In this document: piece by piece, positions 1 through 64,000 of the stretch
Layout: each line of letters opens with the position of its first letter
Position numbering within the stretch: the first letter of the stretch is position 1
NCBI GenBank assembly: GCA_035221665.1
Contig: CM069151.1
Coordinates: forward strand, 16,244,001-16,308,000
Source of the DNA: Okamejei kenojei
Taxonomy: Eukaryota
DNA length: 64,000 nt
Direction of reading: 5' to 3'
The notes under the pieces: model-generated
What the model saw: only the letters and a program-made list of their open reading frames with translations
Databases searched by the model: none
Told to the model about the DNA's origin: nothing
Made by a program: the position numbers and the translations under genes

Positions 1-770
1 CATTCTGAAACAAATATGAAACAATCTTACTTGGATGACCTGAAATTAAAGCATATAATTAGTTAGTTACCTGATTGTAGCTAATTACAAAATTCAATTA
101 CTAGATCTAAACATCTATCCATTTCTTAAGAAAAGGTTAACATTTTTAAAAAGCCTAAGTGTCCAAATAACATTCACACAAGAATTCACAATGTAATATG
201 ATTTTTAAATCTCATTGTCATGAATTTATAGGCCAAATTGAAGGAATTTAGTGTTTAATTCCCCTAAATTAATGGCCATTTAAATCATCTTGCGAGTGGG
301 TTTTTGTGGAACACGATCGTTTGGAACATTGCGGTTTGCGGTGAATTTGCGGTTTCCTGCCAGTCAGCAGGAAAAATACTGCCGGTTCGTATATTTTCTA
401 AGTCACCTTTTCGCAACATGAAATTTTGATTAAAGGCATCCTAAGAAGCACGTTTTTATTTAAAACTAAACTGTGTACCTTGTTTTGTCCCCTACGTGAG
501 ATCGGTCCCGTTGTCGGCGTTCACGTCTTTAGAAGATGATTTTTAATTTACTCATGCTACTAAATGATCCAGCGTAGTTTAAAAATAACTCCATAAAACA
601 AATGTCGGAGTGATTTCTCTTCAGCAACTAAACCCCCTGAGATGAATCGATTTGAATAGTCTGGAGTAAACGGCATTTTAAACCCGCCCCCCTCACAAAG
701 GTGCCAAAGTCGCGCACACGGACAGTGGCAGAACTGCAGCGCCGCTAAAGTTAAGTTTTGTAACATACCT
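1..770. mobile_element. probable DNA transposon end (other end outside window)
   Basis: Non-coding block ending abruptly at ...ttttgtaacatacct, adjoining a PLE-type repeat end; unclassified. Confidence 0.35.
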
Positions 771-1064
771 ACCTTCGTTTTTCCAGCATCTGCAGTTCCT
801 TCTTAAATACCAGTATGTTTGGTAGGAAGGAACTGCAGATCAGCTTTACATCGAAGATAGGTTTCGAGTCGAGACCCTTCTTCAGACCCAAAACGCCACC
901 CGTTCCTTCTCTACTGAGATGCTGCCTGTCCCGCTAAGTTACTCTGGCATTTTGTGTCTATCAAGGAGTTTCAATGCAGCGTGGGTGAAGAAGGATTCCT
1001 TATCCCAGGAACTATTATCATAAATCTCTTCTGGACATTTTATATTGCGTTGACATCCTTCCTA

Positions 1065-2393
1065 TAGGGGGGGTTGCACATAAGGTAATCGGGTCAAAGG
1101 GTGTGATGCACGGAGTAGCTGCATCCTTCTGGAGGACATGGCAGCCTCCCGCATACACTAGCAACTCACGAAATGCGTATTTTCTTACCTGTTAAAAACT
1201 TCCGAAATGGTCAATTTTTGCGCTGCAATAATTGTGGAGGGTGACTGAGCACTCTGAACCAAATGCTCTAGTATCTGTGGCTCCGTGCGTCACCATGCAT
1301 TACCTTACTTGCACGTAAGGTCACCGGGTCAAAGGGTTTGACGCATGGAGCCGCTCAACCCATCTGGAGGACATCGCTGCTTCCGGTATATGTTGTTAAT
1401 ACACGAAACGCGTACTTTCCTACCTGTTAAAAAACACCAAAATTGTGAATTTTTACACTGTAAATAATTGTGGAAGTCGGGGTAAGCGTGAGAGACATCT
1501 ATCCTACTTCAGAATTCCAAACGTGAAGAGAAATGAAGGTAAAGAGAAGCAAGAACTGAAGGGACAATAACAGCTAAAGTGGTTGGCGAACATTGGCCAT
1601 GCAGATATCAAATTGGAAAATATTAGGAATTATCGCGTTTGCTCACTGCATTTCATCAACAGTAAGGTATTATGTATATTTTTTCTTTATTCATTTGGTA
1701 TCTAAAAAGTTTCAGAAGTGATAAATCTGGCTGTAAAATTTTAAAATCGCTCATGGTTCTGAAGTGGGTTTTTACATGCAAAAAGAAAACGCCTCTGAAG
1801 CTAAATTAATAATTAAAAAAATCTTCAGACTTACGAGTGGTGTGTGGAAAAGTAAGTTTTCTATCATTATGCTATTGAGATGTATATTGTGGCAAATACT
1901 AAAATTTTCTGACAGCTTAAACACCCACTCCCTTTCAATAGGATATTGTCAATTTGCTATGGTTGAATATGTCCAATTAACAGCTAACAATTATGCCATT
2001 CCTTGGCTTGCATCTGAGTAAAATGTAATTCAAAACCCACGTATGGTTTGCGATTTTTTTAATGATAAATTTTGCTTCAGAGGCACTTTCTTTTTGTATG
2101 TAAAAACCCACTTGAGAACCATGAGCAATTAAAAAAAATTACAGCCAGATTTATCACTTCTGAAACTTTTTTGATGCCAAAAGAATCAAGGAAAAACACA
2201 AATAATGCCTTACTGTTGATGAAATGCAGTGAGCAAACGTGATAATTCCCTATATTTTAAATCTCGATATCTGCACGTCCAATGTTCACTAAGCACTTTG
2301 GCTGTTGTTGTCCCTTCAGTTCTCACTTCTATCTACCATCATTTCTCCTCACTTTTGGAATTCTGATATAGGATAAATGTCTCTCACACTTAC
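1065..2393. mobile_element. foldback/MITE-like element with long inverted arms
   Basis: ~340-bp inverted repeat (1482-1823 vs 2052-2393) and a ~235-bp-period direct repeat (about 1075 vs 1310). Confidence 0.7.
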
Positions 2394-3489
2394 GTATCAG
2401 AAGACACATGATAAAAATAAACACACGGGTAGTGAGTAGTCTGAAGAAGGGTCGCGACCAGAAACATCGCCCATTCCTTCTATCCAGAGATGCTGTCTGA
2501 CCTGCTGAGTTACTCCAGCTTTTTGTGTCTAACTTGATTGGGGATTGGTATTGATTGGGGATGGTCAGCCATGATCACATTGAATGGTGGTGCTGGCTCG
2601 AAGGGCCGAATGGCCTACTCCTGCACCTATTGTCTATTGAGTAGTGAGGGTCTGAAAAGGTGGTAGACGAAGAAACCCTCAGATCCAAAACTGATTTCTC
2701 CTCTACCCAGGCTCATTGTTCCAGTGTACTAATAACTGAGATTATCATTGTTTTGAGATCATGCAAAGGGCAGAACAACACCAGAAAATACAAATATATT
2801 ATCTGAATATTAACTGGGAAAACATTCAGTTTAAATCTTTGTCCGTTCTGCCAATAAAAAATAACTCCTTGTTCATGCTGTCAAAATAATTTTAATTTCT
2901 ACATTAAATGTATTTGCTTGAAGAACAATCTCAGTTTTCCATTCATTTTACATAACTGAAGTATGTATCCCTGTCCCTTACTACCTAATCCAATCTATCC
3001 ATTATATAACTCTTTGCACACATTTACTTTGCGTGTCACTCATTCTTTTTCTCTAATACCCTATCTCGCATCCCTATAAATCTCTACTACATATCTATAT
3101 CTTTATGCAATACCATGCATAATCCTACAGTTATCATTCCTAAATATACTGCAGCGGCAGAGGACCATGCCCCAACACAGTCAATCAGATGAGTGTTCCT
3201 TTGTTGCGATAGAAGAGAGCAAATAAAGAGAACTCAAGGTGGCCCTCCAGGCATTGATGGGGAAACAGACATTAAACATCAATCATCCATTCAAATGAGC
3301 CAAAAAGACATAAATTACAGATACTAGGAGTTCAAAATAAACCAAAACATTATTAACTCAGTTTCACTCTCCATAGAAACTGTCTGACGTACTGAGAATC
3401 TTCAACATGTTCAGCTTTTTCAGATTAGTTCATGCATGCCTAGACCACATAAATTCAGACTTTGTATGACAATATTATGTGACAATGTT

Positions 3490-3800
3490 GTAGTCCGCAG
3501 GCTGCCTCACCATGAGTCTGTCTCGTCTCTTCTTTGTTGTTTTTTTAGTATGTGTTAAATGTATGTTTTAGTATTCTTTAGCTTGTCTTATGTGGTGGTG
3601 GTTTGGGGGAAACTTTTTTTAATGTCTTACCTCAACGGAGATGCGATTTTTTTCTGTATCGTATCTCCATCCGCACAGCGGCTGGCGGCCTCTGCTGGAG
3701 TCCAACTTCGGGAGCTCCAACTGCGGGAGCCTGCAGGACTTAACATCGTGGAGCTCGCGGCCCCTGGTTAGAGACCGACATCGGCAGCTCCAGGCCACAG
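3490..3800 (+). mobile_element. fragment of the non-autonomous retroelement family also at 32790 and 38912
   Basis: Shared motif ggc(t/a)gcct...agtctgtct...ttttttagt...gtatgtttt. Confidence 0.5.
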
Positions 3801-3807
3801 GAGGTTA

Positions 3808-5233
3808 ATGCTGAACATGTTGAGCAGGATTAATGTACGTAAGGCTGCCGGCCCTGACGGCATCCCCTGGCGCGTCCTCAAGGCCTGTGCTGCGCTGCTG
3901 ACAGACGTCTGGACTGACATCTTCAACCTGTCACTTGCCCAAGCAGCTGTCCCCACGTGCCTTAAAACCACCTCCATCGTGCCAGTGCCAAAACATTCCA
4001 CTGCGGCGAGCTTCAACGACTTCCGTCCAGTTGCACTTACTCCCATCATCACTAAGTGCTTCGAGAGGCTGGTCCTGGCACACCTCAAAGGCTGCCGACC
4101 TCCCACACTGGACCCCTATCAGTTTGCCTACCGCAAGAACAGGAGTATGGAGGATGCCATCTCCATGGCACTTCACTCCGCCCTCTCCCACCTCGACAAC
4201 AGAGACACCTACGTGAGAATGCTGTTCATCGAATTTAGCTCAGCATTTAACACCATTATCCCCTCCAAACTGATCACCAAACTCATCGACCTGGGCATCT
4301 ACCCCTCCATCTGCAACTGGATACTGGATTTTCTAACCAACAGACCCCAGTCTGTTAGGTTAGACAACCACACCTCTTCAACCCTCACACTGAACACTGG
4401 CATTCCACAGGGCTGTGTGCTGAGCCCTCTCCTCTACTCCCTCTTCACCTACGACTGCACACCTGTACATGGTACTAACACCATCATCAAGTATGCAGAT
4501 GATGCAACGGTGATTGGTCTCATTAGCGACAACGATGAGTCGGCCTATAGGGAGGAGGTCCAGCTCATAGCAGCATGGTGCGCTGACAACAACCTGGCCC
4601 TTAACACCAAGAAGACCAAGGAGCTCATTGTGGACTACAGAAGGTCTAGGGGTGGCACATACACCCCCATCCATATTAACGGGACGGAGGTGGAGCGTGT
4701 TTCCAGCTTCAGGTTTCTGGGGGTCAACATCTCTGATGAACTCTCTTGGACCCACAATACCTCAACACTGATCAAGAAGGTTCACCAGCGTCTCTTCTTC
4801 CTGAGGATACTAAAGAAGGTCCATCTGTCTCCTCAGATTCTAGTGAATTTCTACCACTGTGCAATCGAGAGCATCCTTACTAACTGTATCACAATATGGT
4901 ATGGCAACTACTCTGTCTCCGACCGGAAAGCACTGCAGAGGGTGGTGAAAACTGCCCAACGCATCACCGGTTCCTCACTCCCCTCCATTGAGTCTGTCCA
5001 GAGCAAGCGATGTCTGCGAAGGGTGCGCAGTATCATCAAGGACTGCTCTCACCCCAACCACAAACTGTTTACCCTCCTCCCATCTGGGAGGCGCTACAGG
5101 TCTCTCCGTTGCTGGACCAGCAGGTTCAGGAACAGCTTCTTCCCTGCGGCTGTTACCCTACTTAAATCTGCACCTTGGTGATTGCCAGTCCCCCCCCCCC
5201 CACAATGACAATAAAGTTTGAATCTGAATCTGA
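3808..5233 (+). mobile_element. 5'-truncated Rex1/Babar-type LINE, RT ORF 3808..5181
   Basis: 457-aa open frame: [40 protein letters not shown]; 3' tail aataaa-(tgaatc)n. Confidence 0.9.
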
Positions 5234-5235
5234 AG

Positions 5236-5690
5236 TACCAGGGGAGGGGGTGGTTTGGGTGGGAAGGGATGAATTGACCAGGGAGTTACGGAGGGAGCGG
5301 TCTCAGCGGAAAGCCAAAGGGGAGGAGATAGGAAGATGTGACCAATGGTGGGGTCCCGTTGGAGGGGTCGAAAATGTCAGAGGATTATATGTGACTGCTG
5401 GTAAGGTGGAAGGTGAAGACAAGGGGACTCTGTCCTTGTTACGTGTGGGGGGGATGGAGGGTGAGAGTGAAACTGTGGGAGATAGAGGAGACCCTGGTGA
5501 GAGCCTCATCTATAGTCGAAGAGGGGAACCCCAGTTCCCTAAAGAATGAGGACATCTCCAATGCCTTGGTTTGGAATACCTCATCCTGGATGCAGATGCG
5601 ACGTAGACGGAGGAATTGGGAGTAGGGGATAGAGTCCTTACAGGAAGCAGGGTGGGAAGGAGATAGCCATGGGAGTCAGTGGGTTTGTAG
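5236..5690 (-). mobile_element. Penelope-like retroelement fragment
   Basis: Frameshifted PPTRNKDRVPL motif typical of the PLE RT-endonuclease linker (ORF 5303..5509). Confidence 0.6.
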
Positions 5691-6561
5691 TACCTTTGAA
5701 TATTTCTGATAGGTAGGGCATTAGGTTTATTGGATGCACAATAATGATGACATTAAATGTCATTCTGAAATACAGAAGTGTTGGAGAAATGTATCTGAGC
5801 CATGCAGTGTGAGCCTCTGGTCGGGAAATTCCAGCAGGACTCTAAGTTAGGACAAAATCTCAACAGGTAACAGCAACAATGGTAGGAACAAGGAAAGTTG
5901 CTTCAAAATGTTAAGTACATTTATGAGTTGAATATTAAAGACAAAGCAGCTATGTCCAGTGGAGCAGCCTAGTATAAAGTTGTTTTGTCAATGTTCAGTG
6001 GAGTCCCTTAACCTGAGATCAAAGTTGAGAAATGATTCAATATCAGCCAAGGAAACCATAGAACAGGCAAAAAGGAATTGGGGGAAAAAAACTTTTATTG
6101 TAAACCAGCATCTGCAGTTTTCTACAAAAGGGAATGGGAATTGGCCGTTCAAGTTGCAAGTAGTTGACTTTTAATTAGGGCTAAAATATATGTACATTTA
6201 TTGTATCCATGAAAATTGGCAATGCTCAGAGGAATCCCAATTAGGAAAACTCGTTTCTTTCAATTTATTTATGATATAAATGGACATTGATGCCCAATAT
6301 ATGACAATAATGTCATATACCCAATGGGTTGGTCCACCCAAAAGCTGCATTAAGCAGGAAAACTGGCACTGAACTTGGGAACATAAGGCAGGGGAATTAA
6401 ACTGTAAAAGTAGTCCATTGTAATTCCTCATATGTTGCAAAACATACTTGGCTAATACAGTATTATTGTAATTGTGATTGATTGTGATTGTTATGTATTC
6501 AATTTTAAAATGAAACACGTAGCATTTTGCTTTAAAGCTGATTCATTTTTGGTGAAGATGC

Positions 6562-6581
6562 TTTATTGATTTTAATTTATT
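6562..6581 (-). terminator. candidate polyadenylation signals
   Basis: Two AATAAA on the minus strand (6562-6567, 6576-6581), about 210-230 nt after the stop codon. Confidence 0.55.
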
Positions 6582-6791
6582 CACTAGCAGATCAAAAGTT
6601 CCAACACGTACAAGGTGTAATCTTGAATCCACATTCCAAATTTCATAACTTGAGATAGATACTCAACATTTTCCTAATTTTACCTTGTAACATTTGCAAA
6701 CGAAACATTGATTTTTATAATTTCCTTTAAAATTTTAATTACATTAAAAAATTCTGTTAAATTGACCAGATTATGCATTGGTACACTCGTC

Positions 6792-6954
6792 TCATTTGCC
6801 TTCACAACGTTTGCACATGCATGTCTTTGCGGATGTGTACTTGTACTTTTTAGTCTTTCGATTCTTGCAATTCAGTGTTGCTTCCTTTACTTCTTTTTCG
6901 TTTTCCTGACAGCAGTCGCAGTTCTTCACCATGTGATTTACTTTGGAATCAAAT
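6792..6954 (-). CDS. mucin last exon, cystine knot part 2
   Basis: 163 nt; FDSKVNHMVKNCDCCQE...LNC...TCMCKRCEGK*. Confidence 0.93.
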
Positions 6955-8157
6955 CTAAAAAATAGCCAGAGAACAGCAGCAGGCTTAAACAAGTCGTAAT
7001 CAAATTGGCATCATGGTTGAACACATCTCATATATAAGAACAAACTCATAACACACACAACACAAGAAAATCGGAGGAGTCAACCATCTGCACTTCAAGC
7101 CTGACCTGACATTGAATATGATCATAGTTGATCTCAATTCCCATGTCAGTTCTCCAGGGCACCCAATTCCTCATCTTTCAAAAACAATTATAAACCTACT
7201 CTTCAAACACTGCCAAAGATTTTGTCTGATTCCTTTAACCAAAGTGCATGACCTCTTTGCCACATTAAGCTCAATTTGGCAAGTTTTTACCCACTCACTC
7301 AACCTATCTATATCCTGTTGCAAATATTCTTATTGTAACATGCCCTCAAACCTATTTTATTGTTAGAGGTAAACTTAAAAATAAATTATACTCTGGCCTC
7401 CCCTCCAGATCATTCATATTGGGAACAAATGACTGGGAGCTAAGATCAGATCTTTGAGGAACTCCAAAAAAAGTCACAAAGTGCTAGACTAACTCAGCAG
7501 ATCAGGCAGCAACTCCAGAGAACATGGATTGGTGGCATTTTGACGGGACCCTTCTATGCCTTTGATCTCCATATGCTTTATCTTTACAGCATGAAAAATA
7601 CCTATTTATTCCAACTCTTTGTATTCCATGTGCTAACCAGTCTATGCCACGTAATATAAAATACTGATCATGCACAACAAAAGGAGTTAGAAGCTCAAAC
7701 TGCTTAAAGCTGTAGAAGTTAATGTATTCATTAACTTCTACAGCATTGTATTTTTGCTGGATGATTAGCCTCTCTTGCCAACACTTTAAGTCATATATGT
7801 TCTATGAGGTCAAGGAAAGAGTGTTCACTTCGCGCCCCTGTTTCCACTAATCTTTCCACCACGCACAAGAAGCAGGAGAAGCGCAAGACAGACACCATTG
7901 CACTCTGGCTGAACAACTTCTAATCTTGTGTGAGGCCTCGAAAAGAAGAAGATAAATGTTCTATCAGCCAGTATTCATTCCACTCTGTTTCTTTGTTTTT
8001 CCTTCCCCATTTTTTAAAATCTAAATGTGCTTTTATCTCTTAGTAGTGTACAAACCAAAATCGTTGATTCTCTGACCTGCCAGAAATTCTCTTTTAATTT
8101 GGGTTGATTTATAATTTGATTTTAAACACTACAAATATATTAAATCACTTCACTTAC

Positions 8158-8263
8158 ATGGAAAATGACTTGCAATATCCTTCACATGAATTCACTTCAA
8201 CGAATGCTGAACAACCACCCCGGGTTAATTCCATCACCACGGGTTGAACTTTGCATCGTTGGA
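8158..8263 (-). CDS. mucin exon, cystine knot part 1
   Basis: 106 nt; LQRCKVQPVVMELTRGGCSAFVEVNSCEGYCKSFS (CxGxC). Confidence 0.92.
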
Positions 8264-8459
8264 CTGTGGGAAAATAAAACGTGTAAATTGGTATAAATCA
8301 ATCAGTATTTAAAATGACTTTAAATCCATTATAAATATAAATATGTCTTGAAATTTAAATTTAACCAATTAAGGTGCACCTTCCACCTGGCTCTGTATAG
8401 ATTGCAACCTTGGGATATATTACAATTAATTTCCTCATTCAAATAATTAATATGACATT

Positions 8460-8725
8460 AGCAGGTGGCACAGTTGTAGAGCTGCTGCCTTACAGTGCCA
8501 AATACCTGGGTTCAATCCTGACTATGGATGATGTTTGTACAGAGTTTGTACGTTCTCCCTGTGACAGCGTAGGTTTTTTCCGGGTGTTCCGGTTACCTCA
8601 TACATTCCAGGTTTGTAGGTAAATTGGCTTCTGTAAATTGTCACCAGTATACGGGTGATCGTTGGTCGCTGCAAACTCGGTGGGCAAAGGCCTGTTTTCA
8701 TATTGTATCACTAAAACTAAAAATT
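8460..8725 (+). mobile_element. tRNA-derived V-SINE-like element
   Basis: A box ggtggcacagttg, B box gggttcaatcc, core gagtttgtacgttctccctgtgac, (ctaaaa)n tail. Confidence 0.75.
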
Positions 8726-9427
8726 AAAGCTAACAGTATATTATGAAATATAATATTTCATATGAAAGGCTGGATTTTCAGAACTGAGTATATAGCACTC
8801 TGTTAGGAACTGCATCTTTGAATGACAGAGATGGACAAAAACTATTCAAATCAATTACTGACTTTGACAAAGTCAAAGTTCCACCCTAGCTGTTTTGTTG
8901 CGAGAGCCTGTCAGTGGTGTTCCACAGATAGGGCTGCTGAAGCCTATTGGCCGTTAACACCAACATGTGGATGGCCAGCAAGATTAGCACTCTGATGCAA
9001 TTAAATTGAGTGTGAATAGCGAGAACCAAAGGTGGCTCTGAGCAATCAGCTGCATTCAGTAACATCTATCTCAAAGCTTTTGGAGCACAGCCACTTCGAC
9101 TAAACCTTCATTAATTGATTTTGTTACAGCCATGAAGGCCTAAACTGCTCACAATTTGAAAATTATGTGAAAAACTGTCAGGAATATGATTTGCTTCAAT
9201 AGCCATTAAAATAGAGAGATATAATATAATACCTCGAAACTCAGCACAAGCCTGTAAGGGTGAACTAAGTACTTGAGCAATGTAGTCACTATCGTATAAT
9301 GGAAATGGTGATTGTTGTTTCAAATGTTCTCATCTTTAAATAACATGTGTATAATTTATCATTTCTATACATACCACACAGAAGAATATATATTACAGAA
9401 TACATTACTTTGACTAAAACTACTTAC

Positions 9428-9479
9428 GTGACTCTGGACAATCATAGCAGCAGTGATATTCATCCCATTTTCTGGAAGC
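9428..9479 (-). CDS. mucin exon, VWC end
   Basis: 52 nt; ASRKWDEYHCCYDCPES. Confidence 0.9.
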
Positions 9480-10124
9480 CTAAATTAATAGAAAATATTA
9501 ATCACTGTTGTATACATACTATTTAAATTTAAATTGTTATGTGTTATGCAATTTGCACTGCAAATATAAATGTATATATTGGTGAAAATTAAATTATAAT
9601 TAAATTATGTCGGAATAAAATGTGATTTATTATATCTTTTTGAAACATGATTATTTTGTAAGGATATAATCTAAATAATTGCTCCAGTTATCTACAACAA
9701 GGATTTGAGGATGTAGGTGATTGCGATTACAACTACTTACTCAGTTTTAGTTTATTTACATTTGTAAATTTTTTATATTGTCATTTTTATATACTCTATT
9801 GTTTCTCGTGGGTATTTTGACCCAATCTGCAAATAAATGCAATACTATGTAGTGGTATATTTATCTGCTGTGTTTATAGTAAATCTATAACAATGTTTAT
9901 TGTGGTAAGCCTTGCATTGTCATCCCATATTTCCAGATTGATTTGATGATATCCATTTCCATGAACTGTTTTGGTCTGGAGGGAGAGGAAGCTCTTGATC
10001 AGTCAGAATGAATTAGACTTGTAGGATGCACTGGTGAATCAAACATAGCACACCTAACATAGATTATTGTTCTCCTTATTTTGTTCCAATGAACTGTTTT
10101 TTAACCGTACAACAGACTCCATTG

Positions 10125-10440
10125 GGTAGCACACTGACGCAGCTTGCAGTTACTGCCTCACAGCGCCAGAGACATAGGTTCAATCCTGATCTCGGGTGCT
10201 GTCTGTGTGGAGTTTACACATTCTCCATCTGACCTTGTGGGTTTCCTCTGTATGCTCTGGTTTCCTGCCACATCCCGAAGACGTGTGAATTTGTAGGTTA
10301 ATTGGCGTCCGTAAATTGTCCTTAGTTTGTACGGAACGGATGTAAAAGTGGGATAACATTGAACTCGTGTTAAGAAATGATCGATGGTGGGCCAAAGGAC
10401 AGGTTTCTATGCTGCACCTTTCAATTTAATCAAAACTAAA
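10125..10440 (+). mobile_element. tRNA-derived V-SINE-like element
   Basis: Same family as 8460: ggttcaatcctg, gagtttacacattctcc, aactaaa tail. Confidence 0.72.
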
Positions 10441-11167
10441 TTATTGCAGTTTGGAGTTTCTTACCCTGACATCACTGACATGATTGCTGCTTTAGTGTCA
10501 ATTTGTAATTTGTTCCCAACATACGAGAAACTAATGAGATTAGCACCTGCTTTTTTTTTTAATGAATAACCTTTGTAACAAACAAAAGCCACCCTTCATC
10601 TCAGTTATCGGAGCTAAATTAAAATCTTGGTTACTCAGACGCTGGTAGAATAATACCTTCTGCAGCAGCTGTATCTTGAAAGGATGCTCTGTTAATCCTT
10701 TGAGCCACAAAATACTCACAATGTTAAGAGATTATATTTTTAAGTTTCTATTGATGTAGAATCTTTCCCATTCATTTAAATTTGTTTCTCATTTTGCTGT
10801 ACTTTTAGGTTTGCCATCCATTGGTCAATTATTTGCAAAAACCAGAATTATAGCAAAACTGATAAATACATCAATGACAAAAACAAAGCTGTGGAAACAC
10901 TCAGCAGGTCAGGCAGCATTCAATGGAGAGATCAATAGTTAATCTTTCAGATTGAAGACTTTGTCAGAATCCTTTGTCTTACAAAGGGTCTTTGAACTGA
11001 AATGTTACTTCTATTTCCCTTTCCACAGATGCTGCCTGACTTGCTGAGTGTTTCAAGCAATATCTGATTTTGTTAAGATATCTTCAGTTTTTAAAAAAAC
11101 AATTTAAACACACCAGTGTTATGAACATGTGGAATTTAGTACAAATCAAATAGTGTTTTGTACAAAC

Positions 11168-11278
11168 CTCATCACAGCTTGGGCGAGATGAACATGTTAT
11201 TTTGTTCATTACTACCACACCTTGTGTACAGCTGAAGTGAATACACGTATTATTGGGATGGGACCAATGTTCACCTTC
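11168..11278 (-). CDS. mucin exon, VWC
   Basis: 111 nt; EGEHWSHPNNTCIHFSCTQGVVVMNKITCSSRPSCDE. Confidence 0.9.
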
Positions 11279-12229
11279 CTGTAAGAAGAACAAAAAATTC
11301 ACCAAACATTTATAAAATCCCATAGTGTTAGAAATTCCTCTCAAGATGATCCAGTTGCTTATGGCAGTAAGTAGTTGTAATCCAGAAGGATCAATTTTGA
11401 GATAGCTAACATCAAAGGAAGCAGCATTGGATCATTACAATTGGTATTTATTTGGGAAAAGAAGAATCATGCTTCAGACACAAAGTACTCGAGTAACTGA
11501 GCGTCAGAAATAATGGCATGCTTTACTGCTTCAGTGTATTGAAGAAACAAAAATATAATCTGGATTTTGTTTTTCCCTCTCTTGAAACTATCTATTGGAG
11601 GGAAATGCCTAATGTAATGTGATCAAGCTGTCTGAGAAGGGCATGCACAGTTCTGACATAGGATTTTCAACCTGAAATGTTAACTTTTTTTCACTTTCAC
11701 CCGCTAAGTGTTTCCAGCATTTCTTGTTTTATTTCAGATATCCAGCCGCTGCGGTTTATATTGGTTTTCATCCATAATGAATACCTCATTTGACCTCAAA
11801 AGATCAAACTCACTACTTTCATACTCGTTGGAGATTCAGCACAAGAGCGTCACAGGCAATTCACGCACTGAACATTATTGTAGTCAAGTCAGCACCTGTT
11901 TTCCATGCATTTATTACCAGTATGTGGACTCACAAAATAAACTTGCTGAATAATATTGGTAATACAAATTCTGACTGATTTATGTTTTCCTTTCTAGAAC
12001 TATTATAGGCTTAATCAGGAATCTAACCATGATCTTTATTGTTACTTTCAAATGTGATTACACAATGTCAAAAGCAATTGGTACATTGACACTGAAGTGG
12101 CCGGGCCTTTTTTGACCAGCAACCACAGTTCTATTAGTTTTAAAATAATTATGGATAAGAATAGGGCTGGTCCGTAATATAAGGTACTACATTGGGGCAA
12201 GGCCAACTTAGATGTTATTAAAGGAGCTT

Positions 12230-14215
12230 GAAAAAGTTGATTAGAGTAGGCTGTTTTGCAGGCAAAGGGATGTTCAGAAAAGTGGATACTTTTAAAAGAA
12301 TGAGAGTGAGAATTCAAAGTAAAGATGTTCCCATGAGAGTAAAGAGAAAGACAGGTATAAGTAAGGAAACCTGGATGACAAGATAAATTGAAGCTATGAA
12401 CAGGAAAAAGGAGGCGAGGCATGGGTCAGGTAGTGGGAACGGGGTTCAACTCAATCCCTGAAGAAGTATAGGAGATTGAGGAATATAAGAAAGAAATCAG
12501 AAAGGCAAAAAGGAGGCATGAGATAGCTATGGCAGATTAGATTTAGGAGAATTCAATGAGATTTTTAAGTATATTAGGGGGAAAAAGATAAATAGAAACA
12601 GAAGAGGGTCTCTCAGAAACCCAAGCAGTCAGTTATGCGCAGAACTGCAGGAGATGATCAAGGCCCTCAATTAATGTTTCTCCTCAGTTTTTACCATGGA
12701 GAAAGACAAGAAGACTTGGGAAAGTTAATGGAGATTTGTTGAGGACAGTCCATATTACAGCCACGGAAATACTGGAAGTCCTATGACATATTAAGGTAGA
12801 TAAATCTCCCGAACCTGATCAGATATATCCAAGAACACTATGGGAAGCTAGAGAAGAAATTGCAGGAGACCTGGGCGAGATATATGAATCACCAAACGAC
12901 ACAGATGATGTATCGGAAGACTGGAAGGTGGCGAATGTAGAGTCTCTATTTAAGATGGGATGCGATGTAAAACCTATGAGGTAAAGACTAGTATGTTAAA
13001 TCCTGTGTAGAAAGTAACTAGAGAGGATTCTGAAAGATAATATACAAGAATGACATGCTTTTGGAAGAACAGGGATTGATTACGGATAGTATGCATGGTT
13101 TTTGTTTATGTAAAATCATATCTCAAGAATGTTATTGAGTTTCTTGACTAAGCAACCGAGAAGGTTGAGAAGGGCAGGGGTGTTTACATTACCTATATAC
13201 ACTTCAGCTAGGTCTTTTATACGGTTCCAAATGGTAGCTGCTCTAGATAGCTAGATCGCATGGGATTCAGAGAGAATTTGCTAGCTGGATATAGAACTAG
13301 TTTCATGGAAGGAAGTTGAAGATCGGGGAGGAAGATTGTATTTTACACGAAAGGCCTATGACTTGTGGTGTGTGTCAGGGATCGGTGCTGGACTCCTGCT
13401 ATTTGTCATCCATGTCGACAATTTGGATCAATATATATGGCATGATGGTAAGTTTGTAAATTACACCAAAATAGGCAGTATTGTAGACCGTGAAGATGGT
13501 TATCAAATATCACAGTGGGGTTTTGATCAGCTGTGCCAAGAAATGGTGAATGAAGTGGAATTCGTGTAAGTGTTAGCTGTTGCACTTTGGGAAGTCAAAT
13601 ATGGGCAGGGTCTTCACAGTGAACGATAGAGCAGTGAGATACTCCAGTATTCATATTTCCCTGAAAGTGGCATTGCAGGTGGATAGGTTAAGAATGCTTT
13701 TGACAAGCTGTCCTTTATCACTCAGGGAATTGAGTAAACAAGCTTTTACTGTTGTACAAGACGTTGGTGAGGCCACACTTAGAGTATTGTGTTTAGTTTT
13801 GGTCACCCCGCTATAGTAAAGATGCTATTATGCTGACAAGTGTGCGGACAAGATTTATGAAGATGTCACCAGGACTTGATAACCCAGCTATAGGGAGAGT
13901 TTGGGCAAGCTTGGGCTTAATCCCTTGGAGTGTAGTTGGCTGAGGGGTGGGCTTATAGTGGTGTATAAAACCATGAGTGGAGTAGATAGGGTGAATTCAG
14001 AATCTTTTTCTCAGGGTTGGGGAATCACAAACTAGAGGACATGCTTAAAGTGAGAGGGCAGAGATTTAAAAGGAACCCGAGGGTACATTTATTTAATAAG
14101 GATGGTGAGTATATGGGAACAAGTTGTCAGAGGAAGAACTTGGAAAAGTTTAGAAGGATATGGGCCAAACATAGACATGTTGGGCTGAAGAGCTTATTTC
14201 CTTGCTGTACAACTA
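12230..14215 (+). mobile_element. degenerate CR1 LINE (ORF2 remnants)
   Basis: Broken CR1 motifs: DKSPEPDQIYPRTL, EDWKVANV, LHFG, RPHLEYCV. Confidence 0.8.
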
Positions 14216-15091
14216 TGTTACTTGAGGCATCAACATTAAGTGCATCCTCAGAACATTATACTGGAAAAAAAGCGACATAATGCAAGCAAAGAAAAACACA
14301 ACAAGGTTTGATGCAGGTAAACAATATGGAGGAACACAACTAGAGAGCTTCAAAATGAAAGCGTTGGATGATGGAAAAAGTTTGAAACTTTCCACTGTTT
14401 GATTTTAGTTTATTCTGGAATCAGATTAGGAATTGTTGACATCTTCACATAACTGAATCTATGGTGTATTAATAGGAAAGTGACAGTATAATTAATGCCA
14501 ATAAAAAGTAAAAATATTTGAGAGTATGTAAGGAAAATAAAACTTGATTAGCAATGGCAGGAAGGGCATTAATCAGAGGTGAGACATTTCAGATCATTGG
14601 CATTAGAAGAAAGAAACAAAGGTAATTATTCAAACCATTAACTTGTTTGAGTGCAGAATGTACCACTTCAAAGTGCAATTTATACAGATTTAATAGTAAC
14701 TTTCAAAGATAATTATATATATATATATTATATAATATATATATATAATGTAGAGTTACTGGAGAAGAACAGTAGAGGGGTCTAATTGGAGAGTCACATA
14801 CATGATGATCCAAATAGGCTTTTTCTATTCTGTCAGCCTTAAAAAACTACTATTTTCTGATATAAAACTTTACAGTTTCATTGTTCAGGATTTAATAATA
14901 TTGCCCAGACCAATAAATGCCCAAAACAGAATTCATTAGAATGATATTAATGCACTGTAACTATAAAATAGGATACCTCTCCAACTTGGGAATTTCTGTC
15001 TTAATGTTCATTGGAAATTCTATTTACAAGAAACAAATTTGCATAGAAATATAGATTCCAATGAAGCATTGAAAAATGTTCTAGTACTCAC

Positions 15092-15123
15092 ATGTCTTAA
15101 ATTTCCTGAATTGTCTTTACATC
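15092..15123 (-). CDS. mucin exon, VWC start
   Basis: 32 nt; RCKDNSGNLRH; CAG/GTGAGT. Confidence 0.85.
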
Positions 15124-15188
15124 CTGTAGAAAAAATGCAGCAATGCATAATTAATTCTGAATTATTCACAAGCAGTTAATTTTTACTA

Positions 15189-16970
15189 CCGTAATACCTC
15201 AAATTGCGATCTAGATATTCCAAGAAAATTGAACGTTAAATGAAACTGCGCTCAATATGGGGTCATTATACCATAAATGAGGATGCGATCTTTGTAAGTT
15301 ATTTTTTATCTCAGACATGGACAGTACTGTATATTATACTGTATATGAAGAGTATGGATAATAATAAAGAATAGTAGTAAAGAATAAAGAAAAATAATAT
15401 AGAAATGTATCTTTACTAGGAGTCAGGAAGTTGTGTGCAATGGAAGATTAACTTTCTCTACAAGAATGCAGGTCTGAAGACTCAAGATTCTCTAAGTGGC
15501 CTGGGCCATTATCGATCACCAACAATGCTTTAGGTTCAAGGTTACTTTCTTCACATTACTTGGCAAAAGTCTGACATAAACCACACATGTGTGACGGTAT
15601 ATATTGTCACTCAGGCCGCCTTGTTTGATTTCCAAATCAAAGGCAGAAACTTTTTGATAATCCTCACATTATTCATGATATTTCTGAGTGATAAACAAAC
15701 CAGTGTTACTGCCGAGTGAGAGTTTTAAACTGTCTTTTCCAGCCTTGAACTCACAAGAAAGTTTCTTTTCAGAAAATAAAAGTGCTGGATGGCATTCTTT
15801 TTCAGAAAAGCCCATTTCATCAACATTGAAGACAAGCTGGGGAGGGTAGTTGCTATGTTCAATGATTGCTTTGAGATTCTGGGGAAATTGTTTGGCTGCC
15901 TGCCCGACTGCACCCTTGCAACTTCACCTGAGGTACAGATGCTGTGCAGGTCATAGCATTGTTTGAACTTATCAAACCAATCCCTGCTAATTGTGAATGT
16001 TTTAGGGCTATCACTTTCTCCTTGTAGGTGTCTGAAGATGCTCCTTGCTTTTTCCATGATGATAAATTGGCTTAATGGCATGTTGCATTGTGATTGCAAA
16101 TGCAAAACAGATCTCCCATTTTCTCCAAAATATCGCTCCTTGAAAAAGTCACCTTCGCTGAGGTTGTCATGGCACAAGCTTTTATTTTCTCTACTTTTTA
16201 AAAAATAATGGTTTGAATCATTGATGTAGCCAAGTTAATAGATTTACCCACTTTCATCTGATGCGCACCAGCTTCCAATTGCCTTAACACCTACAGTTTT
16301 ACATCCAATGTGCTGCTTTTCCACAGATTCAGTTCAGCACTTGAAATTGCAGGCCGTTTTCCAGTCATTATGTAAAAATTGTGTAGATAAAAGAAAGAAT
16401 TATAACAAGACAACCAGAATGTGTGCACAATGTAGTTGCATCAGAGCGTGACCTGACAGAGGACTAAGAGGTAGAGCGCAAGCGTGGTGTGTTCTGATTG
16501 GTTACGTGAATGTAAAGAAAAATAGACACTCTTGGCAGGCTGTTCGAACTTGCAAATTTTTACCACTGTTAAGGGCCTGTCCCACTGTACGTGGTAATTC
16601 AAGAGTTCTCCCGAGTTTCCCCTGATTCGAACTCGGCGAATTACGGTAATAGCTGTTCGTAGGCACTCGGGGCTCTCGTGGACATTTTTCACAGTGCTGA
16701 AAAAACTTTACGAGTTCCCGCGTTTCCCCGAATACCTGCCGTTAGCATTACGAGCTGCAACGAGACATCCACGAGCTCTGACGTAGCCGCTATGTACATT
16801 CTACGTAGTTCCCACGAGTTTGATTTTTTTTAAAACTCGGGAGAGCTCTTGAATTACCTCGTACAGTGGGACAGGCCCTTTATTGATTTTTTTTTTTTTT
16901 TGGAAAAAAAAGGCTCCAAAATGGAAAAGTGCTTATAGTGAAGAGGGTAGTGCTAAACAAGGTATTACTG
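15189..16970 (-). mobile_element. Tigger/pogo (Tc1-mariner) DNA transposon, decayed
   Basis: TA TSD and TIR C(A/C)GTAATACCT at both ends; transposase remnant FTISRDWFDKFK...SGE (ORF 15725..16177). Confidence 0.8.
16572..16879. mobile_element. PIF/Harbinger-type MITE nested in the Tigger
   Basis: TIR AGGGCCTGTCCCACTGTACG; TTA TSD on both sides. Confidence 0.85.
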
Positions 16971-17024
16971 TATTTTAAATGTGATTCATAAATATTTGTA
17001 TGTTTACTTGGAAACAGAACTTAC

Positions 17025-17131
17025 TTGTGCATGAAGGAACACATTGGGTCTTATCTTCAGATAGCATCATTCCCTCAGGACAAAAGCAACCTTCAGCAGG
17101 CTCATCAAAATGTTCTCCAACTATCATCATA
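17025..17131 (-). CDS. mucin exon, TIL4
   Basis: 107 nt; MMIVGEHFDEPAEGCFCPEGMMLSEDKTQCVPSCT. Confidence 0.92.
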
Positions 17132-17253
17132 CTGCAACAAAGATAATTATATGAAATGATTTACTAAATTATAGTTTCATATCAATATTGAAATTTGGCA
17201 TGAAAGGCATTAGAGAGATTTTGAAAATATGAAGTCTATCATAAAATACTTAC

Positions 17254-17323
17254 TTGTTCTTACAATAATTGTGATCACGTCTGGAACAGGCTTTATAGAT
17301 GAAACCATCCGGACAAATGTAGT
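17254..17323 (-). CDS. mucin exon, TIL4
   Basis: 70 nt; DYICPDGFIYKACSRRDHNYCKN. Confidence 0.9.
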
Positions 17324-17567
17324 CTTAAAATAGAATTAACATAAAATATCAGATACAGAGACATTTAAAATATCTATAAAACCACTACTTCCAGCTGAAG
17401 AAAAGCCAGAAGAGATTTAACTTTGCTCAACAATATGTGTACACTTGTATTAATCTTTGCATATTTGTTCCATTCACGTTAAAGGTAACAGATTTCAAAA
17501 GCACAGTTGAACTCAGAAGCCTCAAGTTTCTTAATTCCTAGATTTTCACACCAAAGTTTAACTGTTA

Positions 17568-18108
17568 AGGGGCTGTCCCACTTGCGCGACCTAACTGGCG
17601 AGTTTAGAAGAGTTTAAAAAAATGTAATGTTGAAGACCTCCTTCGACTATGTAGAAGACCTCCTTCGACTATGTTGAAGACTAGCGTCGACTAGCGACGA
17701 CTAGCTACGACTAACTTCGGGAAAATTGGACACCGAATAGTGGAGAGTGAAGACGACCTCCTTCGATCTCCTTCGACCACGATGAAGATTATCTACGACT
17801 ACCTTTGATTACCTTCGACTACCCTCGATTACCTACGACTAACATGCTGACCGACTACGACTAAATCTACGAGTAAAAAAAGTATTGATTTTTTCCAAGG
17901 CGACCTTTTTTTACTCGTGGGCATTTTTCAGCATGTTGAAAAATACGGCGCGACATAGCTGAGGCCTCGAGTACACGGGGACTACTCTCGAGCATGAAGG
18001 AGAGTTACAAAGACCTCCTAGGACCTCGTGTCGACCATGCTGCGAGTATGAGTCGAGGGCAAACTCGTCTGAACTCGCGGATTAGGTCGCACAAGTAGGA
18101 CAGCCCCT
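17568..18108. mobile_element. PIF/Harbinger-type MITE
   Basis: TIR AGGGGCTGTCC(C/T)ACTTG; TTA/TCA flanks; internal cgact repeats. Confidence 0.82.
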
Positions 18109-18465
18109 TCAGGGATAGTAATTACAAAAGTTGATTGGAATAGATTGTAAGCAGGCAAAGGGACATCCAAAAATTGGGATGCTTTTAAAAGTGTGATAGA
18201 GTTCAAGACATGCATGTTCCTGATAGAGCAAGACAGGTAAGAGTCAAGAGTGTTTTATTATCATATGTCCCAGTTTATTATTGTAGCTGGCTTCACCATC
18301 ACCCCCAGCAGTGCATTCCAGGCACTTACTGCACATGGTGTAAACAACTTGCTCGACACATTTCTTTTAAACATTATCCCTCTAATATTTGGTATTTCCA
18401 TCCTGGGAAAAAATATTCTGATTGTCTACCCTATGATTCCCTGACTATTGCTTCACAATACTCAC

Positions 18466-19001
18466 CACATAATCCATTTGCAGATGATCTCCAGTCGACA
18501 CATCTATTGCACATTTGGGCAGCTGCTTCCAAGCTGGAACAGTCAGGTCTTCTGGGATTCGACCCACAGTTGGCACCTTCAAGGCTGGAGCAACCATTTT
18601 CTTCGGAACCGGAATGTGAACCTGGCTCTGATCCGGAATTTGAACCTGGACGTGGACTTGAATGTGAACCTGGCTTTGATCCGGAATTTGAACCTGGACG
18701 TGGACGTGAACGTGAACCTGGCTCTGATCCGGAATTTGAACCTGGACGTGGTCTTGAATGTGAACCTGGCTTTGATCCGGAATTTGAACCTGGACGTGGA
18801 CGTGAACGTGAACCTGGCTCTGGATCTGGCCCTGATCCGGAATTTGAACCTGGACCTGAATCTGAACCTGGACGTGACTCACAACTGCCATCTTCACCAC
18901 TGGAACAATCAGCTTCTGTGGAATTTGCCCCACAGTTGTCGTACTGACATGCCTGGTTGTAGAAGTCGAAATGCTTATTGTTTCTGCAACCACTGAATGA
19001 A
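18466..19001 (-). CDS. mucin exon, C8-4 with internal G/S/P/R tandem repeat
   Basis: 536 nt, phase 2-1, fits both neighbours; FSGCR..FYNQACQYDNC..[PGSRSRPRPGSNSGS(K/E)]n..CSSLEAAAQMCNRCVDWRSSANGLC. Confidence 0.88.
18605..18878. repeat. coding minisatellite, 48-bp unit (24-bp subunits, 96-bp higher order)
   Basis: Unit tgaacctggctctgatccggaatttgaacctggacgtggacttgaatg and variants, about 5.5 units. Confidence 0.9.
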
Positions 19002-19672
19002 CTGTAGAATTGGAACATAAAGTATTTAGTCCTACAATTTAATAAAACCCAAAATGATTTCACATCTAAGAAAGCTTAACATTAATTGCAACAATAAAAT
19101 TACAATGCATATAACAAACGTGAGAAATTCCTTTCTCTGTTGTTTTTGACTAATACTTGTTAAGGGGGAGAATGCTTATTAATTGTATATACTGTATAAT
19201 GGGCAAGATTTCGAGAAATACCAGTTACTAAAATGTTAATCAAAATGTTCTGTATTTTTCACATCTATGACAGTAATGCATTTATTCCCATGCCCACCCC
19301 TAACCTATATCTGGTATGCATTTTCCTAGTAATGCAAGTGCAAATCCCCCAATAATAAAAAATACTGAATTCTGAAATAATCTTGATCATGATCGGATAA
19401 TTTGCCAGTTCAATGGTGCTATTTAATCAGTGACCACCGTATATTTGGTGCAAATAGCCTTGGACAACAGTGAACCATGTGGTCTTTTAAAAATCAACTT
19501 CTGTGCTAAAATATTTAGCAAAGCCATTAATGCACTCAAAATAATGCTCAATGTTTGTATTAATGTTATCCAATGTCATTTTGAAGTATTAACAGGCTAC
19601 CAATGAAGCCAAGAGCAGTCCCACAACAGGAACATGATTCAAACCACATCATATGTGCTGAAGTGGAATTGA

Positions 19673-19711
<39 letters not shown>

Positions 19712-20535
19712 TTGTTTATTTTAACAACAATACTTCGTCAAGCCCACATCAGATACAGTACACAGTTCGCCACTGATATTTTTAATTCTGTACTTAGGAA
19801 CTGCGGAGTTCAAGAGCTAACCTTTAAACAATCTCAGAGCATGAGAGGTATATAAATTGCTGAAGAAATTCCCACTCCACTATGTACAGGACCAGGGCCG
19901 TTGACTGCATTCTAGGTATCACCTGCTCCCTAGTGCTCTGACTCAGGTCAGCGCATGTTAACAATATCGGCAGGCACAGGGACTTTGAGGGCAGAGGAAA
20001 TTAATCCAAATACCAAAACGTACTCAGTATTCCATTGAAGGCACTTGGAGACCTATTAATTTTCAAAGACATCAGGCATGTCGCAACTGGTGTCACTCCT
20101 GACAGAATCTGAATTGATGACCAATCTCAGAAGCTTAATTTCAAAAATCAGTTTCCATTCCAGCGCAGAACAAATTAGATTTTAAATTGTGTCCCATTCA
20201 CTCTCTGAGGTGTATATAAATGATCCCATGATACAAAATTAATTAAATACTGAAGCTATCTCTGAAATCCTTGTTATGATATATTAACTCACATCCTTAA
20301 GAAAATATAATGGAAAAACAATGTTAAGGGTAAATCTGAGGTAGCAGTTGTCTATCACTTAAAGTTTCTATCGCACTCCTTGTCTGATACTTTTTCTCTT
20401 TCCACAGATGCTCCCTGACCTTTCATCCTTTTACAATATTTTATGTTCAGAATTTTCAGCAACAGCAACGTTCAATAAAGTCATCAATTGAATTTATTTT
20501 ATCATTTTAAAGAAATAAAATGAAATAGTACATAC

Positions 20536-20746
20536 TTTCCTTTCAGGACATCACACACAGTTGCATTTTCACATGATGGAGGAGGAGAAGGTGGAGCGCA
20601 GGGCACATTTGTAGGAGCTGCACTGCACTCTGGTTTATTTGGGTCATCAATCTTCCAGTCAAATGCAGTTTTGTGGCAGCAGTTAGGAGGCTCTACTTTT
20701 CCATTTCTTCTTTTACATTCATCATTCATATTTCTGGATAGAGAAC
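20536..20746 (-). CDS. mucin exon, VWD4 end/C8-4 start
   Basis: 211 nt; GSLSRNMNDECKRRNG...DWKIDDPNKPEC...PPPSCENATVCDVLKG. Confidence 0.9.
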
Positions 20747-20835
20747 CTATGATGCAGGAACATTTTCGATAAGCAAAAAAATAATATTTCAGAACAATAC
20801 AATTTATTGTTGAATTGATTTTTATAAAAGCTTAA

Positions 20836-21392
20836 AGGACCTGACCCGCTTAGGCGATATTTTAGGCGACTGCCGGCGACTGTCATTATCGTAGCAGGTC
20901 GCCGAAAATTCGGCGACTGGACCCCCCCATGACAATATCTACAACAAGCTACAACAACCTACCACCTAGTTTATGTCAAGCCACGGCAAGCCACCAAAAC
21001 CGGCGACCCATTAGGACGACAAGCTACGACTCTGTAGCGACAACTGAAAGCAATTCAGTCTCCGGTACCTGTCGCTGGTTGGCTTAGGTTGACATAGGTA
21101 GTCCCCAATGGAATTCACCAAAGTCAGCGCGGGCGACAACCTACGTCACCTGCCAACAACCTACGGCAGCAACTACATCAGGAGAAGTCAAGCTACGCTC
21201 ATTGGCGTCAACCCACTGTTGCCGACAATCTTAAAAAAATTTTTGAACATGTTAAAAATCCAGCTGTGACCAGAAGGACGCTACTAATCTTTGAGACTAC
21301 TCACGACCATACAAGTGACAACCTGGCAACCATACGGCGATAGCATAGTCCCCTGTAGTCGCCTAAAATAAAGCCTAAGTGGGAAAGGCCTT
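20836..21392. mobile_element. PIF/Harbinger-type MITE
   Basis: Degenerate AGGGCCTGTCCCACTTAGGC TIR; TAA TSD on both sides. Confidence 0.75.
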
Positions 21393-21503
21393 TAATAGGT
21401 TAAACGTGCACCCAATATTTTAGGATATTCACTTTCTATAAAAATATAAGTAAATATGTAAAGAAGTAGTTTAATGGCATGAACTATAGGTTACCCCATG
21501 TTA

Positions 21504-21842
21504 AATAATAATAATAATAATAATACACTTTGTCATTGTAAATACATACAACAAAACGTCAGGCGCACTGCCTGAGTGGAGCTCCAACGTACCAGATAAA
21601 TAATAACGAGTAACAAAAACGGCAAGAAAACGTCGTCATAATGTGCAATATTTCACAGTATGGTGTTGTGGCAGTACAACATATTGGCTATGGGGCTGTG
21701 TGTTCAGTGCCGAGTTCGGAGTGGTGATGGCCTTGGGGTAGAAACTGTTTGTTAATCTTGTCGTGTGTGATTTGATGGACCTGTAATACTTTCCTGAGGT
21801 CAGAAGGTCAAACAAGTGATGTACGGGATGAGATGCGTACAT
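21504..21842 (-). mobile_element. Rex1/Babar LINE 3' fragment
   Basis: SHPVHHLFDLLTSGKYYRSIK matches the C-terminus of ORF 3808..5181; (AAT)n tail. Confidence 0.75.
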
Positions 21843-22031
21843 TACTGGTCATATCATTTGTGTTAAATGTAATTGCAAGAAAAATATTCAGACTTTAATC
21901 CACAGATTTAATGCACCCTGTACCTGCCCTTAGTTGGAGTAAGCTACAAACAAACGGCACAAACTTATTAAAACACAATTGTATGATATGGCTATGTATC
22001 TTATGTGTATAAACAATAACATATCTCATAC

Positions 22032-22215
22032 CGCATTGTCCTTGTGTATTATCTCGGAAGTATTGCTCCGGTACTTGAATCTTGATGGCATGTTTGTGAC
22101 CAGTAATAGTGGTTCGAATGTGAGGAATATGAACACGTACATTGACACCCATCTTTGAAATGTAAATTCCTTCTGCATTATGTGGAAAGCTCTCAGCTAT
22201 TCCATTGAATGTAAT
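22032..22215 (-). CDS. mucin exon, VWD4 part 2
   Basis: 184 nt; ITFNGIAESFP...IQVPEQYFRDNTQGQC. Confidence 0.92.
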
Positions 22216-24233
22216 CTGTTGATAATTGATGGAAGATTGTTGAGACTTCATTTGTGAGAAACATATTGTTAAATAATACTCATTAAATATCAATTAAAAC
22301 AATAATCAGTGGCATTCTTCAGGAAAATGCCATTGTTACAACTTCTACAGAGGCTGAGTAAGTTTGAGTTCCTGTTCCTGAAGCAAAAACAAAGTTTATT
22401 TGAGTTTTAACTGCTGATTTAAATGCTGCTGTCAAATCTGTTAAAAAGGGCGCACCCAAAAATTGGTGAAACTATTCCTGTTTACAATGTGTAATAGGTG
22501 AAATCTCCAAAATGTCAGCTTCCATGCACTTCAGGGTCGAAGGAAATTCAGAATTTCAGAACGACACCGTTCCTTGATCATCGTTGCTGGCTTCGATTTG
22601 ACCTTTTGCATATCTTCCATTCATTTGTTCTATGTACCTTTTTATATCTCTCGTTTTCCTCTCTCCTGACTCTCAGTCTGAAGGGTTTAGACCTGAAAAC
22701 GTCACATATTCCTTTTCTCCAGAGATGCTACCTGACCCGCTGAGTTACTCAGGCTTTTTGTGTCTAACTTTGGTGTAAACTAGCATCTGCAGTTCGTTCC
22801 TACACATTCCACCTGCATTTACATAGGTCAGTCTGAATGACCTTCAGCATCCTGAAGTCTGCTGAATGGATGGTGACTGGGCTGTTGCAATGTAGTCTTC
22901 CGATAGAATTGAAAAAAGGAAATGCTGTGGAAGTAGCATCCCCTCATGTAAAATCTCTCATTGATATTTTGGTTTTAAGTGTCTCTAGCATCATGAAAAT
23001 TGAAGAAAATAATTAAATAAGAAAATTAAGTGAAATAAATAAATTCTTCAAAAACAGAAACAATCACAAAAATAAAGATTAACTCAAAGAAAAAATAATT
23101 ACCAAGCCTCCCATTGCCTCCTCATCTGCTGAACCTGAATATCATTATAATCAATAGGGACCAGGGATCATATATCTGACATAGCATATAATCCACTGGT
23201 TAATGATATTGAATCCCAGAGGGTTGAAGAAGGGTCTTGACCTGAAAAGTCGCCTATTCCTTCTCTCCATAGATGCTACCTCACCCGCTGAGTTTCTCCA
23301 GCAATTTTTGTCTCCCTTCGATTTTTCCAGCATCTTCAGTTTTTTCCTAAACACTCACAGCTTGATTGAGTCCAGGACTTATTTAACTTCAAATGCTTGT
23401 CACCTTATCTTTAACTACATACAACATATTTCAGCCTAATGAGAACCAAATTAAATGCAACTCATGAATATCCTTGGAGTAATTTAAATCGGCCCCGTGG
23501 CATAAACTGCAAATACTCTGAGCCTGAAACATGTGAAATCACTGTACATGTCAAGTTCTCAAAACACCCTATTTTAAGTAAAAGAAAACAACTGAAACAC
23601 AGTGCCAACACACATAAAAGCTGCATTAACATTTTAAGTTGACAACCTTTTATTAAAACCAGGAATAATGAGAGATAAAATCTCAAGATGGAAAGAAATG
23701 AACGAGGGGACAGTCTTGTGCTGAGATGGAGGCAGGAGAGGTTGAACAACAAGATAGGTATAGTGTAAATGTAATGAAGGTGGGAATATGGACTGAAAGA
23801 TAATCTCGTGGACGTGTAAATACAGAATAAATATCAAAAATTGCCCATAAAATGTGGACTGGATGCTCTTTGCCAGAATGAAGAGTCTGCAATCGATTTA
23901 TTCTGAAAATGTTGGGTCAAGAGTATACTACATTAGTGTGAAAAGTGATATTTAATTTTCCCAGTGGTACTAAATTACAATAACCTTGAATAAATTAAAG
24001 ATTATCAGTTTTCTCAATAAATTTAATAAAATAAAACACAAGGAGGATAAAAATCAAAATTATGGATTCCACCTTCCTACCCATCACTCTCAGCAAAAAG
24101 TACACATTTAAAATCAGCCACAAAATTAGAAAATGCTGCCAATGCTAAGCAGGTCAGGCTATATCTGCAGGAAAGGAAACACAGTCAATGTTTTAGGTCG
24201 ACGACTTTTTGTCAGAACTGAAATGGAGACATA

Positions 24234-24470
24234 AGGGCCTATCCCACTTGGCGATTTTTTCGGTGACTGCCGGCATCATTGAATGACGTATCAGGTCACC
24301 AAAAAATTTGACGTTTGATGTGGTGTGATGACATATTGACGCGTGGTGTTTTTTCAAGTGTCGTAATATTTCTTTTGTCACCGCTGGATTTAGAAATGTT
24401 CAAAATCTTTTGGCGACAATGATATAATGCCGGCAGTCGCCTGACAAAATCGCAAAGTGGGACAGGCCCT
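24234..24470. mobile_element. PIF/Harbinger-type MITE
   Basis: TIR AGGGCCT(A/G)TCCCACTT; ATA/TTA flanks. Confidence 0.8.
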
Positions 24471-24689
24471 TTAATAATATGTAAATCTGCAAGGTGGCAA
24501 TTGGATGATCTGTGATAGGATGAAACAGGGTGACCACGGTGATAAGGTGTAAACAAGGTTACCTTGTCAATGAATGAATGAGAGCAGTTTGAGAGTGAGG
24601 ATTTTGTTAAAGGAATTGCAGAGCAGGACGAGCCAGCTGTCAGATTGGGCATGTTCTCCACTTACCCGAGTTACTATCACGGATAGATG

Positions 24690-25990
24690 ATTGCTACAGA
24701 CTGCAAAATCAAGTTATCTGAAGTTGTAGAATTCAATATTGAACCCAGAAGTCTGAAATATGGCCAGACAGAAGATAAAGTGCTATTCCTCAAGCTTGTG
24801 TTCGGACACAATGCAACATTTCAGGAGGCCACAGACCAATAGAATAGAGTGGGAGTTGGATGGGGATTAAATGTCAGGCAATGGAAAGCTCTGAGTCACC
24901 CCTGCGGACTGAATGCAGGTGTTCTCCAAAATGATCCCAAATCTGCATTTGGTTTCCCAATGTGAAAGAGACCATATTATGAACAGCAGGCACACGAGAT
25001 TGGAAGCTGATTAAGTGAATCATTGCTTCATCTGGAAAGACTGTTTGGGTCCCTGGATGGTAGGCAGGGAATAGGTGAAAGGATGAGTGTTGCATCACCT
25101 ATGGTCGAGGGAGGAAATTCCATCATAAACAGACTGGCTGGATGGGGGGGGGGGGGGGGGGGGGGGAGCAGAATAGTGGATCAGGGAGTCACAAAAGGAA
25201 TGGTTCCTGCAAATGCTGAAAGGGGAGGGAAGGTAAAGATGTGTCTGGTGGTGGAATCTCTTTCAAGGTAACATTAATTGTAGAAAATTATCTATTGAAT
25301 GTGGAGACTGGGGGGCTGGAAGGTCAGGACCAGACTAACACCAACCTGATCTCCCGGTGGCTCAGCACTTCAACGCCCCCTCCCATTCCAAATCCGACCT
25401 TTCTGTCCTGGGCCTCCTCCATGGCCAGAGTGAGGACCACCGTAAATTGGAGGAGTAGCACCTCATATTTCGCTTGGGCAGTTTGCACCCCAGCGGTATG
25501 AACATTGACTTCTCTAATTTCAGGTAGTCCTTACTTTCTCCTCCCCTTCTCAGCCCACTGGCTCCACCTCTTCCTTTCTTCCTCCCCCCCCCCCCCCCCC
25601 TCCCCCCCCCCCCCCCCCCCCACCTTTCCCTCCACCCTCACATCAGTTTGAAGAAGGGTTTTGAACCAAAACGTTGCCTATTTCCTTCATTGCATAGATG
25701 CTACCTCACCCGCTGAGTTTCTCCAGCATTTTTGTCTAACACTATCCATGTTCTGTCTCGGGGGAGCAGAGGTACAGGAAATGGATGAGGAGCAGTCAAG
25801 AAATTCATTAACATTGGTAGAGAAGAAATAGTGATTAAGAAAGAGAGAAGACATTTTAGAGGTGACTGTATGGAATGTCTTTTTTAATGCAAATACAAGG
25901 TTAGAAAGAAAGAAGACATTTTACAGGCAGATGTATGGAATGTGTCATCATTTGTGCAAATATGATGAAGACGGAGGGACGAGGAGAATG
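24690..25990. mobile_element. nested Penelope-like fragments (old minus copy interrupted by a younger plus copy at ~25330-25740)
   Basis: Plus copy: PDLPVAQHFN..HS..LEE*HLIFRLGSLHPSGMN (GIY-YIG C-terminus) followed by pLTR-like 3' end; minus copy: DHFGEHLHSVRR. Confidence 0.75.
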
Positions 25991-26536
25991 GAATACAGTT
26001 CTTACAAGATACTTACAATGTACCTTACAAGGTGAGACAAAGAGTAGTTCAGAGATCTACCTTGTGCCGTTTCTCAACTATGTTTTGTCTGACTCCCACA
26101 GCCATCCTGGCAACTCTTCATCGTCTTGTTTAGAGGCCAAGCAGCCTAACCTGCTCAGCACTTTCTGTTTTAGTTTAACATTGACACTATCTGTAGTTTT
26201 GTCTTGATTTTCATTTACCTCTTGAAAATCTGTCCCATGGAAGGATTACCTAGAGCCTTTCTTCAATAATGCTTCAATGTAAATTTACCAATGACACTGT
26301 AAAATATTATTGCTCTCCTGGGAGTGTAGCAAAGAACAAAATTGGAAACAACATGAAATAATTTTTTTTCACGTGTATCTTACATGTGAGGAAACATTTA
26401 AAGCCAAATATTATTAAGTATCACATAGCAAAGGAAAAATATATACATTGAAATGTGAGAATGGCTGCCAGTATGGAAAAGGGTTTGTGAAACTGACATA
26501 TAACTATGCATTAATACATATGAAGACATTACTTAC

Positions 26537-26769
26537 ACTGGGTCGAGGTCCGGTTGTTAAATGTATGACATTTCCTTGGTAAAGGATAATCAATGTTTGT
26601 TGACAGGATTTAGGCGCTGATGATGTGCAGTAATAATTATCGAGTATCACCGTAAAATTGTATTTTGGGATAATTTCTTGCACGAGAATATGTGCACAAT
26701 TTTCAAAGAAGTTATAGAATATCCCATCAAAGGTGCGATAATGTCGTCTTCCCCATATCTGACAATCAT
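26537..26769 (-). CDS. mucin exon, VWD4 part 1
   Basis: 233 nt; YDCQIWGRRHYRTFDGIFYNFFENCAHILVQEI...TTGPRPS (ORF 26504..26785). Confidence 0.93.
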
Positions 26770-26875
26770 CTAAAAAAAAATCCATTTAGATTCATGTATA
26801 ATAAAAACAAAAATGAAGACAATTACTTTTCCACTGGCAAAAAATAGATGAATCTGAATCAATTAAAAGACTTAC

Positions 26876-27047
26876 ATTCACAATCCCACTTTGAACAGCA
26901 ACCATCTTGAGTTTCAACTCTGACAGGGTTTAATCCATTGTAACATTTTGGTTTCACTGGTAATTCACAGGCAACATGTTCAATTTTGAACATTTCGTCT
27001 TTAACACAAGTAAGGGTTGCACAGTTCTCTTTCCATGTTTCATTGCA
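26876..27047 (-). CDS. mucin exon, VWC-like domain before D4
   Basis: 172 nt; CNETWKENCATLTCVKDEMFKIEHVACELPVKPKCYNGLNPVRVETQDGCCSKWDCE. Confidence 0.92.
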
Positions 27048-27860
27048 CTAGGGAAGGATGACAAAAAATGTATACATCAACAACTTACACATTTGCCATG
27101 TTGTTTGAATTATGCATGTTACTGCATATGAAAAAGCATATTGTGGGGTGGCTTGGTTGCATTAGTTTCCAACTAAGCTATTTGAATATGAAAGGGCATC
27201 ACGTGTTGGTTTCTCTGAACCATAGAAGCCTCTTATTGTGATGGAATGTTTGGAGAACCAAAATTGTGTTTATTAGATGGCTGAAAATCCAGCCGCCAAT
27301 AATGAGAGATCAGAGTTTTTGAATACCTGCGGTGCTGGTTAAGAGTATGGAGGGATGAGGCAGGGAGGGTGAGAATTATAATACTGAGACATTGGTGGAC
27401 AATGTGGGTAAAACTACATAAAGGTGTTGGATGAATCCAAAGTGACAAAGGCTAGGATATTAGAAGCAAAAGGATGGAGCAAAAAATCAATGGAAGAACA
27501 CGAGGCCAAGTGGATAAACAATGGAAGAGTCACCTCTGGAGAAGCAGAAGAGTGTATGAAAGGTTTGGCGGCAACATAGTGAAACAGGTGAAGAAATGTG
27601 TAATGTTATTAGTTTCAGAAGGTAGTGCTTGACATGAAGACATATGGTTGGAAATTCAGCTCAGAGTTCAATAGAATGTTGAGGATGTAAACTATGTCAT
27701 TAAGCCTTAGGCAAAGCCTAGACATTGCCATTACAAATTGCAATTTATTCTGATAACTACAATAAGATATTCGGTTAATTAAAGGCAACATTTTAAAGGC
27801 AAAGTTTCCAGTACAAATTTACTACCACATCAAATCTGCCCAATTGGGTGAAACAATTAC

Positions 27861-27913
27861 CCTTCTTGGTGGATCTGAATCACAGAAACATTCTTCATGG
27901 GGTGTAGTTTCTT
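27861..27913 (-). CDS. mucin exon, PTS-to-Cys-rich junction
   Basis: 53 nt, phase 1-0; EETTPHEECFCDSDPPRR. Confidence 0.85.
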
Positions 27914-28649
27914 CTGTAAACAAATGCATACATGTCCTTTACATTCAACTTGAAGAAAGGCAAATTAACCCGATAAATGATTGTGAAAAAAATAACTTCA
28001 GCAAATGGCTTCAAAATTATAACCAGACTCCATTCAGCAATATAATTTGTTGGGCGATTTATCTGCATCACAAGTAAACTCTACTTTCAAAAGAACATCA
28101 TTTTGTGAGCAATAGTGTTAACTGCATTTAACATACTGATGATCACTTGGAATTTTCAAGTGCAATGCTGAGAAATTATTGAGAAATGTGAAATCAATTT
28201 AGACATGGAAAAATTATTTTCTTCTCTACAGATCCATCACGAGGGGAGATGCAGCACCAATGAAATAGTATTGTTCAACATGATTTATTCTCAGTTTTTA
28301 TTCCCTTGCAAGACCTCAATGCATTTTAGCATCGTGTACCCACTTATTTATGGCAATCACCAAAAAACCTACCATTGGACTTTTATTATGAATTACATAG
28401 CTTAATTGCCCATGAGAGATGCTTTATTGAGACTCACAGTAGCCATCATATAAAGAAGAGGATTCTAATAATTGAACAACCAAACCCAACAGCCTGTAAG
28501 TATATACTGACAGAGGCGATCACTCACCTGTTATGGATGAAAGAAAATTGAAGAAAGGAAGGGAAAGGAGTGCAACTGAAAACGATGTTTATGAGCTTAG
28601 CTGTGATATAAAAACCCATGGGTTTACATTGAGAGTAGTTATCACTCAC

Positions 28650-28706
28650 CAGTTGTGGGACTGGTGGTAGATTCTGTTGTTGTCGTCGCTGTTGTTGTAG
28701 TTTTTT
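28650..28706 (-). CDS. PTS micro-exon
   Basis: 57 nt; EKTTTTATTTTESTTSPTT. Confidence 0.8.
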
Positions 28707-29078
28707 CTGTAAACACACACATACACGGCCTTTACACTCAACTTGAAGAATTACACATTGAGTAGCAAAATGAACATATATTGCACAAATTAAAAGAAAT
28801 TGTGGAATAACATTTCAACATAATCACTGCAAATATACAATCCATACTATATTCAACAGTAATATTTGTATGTGTTTCAACTCCAGCACATACTTTGGGC
28901 ATTACTGCCATTCCTTTGCATTGCATTAAAACACTATTTGAAATTCGATAACATCCCATGAGATGCTGAGGAAAATTGTGTTGCACAAGGCAACATTGAT
29001 CAACATTGTCACAACCTGCGAGTGGTACTGTATTTGAGCATATTTGCGTTAAAATGATTGATAAAATGCATTACTCAC

Positions 29079-29138
29079 CAGTTGTGGGGGTGGTGGTAGA
29101 CGTGGTTGTGGTTGGCTCAGTTGTCGTTGTTGTTTTTT
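29079..29138 (-). CDS. PTS micro-exon
   Basis: 60 nt; KTTTTTEPTTTTSTTTPTT. Confidence 0.8.
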
Positions 29139-29258
29139 CTGCAAATAAAAGCATTACATGCAACTTGAGAATAATTCAACTGAGGGCAAGCGGAAGTTGA
29201 AATTGAATGACTGAACGTAACGGCTGGTAATAACCTACTGACAGAGGTGATCACTCAC

Positions 29259-29309
29259 TTGTTGTGTAAGTGGTGGTGGTGCTTGGTGGCACCGTGGGAG
29301 TTGTTTCTT
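29259..29309 (-). CDS. PTS micro-exon
   Basis: 51 nt; EETTPTVPPSTTTTYTT. Confidence 0.78.
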
Positions 29310-29336
29310 CTGGAAAATAATGAAGGCATTACATTT

Positions 29337-29551
29337 GTTTAAGAAGGAACTGCAGATGCTGGAAAATCGAAGTTAAACAAAAATGCTGGAGAAACTCAGC
29401 GGGTGCAGCAGCATCTATGGAGCGAAGGAAATAGGCAACGTTTCGGGCCGAAACGGGTCTGACGAAGGGGTTCGGCCCGAAATATTGCCGATTTCCTTCG
29501 CTCCATAGATGCTGCTGCACCCGCTGAGTTTCTCCAGCATTTTTGTCTACC
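29337..29551. mobile_element. palindromic PLE-derived non-autonomous element with 14-bp TSD (copies at 35454-35668 and 41569-41783)
   Basis: ~75-bp inverted arms; TSD AAGGCATTACATTT; empty site at ~47665-47682. Confidence 0.8.
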
Positions 29552-29648
29552 AAGGCATTACATTTGTTTTGAATTATGTGATATAATATGTATATGTATC
29601 GGGGAGCTTGTGTTAAAAAGAGTTGCAAATGAAAATATCACCACCCAC

Positions 29649-29699
29649 CAGTTGTGGAAGTGGTTGTGGACTCAGTTGTGCTAGTTTTCGTAGATGTTT
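29649..29699 (-). CDS. PTS micro-exon (in frame only via the second AG)
   Basis: 1-nt insertion relative to paralogs: TTTAG-AAAG-AAACA; 55 nt from the first AG, 51 nt (in frame) from the second. Confidence 0.5.
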
Positions 29700-30291
29700 C
29701 TTTCTAAAGAGAAACAAATTAATGGACAATTAAATCATCCATGTTGAATCGTAGATTTTGAATGACCGACGAATTCAAACGGTAATTGGACTATTTCAAA
29801 AGAGATTGTGTAGAGTGGAATTAAACTCCTTTAATTACTTCCTATCTTGCAAAGGACTTGCAGCAAGAAATTGTACTAAAATATGGTCACAGCTGAAATG
29901 TAGGGAACACCCATAAACTACTTATTCATATCTTCATCCTATAAACTATAGAACTTAAAAATATTTCCTGAGAAATGTTGTTGCAATTATCGTTATTATT
30001 CATGGTAGTGGGAGAGATGTTTCTGTTCTTTGCTATTGGCCACAAGATATACTGCAGTCACGACACCACACTCACAAACCCAGCTCAAAATCTCAAGCTG
30101 AATAGCACAGTATTGTCAGTGCTGCACTATCTCTATCCTGCATCAGAGGACCATCAAGACTGAACCCACAGACTCTAAAATGGGATCATGAAATTGCGAA
30201 ACTTGAAGCAAGGATGGGAACATGAGTGTATGAGCTCAGCTGTGATTAAAAAAAAACCCATGAGTGTACATTGAGAAAAGTTATCACTTAC

Positions 30292-30357
30292 CAGTTGTAG
30301 GACTGGTGGTAGATTCTGTGGTGGTCGTAGCTGTTGTTGTTGTTGTTGTTGTTTCTT
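30292..30357 (-). CDS. PTS micro-exon, (ACA)7
   Basis: 66 nt; EE-T7-ATTTTESTTSPTT. Confidence 0.8.
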
Positions 30358-30608
30358 CTGTAAACAAATGCATACATGTCCTTTATATTCAACTTGAAGA
30401 AAGGCACATTTGGGAGAGTAGTAACACAATCAGCATATGTGCATAAATTAAAAGAAGTTGTGGAATAACTTCAACAAAAGCCACTGCAAATTTATAATCA
30501 TCACAGCATTCAGCAGTATCATTTGCATGTGGTTCAACTCCAGCACAAGCTGGACATACTTTGGACATTGTTTTCCATCCTTTAAAATGATTGTTCACAA
30601 GTACTCAC

Positions 30609-30953
30609 CAGTTGTGGGACTGGTTGTAGACTCAGTTGTAGTCGCGGGGACAGTTGTAGTCTCAGTTGGCTCGCAGCAAACTCTAATTCTGTAGTCACTA
30701 CAAAAGTGGCCAACATTTCCAGAGTACGTGCAGATCAATCCTATGTCTGTATTGCAGGTCACAGGATCTGGTGATACACTTAGTGGCCATTCAGGATGAT
30801 TAGCAAATTGGCACTGAATGTTAGTAATTTCATCGGAAGAAGATGGGCACAATTTAGTGCCATATGTTTCCAACAATTCATAATCATGTGGAGATCCCGT
30901 TGTTGGTGTATGTTTATTATTCCAAGGAGACCATACACCCAAACAGACTGGCA
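30609..30953 (-). CDS. CysD (WxxW) exon, copy 3
   Basis: 345 nt, within ORF 30595..30999; WSPWNNKHTPTTGSPHDYELLETYG variant. Confidence 0.93.
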
Positions 30954-32042
30954 CTGTAATGTAAAGAAAGAAAACATAAGGCAAACTTGTATAAAACAAT
31001 ACAAAGTGGGAAATATAAACATAAATATAAAAAACAAGATTTGCGAAACATGGTTGTGCATCAAAATGAATCTTCCAAATTACAGTTTAAATGAAAATGG
31101 GAACAGTAAAATGGGAATAATAACAATATGTTTGGGGAACTGTTGATTAATCTGAATTAAGATACAACCTCAAGTATCAGATAGGGAAACAGTCATTGCC
31201 AGTGCAGAACAAAACAATGGGGAAAAGCATAAAGCACAAACGTGAGATGTCACTTATCAGGCAGCTGACTGCAGCTGAGCACTAACTATTGCATGATTTT
31301 AACAGCCGGATATTCTTTCCACTTTGATGGGTTGGTCTCAGCGTGCTATTGAAGAACATTATTGGAGTAATTGCGCTGCCTCACCATATCACCTTCAAAC
31401 ATGCTACGTACTGTATATGGTGAAAATTGGTAGGCAAGAGGGAAATGGCAAAAGGGTAGCTGCTCCAGGATAATATATGATAATGGAACACGTTTGCTGT
31501 CAATTCATAAAACAGAATCAAGAGTTAAAAAAAAAAGAGTCACTGCGCCCTCCTCACCCAGTTTGCCAGGTGAGGAGGGGGCAGTGAACCCCCGGCAGGA
31601 CCAAAAACAAGACCTGACAGAAGGCAGATGAGCTCCTAGGGAGCCAACGGCCATCCACACTTCAGTAGAAGTTGCGATCACTGTTGTACATAGCATTGTA
31701 AGGCACCGTGCACAAAATACATCAGGAATAATTGATTATAGACATATATAATGGCAATCTAAATAATATTAGCACAGGCACCTAGAAAGAAGCATGAACT
31801 ATATTTTGATAGAATCAGCAGGTGCCACCCACATTAAAACCTCTGCTGATTTTAATACCTTTTAGTTAAAGAAAATTGTTTCAACTTATCTATTAAAAGA
31901 ATTTGCAACAGCTTGTACTTAATATGTTTGACAATAACCTCCTGTGAGAGTATACCACATAGGTAGAGAAGAAAACAAATGGATTTTCATTGTGGTCAGT
32001 TGAGGTTGCAAAATAATATATATTGAAAAAGCCAACACTTAC

Positions 32043-32087
32043 CTGTTGTGGAAAGAATGCTGGTTGATGTCACAGTTGATGTTTCTT
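32043..32087 (-). CDS. PTS micro-exon
   Basis: 45 nt; EETSTVTSTSILSTT. Confidence 0.8.
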
Positions 32088-32789
32088 CTGGAAAATAACA
32101 AACAAATTCAAATCACAAAGGCAACTCAATTCTTATACCGCTCAAGCAGATTTCAGACATAAGAAAAATGAAAGCAGAAATGACTGGGAGTACTTGGTAG
32201 GTCGAGCAGCATCTGTTAAGAATTAACATTTGAGACTGATTCTATTTTATAAGTACTGGAAAATTTAGAATGAAACTAAAGTTACAGTGCAGAGAAATAG
32301 GGGATGATGTGACGGGCTGGAGACCAGGAGAGATTGAGTGACCCAAATGGTGACTGAAAGATGGAAAGAAAGGAGAAGAAAGAACAAGGGGTATGTCTTG
32401 AAAAAGTGTTACTGCAACGAAACAAATAAAATCTAAAAAATAATCAGGAAAGGCAGTGAGTATCCAAGAAAAGGAAAGGGAGGGTCCACAGCAGAGTGAA
32501 GACCAAAACAGATTTACTGTAGTATATATTAATTATGAGAATTAAAATGTCTGTCATTTAAATGTTCCCTACATTTCCACTTTGTATCTCCAACACATTT
32601 CCAATAAAGTTCAGTACTCAGTGTAAGTTACAGTACCTCATCTTCCAACTGCGCATATGGCTTTAGGACCCAAGAGTAAATTTGACTTTCAGATAATCAG
32701 CTGGTTTTGTATATCACATTTGGTCTTTAATCTCTCTCCAGTATGGTGTCTCAGATTTTAGTTGTATGATTACATTTACATTACCACAC

Positions 32790-33545
32790 GGGGGCGCCAT
32801 TTGAAGGCAGCCTCTGCCTGCAGTCTGTCTGTGTTTTTTCATCTTTTTGTTATTTTTAGTCAGTTTAAAAGTATGTTTTGGAGGTATTCTTATTCTTTTG
32901 ATGTGGGGTTGGGGGGCAGGGTAAGGGGGGGGGGGAACCTTTTCTCAGTCTCTTCCTGGCGAGGATGCGACTATTCTCATCTTCGCCCACTCCTCGCGGC
33001 CTACCAACTGGATTGGCGCGGCCTTTCCTGCCGGAGACCGACCAGAGCTTCAACAGTGACGCAGCACTGAATTAACACCTCTGAGTGGAGCTGTCTGTTC
33101 CTTACTGGGGATCGTTTGATGAAGCTCCGGAGCGTTGGGCCTACTGTTTTAACATCGTAGAGCTATGGTTGCGGAGCTTCTAGCTGCGGGCAACGCTGAA
33201 GAACATCGCGGAGTCCTGGTGGTCCCTTTGCCGAGGATGCCAGTGTGAATCTCCGCCAAGCACGGCCTGTGGACGTCGGGAGCCGTGGTCTCCGGTAGGT
33301 GGCGGGTTCGGAACTCCAAGCCGCTGAGAGAGTTCTCTGTTCCGACGTCGGAGTTCCGATCATCCCGGCGAGGGCCTGAACATCGGGGCCCACGACCACG
33401 GGTAAACAAAGAGGAAGATGACTGAACTTTAATGCCTTCCCTCACAGTGGGAAACGTTGATTCTGCTGTGTGGGGATGTCTTTGTTAAATTCTATGGTGT
33501 GTTGTGTTTCTTTTTTATTCGTATGGCTGTATGGCAACCCACATT
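32790..33545 (+). mobile_element. non-autonomous retroelement (SINE-like), duplicated at ~38912-39660
   Basis: GC-rich interspersed repeat; its 3' part matches 55327-55510 in reverse and its 5' part matches 3490-3800. Confidence 0.6.
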
Positions 33546-33780
33546 TCTGGTGCTTGATACAGAAATAATTCCGAATGTTAACGAAGGAGATATATTTGAT
33601 CTGTTCTGTATCATATCACCAACCTCGAGTGAACCCTTAAGATTCTGGAGAAGGATAGAACTCTACTGCGTTGAAATTGAAACGATTGTGGCAAGCCAAT
33701 AAAGTTCAAGCTTGCAGTGCTTAAAAGGATAGTTGCGTTAAAATATCCATGAATTAATATTGAATGAAGGCATCACCCAC

Positions 33781-33851
33781 CAGTTATCTGAATTAATATG
33801 AATTAATCTGACTGGTGGTAAACTCAGTTATGGTTGATTCTGTTATTGTTT
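33781..33851 (-). pseudogene. degenerate PTS pseudo-exon
   Basis: Paralog of 39896-39966; in-frame stop. Confidence 0.6.
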
Positions 33852-34738
33852 CTTAAGAAAGTAAAAGCATTCATGACCATTCAACCATGAATGGCACAAC
33901 TGAGGCAGTAGAAAATTAACCTAATAAATGATTGTGTAACATAATTTCAGCAAATGGCTTCAAAATTATAACCATACTCCATTCAGCAATATAATGTGCT
34001 GGGTGATTTATCTGCATCACAAGTAAACTCTACTTTCAATAGAAGATTATTTTGTGAGCTGGAGTGGTAACTGCAGTTAACATACTGTTGATCACTTGGA
34101 ACTTTCAAGTGTAATGCTGAGAAATTATTGAGAAATATGAAAACAATTTAGACATGGAAAAATTATTTTCTTCTCTGCAGAACCATCACGAGTGGAGATG
34201 CAGCAGCAACAAAATAGTATAGTCCTGCACGATTTATTCTCAGTTTTCATTCCCTCGCAAGACCTCAATGCATTTCAGTATGGTGTGCCCACTTATTTAT
34301 GGCAATCACCAAAAAACCTACCATTGCACTTTTATTATGAATTACATAGCTTAATTACCCATGAGAGATGCTTTACTCCGTCTCACACAGGCTGGCTGAT
34401 CATCATATAGCCATCATTTAAAGAAGAGGATTCTAATAATTGTCTGCAGAAATAAATTTCAGGACCCTTCATTCAATATTTAGACGAATGCTTGTTATTG
34501 GAAATTGTAGCGTATAGGTCAAATTATTAGACTTTTCCTGAAGATGAGTAGAAGTTTTAATTGAACAACCAAACCCAACAGCCAGTAAGTATATACTGAA
34601 AGAGGCGATCACTCCTCTGTTATGGATGAAGGGAAATTGAAGAAAGGAAGGGAAAGGAGTGCAACTGAAAACGATGTTTATGAGCTTAGCTGTGATATAA
34701 AAACCCATGGGTTTACATTGAGAGTAGTTATCACTCAC

Positions 34739-34795
34739 CAGTTGTGGGACTGGTGGTAGATTCTGTTGTTGTCGTCGCTGTTGTTGTAGTTTTTT
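34739..34795 (-). CDS. PTS micro-exon
   Basis: 57 nt; paralog of 40854-40910. Confidence 0.8.
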
Positions 34796-35194
34796 CTGTA
34801 AACACACACATACACGGCCTTTACACTCAACTTGAAGAATTACACATTTGAGAGAGGAGTAACAAAATGAACATATATTGCACAAATTAAAAGTTGTGGA
34901 ATAATATTTCAACATAATCACTGCAAATATACAATCCATACTATATTCAGCAGTAATATTTGTATGTGTTTCAACTCCAGCACATACTTTGGGCATTACT
35001 ATCATTCCTTTGCATTGCATTAAAAGACCATTCTAGTTTGAATCTCAAGACTTTGAAATTCGATAACATCCCATGAGCTGCTGAGGTAAAATTGTGTTGC
35101 ACAAGGCAACATTGATCAACATTGTCACAACCTGCGAGTGGTACTGTATTTGAGCATATTTTTGTTAAAATGATTGATAAAATGCATTACTCAC

Positions 35195-35254
35195 CAGTTG
35201 TGGGGGTGGTGGTAGACGTGGTTGTAGTTGGCTCGGTTGTCGTTGTTGTTTTTT
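35195..35254 (-). CDS. PTS micro-exon
   Basis: 60 nt; paralog of 41310-41369. Confidence 0.8.
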
Positions 35255-35375
35255 CTGCAAATAAAAGCATTACATGCAACTTGAAGAATAATTCAACTGA
35301 GGGCAAGCGTAAGTTGAAATTGAATGACTGAACGTAACGGCTGGTAATAACCTACTGACAGAGGTGATCACTCAC

Positions 35376-35426
35376 CTGTTGTGTAAGTGGTGGTGGTGCT
35401 TGGTGGCACCGTGGGAGTTGTTTCTT
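35376..35426 (-). CDS. PTS micro-exon
   Basis: 51 nt; paralog of 41491-41541. Confidence 0.8.
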
Positions 35427-35765
35427 CTGGAAAATAATAAAGGCATTACATTTGTTTAAGAAGGAACTGCAGATGCTGGAAAATCGAAGTTAAACAAAAA
35501 TGCTGGAGAAACTCAGCGGGTGCAGCAGCATCTATGGAGCGAAGGAAATAGGCAACGTTTCGGGCCGAAACGGGTCTGACGAAGGGGTTCGGCCCGAAAT
35601 ATTGCCGATTTCCTTCGCTCCATAGATGCTGCTGCACCCGCTGAGTTTCTCCAGCATTTTTGTCTACCAAGGCATTACATTTGTTTTGAATTATGTGATA
35701 TAATATGTATATGTATCGGGGAGCTTGTGTTAAAAAGAGTTGCAAATGAAAATATCACCACCCAC

Positions 35766-35819
35766 CAGTTGTGGAAGTGGTTGTGGACTCAGTTGTGCTA
35801 GTTTTCGTAGATGTTTCTT
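35766..35819 (-). CDS. PTS micro-exon
   Basis: 54 nt; paralog of 41881-41934. Confidence 0.75.
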
Positions 35820-36406
35820 CTAAAGAGAAACAAATTAATGGACAATTAAATCATCCATGTTGAATCGTAGATTTTGAATGACCGACGAATTCAAACGGTA
35901 ATTGGACTATTTCAAAAGAGATTGTGTAGAGTGGAATTAAACTCCTTTAATTACTTCCTATCTTGCAAAGGACTTGCAGCAAGAAATTGTACTAAAATAT
36001 GGTCACAGCTGAAATGTAGGGAACACCCATAAACTACTTATTCATATCTTCATCCTATAAACTATAGAACTTAAAAATATTTCCTGAGAAATGTTGTTGC
36101 AATTATCGTTATTATTCATGGTAGTGGAGATATGTTTCTGTTCTTTGCTATTGGCCACAAGATATACTGCAGTCACGACACCACACTCACAAACCCAGCT
36201 CAAAATCTCAAGCTGAATAGCACAGTATTGTCAGTGCTGCACTATCTCTATCCTGCATCAGAGGACCATCAAGACTGAACCCACAGACTCTAAAATGGGA
36301 TCATGAAATTGCGAAACTTGAAGCAAGGATGGGAACATGAGTGTATGAGCTCAGCTGTGATTAAAAAAAAACCCATGAGTGTACATTGAGAGAAGTTATC
36401 ACTTAC

Positions 36407-36478
36407 CAGTTGTAGGACTGGTGGTAGATTCTGTGGTGGTCGTAGCTGTTGTTGTTGTTGTTGTTGTTGTTGTTTCTT
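36407..36478 (-). CDS. PTS micro-exon, (ACA)9
   Basis: 72 nt; EE-T9-ATTTTESTTSPTT. Confidence 0.8.
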
Positions 36479-36729
36479 CTGTAAACAAATGCATACATGT
36501 CCTTTATATTCAACTTGAAGAAAGGCACATTTGGGAGAGTAGTAACACAATCAGCATATGTGCATAAATTAAAAGAAGTTGTGGAATAACTTCAACAAAA
36601 GCCACTGCAAATTTATAATCATCACAGCATTCAGCAGTATCATTTGCATGTGGTTCAACTCCAGCACAAGCTGGACATACTTTGGACATTGTTTTCCATC
36701 CTTTAAAATGATTGTTCACAAGTACTCAC

Positions 36730-37074
36730 CAGTTGTGGGACTGGTTGTAGACTCAGTTGTAGTCGTGGGGACAGTTGTAGTCTCAGTTGGCTCGCAGCAA
36801 ACTCTAATTCTGTAGTCACTACAAAAGTGGCCAACATTTCCAGAGTACGTGCAGATCAATCCTATGTCTGTATTGCAGGTCACAGGATCTGGTGATACAC
36901 TTAGTGGCCATTCAGGATGATTAGCAAATTGGCACTGAATGTTAGTAATTTCATCGGAAGAAGATGGGCACAATTTAGTGCCATATGGTTTCAATAATTC
37001 ATAATCATTTGGAGATCCCGTTGTTGGTGTATTTGTATTATTCCAAGGAGACCATACACCCAAACAGACTGGCA
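36730..37074 (-). CDS. CysD (WxxW) exon, copy 2
   Basis: 345 nt, within ORF 36716..37120. Confidence 0.93.
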
Positions 37075-38164
37075 CTGTAATGTAAAGAAAGAAAACATAA
37101 GGCAAACTTGTATAAAACAATACAAAGTGGGAAATATAAACATAAATATAAAAAACAAGATTTGCGAAACATGGTTGTGCATCAAAATGAATCTTCCAAA
37201 TTACAGTTTAAATGAAAATGGGAACAGTAAAATGGGAATAATAACAATATGTTTGGGGAAACTGTTGATTAATCTGAATTAAGATACAACCTCAAGTATC
37301 AGATAGGGAAACAGTCATTGCCAGTGCAGAACAGAACAATGGGGAAAAGCATAAAGCACAAACGTGAGATGTCACTTATCAGGCAGCTGACTGCAGCTGA
37401 GCACTAACTATTGCATGATTTTAACAGCCGGATATTCTTTCCACTTTGATGGGTTGGTCTCAGCGTGCTATTGAAGAACATTATTGGAGTAATTGCGCTG
37501 CCTCACCATATCACCTTCAAACATGCTACGTACTGTATATGGTGAAAATTGGTAGGCAAGAGGGAAATGGCAAAAGGGTAGCTGCTCCAGGATAATATAT
37601 GATAATGGAACACGTTTGCTGTCAATTCATAAAACAGAATCAAGAGTTAAAAAAAAGGAGTCACTGCCCCCTCCTCACCCAGTTTGCCAGGTGAGGAGGG
37701 GGCAGTGAACCCCCGGCAGGACCAAAAACAAGACCTGACAGAAGGCAGATGAGCTCCTAGGGAGCCAACGGCCATCCACACTTCAGTAGAAGTTGCGATC
37801 ACTGTTGTACATAGCATTGTAAGGCACCGTGCACAAAATACATCAGGAATAATTGATTATAGACATATATAATGGCAATCTAAATAATATTAGCACAGGC
37901 ACCTAGAAAGAAGCATGAACTATATTTTGATAGAATCAGCAGGTGCCACCCACATTAAAACCTCTGCTGATTTTAATACCTTTTAGTTAAAGAAAATTGT
38001 TTCAACTTATCTATTAAAAGAATTTGCAACAGCTTGTACTTAATATGTTTGACAATAACCTCCTGTGAGAGTATACCACATAGGTAGAGAAGAAAACAAA
38101 TGGATTTTCATTGTGGTCAGTTGAGGTTGCAAAATAAATATATATTGAAAAAGCCAACACTTAC

Positions 38165-38209
38165 CTGTTGTGGAAAGAATGCTGGTTGATGTCACAGTTG
38201 ATGTTTCTT
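38165..38209 (-). CDS. PTS micro-exon
   Basis: 45 nt; EETSTVTSTSILSTT. Confidence 0.8.
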
Positions 38210-39895
38210 CTGGAAAATAACAAACAAATTCAAATCACAAAGGCAACTCAATTCTTATACCGCTCAAGCAGATTTCAGACATAAGAAAAATGAAAGCAGA
38301 AATGACTGGGAGTACTTGGTAGGTCGAGCAGCATCTGTTAAGAATTAACATTTGAGACTGATTCTATTTTATAAGTACTGGAAAATTTAGAATGAAACTA
38401 AATTTACAGTGCAGAGAAATAGGGGATGATGTGACGGGCTGGAGACCAGGAGAGATTGAGTGACCCAAATGGTGACTGAAAGATGGAAAGAAAGGAGAAG
38501 AAAGAACAAGGGGTATGTCTGGAAAAAGTGTTACTGCAGCGAAACAAATAAAATCTAAAAAATAATCAGGAAAGGCAGTGAGTATCCAAGAAAAGGAAAG
38601 GGAGGGTCCACAGCAGAGTGGAGACCAAAACAGATTTACTGTAGTATATATTAATTATGAGAATTAAAATGTCTGTCATTTAAATGTTCCCTACATTTCC
38701 ACTTTGTATCTGCAACACATTTCCAATAAAGTTCAGTACTCAGTGTAAGTTACAGTACCTCATCTTCCAACTGCGCATATGGCTTTAGGACCCAAGAGTA
38801 AATTTGACTTTCAGATAATCAGCTGGTTTTGTATATCACATTTGGTCTTTAATCTCTCTCCAGTATGGTGTCTCAGATTTCAGTTGTATGATTACATTTA
38901 CATTACCACACGGGGGCGCCATTTGAAGGCAGCCTCTGCCTGCAGTCTGTCTGTGTTTTTTCATCTTTTTGTTATTTTTAGTCAGTTTAAAAGTATGTTT
39001 TGGAGGTATTCTTATTCTTTTTATGTGGGGTTGTGGGGCAGGGTAAGGGGGGGGGGGAACCTTTTCTCAGTCTCTTCCTGGCGAGGATGCGACTATTCTC
39101 ATCTTCGCCCACTCCTCGCGGCCTACCAACTGGATTGGCGCGGCCTTTCCTGCCGGAGACCGACCAGAGCTTCAACAGTGACTCAGCACTGAATTAACAC
39201 CTCTGAGTGGAGCTGTCTGTTCCTTACTGTGGATCGTTTGATGAAGCTCCGGAGCGTTGGGCCTACTGTTTTAACATCGTAGAGCTATGGTTGTGGAGCT
39301 TCTAGCCGCGGGCAACGCTGAAGAACATCGCGGAGCCCTGGTGGTCCCTTTGCCGAGGATGCCAGTGTGAATCTCCGCCAAGCACGGCCTGTGGACGTCG
39401 GGAGCCGTGGTCGGTGGCGGGTTCGGAACTCCAAGCCGCTGAGAGAGTTCTCCGTTCCGACGTCGGAGTTCCGATCATCCCGGCGAGGGCCTGAACATCG
39501 GGGCCCACGACTACGGGTAAACAAAGAGGAAGATGACTGAACTTTAATGCCTTCCCTCACAGTGGGAAACGTTGATTCTGCTGTGTGGGGATGTCTTTGT
39601 TAAATTCTATGGTGTGTTGTGTTTCTTTTTTATTCGTATGGCTGTATGGCAACCCACATTTCTGGTGCTTGATACAGAAATAATTCCGAATGTTAACGAA
39701 GGAGATATATTTGATCTGTTCTGTATCATATCACCAACCTCGAGTGAACCCTTAAGATTCTGGAGAAGGATAGAACTCTACTGCGTTGAAATTGAAACGA
39801 TTGTGGCAAGCCAATAAAGTTCAAGCTTGCAGTGCTTAAAAGGATAGTTGCGTTAAAATATCCATGAATTAATATTGAATGAAGGCATCACCCAC

Positions 39896-39966
39896 CAGTT
39901 ATCTGAATTAATATGAATTAATCTGACTGGTGGTAAACTCAGTTATGGTTGATTCTGTTATTGTTT
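39896..39966 (-). pseudogene. degenerate PTS pseudo-exon
   Basis: ETITESTITEFTTS followed by an AT-rich insertion giving an in-frame TAA; 71 nt; AG and GT retained. Confidence 0.6.
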
Positions 39967-40853
39967 CTTAAGAAAGTAAAAGCATTCATGACCATTCAAC
40001 CATGAATGGCACAACTGAGGCAGTAGAAAATTAACCTAATAAATGATTGTGTAACATAATTTCAGCAAATGGCTTCAAAATTATAACCAAACTCCATTCA
40101 GCAAGATAATGTGCTGGGTGATTTATCTGCATCACAAGTAAACTCTACTTTCAATAGAAGATTATTTTGTGAGCTGGAGTGGTAACTGCAGTTAACATAC
40201 TGTTGATCACTTGGAACTTTCAAGTGTAATGCTGAGAAATTATTGAGAAATATGAAAACAATTTAGACATGGAAAAATTATTTTCTTCTCTGCAGAACCA
40301 TCATGAGTGGAGATGCAGCAGCAACAAAATAGTATAGTCCTGCACGATTTATTCTCAGTTTTCATTCCCTCGCAAGACCTCAATGCATTTCAGTATGGTG
40401 TGCCCACTTATTTATGGCAATCACCAAAAAACCTACCATTGCACTTTTATTATGAATTACATAGCTTAATTACCCATGAGAGATGCTTTACTCCGTCTCA
40501 CATAGGCTGGCTGATCATCATATAGCCATCATTTAAAGAAGAGGATTCTAATAATTGTCTGCAGAAATAAATTTCAGGACCCTTCATTCAATATTTAGAC
40601 CAATGCTTGTTATTGGAAATTGTAGCGGATAGGTCAAATTATTAGACTTTTACTGAAGATGAGTAGAAGTTTGAATTGAACAACCAAACCCAACAGCCAG
40701 TAAGTATATACTGACAGAGGCGATCACTCCTCTGTTATGGATGAAGGGAAATTGAAGAAAGGAAGGGAAAGGAGTGCAACTGAAAACGATGTTTATGAGC
40801 TTAGCTGTGATATAAAAACCCATGGGTTTACATTGAGAGTAGTTATCACTCAC

Positions 40854-40910
40854 CAGTTGTGGGACTGGTGGTAGATTCTGTTGTTGTCGTCGCTGTTGTT
40901 GTAGTTTTTT
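40854..40910 (-). CDS. PTS micro-exon
   Basis: 57 nt; EKTTTTATTTTESTTSPTT. Confidence 0.8.
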
Positions 40911-41309
40911 CTGTAAACACACACATACACGGCCTTTACACTCAACTTGAAGAATTACACATTTGAGAGAGGAGTAACAAAATGAACATATATTGCACAA
41001 ATTAAAAGTTGTGGAATAATATTTCAACATAATCACTGCAAATATACAATCCATACTATATTCAGCAGTAATATATGTATGTGTTTCAACTCCAGCACAT
41101 ACTTTGGGCATTACTATCATTCCTTTGCATTGCATTAAAAGACCATTCTAGTTTGAATCTCAAGACTTTGAAATTCGATAACATCCCATGAGCTGCTGAG
41201 GTAAAATTGTGTTGCACAAGGCAACATTGATCAACATTGTCACAACCTGCGAGTGGTACTGTATTTGAGCATATTTTTGTTAAAATGATTGATAAAATGC
41301 ATTACTCAC

Positions 41310-41369
41310 CAGTTGTGGGGGTGGTGGTAGACGTGGTTGTGGTTGGCTCGGTTGTCGTTGTTGTTTTTT
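41310..41369 (-). CDS. PTS micro-exon
   Basis: 60 nt; EKTTTTTEPTTTTSTTTPTT. Confidence 0.8.
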
Positions 41370-41490
41370 CTGCAAATAAAAGCATTACATGCAACTTGAA
41401 GAATAATTCAACTGAGGGCAAGCGGAAGTTGAAATTGAATGACTGAACGTAACGGCTGGTAATAACCTACTGACAGAGGTGATCACTCAC

Positions 41491-41541
41491 CTGTTGTGTA
41501 AGTGGTGGTGGTGCTTGGTGGCACCGTGGGAGTTGTTTCTT
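41491..41541 (-). CDS. PTS micro-exon
   Basis: 51 nt; EETTPTVPPSTTTTYTT. Confidence 0.8.
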
Positions 41542-41880
41542 CTGGAAAATAATAAAGGCATTACATTTGTTTAAGAAGGAACTGCAGATGCTGGAAAATC
41601 GAAGTTAAACAAAAATGCTGGAGAAACTCAGCGGGTGCAGCAGCATCTATGGAGCGAAGGAAATAGGCAACGTTTCGGGCCGAAACGGGTCTGACGAAGG
41701 GGTTCGGCCCGAAATATTGCCGATTTCCTTCGCTCCATAGATGCTGCTGCACCCGCTGAGTTTCTCCAGCATTTTTGTCTACCAAGGCATTACATTTGTT
41801 TTGAATTATGTGATATAATATGTATATGTATCGGGGAGCTTGTGTTAAAAAGAGTTGCAAATGAAAATATCACCACCCAC

Positions 41881-41934
41881 CAGTTGTGGAAGTGGTTGTG
41901 GACTCAGTTGTGCTAGTTTTCGTAGATGTTTCTT
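41881..41934 (-). CDS. PTS micro-exon
   Basis: 54 nt; EETSTKTSTTESTTTSTT. Confidence 0.75.
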
Positions 41935-42495
41935 CTAAAGAGAAACAAATTCATGGACAATTAAATCATCCATGTTGAATCGTAGATTTTGAATGACCGA
42001 CGAATTCAAACGGTAATTGGACTATTTCAAAAGAGATTGTGTAGAGTGGAATTAAACTCCTTTAATTACTTCCTATCTTGCAAAAATATGGTCACAGCTG
42101 AAATGTAGGGAACACCCATAAACTACTTATTCATATCTTCATCCTATAAACTATAGAACTTAAAAATATTTCCTGAGAAATGTTGTTGCAATTATCGTTA
42201 TTATTCATGGTAGTGGAGAGATGTTTCTGTTCTTTGCTATTGGCCACAAGATATACTGCAGTCACGACACCACACTCACAAACCCAGCTCAAAATCTCAA
42301 GCTGAATAGCACAGTATTGTCAGTGCTGCACTATCTCTATCCTGCATCAGAGGACCATCAAGACTGAACCCACAGACTCTAAAATGGGATCATGAAATTG
42401 CGAAACTTGAAGCAAGGATGGGAACATGAGTGTATGAGCTCAGCTGTGATTAAAAAAAAACCCATGAGTGTACATTGAGAGAAGTTATCACTTAC

Positions 42496-42564
42496 CAGTT
42501 GTAGGACTGGTGGTAGATTCTGTGGTGGTCGTAGCTGTTGTTGTTGTTGTTGTTGTTGTTTCTT
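42496..42564 (-). CDS. PTS micro-exon, (ACA)8
   Basis: 69 nt; EE-T8-ATTTTESTTSPTT. Confidence 0.8.
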
Positions 42565-42813
42565 CTGTAAACAAATGCATACATGTCCTTTATATTCAAC
42601 TTGAAGAAAGGCACATTTGGGAGAGTAGTAACACAATCAGCATATGTGCATAAATTAAAAGAAGTTGTGGAATAACTTCAACAAAAGCCACTGCAAATTT
42701 ATAATCATCACAGCATTCAGCAGTATCATTTGCATGTGGTTCAACTCCAGCACAAGTTGGACATACTTTGGACATTGTTTTCCATCCTTTAAAATGATTG
42801 TTCACGTACTCAC

Positions 42814-43158
42814 CAGTTGTGGGACTGGTTGTAGACTCAGTTGTAGTCGTGGGGACAGTTGTAGTCTCAGTTGGCTCGCAGCAAACTCTAATTCTGTAGT
42901 CACTACAAAAGTGGCCAACATTTCCAGAGTACGTGCAGATCAATCCTATGTCTGTATTGCAGGTCACACGATCTGGTGATACACTTAGTGGCCATTCAGG
43001 ATGATTAGCAAATTGGCACTGAATGTTAGTAATTTCATCGGAAGAAGATGGGCACAATTTAGTGCCATATGGTTTCAATAATTCATAATCATTTGGAGAT
43101 CCCGTTGTTGGTGTATTTGTATTATTCCAAGGAGACCATACACCCAAACAGACTGGCA
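42814..43158 (-). CDS. CysD (WxxW) exon, copy 1
   Basis: 345 nt, phase 1-1; VPVCLGVWSPWNN...DYE...C...IQC...VTC...GLIC...CSDYRIRVCC plus Thr tail. Confidence 0.93.
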
Positions 43159-44245
43159 CTGTAATGTAAAGAAAGAAAACATAAGGCAAACTTGTATAAA
43201 ACAATACAAAGTGGGAAATATAAACATAAATATAAAAAACAAGATTTGCGAAACATGGTTGTGCATCAAAATGAATCTTCCAAATTACAGTTTAAATGAA
43301 AATGGGAACAGTAAAATGGGAATAATAACAATATGTTTGGGGAACTGTTGATTAATCTGAATTAAGATACAACCTCAAGTATCAGATAGGGAAACAGTCA
43401 TTGCCAGTGCAGAACAGAACAATGGGGAAAAGCATAAAGCACAAACGTGAGATGTCACTTATCAGGCAGCTGACTGCAGCTGAGCACTAACTATTGCATG
43501 ATTTTAACAGCCGGATATTCTTTCCACTTTGATGGGTTGGTCTCAGCGTGCTATTGAAGAACATTATTGGAGTAATTGCGCTGCCTCACCATATCACCTT
43601 CAAACATGCTACGTACTGTATATGGTGAAAATTGGTAGGCAAGAGGGAAATGGCAAAAGGGTAGCTGCTCCAGGATAATATATGATAATGGAACACGTTT
43701 GCTGTCAATTCATAAAACAGAATCAAGAGTTTAAAAAAAAGAGTCACTGCGCCCTCCTCACCCAGTTTGCCAGGTGAGGAGGGGGCAGTGAACCCCCGGC
43801 AGGACCAAAAACAAGACCTGACAGAAGGCAGATGAGCTCCTAGGGAGCCAACGGCCATCCACAATTCAATAGAAGTTGCGATCACTGTTGTACATAGCAT
43901 TGTAAGGCACCGTGCACAAAATACATCAGGAATAATTGATTATAGACATATATAATGGCAATCTAAATAATATTAGCACAGGCACCTAGCAAGAAGCATG
44001 AACTATATTTTGATAGAATCAGCAGGTGCCACCCACATTAAAACCTCTGCTGATTTTAATACCTTTTAGTTAAAGAAAATTGTTTCAACTTATCTATTAA
44101 AAGAATTTGCAAGCTTGTACTTAATATGTTTGACAATAACCTCCTGTGAGAGTATACCAAATAGGTAGAGAAGAAAACAAATGGATTTTCATTGTGATCA
44201 GTTGAGGTTTCAAAATAAATATATATTGAAAAAGCCAACACTTAC

Positions 44246-44290
44246 CTGTTGTGGTTGGAATGCTGGTTGATGTCACAGTTGATGTTTCTT
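44246..44290 (-). CDS. PTS micro-exon
   Basis: 45 nt; EETSTVTSTSIPTTT; CAG/GTAAGT. Confidence 0.8.
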
Positions 44291-44609
44291 CTGGAAAATA
44301 TACAAACAAATTCAAATCACAAAGTCAACTCAATTCTTATTTTCATATATACGAAAAAATGAAAGTAGAAACTACTGGAAGTACTTGGTAGGTCAAGCAG
44401 CATCTGTTAAGAATTAACATTTGAGACTGATTATATTTTATAAGTACTGGAACATTTAGAATGAAACAAAATGTGTGGTGCAGAGAAATAGGGGAGGATG
44501 TAACGACCAGGAGAGATTGAGTGAGCCAAATAGTGACTGAAAGATGGAAGGAAAGGAGAAGAAAGAACAAGGGGTATGTCTGGAAAAAGTGTTACTGCAA
44601 AGAAACAAA

Positions 44610-45249
44610 TCTATCTATATATACCACTAAATCTCTCATCTTGTTTATTTGTTTGTTTTGATGTGTGCACGTGCCTGAAATACAGCCAAAACTGTACACG
44701 ATAGCGCTACAATTATTGGCCCACCTTACTCACCATTGTCCTGTGATGTGCAGTATCAATTTCCCTTCAGATTGATGTGATATTTTACAAGTTATTGACA
44801 TTTAAAACTTAAAAAAAATTTAAACCCACACTTGCTGTCATTACTTGACTGGTGTCACAAATGGCACACAACGGGTCCTCAGCCATGCCTGAGCAGCTGG
44901 GGCCTTTGACAATTTTCAGATCGGCACTTTTATTTTTTGCGTGCACTTTCCTAGCCTCACAACAGGGACCCAGCGGCTCCATGGGCAAGTTTCCTATTTT
45001 ACAAACACCTCCATCAGGCCTCTATTTCTTTATTAACTTTAAGTGAATTTCTGCCGTCAACGGCACAACTTTGACCACCGCTGTCACGCCCGCGCACTTG
45101 GCCAGGTATTCACGCTTACGCAGTTGGGGAAAGCTTACCGGGCCTGCCGCCATTTTGAGATCGCCATTTTGACTTGCGTCACAATGGGAACAGGTTAGTA
45201 GTAATTTAGCGTTGGGTATTTGGGCCCAACGGGTTCGTGCTTGGTCTAG
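44610..45249 (+). mobile_element. non-autonomous Helitron
   Basis: 5'-TC...CTAG-3', inserted between A and T without TSD; subterminal hairpin gggcccaacgggttc; empty sites aaacaaa|taaaatct at ~32427 and ~38548. Confidence 0.88.
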
Positions 45250-45941
45250 TAAAATCTAAAAATTATCAGGAATGGCAGTGAGTATAGAAGAAAAGGGAAG
45301 GGAAGGTCCACAGCAGAGTGGAGACCAAAACAGATTTACTGCAGTATATATTAATTATGAGAATTAAAGTGTCTGTCATTTAAATGTTCCCTATATTTCC
45401 ACTTTGTATCTCCAACACAGTTCCAATAGAGTTTGGTATTCAGTGTAAGTTACAGTGCCTCATCTTCCAACTACAAATATGGCTTTAGGACCCAAGAGTA
45501 AATTTAAATGTTTCAGATAATCAGCTGGTTTTGTATATCACATTTGATTTTTAATCTCTCTCCATTATGGTGTCTCAGATTTCAGTTGTATGCTTACATT
45601 TACAAAACCTTCTGGTTATGAAGTCTCATCTAAACGTTCTCTTGCACCTCTGCATTTTGACCATCATGCAGAGGACTTTCAGTAAAAATTGCAGTGAAAT
45701 ATGGTAAGCTGAAATGTATTGGACAGTATTGGCAGTGCTGCAGTTTATACTACCCTGCGCCAGAGGACCATCCAAACTAAACCCATGGATTCTGAATTGG
45801 GATCACGAGGTACTGGGCTGAAATTTTGAGACTTGAAGCAGGGAGGAGAAAGTCCTGTTGCAGAACACGAATGTGTGTTGAGTATGAACTCAGCTGTTAT
45901 AATAGATCCACGAGTGTACATTGAGAGAGGTTATCACTTGC

Positions 45942-45995
45942 CAGTTGTGGGAGTGGTGGTAGATTCTGTTGTGGTTGTGGATGTCGTTGTTTCTT
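45942..45995 (-). CDS. PTS micro-exon with GC donor
   Basis: 54 nt; EETTTSTTTTESTTTPTT; donor GCAAGT. Confidence 0.6.
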
Positions 45996-46383
45996 CTGCA
46001 AACAAAGACATGCACGGCTTTTACATTCAACTCGAAGAATAACACATTTGAGAGAGTAGTAACAAACTCAGCATATATTGTATACATTAGAATAAATATA
46101 ATATCAACAATATCATTACAATACTACATTCAGCAGTAATATTTGTAATGTTTCAACCAGATTAAGCAGGACATATATTAGGCATTACTGGCCTTCCTCT
46201 GTGCTGCAATAAATCTCCATTCTAGCTTGGATCTGATGACTTTGAAATGTGATGAAATCATGAACTGGTGAGGTTAAATTATGGTGCACAAAGCAAGGCA
46301 GTTACAACTTGCAAGTGGGCTTGTATTTCAGCATTGTTGCGTTAAAATGCCTTTTAAAAGTACTGAGACAAGGCGTCATTCAC

Positions 46384-46438
46384 CAGTAGTGGGGCTGGTG
46401 GTAGACTTAGTTGTTGTCGTGGGGACAGTTGTAAAAAA
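46384..46438 (-). pseudogene. relic exon: truncated tail of a CysD-type exon
   Basis: TTVPTTTTKSTTSPTT plus a GT donor matches the 3' end of the CysD exons, but the CysD part is absent; the nearest AG gives 55 nt (out of frame). Confidence 0.55.
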
Positions 46439-46662
46439 CTATGGCAGATTAACACAGTCTTGGCAGTGCTGCACTATTCCTATCCGACACCAGAGAACCA
46501 TCTATAATGATTCTGAAATGGGATCATGAGCTACTGAGCAGAAATTGCAAGACTTGATGCATGGAGGAGAGGGCCTGTCACAGAACACAAGTATGTGATG
46601 TATATGCGCTTAGCTGTGATATAAAACCCCATGAGTGTACATTGCGAGAAGTTATCACTCAC

Positions 46663-46722
46663 CAGTTGTGGGACTGGTGGTAGATTCTGTTGTGGTCCTC
46701 ACTGTTGTTGTTGTTGTTTCTT
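46663..46722 (-). CDS. PTS micro-exon
   Basis: 60 nt; EETTTTTVRTTTESTTSPTT; CAG/GTGAGT. Confidence 0.8.
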
Positions 46723-46974
46723 CTGTAAACAAATGCATACACGGCCATTACATTCAACTTAAAGAATGGCGCGTTTGAGAGAGTGGTAACAAAATCAGCA
46801 TATAATGCATAAACTTAAAATAGATTGTGCAAAATAATGTCAACAAATCATTACAAATTTACAACCGACACTACATTCAGTGGTAATATTTGTATGTGTT
46901 TCAACTTTGACTTCTGGACATACTTTGGGCATTACTGTCCTTCCTTTGTGGTGTATCAAAGCACCATTCTAGTG

Positions 46975-47255
46975 TAGGTTTAGAGATACAGCGTGGAAAG
47001 ATGCCCTTCAGTCAACCGAGTCTGCTCGTCCATCAATCACCCGTACACTAGTTTTATTCTGTGAGCTAGGAGAAATTTGTACAGTAACCAATTAACCTGC
47101 AATCTTAGGAAAGTGGAGTGGAAATCGTTGCACCGGGAGAAAACCCTTGCGCTCACAAGGAGGACGTACAAACTCTGTACAGACTGCACCCATTGTCTGG
47201 ATGGAACCCGGATCTCTGACGTTGTAAGGCAGCAACCCTACTGTTGCTGCACTGT
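46975..47255 (-). mobile_element. V-SINE-like element
   Basis: Reverse complement of the family at 8460 and 10125. Confidence 0.65.
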
Positions 47256-47421
47256 TTGAATATCAAGTCTGAAACGCGATAACATCCCATGAACTACTGA
47301 CGAGAAATTGTGGCGCACGAGCAAGGCAAATAAACGTCAGTTACAACACGAGTGGTACTATATTTAAGCATTGTTGTGTTAAAATGCCTGTTAACAAGTA
47401 CTTTCAAAAAGCATCTCTCAC

Positions 47422-47481
47422 CAGTTGTGGGACTGGTGGTAGACTCAGTAGTGGTTGTCTCTGTTGTCGTTGTTGTTTCTT
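47422..47481 (-). CDS. PTS micro-exon
   Basis: 60 nt; EETTTTTETTTTESTTSPTT; CAG/GTGAGA. Confidence 0.8.
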
Positions 47482-47602
47482 CTGCAAATAAAACCATTAC
47501 ATTCAACTTGAAGAATGATTGAATTGAGGGGAAGTGGAAGCTGAAATTGAATGACTGAACCTAATGGCCGGTATTACCCTACTGACAGAGGCGATCCCTC
47601 AC

Positions 47603-47650
47603 CTGTTGTGGAGGTGGTGGTGCTTGGTGTTACCATGGTAGTTGTTTCTT
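47603..47650 (-). CDS. PTS micro-exon
   Basis: 48 nt; EETTTMVTPSTTTSTT; CAG/GTGAGG. Confidence 0.78.
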
Positions 47651-47783
47651 CTGGAAAATAATAAAGGCATTCAATTTGTTTTGAACAAAAATTATATGTA
47701 TAGATATTTTTTTTGCATATGTTCTCTTGGAGAGCTTATCTTAAAAATATTTGCAAATGATCACTGGAAAAATAACCACCCAC

Positions 47784-47837
47784 CAGTTGTGGAAGTGGTT
47801 GTGGACTCGGTCGTGCTGGTGGTTGTAGATGTTTCTT
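47784..47837 (-). CDS. PTS micro-exon
   Basis: 54 nt; EETSTTTSTTESTTTSTT; TAG/GTGGGT. Confidence 0.75.
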
Positions 47838-48044
47838 CTAAAGAGCAACAAATTCATGGACAATTAATTAATCAGTCTTGAATAGTAGATTTTGAATGAC
47901 CGGCAAGAACATATTACCCAATTTAAAATCGATTTGGCAAAGTAGAAATCAGTCTCTTTCATTCCTTAACATCTTTTAGCCAAGAAATTTGGCTAATACA
48001 TGTATTCATGTTCATATATTTGTACTAATAAATGTATTTGGCTA

Positions 48045-48225
48045 ATAGATGTATTCCAGAGAGAGTTGGATATAGCTCTTAGAGCTAACGGAATCAAGGG
48101 ATATGGGGAGGAAGCAGGAACGGGGTTCTGATTCTGGATGATCAGCCATGATCATAGTGAATGGCTTTGCTGGCTCGAAGGGCTGAATGGCCCACTCCTG
48201 CAACTATTTTCTATGTTTCTATGAA
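48045..48225 (+). mobile_element. CR1 3' end
   Basis: gatcagccatgatcat..gctggctcgaaggg..(tttctatg)n tail. Confidence 0.75.
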
Positions 48226-49336
48226 ATTGTTCTAAAATATGTTCATTGTTGATATGTAGGGAACATCCTAAACAATTTCATCTGCATAAAGATTGCCAAA
48301 TTGGCTCATTTTGTTAGAAATACTGAATCGATCATCGTCATTAGTCCAAAGATGGAGACATTTTACCATTCTTTTACAAATTTTCTGACAGAATTTTGTA
48401 CTTCAGAACACTCACAAACCAACTCTAAAAATTAAGGCAGGATAACACAGTTTGGGCAATGCTGCACCATCCCTATCTTGGATCAAACATGCAACGTATC
48501 TAGATTAAAATCCACATGCGTCTGATGTGAGATATCCTACAGCAAACCCAAGTGGTAGATTCCCAGATTAAAAGTGGGTGTATTACTCCTATCTGAGTAC
48601 TTCACCATATTCACTATTAGATTACTGCTTTTAAAATGGCACAGGTACTGCATGATCTGAAGCCGTTTGAGTCATTATCCCTTTACAGTTCTTTGATAGT
48701 CACTCAAATCAACCTCCATGTTCATTTCAATATACGTATACGTATATCTTGGCCTGGGTAACCTTCAGGACACATCATCAACATTTCTCTCGGCAACATT
48801 TATATTACATTTCTTTGTACAAGGAACAATATTAAATAGAAGCATTGTTATCAGTTTAAAAGGAATTTGTGAAAAGGGTAGGGAGCTGCAATATTTAACA
48901 ATATCAACATTATTTAACAATAGAGGGAAACTGGCAGAAAATAACTGTGGAAAACAGAGTTGAGCAGAGATGTCTACAAGATTCTTCATTAAAAGGTGTA
49001 CTAGAATGGAAAAGATGTGAAGGGGCAATGGTTATTATGATCATCCTTCCATTATATAAATATTCAGATGTAACCCAAGGCCTTGGATGCAAGAAATTGG
49101 GCATTGTAGATTTGACCTTCACGTCAGCTTGATAAGTCTATCACAATATTGAGGGAGGCTCGAATTAAAGATTTACTGACACTGTGGTGACACATTAACT
49201 CTCTAGCAGATGTAGTGGGAGGAAATGAGAAGGAAGAGCAGGGATCAGAATGGTGCTATTATGTAGGGTAAGGGAAGGTTGAGATGAAGGGTTGACAGTC
49301 CAGTAAAGCAGCTGAGAAAGGATCATTGTGATGGGA

Positions 49337-49367
<31 letters not shown>

Positions 49368-51053
49368 CAGATTAAAGTGCCAGGGTATTAGTGGAGACCA
49401 AGGACATTGGGTAGTACATTAAATTCAGCAGGTTTTAGGTGTTTATCTGACTTTGTAATTTCATTTTAACAGGTAAACTTGAATCTGCTCATAAAATATA
49501 TCTTTTCAACAGCACATTCCAAATTATTGCAAATTTGTGTTTAATGTCATTTATATTTTAATTTTGCCTTTGGTTCTTTTGCCAATTATCCTGGGACCCC
49601 TTTTTAGTATTTATCTGGTAGATCATTGGCCACAATGTATACAAAAGGCATGCATCACAAATCATTTCATGAACTTTACATTGCAGAAAGCCAGTTTGAT
49701 CTCACATCTGTTTTAGTTCATATTTTCATTGAGATCCTGAAGTCATAGAATCATGCAGTTCTCCCAAAATAGCAAAATGGTAGATTTATTGATTAAGGAC
49801 AATGTCATGGCATTAGTCTGAGATGATGTTACTGACAGTTTAAAAAACCCAAAATTAAAGTAAAAATTAAAAAAATATTAAGAAACATTTGGATAGGTAC
49901 ATAGATTGGATAGGTTTAGAAGGAAATTGGCAAATGCAGAGGTGGGATTAGCGTGGATGGGGCTGGGCATTGGCTGATTTCTGCCACTCAGAAATGTAGG
50001 TCCACACTAAAATAGTAACAACACAAAATCTGAAGTAAAAACTGATGAATATTTAAAACTAACATTTACATTTCTCTGAATAAGCTTTCTGAAAAATGTG
50101 TCTTACTATCCCCCCCCCTTTTTTTTTTAACAGTTTTAGAATTGCTAAATATAATTAAACAGACATTATATTCAGTTGTCAATTTTACTCAAAAAGGACA
50201 TAGAACAATACAGCACAGGAACGGGTCCATCAACTCACTATCTCTGTGGCGAACATGATGCCGAGACCAATCCTTATCTGCCAGTACATAATCCATACCC
50301 TCCATTTCCTGCATATCCAGGCGTCTATCCAAAAGTCTCTTAAACACCACAATTGTATCTGCCTCCATCACTACTCTCAGCAGTGGGCCAGGCACTCAAC
50401 ATCCACCACACACACATCCTCTCTAAACGTTGCCCAGCCACAAAATGGAGAATTGTGCAGGCAGAGATTAGTTACAGGCAGAGGAGATTAGTTGAACTGA
50501 GCATCGTGTGATCCAAAAGGCCTGTTATTGTGCTGTACTGTTCTATGTGAGGATGTTCCTGATATACATTTATTATTCTTATCAACATTTCGCCAAGCTG
50601 GCAACATGAAACCCTGACCTTATGTGCTTTTCACAAGCGAGTTTAAAACATAAGCCAAAGCTCAGACTTTATCCATACAAATTGCCTCTTACACCTACAG
50701 TTGCTTTGGGCTTGTTCCTATGAGGCAGGAGCTGTGAAAGTGAATGGAGATGAGACCTATTTGACTGAATCATATATTTGCCTTGTGGAGCCAAGAGAGA
50801 CTCTCTTTTGCCCTTTTTACACAATGTTTGTCATCTCTTTGAGACCCAGGTGCAGTATGCAGATTAAAGTTACTGATCGTCAACATCATGAAACGTGTTG
50901 GAAAATGATAACTTGCTTATGAATCCCATTTATAATTATTATGTCCAAAAGTACAGACATACCAATGTCCAGTTTCACCTCTGATCTTTCGAAATCTGTT
51001 CTTACCAAATTGTAAATATTACATGTCATAACCTGTAACTAGTATCACCTTAC

Positions 51054-51146
51054 CTGGACTAGTGATTGGTGTAGAAATTGTTGAAGTTGATGTAAGTGGA
51101 GTTGTGGTCAACAGTGTTGTAGATGGAACAGTTGTGGTCTTTATTC
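51054..51146 (-). CDS. mucin first PTS exon
   Basis: 93 nt, phase 1-1; RIKTTTVPSTTLLTTTPLTSTSTISTPITSP. Confidence 0.85.
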
Positions 51147-51579
51147 CTGTTGTTATGAACATGAACATAATAAAACTTCAGTCCTTATCTATTTCTGATA
51201 TTTCCTCAAGGCAACAACCATGCTACTGTAATTTAAGTAATATAAAGTTGCCCTTATCCATTTCGTAGTCAACTACCAAAACATTTGGGATACAGATTCA
51301 AATTTGCACTTACCAAAATGGAAAATAAGCAAATAAATATATATATAGAAATGCAAACAAAACAACAAATGTTATGTTTTGTCACTGTGTCAATGGGGTT
51401 GGCAGTCACAGCCATGTCTTCTTCAGACCAAAAACACATAAACAGATGTCTCAGAGTGCAGTGTTGCTGCGCTCTTCACCTGTGAGTGCAATGTGGGGAG
51501 TCGCAGTAGCCCTGGCCATCTCCTCCAAAGTAATCCCTCAGTGTTTACTCCACTTCTCCCAGCCACTGAGGTTTAACTC

Positions 51580-51850
51580 ATTAGTTTAGTTTAAAGATAC
51601 AACATGGAAACAGGCATTTCGGCTCACCGAGTCCACGCTGACCATCGATTATCCATTAACATTAGTTCTATGTTATCCCACTTTTTCATTTGTTCCCTAC
51701 ACATTAGGAGCAACTTACAGAGGCCGATGAACCAACAAACCCGCCGTCTTTGAGATGCAGGAGGACATGGAGGACACGGAGGAAAGCTACCTGGTCACAG
51801 GGAGGTGAGCAGACTTCACACAGACAGCACCAGCTGCCCCACTGTGTTGC
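51580..51850 (-). mobile_element. V-SINE-like element
   Basis: (tttag)n tail and core reverse-complementary to the family at 8460. Confidence 0.65.
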
Positions 51851-52095
51851 CCCATTAATTCCTTCTACGTCGCTTTTCTCCCATGAATCCCAACCCTTGA
51901 ATTCCCAAATAAACCCACTCAGTAAACCCTTCATGTTCAGCAAGCTTTGTGCATCAGACAGTACGACTCACAAATTAATCCCCGGCAGTGCTACGATCTG
52001 AGACATGAGTTCACATATCATAGGACTAGAGGGAGCATGGCAAAGGTGGGCAGCTCAGCTGGGACTCCTAACCCAATCAACAAAATGACTCATGT

Positions 52096-52257
52096 TCAAA
52101 TCTTATTGCCATACAATATTGAGTGATTAAAAATTGATGAAACTTGTTGTTTCATCTGGGTATAATGTTGGTCTCAAATCTTATTGCCATACAATATTGA
52201 GTGACTAAAGATTGATGAAACTTGTTGTTTCATCTGGGTCTAATGTTGGTCTCAAAT
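52096..52257. repeat. 78-bp tandem duplication
   Basis: tcaaatcttattgccatac... at 52096 and 52174. Confidence 0.9.
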
Positions 52258-52519
52258 GTTAAATAAGAATGGTGGAATTCTCTTGTCATCACTGATGACA
52301 AGAGAAATAAGAATTATCTTGTAATCACTGATAAATTGGTTTAAAATGAGAGAAAAACATTCTCCACTTATAACATGGGATTCAAGAGGAAAAGGACATT
52401 GTGTTGCAGAAAATGACGATTACAGCAAATGCAATCACTCTATAATGCAGGGGTTATCTGTGTTGGGTCCATTTTGCCTGCATGCATTAGTGTTTCTTAG
52501 CTCTGCTATAACTTCAGTA

Positions 52520-53050
52520 CAAGTTGTAGGTGACAAATCATCCTCTACAATAATCCCCAATATGGGTGCTCTGCAAGAATGTGTTCTCAGCTCCCTTCAT
52601 TGCTCCTTATTCACCACGATTGTGCAGCCCCGTACATATTTAACTCAATTTACAAATTCATGGGTGACACCACCGTACTGGCACGGATACCAAAATAATT
52701 ATGGTACATAATTATACAAATAACGGAGTACAGGAAGGACATTGAGAACCTTGTAACCTGGTGTCGCGTTAATAACCTTTCTCTCAATGTCAACAAGGCA
52801 AAGGAGATAGCGATCAACTTCAGAATTCAGGCGAAGTGCTACACATACATTGCTACACATACATTGACAGCGCCAAAATAGAGATAGTTGAAAGCTTCAA
52901 GTTCCTAGCAGTAAATATCACGAGCAACTTGTCCTGAACTAGCCGTATCAAAGCAAAGGCTATGAAAGCACACCGATGCCTCTACTTCCTCAGAAGGCTT
53001 AGCAAGTTTGGCATGTCTTCAACAACTCTCACCAACTTCTACAGATGTGC
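52520..53050 (+). mobile_element. degenerate Rex1/Babar LINE fragment
   Basis: Remnants of GALQECVLS, NNLSLNVNK, VESFKFL, LYFLRRL. Confidence 0.7.
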
Positions 53051-53236
53051 TAATTATTCACATCTGGCATTTGAAAAGTAGTGTTTTGGAAATATTTAAA
53101 CTGAAGATATAACTACAACTGCTGATACTATTAATATTGCACTGCAAATAAGCAAACATTCTCCTTTATCGAAAAACAATAACTAATTAAAAATATGCAT
53201 TCTTTTAACAGGTGAATGCTGAAAGTTACTACTTAC

Positions 53237-53268
53237 TTTGGCAAGTAGTGATTCCATGAAGGCATGTA
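53237..53268 (-). CDS. mucin exon, E3 end
   Basis: 32 nt; (C)TCLHGITTCQ, phases fit both neighbours. Confidence 0.85.
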
Positions 53269-54062
53269 CTGTCAACAAAAAGAAAGATGTTACAAATAAA
53301 ACAAACTAAAGAACTACAAACTAGTCTAAAGACATATTGTGTTGCAATGGTTCAACCTCTCTGGAAAGATGGAATTGGAAAGGTAAAAACTCTGTTAGCT
53401 CTGAAATCACCACCAAAAACCATAGTCCACAGGAGGATTTAAAAATGTAATAGAGGCAATGTATGGTCAAGGGAATAGATTCTTTACTAATAGCAGAATG
53501 AGACATAAGAAATTAATACATTTTGTTGGTTTTTATTCATGGGTAATCACAGACCACCTGCACTTTATTGTTGCAACTCATGGAGAAGTTAACCTTTAAA
53601 GGAGCAATAGCCTTCACTTAATGTTCATAATTCACAACAAATATTACAATATAGTGTAACAATGAAGGATAATTATTAAGGGATGGACTCTCAGAAAGAA
53701 TAGTCCCTGATTATTGTTGGACAGAGAGAATAAAGAAAATGAAGAACTTTTTGCAGAAGGAACAGAAAATGAATATAACTGCAAACTGTAGATTAAAGTC
53801 ACTGAAGCAAGTGAGGGAGGGTGGTGGGTGGGAAGGAATTTGAAAACAATTATTCTGGCCTTTGTTCAGGTGTGAAATTATTCTAGGCTGCATTTTATAT
53901 TTCAATTATTAAAATAGCTAATGTCACTATTTAAACCTCAAAAATTATTTATGGCATTATTAAGGGAATATTTGTAAAACCCAATTTTTTGGCATTTATC
54001 TTGTTTTTTTTCTTTTAATATTAGAACAGTGATAAATACATTTACTGATATGACTACTTTAC

Positions 54063-54204
54063 CATTCTTCACAATCACTTATTGTTATTTCACCAGGTTG
54101 TAGTATTCTCCCATCATTATAACATGTGCACTGTGGTAGTGTAACACATTTCATAATATTTTCATCCAAGTAAGGAGCATTATCTGGACACTTGGCATAG
54201 CAAC
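54063..54204 (-). CDS. mucin exon, TIL3/E3
   Basis: 142 nt; [47 protein letters not shown]. Confidence 0.93.
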
Positions 54205-54487
54205 CTAAAGTAGTGAGAAGTAAAAATGACCATCAGGAGAAACAGGAAGGTTGTAAATGCAGGAGATCTTGACACCAATAAAATGTATCTCCATCTCAAT
54301 ATGCACAAATCTCCAATGCATGAATTTTTTATGAAGATTTATAAAAATATATATACTTTAACTGAGTATGTGTAATGAATTGCATAATGAATTGATTATT
54401 ATGATTTTTAGTTTTAAGAACCTAAAAGTATTGTTTAAAAAATTTGTAAAATGATTGTGACATATTTGAATACATTCTAAACAGCAC

Positions 54488-54601
54488 CTTCTAGATTTGC
54501 AGAGTACTTTTTCCGTGTGCATGTTTTTGTTGTTGTTGTTCCACACGGCTGATAATGCCAACTGCAGTCACCAAGACTGTTATAATAGTCACAGTATACA
54601 G
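54488..54601 (-). CDS. mucin exon, TIL3
   Basis: 114 nt; [38 protein letters not shown]. Confidence 0.92.
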
Positions 54602-55269
54602 CTGGAGAATAAAAGAAACAATCAAATTGTAATTTGGGCTTGGTTATTTATTGCCCAAAATGAGCACAATATTGCATGGCAAATAGTCACTGTATATTTA
54701 TTTTATAGATATTGGTCTGTGAACTGGAGTTAAGAACTCCAGTTGGACTCTCAGACATCTGTCCTTACCATGGCAGATACTCGGACAAATTTATTCTCCT
54801 ATTCCAAAGAGTATACAAGTTGATAAATGAGTTGACTTATGTAGTAGGTAAAGGAGAATTGTCATGAGCACCAATACAATCAACCTGCAAAGTATATATT
54901 TTTAGATAAAGCGGACCAACAGTCACATTGATAGATGGAATGATACGTGCATTTATTTTTAAGTGTATGCCAAACTTGGAGGATAGAGACTGAATGTTGG
55001 CAGAACATCAAGTTCAAATTAATAGCCACAAATCTCATTAATAAGCAAACAGATGAGATTTAATGAAACAAATATTGTGGATTAGTTGCAGATTAGCAGG
55101 TGTTGGAATATTTGGCTGCGTGAGGTTCTGAATGTATTTTCTTGATGAATCAAGGATTAAAAGTGTACAGTGATAGTGACCTACCTTTCACTGAAAGGAT
55201 CAAAATGACCTGCCTTTCATTGAAAGGATCAAAATCAGTTTTGATATGTTATCCATCGTGAGCAAAAAG

Positions 55270-55574
55270 TGGTTCAGTAAACAGTGCACAAATAATTACC
55301 CGAGAGTATCCTCCAAACAGAATCAAGGTATCAAGGTCAGTTTATTGTCACATGTACTGATTAAGGTGCAGTGAAATTCAAATTACCATACAGCCATATT
55401 TAAAAAAAAGCAACAAGACACACAACTACATAAAAGTTAACATAAACATCCAACACAGCGGATTCCCCACATTCTTCACTGTGATGGAAGGCAATAAAGG
55501 CAAATCTTCTTGAAACTTTGATTCTGTTTGGAGGATACTCTTGGATAATTAATTGTGCATTGTTTGCTGAACCA
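55270..55574. repeat. 57-bp inverted repeat enclosing a retroelement 3' tail
   Basis: Arms at 55270-55326 and 55518-55574; insert is the minus-strand tail ..gtgacaataaactgaccttga. Confidence 0.8.
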
Positions 55575-55852
55575 AGCAGAAGATGGAGGATCTCGTGTCA
55601 AAAGAGACAGGGAATTGAAGAAGGAAATATGGTTTCTTTATTGCAATTACAAAATGACACAGATTTTAAACAGCACCAAGCATCAATCTGGACCTTGAGA
55701 ACACAAGAGTCTGCAGATGCGGGAATCTGGAACAACAATCTGAATAATTATGGTACTCTATGGATCAATGTGTTCTGCTATCTATAAAAATATGTTGATG
55801 AGCCCATATACCTTAATTGTTCTCTACAAGGAATACAGAACTTTAGACTTAC

Positions 55853-56009
55853 GGCAGAATTCAGGGGTTCTCCAGCGAATGCAAACATCAGCTTTGTTGC
55901 AAGCCTCTGCGTACACAGCAATAGCAGTACACAAACCCTGGTATTTTCCCTCCATATCACAAACGCAAGCTTCTTGGACACAAGCATCATAAAATGCGAT
56001 TGGGTTAAC
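55853..56009 (-). CDS. mucin exon, C8-3
   Basis: 157 nt; [52 protein letters not shown]. Confidence 0.95.
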
Positions 56010-56088
56010 CTGATAAAGAGCCACAATGTCAGAAATCATGATTGCATTATGGATTATATTTAAATTTCAAATTTAACTGGCATATTAC

Positions 56089-56328
56089 CTTTTTATGACA
56101 AGCTTGAAAGACCGGGCCAGTAATTATGCTGCACCTCTTCTGAGCCCATGCTAAACAATATGGATTGTTATCACATGGGTATATTTCACTGACTGTGTCA
56201 GAGCATGACTGCATGGACTTCCAACTGTTCCCAAAGGCCACAAAGCTGGTCACCAAGGAGTTCCCCTTCGTTGTTAAGTCGTCTTCAATGTTTTCATTGA
56301 AATTTCCACAAAGGCCACAAACTTTATT
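56089..56328 (-). CDS. mucin exon, VWD3 end/C8-3
   Basis: 240 nt; NKVCGLCGNFNENIEDD...FGNSWK...CSIITGPVFQACHKK. Confidence 0.95.
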
Positions 56329-59235
56329 CTTACGTATGTAAAAAAAAGCAAAACTAATGTTACTATTCTAAATTCACAATTCAAATTTCCTACTTTTTCC
56401 AAGTTAACCCAATACAAATGTCAGAATTATCAATCTTTCATTGCAATAAACCACCTAGTCGCTTCTTGAGATCCAGTATGGCACTATACAAACATAATTA
56501 GTTAATTTTGACCTAGTCTTTGATCTTTTATATAATTTTCAGTGTTCCTCGCTTCAGAAGCACAGCTTTTGTCTACTCCAAAAATAAATGCAATCATACA
56601 GAGAGCGAAGCATCAAGAGGGTTTTACATCACAACCAGAACCAAAGACATTAGCTATAAAGAGGTTATAATTTAGTTTGTGAATGGCAATAAATAAAGCA
56701 AGTTATTTCACTCTTTATTACCTATGGATTAGTATGGTTGAAAATTCAAAGTATTTTCAATAAACTGCTAAATTATACAATATGGGGATTTTGGGCAGTT
56801 CTGGACCCTGCACCAGAGGGCATGTTGTCCCACTGTCTGATAAATTACAACCTAATCTATTGGTTGAAGGCCTTCACCATTGTCACAACTTTTCATGATA
56901 AAAGTTGGCACAAGTATATAAAAGAAGATTAAACTGCTAAATGTATAATTAAAAATGAAGAATAATCCAAGACTATTATCTGATCCAATTATATTTCATC
57001 TTTATTTTCAACAAACTCTTGGCTTTGAATCCTCATGATCTTTACCACATATACATACATTGTACACATTTTACTGTTAATGTTTAACTCCTCAAAGCAT
57101 CAAGCCATCCTTTGAATGAAATGAATGAATCAAAATCTGTATGTGAACTGTTGTCTTTAAATATATACAGTACTTGCAGACTCTTGAAAATAGATGGCAT
57201 CAAAGGGGTAATTTTAAAACAATTCCTCTTGTATTTTTGCTTCCATTGAAGTGATTTATCATTTCATATAATGCTTTTACTTTATGTATACATATGTTTA
57301 ATGGTAGCCTTTTGACAGGTTTGAGGAAGCCTTTTGAAAGGTTTGAGGGAGCCTTTTGCACCACCCATGTGGATTCTGTTTTGCCTTTCCACACTGCCAA
57401 TTGACTTAGAGACAAGATTTTGAGTTGGGATTGTTCCAGTGAAGGTTTTCACCTTGGCCTCTCGTTACATCCTGGAACACTGCATTGGGAGCTTCAGGTT
57501 CACAATAAATGAAAATCAAAAAACTGAAGATACTGGAAATCTGAAACTAAAACAAAATCCTTTAAAAACTCAACAGGTCAGGAATGGAAAGAGAAACAGT
57601 TAATTTTTCAGGTCGAAGGCTGAAGATGGGTCTGAAGATGGGTCTTTGACCTGAAATGTTAACTCCTTCACTTTTCACAGATGCTGCCTAACCTGCTAAG
57701 ACTTTCGAGTATTTTTAGTTTTTTTTAGATTCACATTGGTTATTCCCAGCTTGACAAATCCAGAAGCTTATATACCAAAGATGTCATAAAAACATATTTG
57801 CTTAAAAATCTCCAGTTCCGTGTTGGTGTTTTATTCCATCTGTGCACATGGAGAAGTTTTGTCTATGAGGGAAGTGTGATAATAATTTCTGGATATTTTT
57901 CACTGTATTGAGAATTTGATAGGACATTTCCTGTCAATAGCCAGTCTTGTGACCCCAATGTCAATTTCGCCCCAAAGCCACACAGGAGGACGTTAGTTTC
58001 TATTAGAGTTATAGAGTCATACAATGTGGAAATAGGCCTCTTCAGCTCAACTTCTCCGCGCCAACCAACATGCTCCATCTACACTTAGAAGGCATTTGCC
58101 CATATCCTTCTAAACCTATCCTATCCATGTACCTATCAAAATGTCTCTTAATATATATTTATCAATAATGTCATCTCGGACTAATGCCGTGACATTCTCC
58201 TTAATCAATACGGCAACACCCTCTCTACCATTTTGCTTTTTCGGCAGAGCTGTATGAAAGTCATATAATGACTTAACCTGCCGAATTTAATGTACTACCC
58301 AATGTCAATCTCCACTAAGACCCTGACCCTTTAATCTGCATTAAAACCCTAACACCACACCCCCCCCCCCCCACCCCCTCCACTCCACATCACAATGATC
58401 CATTCTCAGCTGATTTACTGGACTCTGTCAACCCTTCATCTGCTCGTCTCAACCTTCCCTTACCCTGCATAATAGCACCATTCTGATCCCTTCCATTCTC
58501 TTCCTTCTCATTTCCTCCTACCACCACATGTTAGAAATCTGCTAGAGCGTTAGTGTGTCACCACAGTGTCAATAACTCTCTAATTCGAGCTTCCCTCAAT
58601 GATGTGATAGAGCTATCAGGCTGACGTGACGATAAAATGTGCAATACCTAATTTTGTGCAACCAAGGCCTAGGGCTGCATCTGAATTTTAACATAATGGA
58701 AGAATGACCATAATAACCATTGCCCCTCACATCTTTTCCATTCTAATGCACCTTTAAAAAAAATTGTGGACATCTGTGCTCAACTCTGTTTTCCATAGTT
58801 ATTTTGTGCCAGTTTTCCTCTATTGTTAAACAATGCAGCTCCCTACCATTTTCACAATTCCTATTAAACTGCTGGCAAAGCTTCTAAGTACTATTTAATA
58901 TTGTCCTTATACAAAGAAGTGTAGGTTATTGTTCAGCTGCTTCTTAAAGTTGAATAGCTGATAATGAGCCCAATAATAAATGAAAAACCATAGTTTCATC
59001 TCATTTATTTTGAATCAAATGCTGCATTGCTCAGGGAATTTAGTCCCAAATTATGTGTTGTCCATTCCATCTACAGCTCAATTGTCTACGAGCATTTAGT
59101 TAAACATTTTTCACACCACATCCACGTTTCTCATATGAATTATGCCGCACAAATTTTGTTTTACAATTTCTCATTATGTTTTCTCTATCAATAAACAGAA
59201 ATTAAGGAAACATTTTAATTTACACTCATACATAC

Positions 59236-59424
59236 CTTCCATCTGGGGTCCAATGTGATTGAAAATCTTGTATTTTTGTCCCATATCACAGTTATCCCAT
59301 TGGAAAATGTTATGACTAAGTAAAGTCCAACATTGTGAATTGTATATAAATTTTCTGTGCACTGGTTTTCGCCAAGGGATATTTCACTCACTCTATTTCC
59401 ACTCAACAGAATTATTTCTTTATC
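59236..59424 (-). CDS. mucin exon, VWD3
   Basis: 189 nt; DKEIILLSGNRV...VGLYLVITFSNGITVIWDKNTRFSITLDPRWK (within ORF 59215..59406). Confidence 0.95.
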
Positions 59425-59565
59425 CTATAAGAATATATTTGAAAATACATTGATTTATAACATGCTGAATAAACTAAATTAAATCATTGCAAGGATCCAT
59501 TTGGATGCTTTATTTTAAAACGGCATCTTACGCATTCTAATTGTTATAAATCAAAGGGCATATAC

Positions 59566-59670
59566 CTCAAATATGATTCTGATGTTTCTTGAACATGTCA
59601 CTCCATTTTCACAGCAGGGAACACTCTCGGTCAGTATTTGGAATGTGCCAATCTTTCGCAGACATTGGTC
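59566..59670 (-). CDS. mucin exon, VWD3
   Basis: 105 nt; [35 protein letters not shown]. Confidence 0.95.
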
Positions 59671-60499
59671 CTAAAATTAAGATAACTTGATTAATTTGGT
59701 GCAGGGTAATTTTAACCAATCATAATCTGGATTGGCAGAGCCAGCTCAATAATTCCAGTATAATTTATAGTTCATCAAGATTTATATATATTTTCATTAT
59801 CCTCTGAGCTCAAGAAAATATAAGGACAAAGGAAGGGAAAAAGACAAGGTCATAATAACAGCTCTTGAAACCATTAGCACCAAGTGATAGTTAACACTTT
59901 CAAAAGCATTTAAGGTTTGCTGAAGAACTATTCATACTATAGAATCTCAGATCATTTAATCTGATTAATACATTTTGTTCATTTTTACCTTCTCATTTAT
60001 ATCTCAGAAGCAATATCAGAGATTCCAGATTACACTCAAAACCATTCTTGCTGATTGTGTCTGAGACAATTTGCACTTTTAAACATGCGATCTAATATGC
60101 TGCTTCATGTTTAGAATCTCATCTGTCATAATTTTGTAGTGTGAAATTCTTTGAGTGATTAAACAAGCAAATGTGTGAACAATTCCAGTTGGACAGATGT
60201 ATTACTCCCTCTCCTCCAACAGCTATCAATAACAACAACCAAAGGCCGACCAAATGTCAAAAGTAGTTGCTAGGACCGATCCATTTTAAATGAACAAATT
60301 ACTTTAGAGAAATTTTTAATTTCAGTTAAATATTTTAAATACTAATTACAATCATTATATCAATTAACAATAATCTTTTGCATATCTGCCTAAACTTAGA
60401 AAGAATGTAAAGATTTTTAATTTAAGTATTATCATATATGTTTACAACTAAATGAAAAAGAAAAAAAATGCACATTGAATATGATGTTCTCTATCTTAC

Positions 60500-60638
60500 C
60501 TCAACAAAGATATATTCACAGTTGCCATCAAAAGTGTATCGCTTTCCATCAAAGGTCATGTAATGTCCATCTCCATAAACATGGCATGTCTTTGGACATG
60601 GATCATTGGTACATTCCCATGTGCCAATTTTGCATGTG
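60500..60638 (-). CDS. mucin exon, E'/start of VWD3
   Basis: 139 nt; TCKIGTWECTNDPCPKTCHVYGDGHYMTFDGKRYTFDGNCEYIFVE. Confidence 0.95.
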
Positions 60639-60724
60639 CTACAATAGAGAAGACATAGTAATATCTTTCTACAATTCCATGCTGTTAAGGGCTGTTATTT
60701 TGTTTGACATTTGTCTAGGCTCAC

Positions 60725-60873
60725 CACTTATTGCAGTCCCTTTTGATTGTTTCTCCAGGCCCAAAGGTTTCACCTCCAAATACACAAGGACAGTGAGATG
60801 GTGCAATGCATCTTCCACTGGAATCTTCCACCAAACCACCAGGGCAGACACAGCCCGGGACACATGGGTTTGG
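60725..60873 (-). CDS. mucin exon, TIL'/E' (D' region)
   Basis: 149 nt, AG/GT; PNPCVPGCVCPGGLVEDSSGRCIAPSHCPCVFGGETFGPGETIKRDCNK. Confidence 0.92.
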
Positions 60874-62094
60874 CTTTATAAAGGAGAAAACATTGTAAAA
60901 TTGGCAGAATTGGCATTAAGATCTATACTTGGACAGCATGTATGCGTAATCATCACATAGTTAAACTATACCCTGCAGTCCTATATGCTTCTGAGACTAG
61001 GACTACCCGCAACAGGTATCTTAAGGCAAAGGATAAAATACTACCAATGCTATTTCAGAAAATGGCTATGGAGTACACCCTCAAATCAGCATTAATGTTC
61101 CCGAAGTGGAGATGGTTGAATGCTTAAAATTCCTAGATATGAATATCACCAACAATTTGTCCTGGATCAGCCCCATTGAAGCTATGGGTAAAAAAGCACA
61201 CTGATGAATCTACTGCAGTAGGTGATAGGTTGAACCAGAAGAGCACATTGAGGATCTAGTAGGTGATAGGTTGAACCAGAAGAGGGGGGGGGGGGGGAAT
61301 GATAAGCAGATGGAACCAGATTAGGGAGCATGGGGCATGGAAGAAAAAGGTGAACAGAGAACTTGGGAGGGTTGGTGGGGATTAGAAAACAATATAGGGT
61401 GTCAGAGTTATCTGAGAATGGAAAATTCAATGTTCATACTTTTGGGCAGAAGCTAACAAAGCAGAATCTGAGGTATTGTTCTTCTAGTTTGCACTTGGCC
61501 TCACTGTGGCAATGAAGGAGGCTGAAGGCAGGCAGGACAGTATTGGGATGGGGAGGAGAGTTCAATAGACATCCAACTGGAAGCTCAAGATGACTGTTGT
61601 GGACGGTGCACATGCTCTGTAAAACAACTTTTTCTTGACAATACAGAGCAGGTCATCACAAGCATTGAATCCATTATCCATTTTATAGATTGAGTGACAT
61701 AGATACGCATAGATTGTGACAAGACATGTATGGTATAAAGCTACAAAGTGAAGGCGGGTAGTATCGCTGGCAACAATGGGTCCGTTCCCGATTAACTCAA
61801 TGCATCTACACCCACTTTGAACAGTCACATTCAAGCTATGGGCACAAAAGCACACAGATGCCCACACTTTCTCAGAAAACTAAGAAATTTTAACTGCTCC
61901 AACAACTTACCTTCTACAGATGCACTGTAGAAAACATCCTAACTTAGTTGCCTCACAGTCTGGTTGAGCAACAGTTCTACCCAAGACCATAAGAAATTGC
62001 AGAGAGTTGTGATGCAACACAACTCACTGTAATCTCTCTGATGTAGTCCATCACACAAACTAGTCTCTCAACTATCAACCCCATCTGCACTTAG

Positions 62095-63160
62095 ACAATA
62101 GACAATAGACAATAGGCGCAGGAGTAGGCCATTCAGCCCTTCGAGCCAGCACCACCATTCAATGTGATCATGGCTGATCATCCCCAATCAGTACCCCGTT
62201 CCTGCCTTTTCCTCATATCCTCTGATTCCGCTATCTTTAAGAGTTCTATCTAGCTCTCTTTTGAAAGTATCCAGAGAACCGGCCTCCATCACCCTCTGAG
62301 GCAGAAAATTCCACAGACTCACAACTCTCTGTGAGAAAAAGTGTTTACTTGTCTCCATTGTAAATGGCTTACCCCTTATTCTTAAACTGTGGCCCCTGGT
62401 TCTGGACTCCCCCAACATTGGGAACATGTTTCTGCCTCTAGCATGTCCAAACCCTTAATAATCTTATATGTTTTAATAAGATCCCCTCTCATCCTACTAA
62501 ACTCCAGAGTATACAAGCCCAGCCGCTCCATTCTCTCAGCATTCACTCCCGATGTTGGGGAGGTCCAGAACAAGGGGTCACAGTCTAAGGATAAGGGGGA
62601 ATTCCTTTAGGACCGAGATGAGGAAAACATTCACACAGAGTGGTGAGTCTCTGGAATTATCTGCCACAGAAGGTAGTTGAGGCCAGTTCATTGGCTATAT
62701 TTAAGAGGGAGTTAGATGTGGCCCTTGTGGCTAAAGGGATCAGGGGGTGTGGAGAGAAGGCAGGTACAGGATACTGAGTTGGATGATCAGCCAACATCAT
62801 ATTGAATGGTGGTGCAGGCTTGAAGGGCCGAATGGCCTCCTCCTGCACCTATTGTCTATGTTTCTATGTTTCTATATGACAGTCCCGTCATCCTGGGAAT
62901 GGACCTTGTAAACCTACTCTGCACTCCCTCAATAGCAAGAATGTCCTACCTTATATTAGGGGACCAAAACTGCACACAATGCTCCAGGTGTGGTCTCATT
63001 GGGGTCCTATACAACTGCAGAAGGACCTCTTTGCTCCTATACTCAACTTCTCTTGTTATGAAGGCCAACATGCCATTCGCTTTCTGCACTGCCAGCTGTA
63101 CCTGCATGCTTACTTTCATTGATTGATGCACAAGGACCCCCAGATCCCGTTATACTTCTG
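62095..63160 (-). mobile_element. CR1 3' fragment with a second CR1 fragment inserted in opposite orientation (~62543-62875)
   Basis: RPHLEHCVQFWSP, RMRGDLIKTYKII, RTRGHSLRI; tails (gacaata)n on the outer copy and (tttctatg)n on the inner copy. Confidence 0.85.
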
Positions 63161-64000
63161 TTGTTTCAGGAAAGCAGTCAACAAAATTGTAAATCATTTA
63201 TAGCTTAGTCACCTTTGGGCAGAAGATGCAAAATCTTGAAAGCACATACCATCAGATCAGATACAGATTCTTCCCCATGGCCAGTGGACTACTGCACAAT
63301 ACTCCCAAAAGCTAAGGTGTAGTCCCAATCTTCCAACCTATCTCATTCCAAATCTTGAACATTTTCTCTGTGACTGTAGCGCTATAATACTGTAACACTA
63401 TATTCAGGTCTCTGCTATTTTTTCTTTGTACTACCTGTTGTGCTTGTGCATGGCTTAATTATACGTACAGTATTCGACATTAGCGCTAAAACCAAGCTTT
63501 TCATTATATCTCGGTACATATAACAATAATAATCCAATACAAATACCAATGCCAAATTTGCTGTAAGGACTAAAGAACCAACATCCCCCCCCCCCCCCCC
63601 CCCCCCCCCACCCCAGTATTGAGGCCCTGCTTATTTTTAGGTGGCTACTATGGGCAGGCATCAACATTCATATGCCTGATGACTTTCATATGCCTAGTAC
63701 TTTTCCAAGTTCTGCATGGGAACAATTTACCAGGAAGACATAGGAAGAGATCAGAGGAAGTGCTCAAATACACCTTGGAGAAATGCAGCAATCTTACTGA
63801 TTCCTGGGACTCTCTGGCCTGTGACCGTTCAATGTGGGGGGAAAAGCATTGCAGATGATATGGAAAAAGGTGAGGTCATGTATCAGGAAAACAGTGTCAC
63901 TGTGATGCAAGAAATAGATCACTTAAACTACCCTTGCCCTGTCAGTCAGCATCTGCCCATCTGTGAAAGGGTATGTAATTCCCACAAGGCCTCAGTGGTC

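Follow-up and report, generated by a model that had tools for sequence, protein, structure and literature searches.

A MUC19-type mucin gene with CysD domains and a D4 assembly in the skate Okamejei kenojei

Introduction

CysD domains are regarded as a mark of MUC2 and MUC5, and MUC19 as a stripped-down mucin. What, then, is the gene on the minus strand of the Okamejei kenojei DNA analysed here (the window, a stretch of 64,000 nucleotides), which joins a MUC19-like D3 and C-terminus to CysD domains and a D4 assembly? The sequence-only reading of the window offered two explanations for this hybrid: a jawed-vertebrate MUC19 architecture that predates the loss of CysD and D4, or a chimeric mucin class.

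Gene model and domain order

The hybrid content (D3, three CysDs, D4, a single VWC and a cystine knot, CK) was borne out by a single open frame of 67 exons on the minus strand, which encodes 2,638 aa with no internal stop and has GT-AG splice sites in 65 of its 66 introns and GC-AG in the other. From the N-terminus, D1-D2-D'D3 is followed by Thr-rich micro-exons, then by three CysD exons, D4, a single VWC and CK. Exons 1-19, which encode the signal peptide, D1 and D2, fall past the end of the window and were taken from the neighbouring assembly, where the ATG is at G000:C21:16,336,716; the signal peptide was judged by eye from a hydrophobic first exon. Within the window, and always on the minus strand, exon 20 encodes D' (TIL'/E'; 60725..60873) and exons 21-28 the D3 assembly (VWD3-C8-TIL3-E3; 53237..60638), which carries the MUC19 signature. 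Signal peptide, D1-D2-D'D3, PTS domain and CK are thus in one frame, as in gel-forming mucins, and the full-length product is predicted to be a secreted, O-glycosylated, disulfide-linked polymer.

The PTS region (28650..51146, minus strand) is split over 23 micro-exons, each 45-93 nt long and in phase 1-1; the model excludes one further copy (29702-29649), in which the acceptor is shifted by 1 nt. Without its CysDs the region spans 504 aa, of which 59% are Thr, 12% Ser, 12% Glu and 7% Pro. The three CysD exons (42814..43158, 36730..37074 and 30609..30953, all minus strand and 345 nt long) lie inside it, as in MUC2 and MUC5, the first starting 142 aa past the end of E3. They differ from each other by only 1-8 nt and belong to a tandem array (28469..44610, no strand assigned) of 6.1-kb units, each with one CysD exon plus PTS micro-exons and ~98% identical to the others, introns included. 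All three CysDs score above the Pfam cut-off with profile PF13330 (E=3e-14 for exon 1), and the domain matches the solved CysDs of MUC5B, MUC5AC and MUC2 (E 4e-9 to 9e-3). An ESM Atlas search returned generic WxxW clusters only.

Family membership

The D3 assembly was claimed to be of MUC19 type, and phylogenetic analysis agrees. The three D3 motifs quoted for that claim map to minus-strand exons 59670-59566, 56009-55853 and 54204-54063, and the D3 tree (57 of 68 rows used) places the skate domain inside the MUC19 clade with 100/99 support. The TIL1-D3 tree separates the MUC19 group from MUC2/5 (100/100) and gives 100/99 support to a single clade that contains all 9 chondrichthyan rows. The skate signature includes an extra Cys in the PCC loop and retains the C1130 equivalent; the equivalents of MUC2 C1088 and C1090 are missing, an absence that serves as a MUC19 criterion (PMC6739602).

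The location of the gene is consistent with this assignment. It lies on C21 at 16.25-16.34 Mb between LRRK2 and an ABCD-family transporter gene, the latter at 16.24 Mb, 8 kb downstream of it. The LRRK2 propeller exons were detected with profile PF23748 at C21:16.84-16.87 Mb, 0.5 Mb away (profile PF16095 gave no LRRK2 match on C21). The skate gene sits upstream of LRRK2 on the opposite strand, and the downstream position is held by another MUC19 paralogue. A D4-less paralogue next to LRRK2 was considered as the direct orthologue of tetrapod MUC19 and rejected, the TIL1-D3 tree placing it inside the chondrichthyans with 100/99 support (D'D3 alone did not resolve this). Matches to YAF2/RYBP occurred on C16 and C19 and none on C21, and SLC2A13 was not located. 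The skate genes of MUC2/5/6 type map to C18:45.9-47.4 Mb, and the MUC19 gene does not share the location of a MUC6-MUC2-MUC5-TOLLIP cluster; a CUE profile search did not place TOLLIP beside the C18 genes. The synteny suggested as a check, LRRK2-MUC19-CNTN1 against the MUC2/5/6 cluster, therefore agrees with MUC19 through its link to LRRK2, CNTN1 not having been located.

Could the middle of the gene still be foreign? At the level of domain names the layout equals that of MUC2/5, as it would in a recent chimera in which a MUC19 N-terminus and tail enclose a MUC2/5 middle (CysD plus D4), founding a new mucin class. The D4 block (exons 55-62; 17025..27913, minus strand) consists of a pre-D4 Cys module, VWD4, C8-4 and TIL4, with VWD4-C8-TIL4 spanning 26769-17025 and a VWD profile match at E=7.7e-14. 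In the D4 tree it joins teleost MUC19 D4 with 100/100 support, and the D4s of skate MUC2 and MUC5 fall on the opposite side, which rules out a chimera with a MUC2/5 D4. Neither D3 nor D4 groups with MUC2/5. The tail, a single VWC module (exons 63-65; 9428..15123, minus strand) followed by the cystine knot and stop codon (exons 66-67; 6792..8263, minus strand), also groups with MUC19 (100/99, subject to a long-branch warning), in agreement with the claim of a MUC19-type C-terminus. Exon by exon, the Cys_knot profile match to exons 66-67 is weak and below the cut-off. By our own reading, the camel and teleost MUC19 models have two such modules in their tails, and the skate gene, with one VWC, is shorter there. 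The chimeric class thus fails for both D4 and CK, each MUC19's own, and since the CysDs also form a deep clade of their own in a layout common to sharks and rays, we regard a recent chimera as extremely improbable. The skate gene is an intact MUC19, and behind it stands the usual kind of domain gain and loss within a family already known.

Probable expression of the full layout

The genomic layout could be real and the full D3-CysD-D4 protein still not be made, if splicing leaves the CysD exons or the D4 block out of mature transcripts, or if an assembly error or two separate genes underlie the tandem region. The D4 block, 1,566 nt with entry and exit in phase 1, is skippable in frame, and the Pristis model nearest in D3 and tail (P0009) joins PTS straight to VWC. 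Furthermore, the skate D4 has GRRH in place of GDPH, lacks two cysteines conserved in 8 of 8 comparators and carries within C8-4 an in-frame insertion of ~95 aa (approximately 18560..18890, minus strand) built from 4.4 copies of a 48-bp Ser/Gly/Pro/Arg repeat; the near-identity of the tandem units also invites assembly error. However, all D4 exons are open and have canonical splice sites, and neither a stop nor a second D1-D3 lies between D3 and CK. The CysD 1 acceptor at 43158 is used in contigs of all four runs examined, which come from relatives and were guessed to be RNA (one, X10, is flagged as probably DNA), no run with matching sequence being recorded as RNA; contigs from these relatives show spliced joints at several PTS micro-exon sites and join the CysD acceptor to PTS exons. 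Among the contigs listed from these runs, none bridges D3 to CysD, and D4 falls outside the stretch covered. Given that five independent public models hold the D3 motif, CysD, D4 and CK in one chain, we consider skipping or mis-assembly unlikely.

By analogy with MUC2 and VWF, the cystine knot would form tail-to-tail dimers and D3 would provide head-to-head links, for which only the C1130-type cysteine would be available. On the same analogy, the Thr-rich region would be densely O-glycosylated and the CysDs may make non-covalent contacts.

Origin of the CysD domains

The CysD domain occurs in 18 of the 45 chondrichthyan MUC19-type models and in none of those from ray-finned fish (0/23) or tetrapods (0/66). 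Its absence outside chondrichthyans rests on these 89 models, a sample without gar, lungfish, coelacanth or cyclostome MUC19 and with two bichir-family models that end just after D3. CysD and D4 coexist in 8 of the 45, five of which also extend to CK, and other sharks and rays have public models with the same layout. The skate genome has about nine MUC19 paralogues. The CysD profile gave no match near three of the nine and none in the skate MUC5 locus, and skate MUC2 has one CysD. One paralogue seems to have neither CysD nor D4. In one paralogue group (P0010, P0019 and P0023) there is a single CysD, placed immediately after D3 or ~50 aa further on, close to the position of CysD1 in MUC2 (PMC7599080). 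The PTS exons, the CysD exons and the D4 block are each phase 1-1, so duplicating, skipping or deleting any of them preserves the reading frame; such changes would explain the mixed layouts among paralogues.

Two histories can account for these CysDs. All sampled chondrichthyan MUC19 CysDs fall in one clade (98/93 with LG+G4, 95/91 with a mixture model), in trees for which the domain gives only ~100 columns. The LG+G4 tree places this clade as sister to all MUC2/5 CysDs (97/91), as expected if the common ancestor of MUC19 and MUC2/5 already had the domain. Loss also looks frequent, judging from the three paralogues and the MUC5 locus without a match. Alternatively, exon shuffling brought a CysD exon from MUC2 or MUC5 into a true MUC19 that had a D4 of its own, as a single event in the cartilaginous-fish stem, and the exon then diverged and multiplied. 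The absence of CysD from the ray-finned fish and tetrapod models makes one gain as parsimonious as one loss; the mixture-model tree did not resolve the position of the MUC19 CysDs among MUC2 CysDs, and an AU test did not reject their union with the skate MUC2 CysD (p=0.206). The symmetric phase 1-1 of the CysD exons suits shuffling as well, but phase-1 entry is also found in CILP exons and does not discriminate the origin of CysD. Against a single gain stand the LG+G4 position outside all MUC2/5 CysDs, the CysD1-like position straight after D3, which would have to be coincidence, and donor loci on a different contig (C18). We regard such a gain as possible but doubtful.

We therefore favour, with a probability of roughly 0.57, the reading that the skate gene, which has three copies of CysD and a D4 of its own of MUC19 type, is an intact member of a chondrichthyan MUC19 expansion at the ABCD-LRRK2 locus, and that CysD likely came from the MUC19-MUC2/5 common ancestor and was later lost in bony vertebrates. 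The ancestral architecture proposed earlier is supported for D4, which groups with its teleost counterpart, and is favoured but unproven for CysD. A fuller history, on which we are evenly divided, is that MUC19 of the jawed-vertebrate ancestor had the complete MUC2-like layout (CysD after D3, PTS, D4). Cartilaginous fishes would have retained this layout, and in them MUC19 would have grown into the main family of CysD-rich mucins (the skate genome has about nine such genes, whereas its MUC2 has one CysD and its MUC5 none that was found); teleosts would have lost CysD, and tetrapods CysD and D4. One skate paralogue would have become mammal-like independently, through in-frame loss of phase-1 blocks.

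Implications

Part of this architecture was already in print for non-mammalian MUC19: a D4 is published for fish MUC19 (PMC4948705), and spiggin B has four VWD domains (PMC4989455; also noted in PMC4948705). We found no paper describing CysD in MUC19, and the CysD-bearing MUC19 is the new part. If our reading is correct, the split between MUC2/5 and MUC19 by CysD arose because bony vertebrates lost the domain from MUC19, and the names mucin-2-, 5- or 6-like given to many shark and ray proteins hide MUC19 paralogues. This could affect the reading of shark mucus proteomics (PMC10707392). MUC2 filament formation needs CysD (PMC7599080); natural proteins that pair CysD with a D3 lacking the C1088 bond would offer a way to probe its role in mucin assembly.

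Comparison with known mucins

Mammalian MUC19 (submaxillary mucin), like the skate gene, spreads its PTS domain over many small exons. The two are 54-58% identical over D'D3 and have in common the signature and clade of D3, the LRRK2-linked locus, a short VWC-CK tail and the missing C1088/C1090 equivalents (PMC6739602). Unlike the skate gene, mammalian models have neither CysD nor D4, are single-copy rather than about nine, and show two VWC-like modules in the tail instead of one. The description "no D4, no CysD" does not fit the skate gene; because D4 is present in fish MUC19 (PMC4948705), it describes a mammalian subtype and not the MUC19 family. Teleost MUC19 and stickleback spiggin resemble the skate gene in their MUC19-type D3, same-clade D4 and tandem expansion, but lack CysD (23 ray-finned fish models), and the TIL1-D3 tree indicates that the expansions were independent. 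MUC2, MUC5AC and MUC5B have the same D1-D2-D'D3-PTS/CysD-D4-VWC-CK order, whereas their D3, D4 and tail belong to another clade. The skate's own MUC2/5/6-type genes on C18 keep the C1088/C1090 cysteines and have a longer C-terminal VWC series. The closest public model, P0001 from Rhinoraja (91% over D'D3), ends in the PTS region. Together with P0010, P0081, P0083-P0085 and P0281 it belongs to the same D3 clade as the skate gene, under automatic names that vary inconsistently among mucin-2-like, mucin-5AC-like, mucin-6-like and mucin-19-like.

Gene Structure and Putative Transcript Evidence

We located the window in the 2.76-Gb skate genome (contig C21:16,244,001-16,308,000) and defined exon boundaries from visual inspection and homology, adding upstream assembly sequence for the 5' part of the mucin gene. 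The resulting minus-strand model has 67 exons and 2,638 codons with a single, terminal stop, and joins in one frame the D3, three CysDs and D4 that the sequence-only reading had placed together. Its introns are GT-AG (65) or GC-AG (one), and exon 2 is a guess based on splice signals. The predicted protein carries a signal peptide, the VWD-C8-TIL assemblies D1, D2 and D'D3, 23 Thr-rich PTS micro-exons with three interspersed CysD exons (a WxxW-type module) and, after these, the D4 block, a single VWC and the cystine knot (CK). Among the 12 exons scanned, Pfam matched CysD (E=3e-14), VWD4 (7.7e-14) and C8-3 (1.1e-13), CK and TIL4 weakly, and nothing in 3. The best protein match of a D3 exon was a Rhinoraja model (93%), ahead of those from other sharks and rays. 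Every PTS exon and CysD exon, like the D4 block as a whole, is a phase 1-1 unit. Each of the three CysDs belongs to a tandem unit of 6.1 kb. The units are 98% identical, introns included; the CysDs are therefore recent copies of one exon, and how many there are may depend on the assembly. A further PTS copy (window 29702-29649, -) has one extra acceptor base relative to two sister copies and was omitted from the model; it is likely skipped in splicing or an assembly error. Many SINE/LINE fragments occupy intronic or flanking stretches, and a 469-aa open frame (window 3772-5178, +) resembles a LINE reverse transcriptase.

None of the matching sequencing runs is registered as RNA. Four of them, from relatives and presumed to be RNA, were aligned over window 42400-61000, a stretch that ends short of D4. 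In their contigs, PTS donors at 44246, 46663 and 47422 were joined to the CysD acceptor at 43158; all of these are predicted splice sites, and the exact partner exon is uncertain because the PTS micro-exons resemble each other. D3 exons appeared together on single contigs in three of the four runs; among the contigs listed, none linked D3 to CysD.

Family Membership and Locus

In the D'D3 tree (57 of 68 rows after dropping 11 near-redundant ones; no named MUC6 included), the clade that held the gene (branch supports 100/99) also contained 14 MUC19s from bony vertebrates and 19 models from chondrichthyans, and stood apart from MUC2/5 (97/97) and from three skate genes read as MUC6. Its D3 has the extra PCC cysteine and no equivalents of MUC2 C1088 and C1090, the pattern described for human MUC19 in the accessible text of PMC6739602. 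The VWC-CK tail also grouped with MUC19 (100/99; a tree of 30 rows that drew one warning of a long branch), so D3 and the C-terminus are both of the MUC19 type first proposed from sequence. A profile search placed LRRK2 propeller exons at 16.84-16.87 Mb of the same contig (C21), and the MUC2/5/6-type genes reside elsewhere (contig C18:45.9-47.4 Mb), in agreement with the synteny expected of MUC19. An ABCD-family transporter, which we take to be ABCD2 from human gene order, begins 8 kb past the stop codon. The skate MUC19 gene with CysD is, we conclude, real and intact. C18:46.40-47.44 Mb also carries four D3 exons that resemble MUC6 and run in the opposite direction to MUC2; the three placed in the tree form one clade.

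The proposal of a chimeric mucin class did not hold for D4. In an unrooted tree of 32 rows, the gene's D4 joined those of five chondrichthyan and seven teleost MUC19s at 100/100, with skate MUC2 and MUC5 D4 on the opposite side, which rejects a MUC2/5 origin of this block. The domain is altered: GDPH reads GRRH (the motif is also missing in two D4 copies of another paralogue and in skate MUC2 and MUC5), two cysteines kept by 8/8 comparators are absent, and a repeat of ~95 aa is inserted in C8-4. The insertion (window 18560-18890, -), present in 0/8 comparators, consists of an in-frame 48-bp Ser/Gly/Pro/Arg repeat, and an adjacent DCSSLE-like segment is repeated. In a Pristis model, the nearest to this gene in D3 and tail, PTS is joined directly to VWC, reflecting either genuine D4 loss, skipping or an annotation choice.

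CysD and D4 Among MUC19 Genes

Among public protein models carrying the MUC19 D3 motif, CysD occurred in 18/45 from chondrichthyans and in none of the 23 ray-finned fish and 66 tetrapod models, many of which are partial (D4 or CK is reached in 15/23 and 16/66, respectively). D4 was present in 8/45, 13/23 and 0/66, respectively, and five chondrichthyan models combine CysD, D4 and CK in one chain. The skate itself has nine MUC19-type D3 exons on C21:16.30-19.15 Mb. Assigned by position and strand, CysD matches lie near at least six of them and D4 first exons near at least eight. The paralogue directly downstream of LRRK2 (C21:16,929,000-17,085,000, +) encodes D1-D3, dozens of phase-1 PTS micro-exons, VWC and CK, and no CysD or D4 was detected in it (one 500-N gap lies inside the PTS array). 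Because it groups within chondrichthyans at 100/99 (tree of 22/30 rows), its mammal-like layout likely arose independently. Two near-identical CysD + D4 sets (C21:18.34-18.35 and 18.43-18.44 Mb), 92 kb apart, follow one detected D3; either part of a gene was duplicated, or there is another gene here with a D3 absent from the matches listed.

Under LG+G4, with CILP-type domains as root, 18/18 sampled chondrichthyan MUC19 CysDs grouped together (98/93), with all 34 MUC2/5 CysDs as the sister group (97/91). A mixture model (27/57 rows) kept the clade at 95/91, and a recent transfer of CysD into MUC19 is thereby ruled out. An old transfer is possible: the sister position under LG+G4 argues against it, but the mixture model gives no support to any position among MUC2 CysDs and the AU test allows a link to the skate MUC2 CysD (p=0.206). 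We favour an ancestral CysD, because in one paralogue group the only CysD follows D3 immediately and heads a long PTS exon, which is also the MUC2 arrangement, and because CysD loss seems frequent. A profile search found no CysD near three skate MUC19 paralogues, nor in 110 gap-free kb of the MUC5-type locus; the MUC2-type locus has one match (the two loci occupy C18:45.88-45.97 and 46.02-46.08 Mb). On another contig (C32:16.08-16.19 Mb, -), CILP-type WxxW domains of two exons each are repeated in tandem dozens of times, with no mucin D domains in the searched stretches; they possibly form a gene consisting almost entirely of such repeats.

Our literature search, beyond whose reach were subscription papers such as Desseyn 2009, turned up no description of a MUC19 with CysD. 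The accessible text of PMC4948705 counts three chimaera Muc19 paralogues with CysD unmentioned, as in its supplement text, although one may be shown in the figures or in the domain-structure tables on the authors' website; the accessible parts of PMC11207715, PMC3680472, PMC10707392 and PMC6425839 contain nothing on the subject. As regards D4, the available text reports a fourth VWD in some spiggins, which are fish MUC19 (PMC4948705), and four VWDs in spiggin B (PMC4989455). Hence, of the architecture in question, D4 was already published for non-mammalian MUC19 and CysD appears to be the undescribed element. The gene is less singular than initially thought, since its D4 has published precedents and many sharks and rays share its layout. 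The expansion of MUC19 genes with CysD seems not to have been described before and is relevant to the evolution of gel-forming mucins. One database protein assigned to Salmonella enterica shares 82% identity with camel MUC19 and probably stems from host DNA that contaminated a public assembly.

Comparison With MUC2

MUC2 is the reference for assembly steps (accessible text of PMC7599080). By analogy, the skate mucin would dimerise through CK and polymerise through D3, in which only the C1130-type head cysteine is available; O-glycans would sit on the 59%-Thr region and CysD would serve non-covalent contacts. The first CysD is 142 aa from E3, compared to about 40 aa in MUC2, and the filament-clasping role of the MUC2 CysD may thus not carry over to skate MUC19.

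Follow-up and report, generated by a model that had tools for sequence, protein, structure and literature searches.

The window, a 64,000-nucleotide stretch of the Okamejei kenojei genome (contig CM069151.1, positions 16,244,001 to 16,308,000), carries on its minus strand a gene whose sequence identifies it as a skate (batoid) gel-forming mucin of the Muc19/spiggin lineage, not of the MUC2/5 group. That the gene encodes a mucin, as a preliminary description of this DNA had proposed, agrees with VWD and C8 profile matches on exons ahead of the PTS region, with the Thr-rich PTS itself and with CysD (PF13330) matches. Between the flanking exons we observe 27 cassette exons, 24 PTS and three CysD, running from 51146-51054 down to 28706-28650. 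The features are, in gene order:

53237..60873, minus strand: nine upstream exons (TIL/E, VWD3, C8, TIL); the last, 53268-53237, ends in phase 1
51054..51146, minus strand: PTS exon P0, first and unique, 93 nt, phase 1-1; homolog at the matching place in Rhinoraja P0001
47784..47837, minus strand: PTS exon D', 54 nt
47603..47650, minus strand: PTS exon C', 48 nt
47422..47481, minus strand: PTS exon B', 60 nt; donor boundary in a relative's contig (loose end at 47422)
46663..46722, minus strand: PTS exon E', 60 nt; the exon that X5 record 29 joins to CysD matches it best
46384..46438, minus strand: dead CysD remnant, 55 nt, 3' CysD tail plus donor, not symmetric
45942..45995, minus strand: PTS exon A'gc, 54 nt, GC donor
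38550..44610, minus strand: tandem unit 1, 6.1 kb
44290-44246, minus strand: unit 1 exon F, 45 nt
43158-42814, minus strand: unit 1 CysD exon 1, 345 nt; WxxW, 8 Cys, plus 19-aa PTS tail
42564-42496, minus strand: unit 1 exon E, 69 nt
41934-41881, minus strand: unit 1 exon D, 54 nt
41541-41491, minus strand: unit 1 exon C, 51 nt
41369-41310, minus strand: unit 1 exon B, 60 nt
40910-40854, minus strand: unit 1 exon A, 57 nt
~40742, 34627 and 28538, minus strand: decayed C-type donors, profile E 0.05 to 3e-6
39876..39999, minus strand: decayed cassette exon in the long intron, second copy at 33884-33761, profile E 0.05 to 3e-6
32428..38549, minus strand: tandem unit 2
38209-38165, minus strand: unit 2 exon F
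37074-36730, minus strand: unit 2 CysD exon 2, one substitution relative to CysD 1
36478-36407, minus strand: unit 2 exon E, 72 nt
35819-35766, minus strand: unit 2 exon D
35426-35376, minus strand: unit 2 exon C
35254-35195, minus strand: unit 2 exon B
34795-34739, minus strand: unit 2 exon A
28469..32427, minus strand: tandem unit 3, without most of the long intron
32087-32043, minus strand: unit 3 exon F
30953-30609, minus strand: unit 3 CysD exon 3, 7-8 substitutions relative to CysD 1/2
30357-30292, minus strand: unit 3 exon E, 66 nt
29703/29699-29649, minus strand: unit 3 exon D (exon D3), 55 or 51 nt, 1-nt insertion
29309-29259, minus strand: unit 3 exon C
29138-29079, minus strand: unit 3 exon B
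28706-28650, minus strand: unit 3 exon A
27861..27913, minus strand: transition exon, 53 nt, phase 1-0
6792..27047, minus strand: twelve downstream exons (VWC-like, VWD4, C8, TIL, VWC-like, cystine-knot-like end), stop at 6792

The PTS exons are Thr-rich and 45-93 nt long, the CysD exons measure 345 nt each, and all 27 cassettes begin and end in phase 1, summing to 2409 nt or 803 codons, of which, CysD included, T makes up 41.6%, S 11.3% and P 8.3%. This is the layout that the preliminary description had given, and every exon of it was located. The nine upstream exons, 27 cassettes and 13 downstream exons read through as a single frame of 1902 codons up to the stop at 6792, and this frame (VWD3-PTS/CysD-VWD4, then a CK-like end) is open over 49 exons apart from the insertion in exon D3. 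The further claim that any subset of cassettes can be skipped in frame also holds, as the frame survives (1099 codons) even when all 27 are omitted, and a stop is impossible at any junction codon. Of the 21 flanking exons just 5 are symmetric, so that the symmetry of the cassettes is not the background of the gene.

The upstream exons are 90% identical to Rhinoraja P0001 over 426 aa. Only D3 of the N-terminal VWD assemblies lies inside the window, the remaining N-terminus being beyond it, and D1-D2 are predicted for the skate gene from this Rhinoraja protein. In the transition exon, an E-type cassette acceptor (64 nt, 95% alike) has become fused with the beginning of the C-terminal region, in which C8 carries a Gly/Ser/Arg/Pro repeat insert at 19001-18466. 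The two terminal exons are rich in Cys and share 62-74% identity with the ends of orthologs, the last exon alone giving no Pfam match; a protein search with the VWD4 exon returned no match. Some cassettes are imperfect: next to the GC donor of A'gc (45995-45942), the exon at 29309-29259 has a G>A change at donor position -1, and exon D3 (29703-29649), 55 nt from its TAG acceptor, has a 1-nt insertion in an A run that shifts the frame. Read from that acceptor, the first stop falls at codon 1160 of 1902, and D3 is in frame only from a weak AAG acceptor 4 nt downstream (51 nt). The insertion is either a real variant or a sequencing error; if real, D3 must be skipped or use the weak acceptor. NAGNAG occurs at the start of 16 of the 27 cassettes.

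The three copies of the 6.1-kb unit hold 21 of the 27 cassettes and are 96-98% alike (BLAST). Their introns differ by 0.5-0.8% from unit to unit, with alleles shared patchily, and this likeness and allele sharing support the proposed route to length change by unequal crossover. Each unit has its own substitutions plus larger indels (14, 21, 26 nt), and several indels of unit 3 are single bases in runs, the D3 frameshift among them. One acceptor/donor profile, which was built without P0 and does not match it, detects the PTS exons, the transition exon and the decayed copies, and the remnant at 46384..46438 records the loss of roughly one unit by deletion. The common splice-site family, the dead copies and the chimeric transition exon show that the array arose by exon duplication, the cassettes descending from one exon-intron module and not from 27 independent events. 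Given this descent, and the location of 21 cassettes in a young three-copy unit, cassette symmetry is not independent evidence for splicing.

Two of the three CysD exons were scanned against Pfam, and they match PF13330 at 52.9 and 52.6 bits (cut-off 22.4, E 6e-14); comparison with the solved CysD of MUC5AC/5B/MUC2 gives E values of 1e-9 to 5e-5. Counted from the Cys before WxxW, the window CysD has eight cysteines, as do 17 of 17 elasmobranch copies, which differs from the ten cysteines and five disulfides of MUC2 CysD (PMC3195396). CysD 3 differs from CysD 1/2 by 6-7 non-synonymous and one synonymous substitution, a rate above that of introns (7/345 vs 17/2754, p=0.013). Three CysD3 alleles recur in contigs of a relative, hence an old unconverted tract explains the excess as well as positive selection does. 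Stingray orthologs P0024/P0029 have one CysD, the window three, the Rhinoraja models three (all of these models ending inside the array) and a basking shark protein up to 11. The skate CysD is 61-68% identical to that of elasmobranch orthologs and paralogs, where D3 reaches 80-90%, and among Rhinoraja paralogs CysD differs by 10-16% of amino acids, compared to 0.2-0.7% for D3.

The preliminary description had taken MUC2/5AC/5B as comparators, a placement that the trees do not support. In quick trees, built without a MUC6 row, D3 groups with MUC19 and spiggin-like proteins (support 99-100), in a clade that includes mammalian MUC19 and bichir, reedfish, paddlefish, bowfin and teleost Muc19-like proteins (SH-aLRT 100), and elasmobranch D1 and D2 pair with MUC19 (89-93 and 98-99). 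A grouping with MUC2/MUC5AC/MUC5B was tried and rejected (p-AU 0.034 and 0.0006). Nearest tetrapod identity is 54-55% for the MUC19/spiggin lineage versus 42-49% for MUC2/5. LRRK2/SLC2A13 are named as neighbours in the supplement figure text of PMC4948705. The skate gene departs from the mammalian MUC19 plan, which has neither VWD4 nor CysD; both occur in reedfish and bichir mucin-19-like proteins as well, and we consider it highly probable that they are ancestral in the Muc19 lineage and were lost in mammals. The many-small-exon layout is common to sharks, rays and bichirs.

Among close relatives of this gene, elasmobranch orthologs and paralogs are annotated mucin-2/5AC/6/19-like (Rhinoraja XP_078275996.1, Hemitrygon P0024, Hypanus P0029). 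Rhinoraja has matching cassette types and the same A-F-CysD order, and stingrays have the Gly/Ser insert in the C-terminal C8, but their one CysD stands at the end of a long PTS, whereas CysD lies inside the repeating unit in skates. Mammalian MUC19 has no CysD or VWD4 (PMC4948705; no match in P0114/P0126, which are partial), in contrast to the three CysD and VWD4 of the skate gene. Stickleback spiggin shows a similar tandem expansion of paralogs, according to PMC2180178 and PMC4989455, and some spiggins carry a fourth VWD (PMC4948705). MUC19 had also been cited beforehand as a mucin of many small exons; PMC13345508 describes the human central exon as uninterrupted, unlike the skate PTS split into exons of 45-93 nt. 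Human MUC2, MUC5AC and MUC5B share with the skate gene a PTS interrupted by CysD, a VWD4 and probably the CK, but have one large central exon and ten-cysteine CysD instead of 27 exons and eight Cys, and their CysD copy number varies between alleles via genomic duplication, as PMC10983947 indicates. Chicken Muc13 has one exon per repeat unit and length control by splicing was proposed (PMC1552070), although it is a membrane mucin without CysD. In chicken MUC2, which is of a different lineage, PTS and four CysD are spread over many exons (PTS over exons 32-44), with one in-frame splice variant that is unchanged on infection (PMC3549977). The Xenopus skin gel mucin FIM-C.1 is highly polymorphic by alternative splicing, as stated in PMC7177656. 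Its modules are trefoil and not CysD, and it is in FIM-C.1 that splicing was shown. Xenopus FIM-B.1 undergoes cassette splicing, and many-exon PTS regions in frog mucins were reportedly described by Lang et al. 2007.

Contigs from relatives (four of seven listed sequencing runs, X5 among them) were compared with 38600-56400, a span with one of the three units, and RNA-like contigs of a relative meet the exon boundaries 43158, 42814, 41369, 41310 and 40854. X5 contig 25 aligns exactly to exon B1, and the order D-C-B-A fits its length as well as its bin depths (58.0 for A1, 57.8 for B1+C1), so that it carries C-B-A, and probably D too, in genomic order. X5 record 29 joins an E'/A-type exon directly to CysD, without the A'gc and F that stand between them in the window, which could be an exon skip. 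Nevertheless, the CysD letters of records 28 and 29 differ (13 vs 15 differences; the contig of depth 37.3 alone has the 43117 variant), which implies two CysD copies with different neighbours, and a different genomic order explains the join equally. No joint at cassette exons was found among the joints listed (15 of 146), and X1-X3 are dominated by SINE contigs. X5 cover is absent on P0, D', C', A'gc and E1, which is not evidence of absence (the E1 repeat was excluded by the tool). In X2 and X5, contigs are some ten times deeper over CysD than over D3 exons, a difference that we did not use, contig depth being no basis for ranking the parts of a gene. On a rough matrix with approximate frequencies, cassette donors score higher than those of flanking exons (medians 5.9 vs 3.9), and cassette polypyrimidine tracts are slightly weaker (11 vs 12, p=0.08).

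RefSeq gives up to ~49 isoforms per gene in elasmobranch paralogs and a single model for each of the closest full-length orthologs, P0024 and P0029. We compared paralog models with the longest form, judging new junctions by new 14-mers; clusters were listed with at most 15 members each, four non-isoform members were dropped, and eight of 11 sets were used, those of S. canicula gene a, Mustelus and S. torazame being set aside as isoform X1 was not among their listed members. Among the isoforms listed, 63 of 72 are single cassette-sized in-frame deletions in the central region, most lacking only 1-4 cassettes in proteins of 2100-2950 aa. In 30 of these 63 the deletion, sometimes of a whole CysD, creates a junction absent from the longest form (at least six new 14-mers, some 12-13), and 26 show no new 14-mer and could be mis-mapping. 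A CysD is lost in 10 of the 72 listed, three with a clearly new junction. One-residue isoforms are also present. In the reedfish control 0 of 13 isoforms have a new junction, and two merely swap one copy for another, as mis-mapping would.

We somewhat favour mostly constitutive splicing with occasional skips, and genomic copy number as the main determinant of length and CysD number. The different CysD counts of close relatives, the loss of no more than 1-4 cassettes in most listed isoforms and the single splice variant of chicken MUC2 speak for this reading; the record 29 join, the 30 of 63 new-junction deletions and the 10 of 72 CysD losses among the isoforms listed, FIM-C.1 and the weaker polypyrimidine tracts speak against mostly constitutive splicing. 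Combinatorial tuning, as first proposed, is not shown for the skate gene, where cassette donors are strong, contig exons keep genomic order and the one unusual join is ambiguous. That splicing is nevertheless a major, possibly regulated source of diversity, giving one gene many lengths and 0-3 CysD by tissue or state, strikes us as rather unlikely: stop-free skipping, record 29, the numerous RefSeq isoforms with their in-frame deletions, new junctions and CysD losses, and the frog precedent (PMC7177656) are all in its favour, but genomic order suffices for the join, 26 of the 63 listed deletions and 13 of 13 reedfish isoforms bring no new junction, the donors are strong and the two orthologs have one model each.

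Strictly constitutive splicing, with all database isoforms as mapping artefacts in repeats and variation wholly genomic, would suit the reedfish result and the ordered exons of contig 25, yet we judge it improbable in view of the new-junction deletions among the listed isoforms, whole-CysD ones included, of NAGNAG on 16 of 27 cassettes with one-residue isoforms in paralogs, and of D3, which needs a skip or a weak acceptor if its insertion is real. It is most improbable that the array is an assembly product, collapsed or over-expanded, or a decaying copy. The high likeness of the units, the single-base indels in runs of unit 3 and the Rhinoraja models that all break off within the array could be taken that way, but error would not give unit-specific substitutions and indels of 14, 21 and 26 nt, the three CysD3 alleles recur in the relative, and, the D3 insertion aside, the frame stays open through 49 exons. 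Further identical units may have been collapsed.

In the reading that we favour, the gene keeps the old plan of its lineage (D1-D2-D3 / PTS with CysD / D4 / CK), and its middle region expanded as one small phase 1-1 exon was duplicated in tandem along with its flanking intron; only phase 1-1 exons can be copied or lost without a frame break, hence the cassette symmetry. The latest step, shown by the array itself, tripled a 6.1-kb block that holds one CysD and six PTS exons, which places a CysD every 227-228 residues. Most mRNA would contain the cassettes in genomic order, apart from occasional skips and one-residue variants at NAGNAG sites. Unequal crossover and conversion, between alleles, paralogs and species, would be the main cause of change in brush length and CysD number, and splicing would be a minor second source. 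By analogy with MUC2 (PMC3195396), the T/S-rich stretches may carry O-glycans and CysD may form non-covalent cross-links; secretion, O-glycosylation and polymer formation are predicted from the family.

Exon-per-repeat mucins and the hypothesis of splice-tuned length are already in print (chicken Muc13, 2006); we found no printed account of CysD in the Muc19 lineage or of fast CysD divergence in skates. The skate gene offers a good test of the splice-tuning idea, as its copy-specific SNPs and seven distinguishable exon types allow long reads to count isoforms unambiguously. The use of CysD as a MUC2/MUC5-type marker needs revising, given its presence in Muc19-lineage proteins of sharks, rays and bichirs. 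Many elasmobranch database names (mucin-2/5AC/6-like) are misleading. An expanded shark and ray Muc19-lineage family with CysD on its own skippable exon, kept or dropped within one animal by regulated splicing, and, in skates, under diversifying selection is a doubtful prospect at present. If true, however, the skippable, fast-evolving CysD exon would provide a natural series linking cross-linker number to gel mesh, and splicing together with a hypervariable module would tune the mesh size and binding of mucus, in contrast to the fixed single-exon human MUC2/5.

The 3' part of a large mucin gene occupies the minus strand of the 64-kb window. Between 51146 and 28650 it comprises 24 Thr-rich exons (45-93 nt) and three exons of 345 nt, all of phase 1 at both ends and together 2409 nt or 803 codons; checked exon by exon on that strand, this set agrees in number, phases, and total size with the preliminary description, in which the cassette feature is real and accurately described. 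The 345-nt exons encode a CysD domain (PF13330, 52.9 and 52.6 bits for the two of three copies scanned, cut-off 22.4), closest among solved structures to those of MUC5AC and MUC5B (E 1e-9), followed by a PTS tail of 19 residues. The CysD are spaced by 227 and 228 residues, including 133-134 residues of intervening PTS. The last three entries below were absent from the earlier account.

43158-42814, minus strand: CysD1
37074-36730, minus strand: CysD2
30953-30609, minus strand: CysD3
42564-42496, minus strand: exon E of unit 1, 69 nt
36478-36407, minus strand: exon E of unit 2, 72 nt
30357-30292, minus strand: exon E of unit 3, 66 nt
45942, minus strand: GC donor of exon A'gc
29703-29649, minus strand: exon with a 1-nt insertion, causing a frameshift unless an AAG acceptor four bases on serves
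29259, minus strand: weakened donor

Nine upstream, 27 cassette, and 13 downstream exons form a single frame of 1902 codons, which remains open (1099 codons) when all 27 cassettes are left out, and no junction codon can be a stop, confirming that any subset can be skipped in frame. Of 21 flanking exons, five have the same phase at both ends.

Self-comparison of the window reveals a period of 6.1 kb over 28469-44610, where each of three units contains exons F, CysD, E, D, C, B, and A. The triplication is young, because the introns of the units differ at few sites (14/2756, 17/2754, and 23/2724). The odd-one-out alleles of the units are grouped into stretches, a pattern expected from crossover or conversion, and the unequal crossover proposed earlier as a route to length variation fits this pattern. 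Exon E changes by whole ACA codons, a microsatellite that alters length on a third and finer scale. Acceptor and donor profiles built from 11 distinct cassettes match, in the window, both splice sites of the PTS exons except P0, together with the donors of the CysD exons and the transition exon at 27913. They also pick up two decayed exons (39999-39876 and 33884-33761), a CysD tail remnant at 46438-46384, and three decayed donors. The cassettes thus stem from one module, and copies are gained and lost over time. Tandem copying in a coding gene is tolerated only for symmetric exons of 3n length, so the symmetry of all 27 cassettes reflects a single ancestral trait that was multiplied, and does not testify to selection for skipping.

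The D-C intron of every unit carries a near-palindromic SINE pair of ~173 nt, 90% self-complementary (41606-41778, 35494-35666, and 29377-29549), which splits the upstream region of a cassette-type acceptor and could form a pre-mRNA hairpin beside exon C. At the 5' edge of unit 1, likeness to the inter-unit intron breaks at ~630 nt of unrelated, GC-richer DNA (45239-44611), likely an insertion marking the array boundary, and is back at 45250-45604. An inverted repeat of 550-580 nt, 82% alike (48908-49454 and 58835-58257), encloses the first PTS exon together with the five final exons of the D3 region.

Rhinoraja longicauda proteins match the upstream part at 90% identity, and those of sawfish, electric ray, and stingray at 79-83%; stingray proteins best match the downstream exons, Gly/Ser insert included. 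These matches suggest that the gene is from a skate. The insert lies in the C-terminal C8 region, in a coding exon of 536 nt (19001-18466, minus strand) whose 24/48-nt tandem repeat encodes Gly/Ser/Arg/Pro runs; at that site the stingray orthologs have a different repeat (Gly/Ser/Lys/Glu) and sharks have none. Just downstream of the mucin stop lies a LINE reverse transcriptase open frame of 469 codons (3772-5178, plus strand; RVT_1, E 9e-31).

In D3-region trees, the window and all elasmobranch homologs cluster with mammalian MUC19, not MUC2/5 (support 99 when rooted with D1 and D2 domains; MUC2/5 alternative rejected, p-AU 0.034), and elasmobranch D1 and D2 likewise pair with MUC19. Support reaches 100 (p-AU 0.0006) in a tree enlarged by 32 of 84 representatives, with amphioxus as nearest outgroup; all are quick trees of rows that exclude MUC6. 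The clade takes in a chimaera protein and bichir and reedfish mucin-19-like proteins with Pfam CysD, the reedfish one also with four VWD, from which we infer that both CysD and VWD4 go back to the ancestor of the Muc19 lineage and disappeared in mammals. One CysD at the PTS end, as in reedfish, stingrays, and the homologs P0026 and P0039, is likely the old state, which unit duplication would have multiplied in the window. Several Muc19-lineage paralogs per species come from contigs of equal length (e.g. five in Mustelus, four in Pristis), which suggests that elasmobranchs have a tandem cluster of these genes.

The CysD change fast. Between three Rhinoraja models, 5-10 of 1186 N-terminal residues vary, yet CysD differs by 9.5-15.9%, and the window differs from Rhinoraja by 9% in D3 but 35-39% in CysD. 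A closest-copy test was significant in all six skate-skate comparisons (p<0.003). Of 14 further pairs, window-stingray, stingray-stingray, and one teleost pair came out at p 0.01-0.02, and 11 were not significant. PTS exons in X5, a relative's contig set, outpace D3 too. Relaxed constraint or conversion among paralogs might underlie the CysD divergence. The Rhinoraja models (P0001, P0005, P0006) are near-identical, come from contigs of one length, and all break off within the array; each model's CysD copies look like a mosaic of the others', suggesting conversion between paralogs. CysD3 differs from CysD1 and CysD2 by five clustered residue changes (13-29) that gain two His, and relatives' contigs repeat two of these and one silent change.

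Contigs from four sequencing runs, none recorded as RNA, were compared over 38600-56400, and they show that a relative uses the same exon boundaries in splicing. The X5 organism differs from the window by ~3% in D3 exons and 7-11% in CysD. X5 has depth in 9 of 30 bins, all nine with exons, and its contigs end at the exon boundaries 41310, 41369, 42814, 43158, and 46663; 42814 is also the start of record 10 of X2, the contig set of another run. Loose X5 ends at 40854 and 47422 read like the start of the next cassette. Most micro-exons lacking junctions, the outcome set against tuning in the preliminary description, is not what is seen for the exon types covered by X5.

We consider it probable that cassettes are mostly included in order, with occasional skips. 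The 246-nt X5 record 25 is consistent with D-C-B-A followed by 8 letters from the next exon, an order deduced from lengths with the B piece alone matched directly; depths of A1 (58.0) and B1+C1 (57.8) agree with this record, and D1 is lower (45.4). Record 28 is compatible with an F-CysD join (depth 37.3 vs 37.4). In record 29, an E'/A-type exon is joined straight to CysD; the two records hold different CysD copies, because their CysD letters differ. The join could be a skip, or the exon order in the X5 organism could differ. That no skipping occurs at all seems improbable. That the array reflects an assembly problem is very improbable.

Major regulated skipping is doubtful, though less so. RefSeq holds many isoforms for elasmobranch paralogs, and NCBI pipeline models rest on RNA junction alignments. 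Compared with isoform X1 in eight genes of seven species, none a strict ortholog of the window gene, 71 of 72 isoforms differ in the central region alone and 63 by one in-frame deletion, mostly of 13-20 residues or multiples, which shows that sharks and rays generally have the cassette layout. At least six new 14-mers occur in 30 of these 63, 1-5 in seven, and none in 26; CysD is lost in 10 of the 72, three with a clearly new junction. In the reedfish control, the difference is a multiple of 16 residues for all 13 isoforms (zero for two of them) and 0 new 14-mers arise, as mis-mapping among identical exons would give. Donors score 5.9 in cassettes vs 3.9 in flanking exons (13 vs 20 non-independent exons; rough matrix). 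Polypyrimidine tracts of cassettes score a little below those of flanking exons (11 vs 12), and a NAGNAG opens 16 of 27 cassettes.

Length control by splicing was proposed for chicken Muc13, where an exon equals one repeat (PMC1552070); chicken MUC2 distributes PTS and four CysD over numerous exons and yielded a single splice variant (PMC3549977); frog FIM-C.1 is described as polymorphic through alternative splicing (PMC7177656); and human MUC5AC/5B vary in CysD number through genomic changes within a single central exon (PMC10983947). PMC4948705 assigns CysD to MUC2/MUC5 types and reports that some spiggins have a fourth VWD and that the chimaera has three Muc19 paralogs; the domain diagrams published online with it may already show CysD in the Muc19 lineage. 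PMC2180178, PMC4989455, PMC3056801, PMC10707392, and PMC13345508 were also consulted. A search outside most subscription journals listed no paper with a title or visible text on elasmobranch mucin exon structure or on CysD in Muc19.

The CysD of MUC2 dimerize non-covalently, a contact proposed to determine pore size (PMC3195396), and adding poly-CysD stiffens mucus (PMC6861317); the window CysD has eight cysteines, compared to ten in MUC2, and a similar cross-linking role in skate is assumed by analogy. Splice-tuned mucin length is an old hypothesis, unproven for this gene. The modular origin of the array, its recent triplication, and its frame-safe skipping stand, and the fresher results are the Muc19 lineage assignment and the fast-changing CysD.
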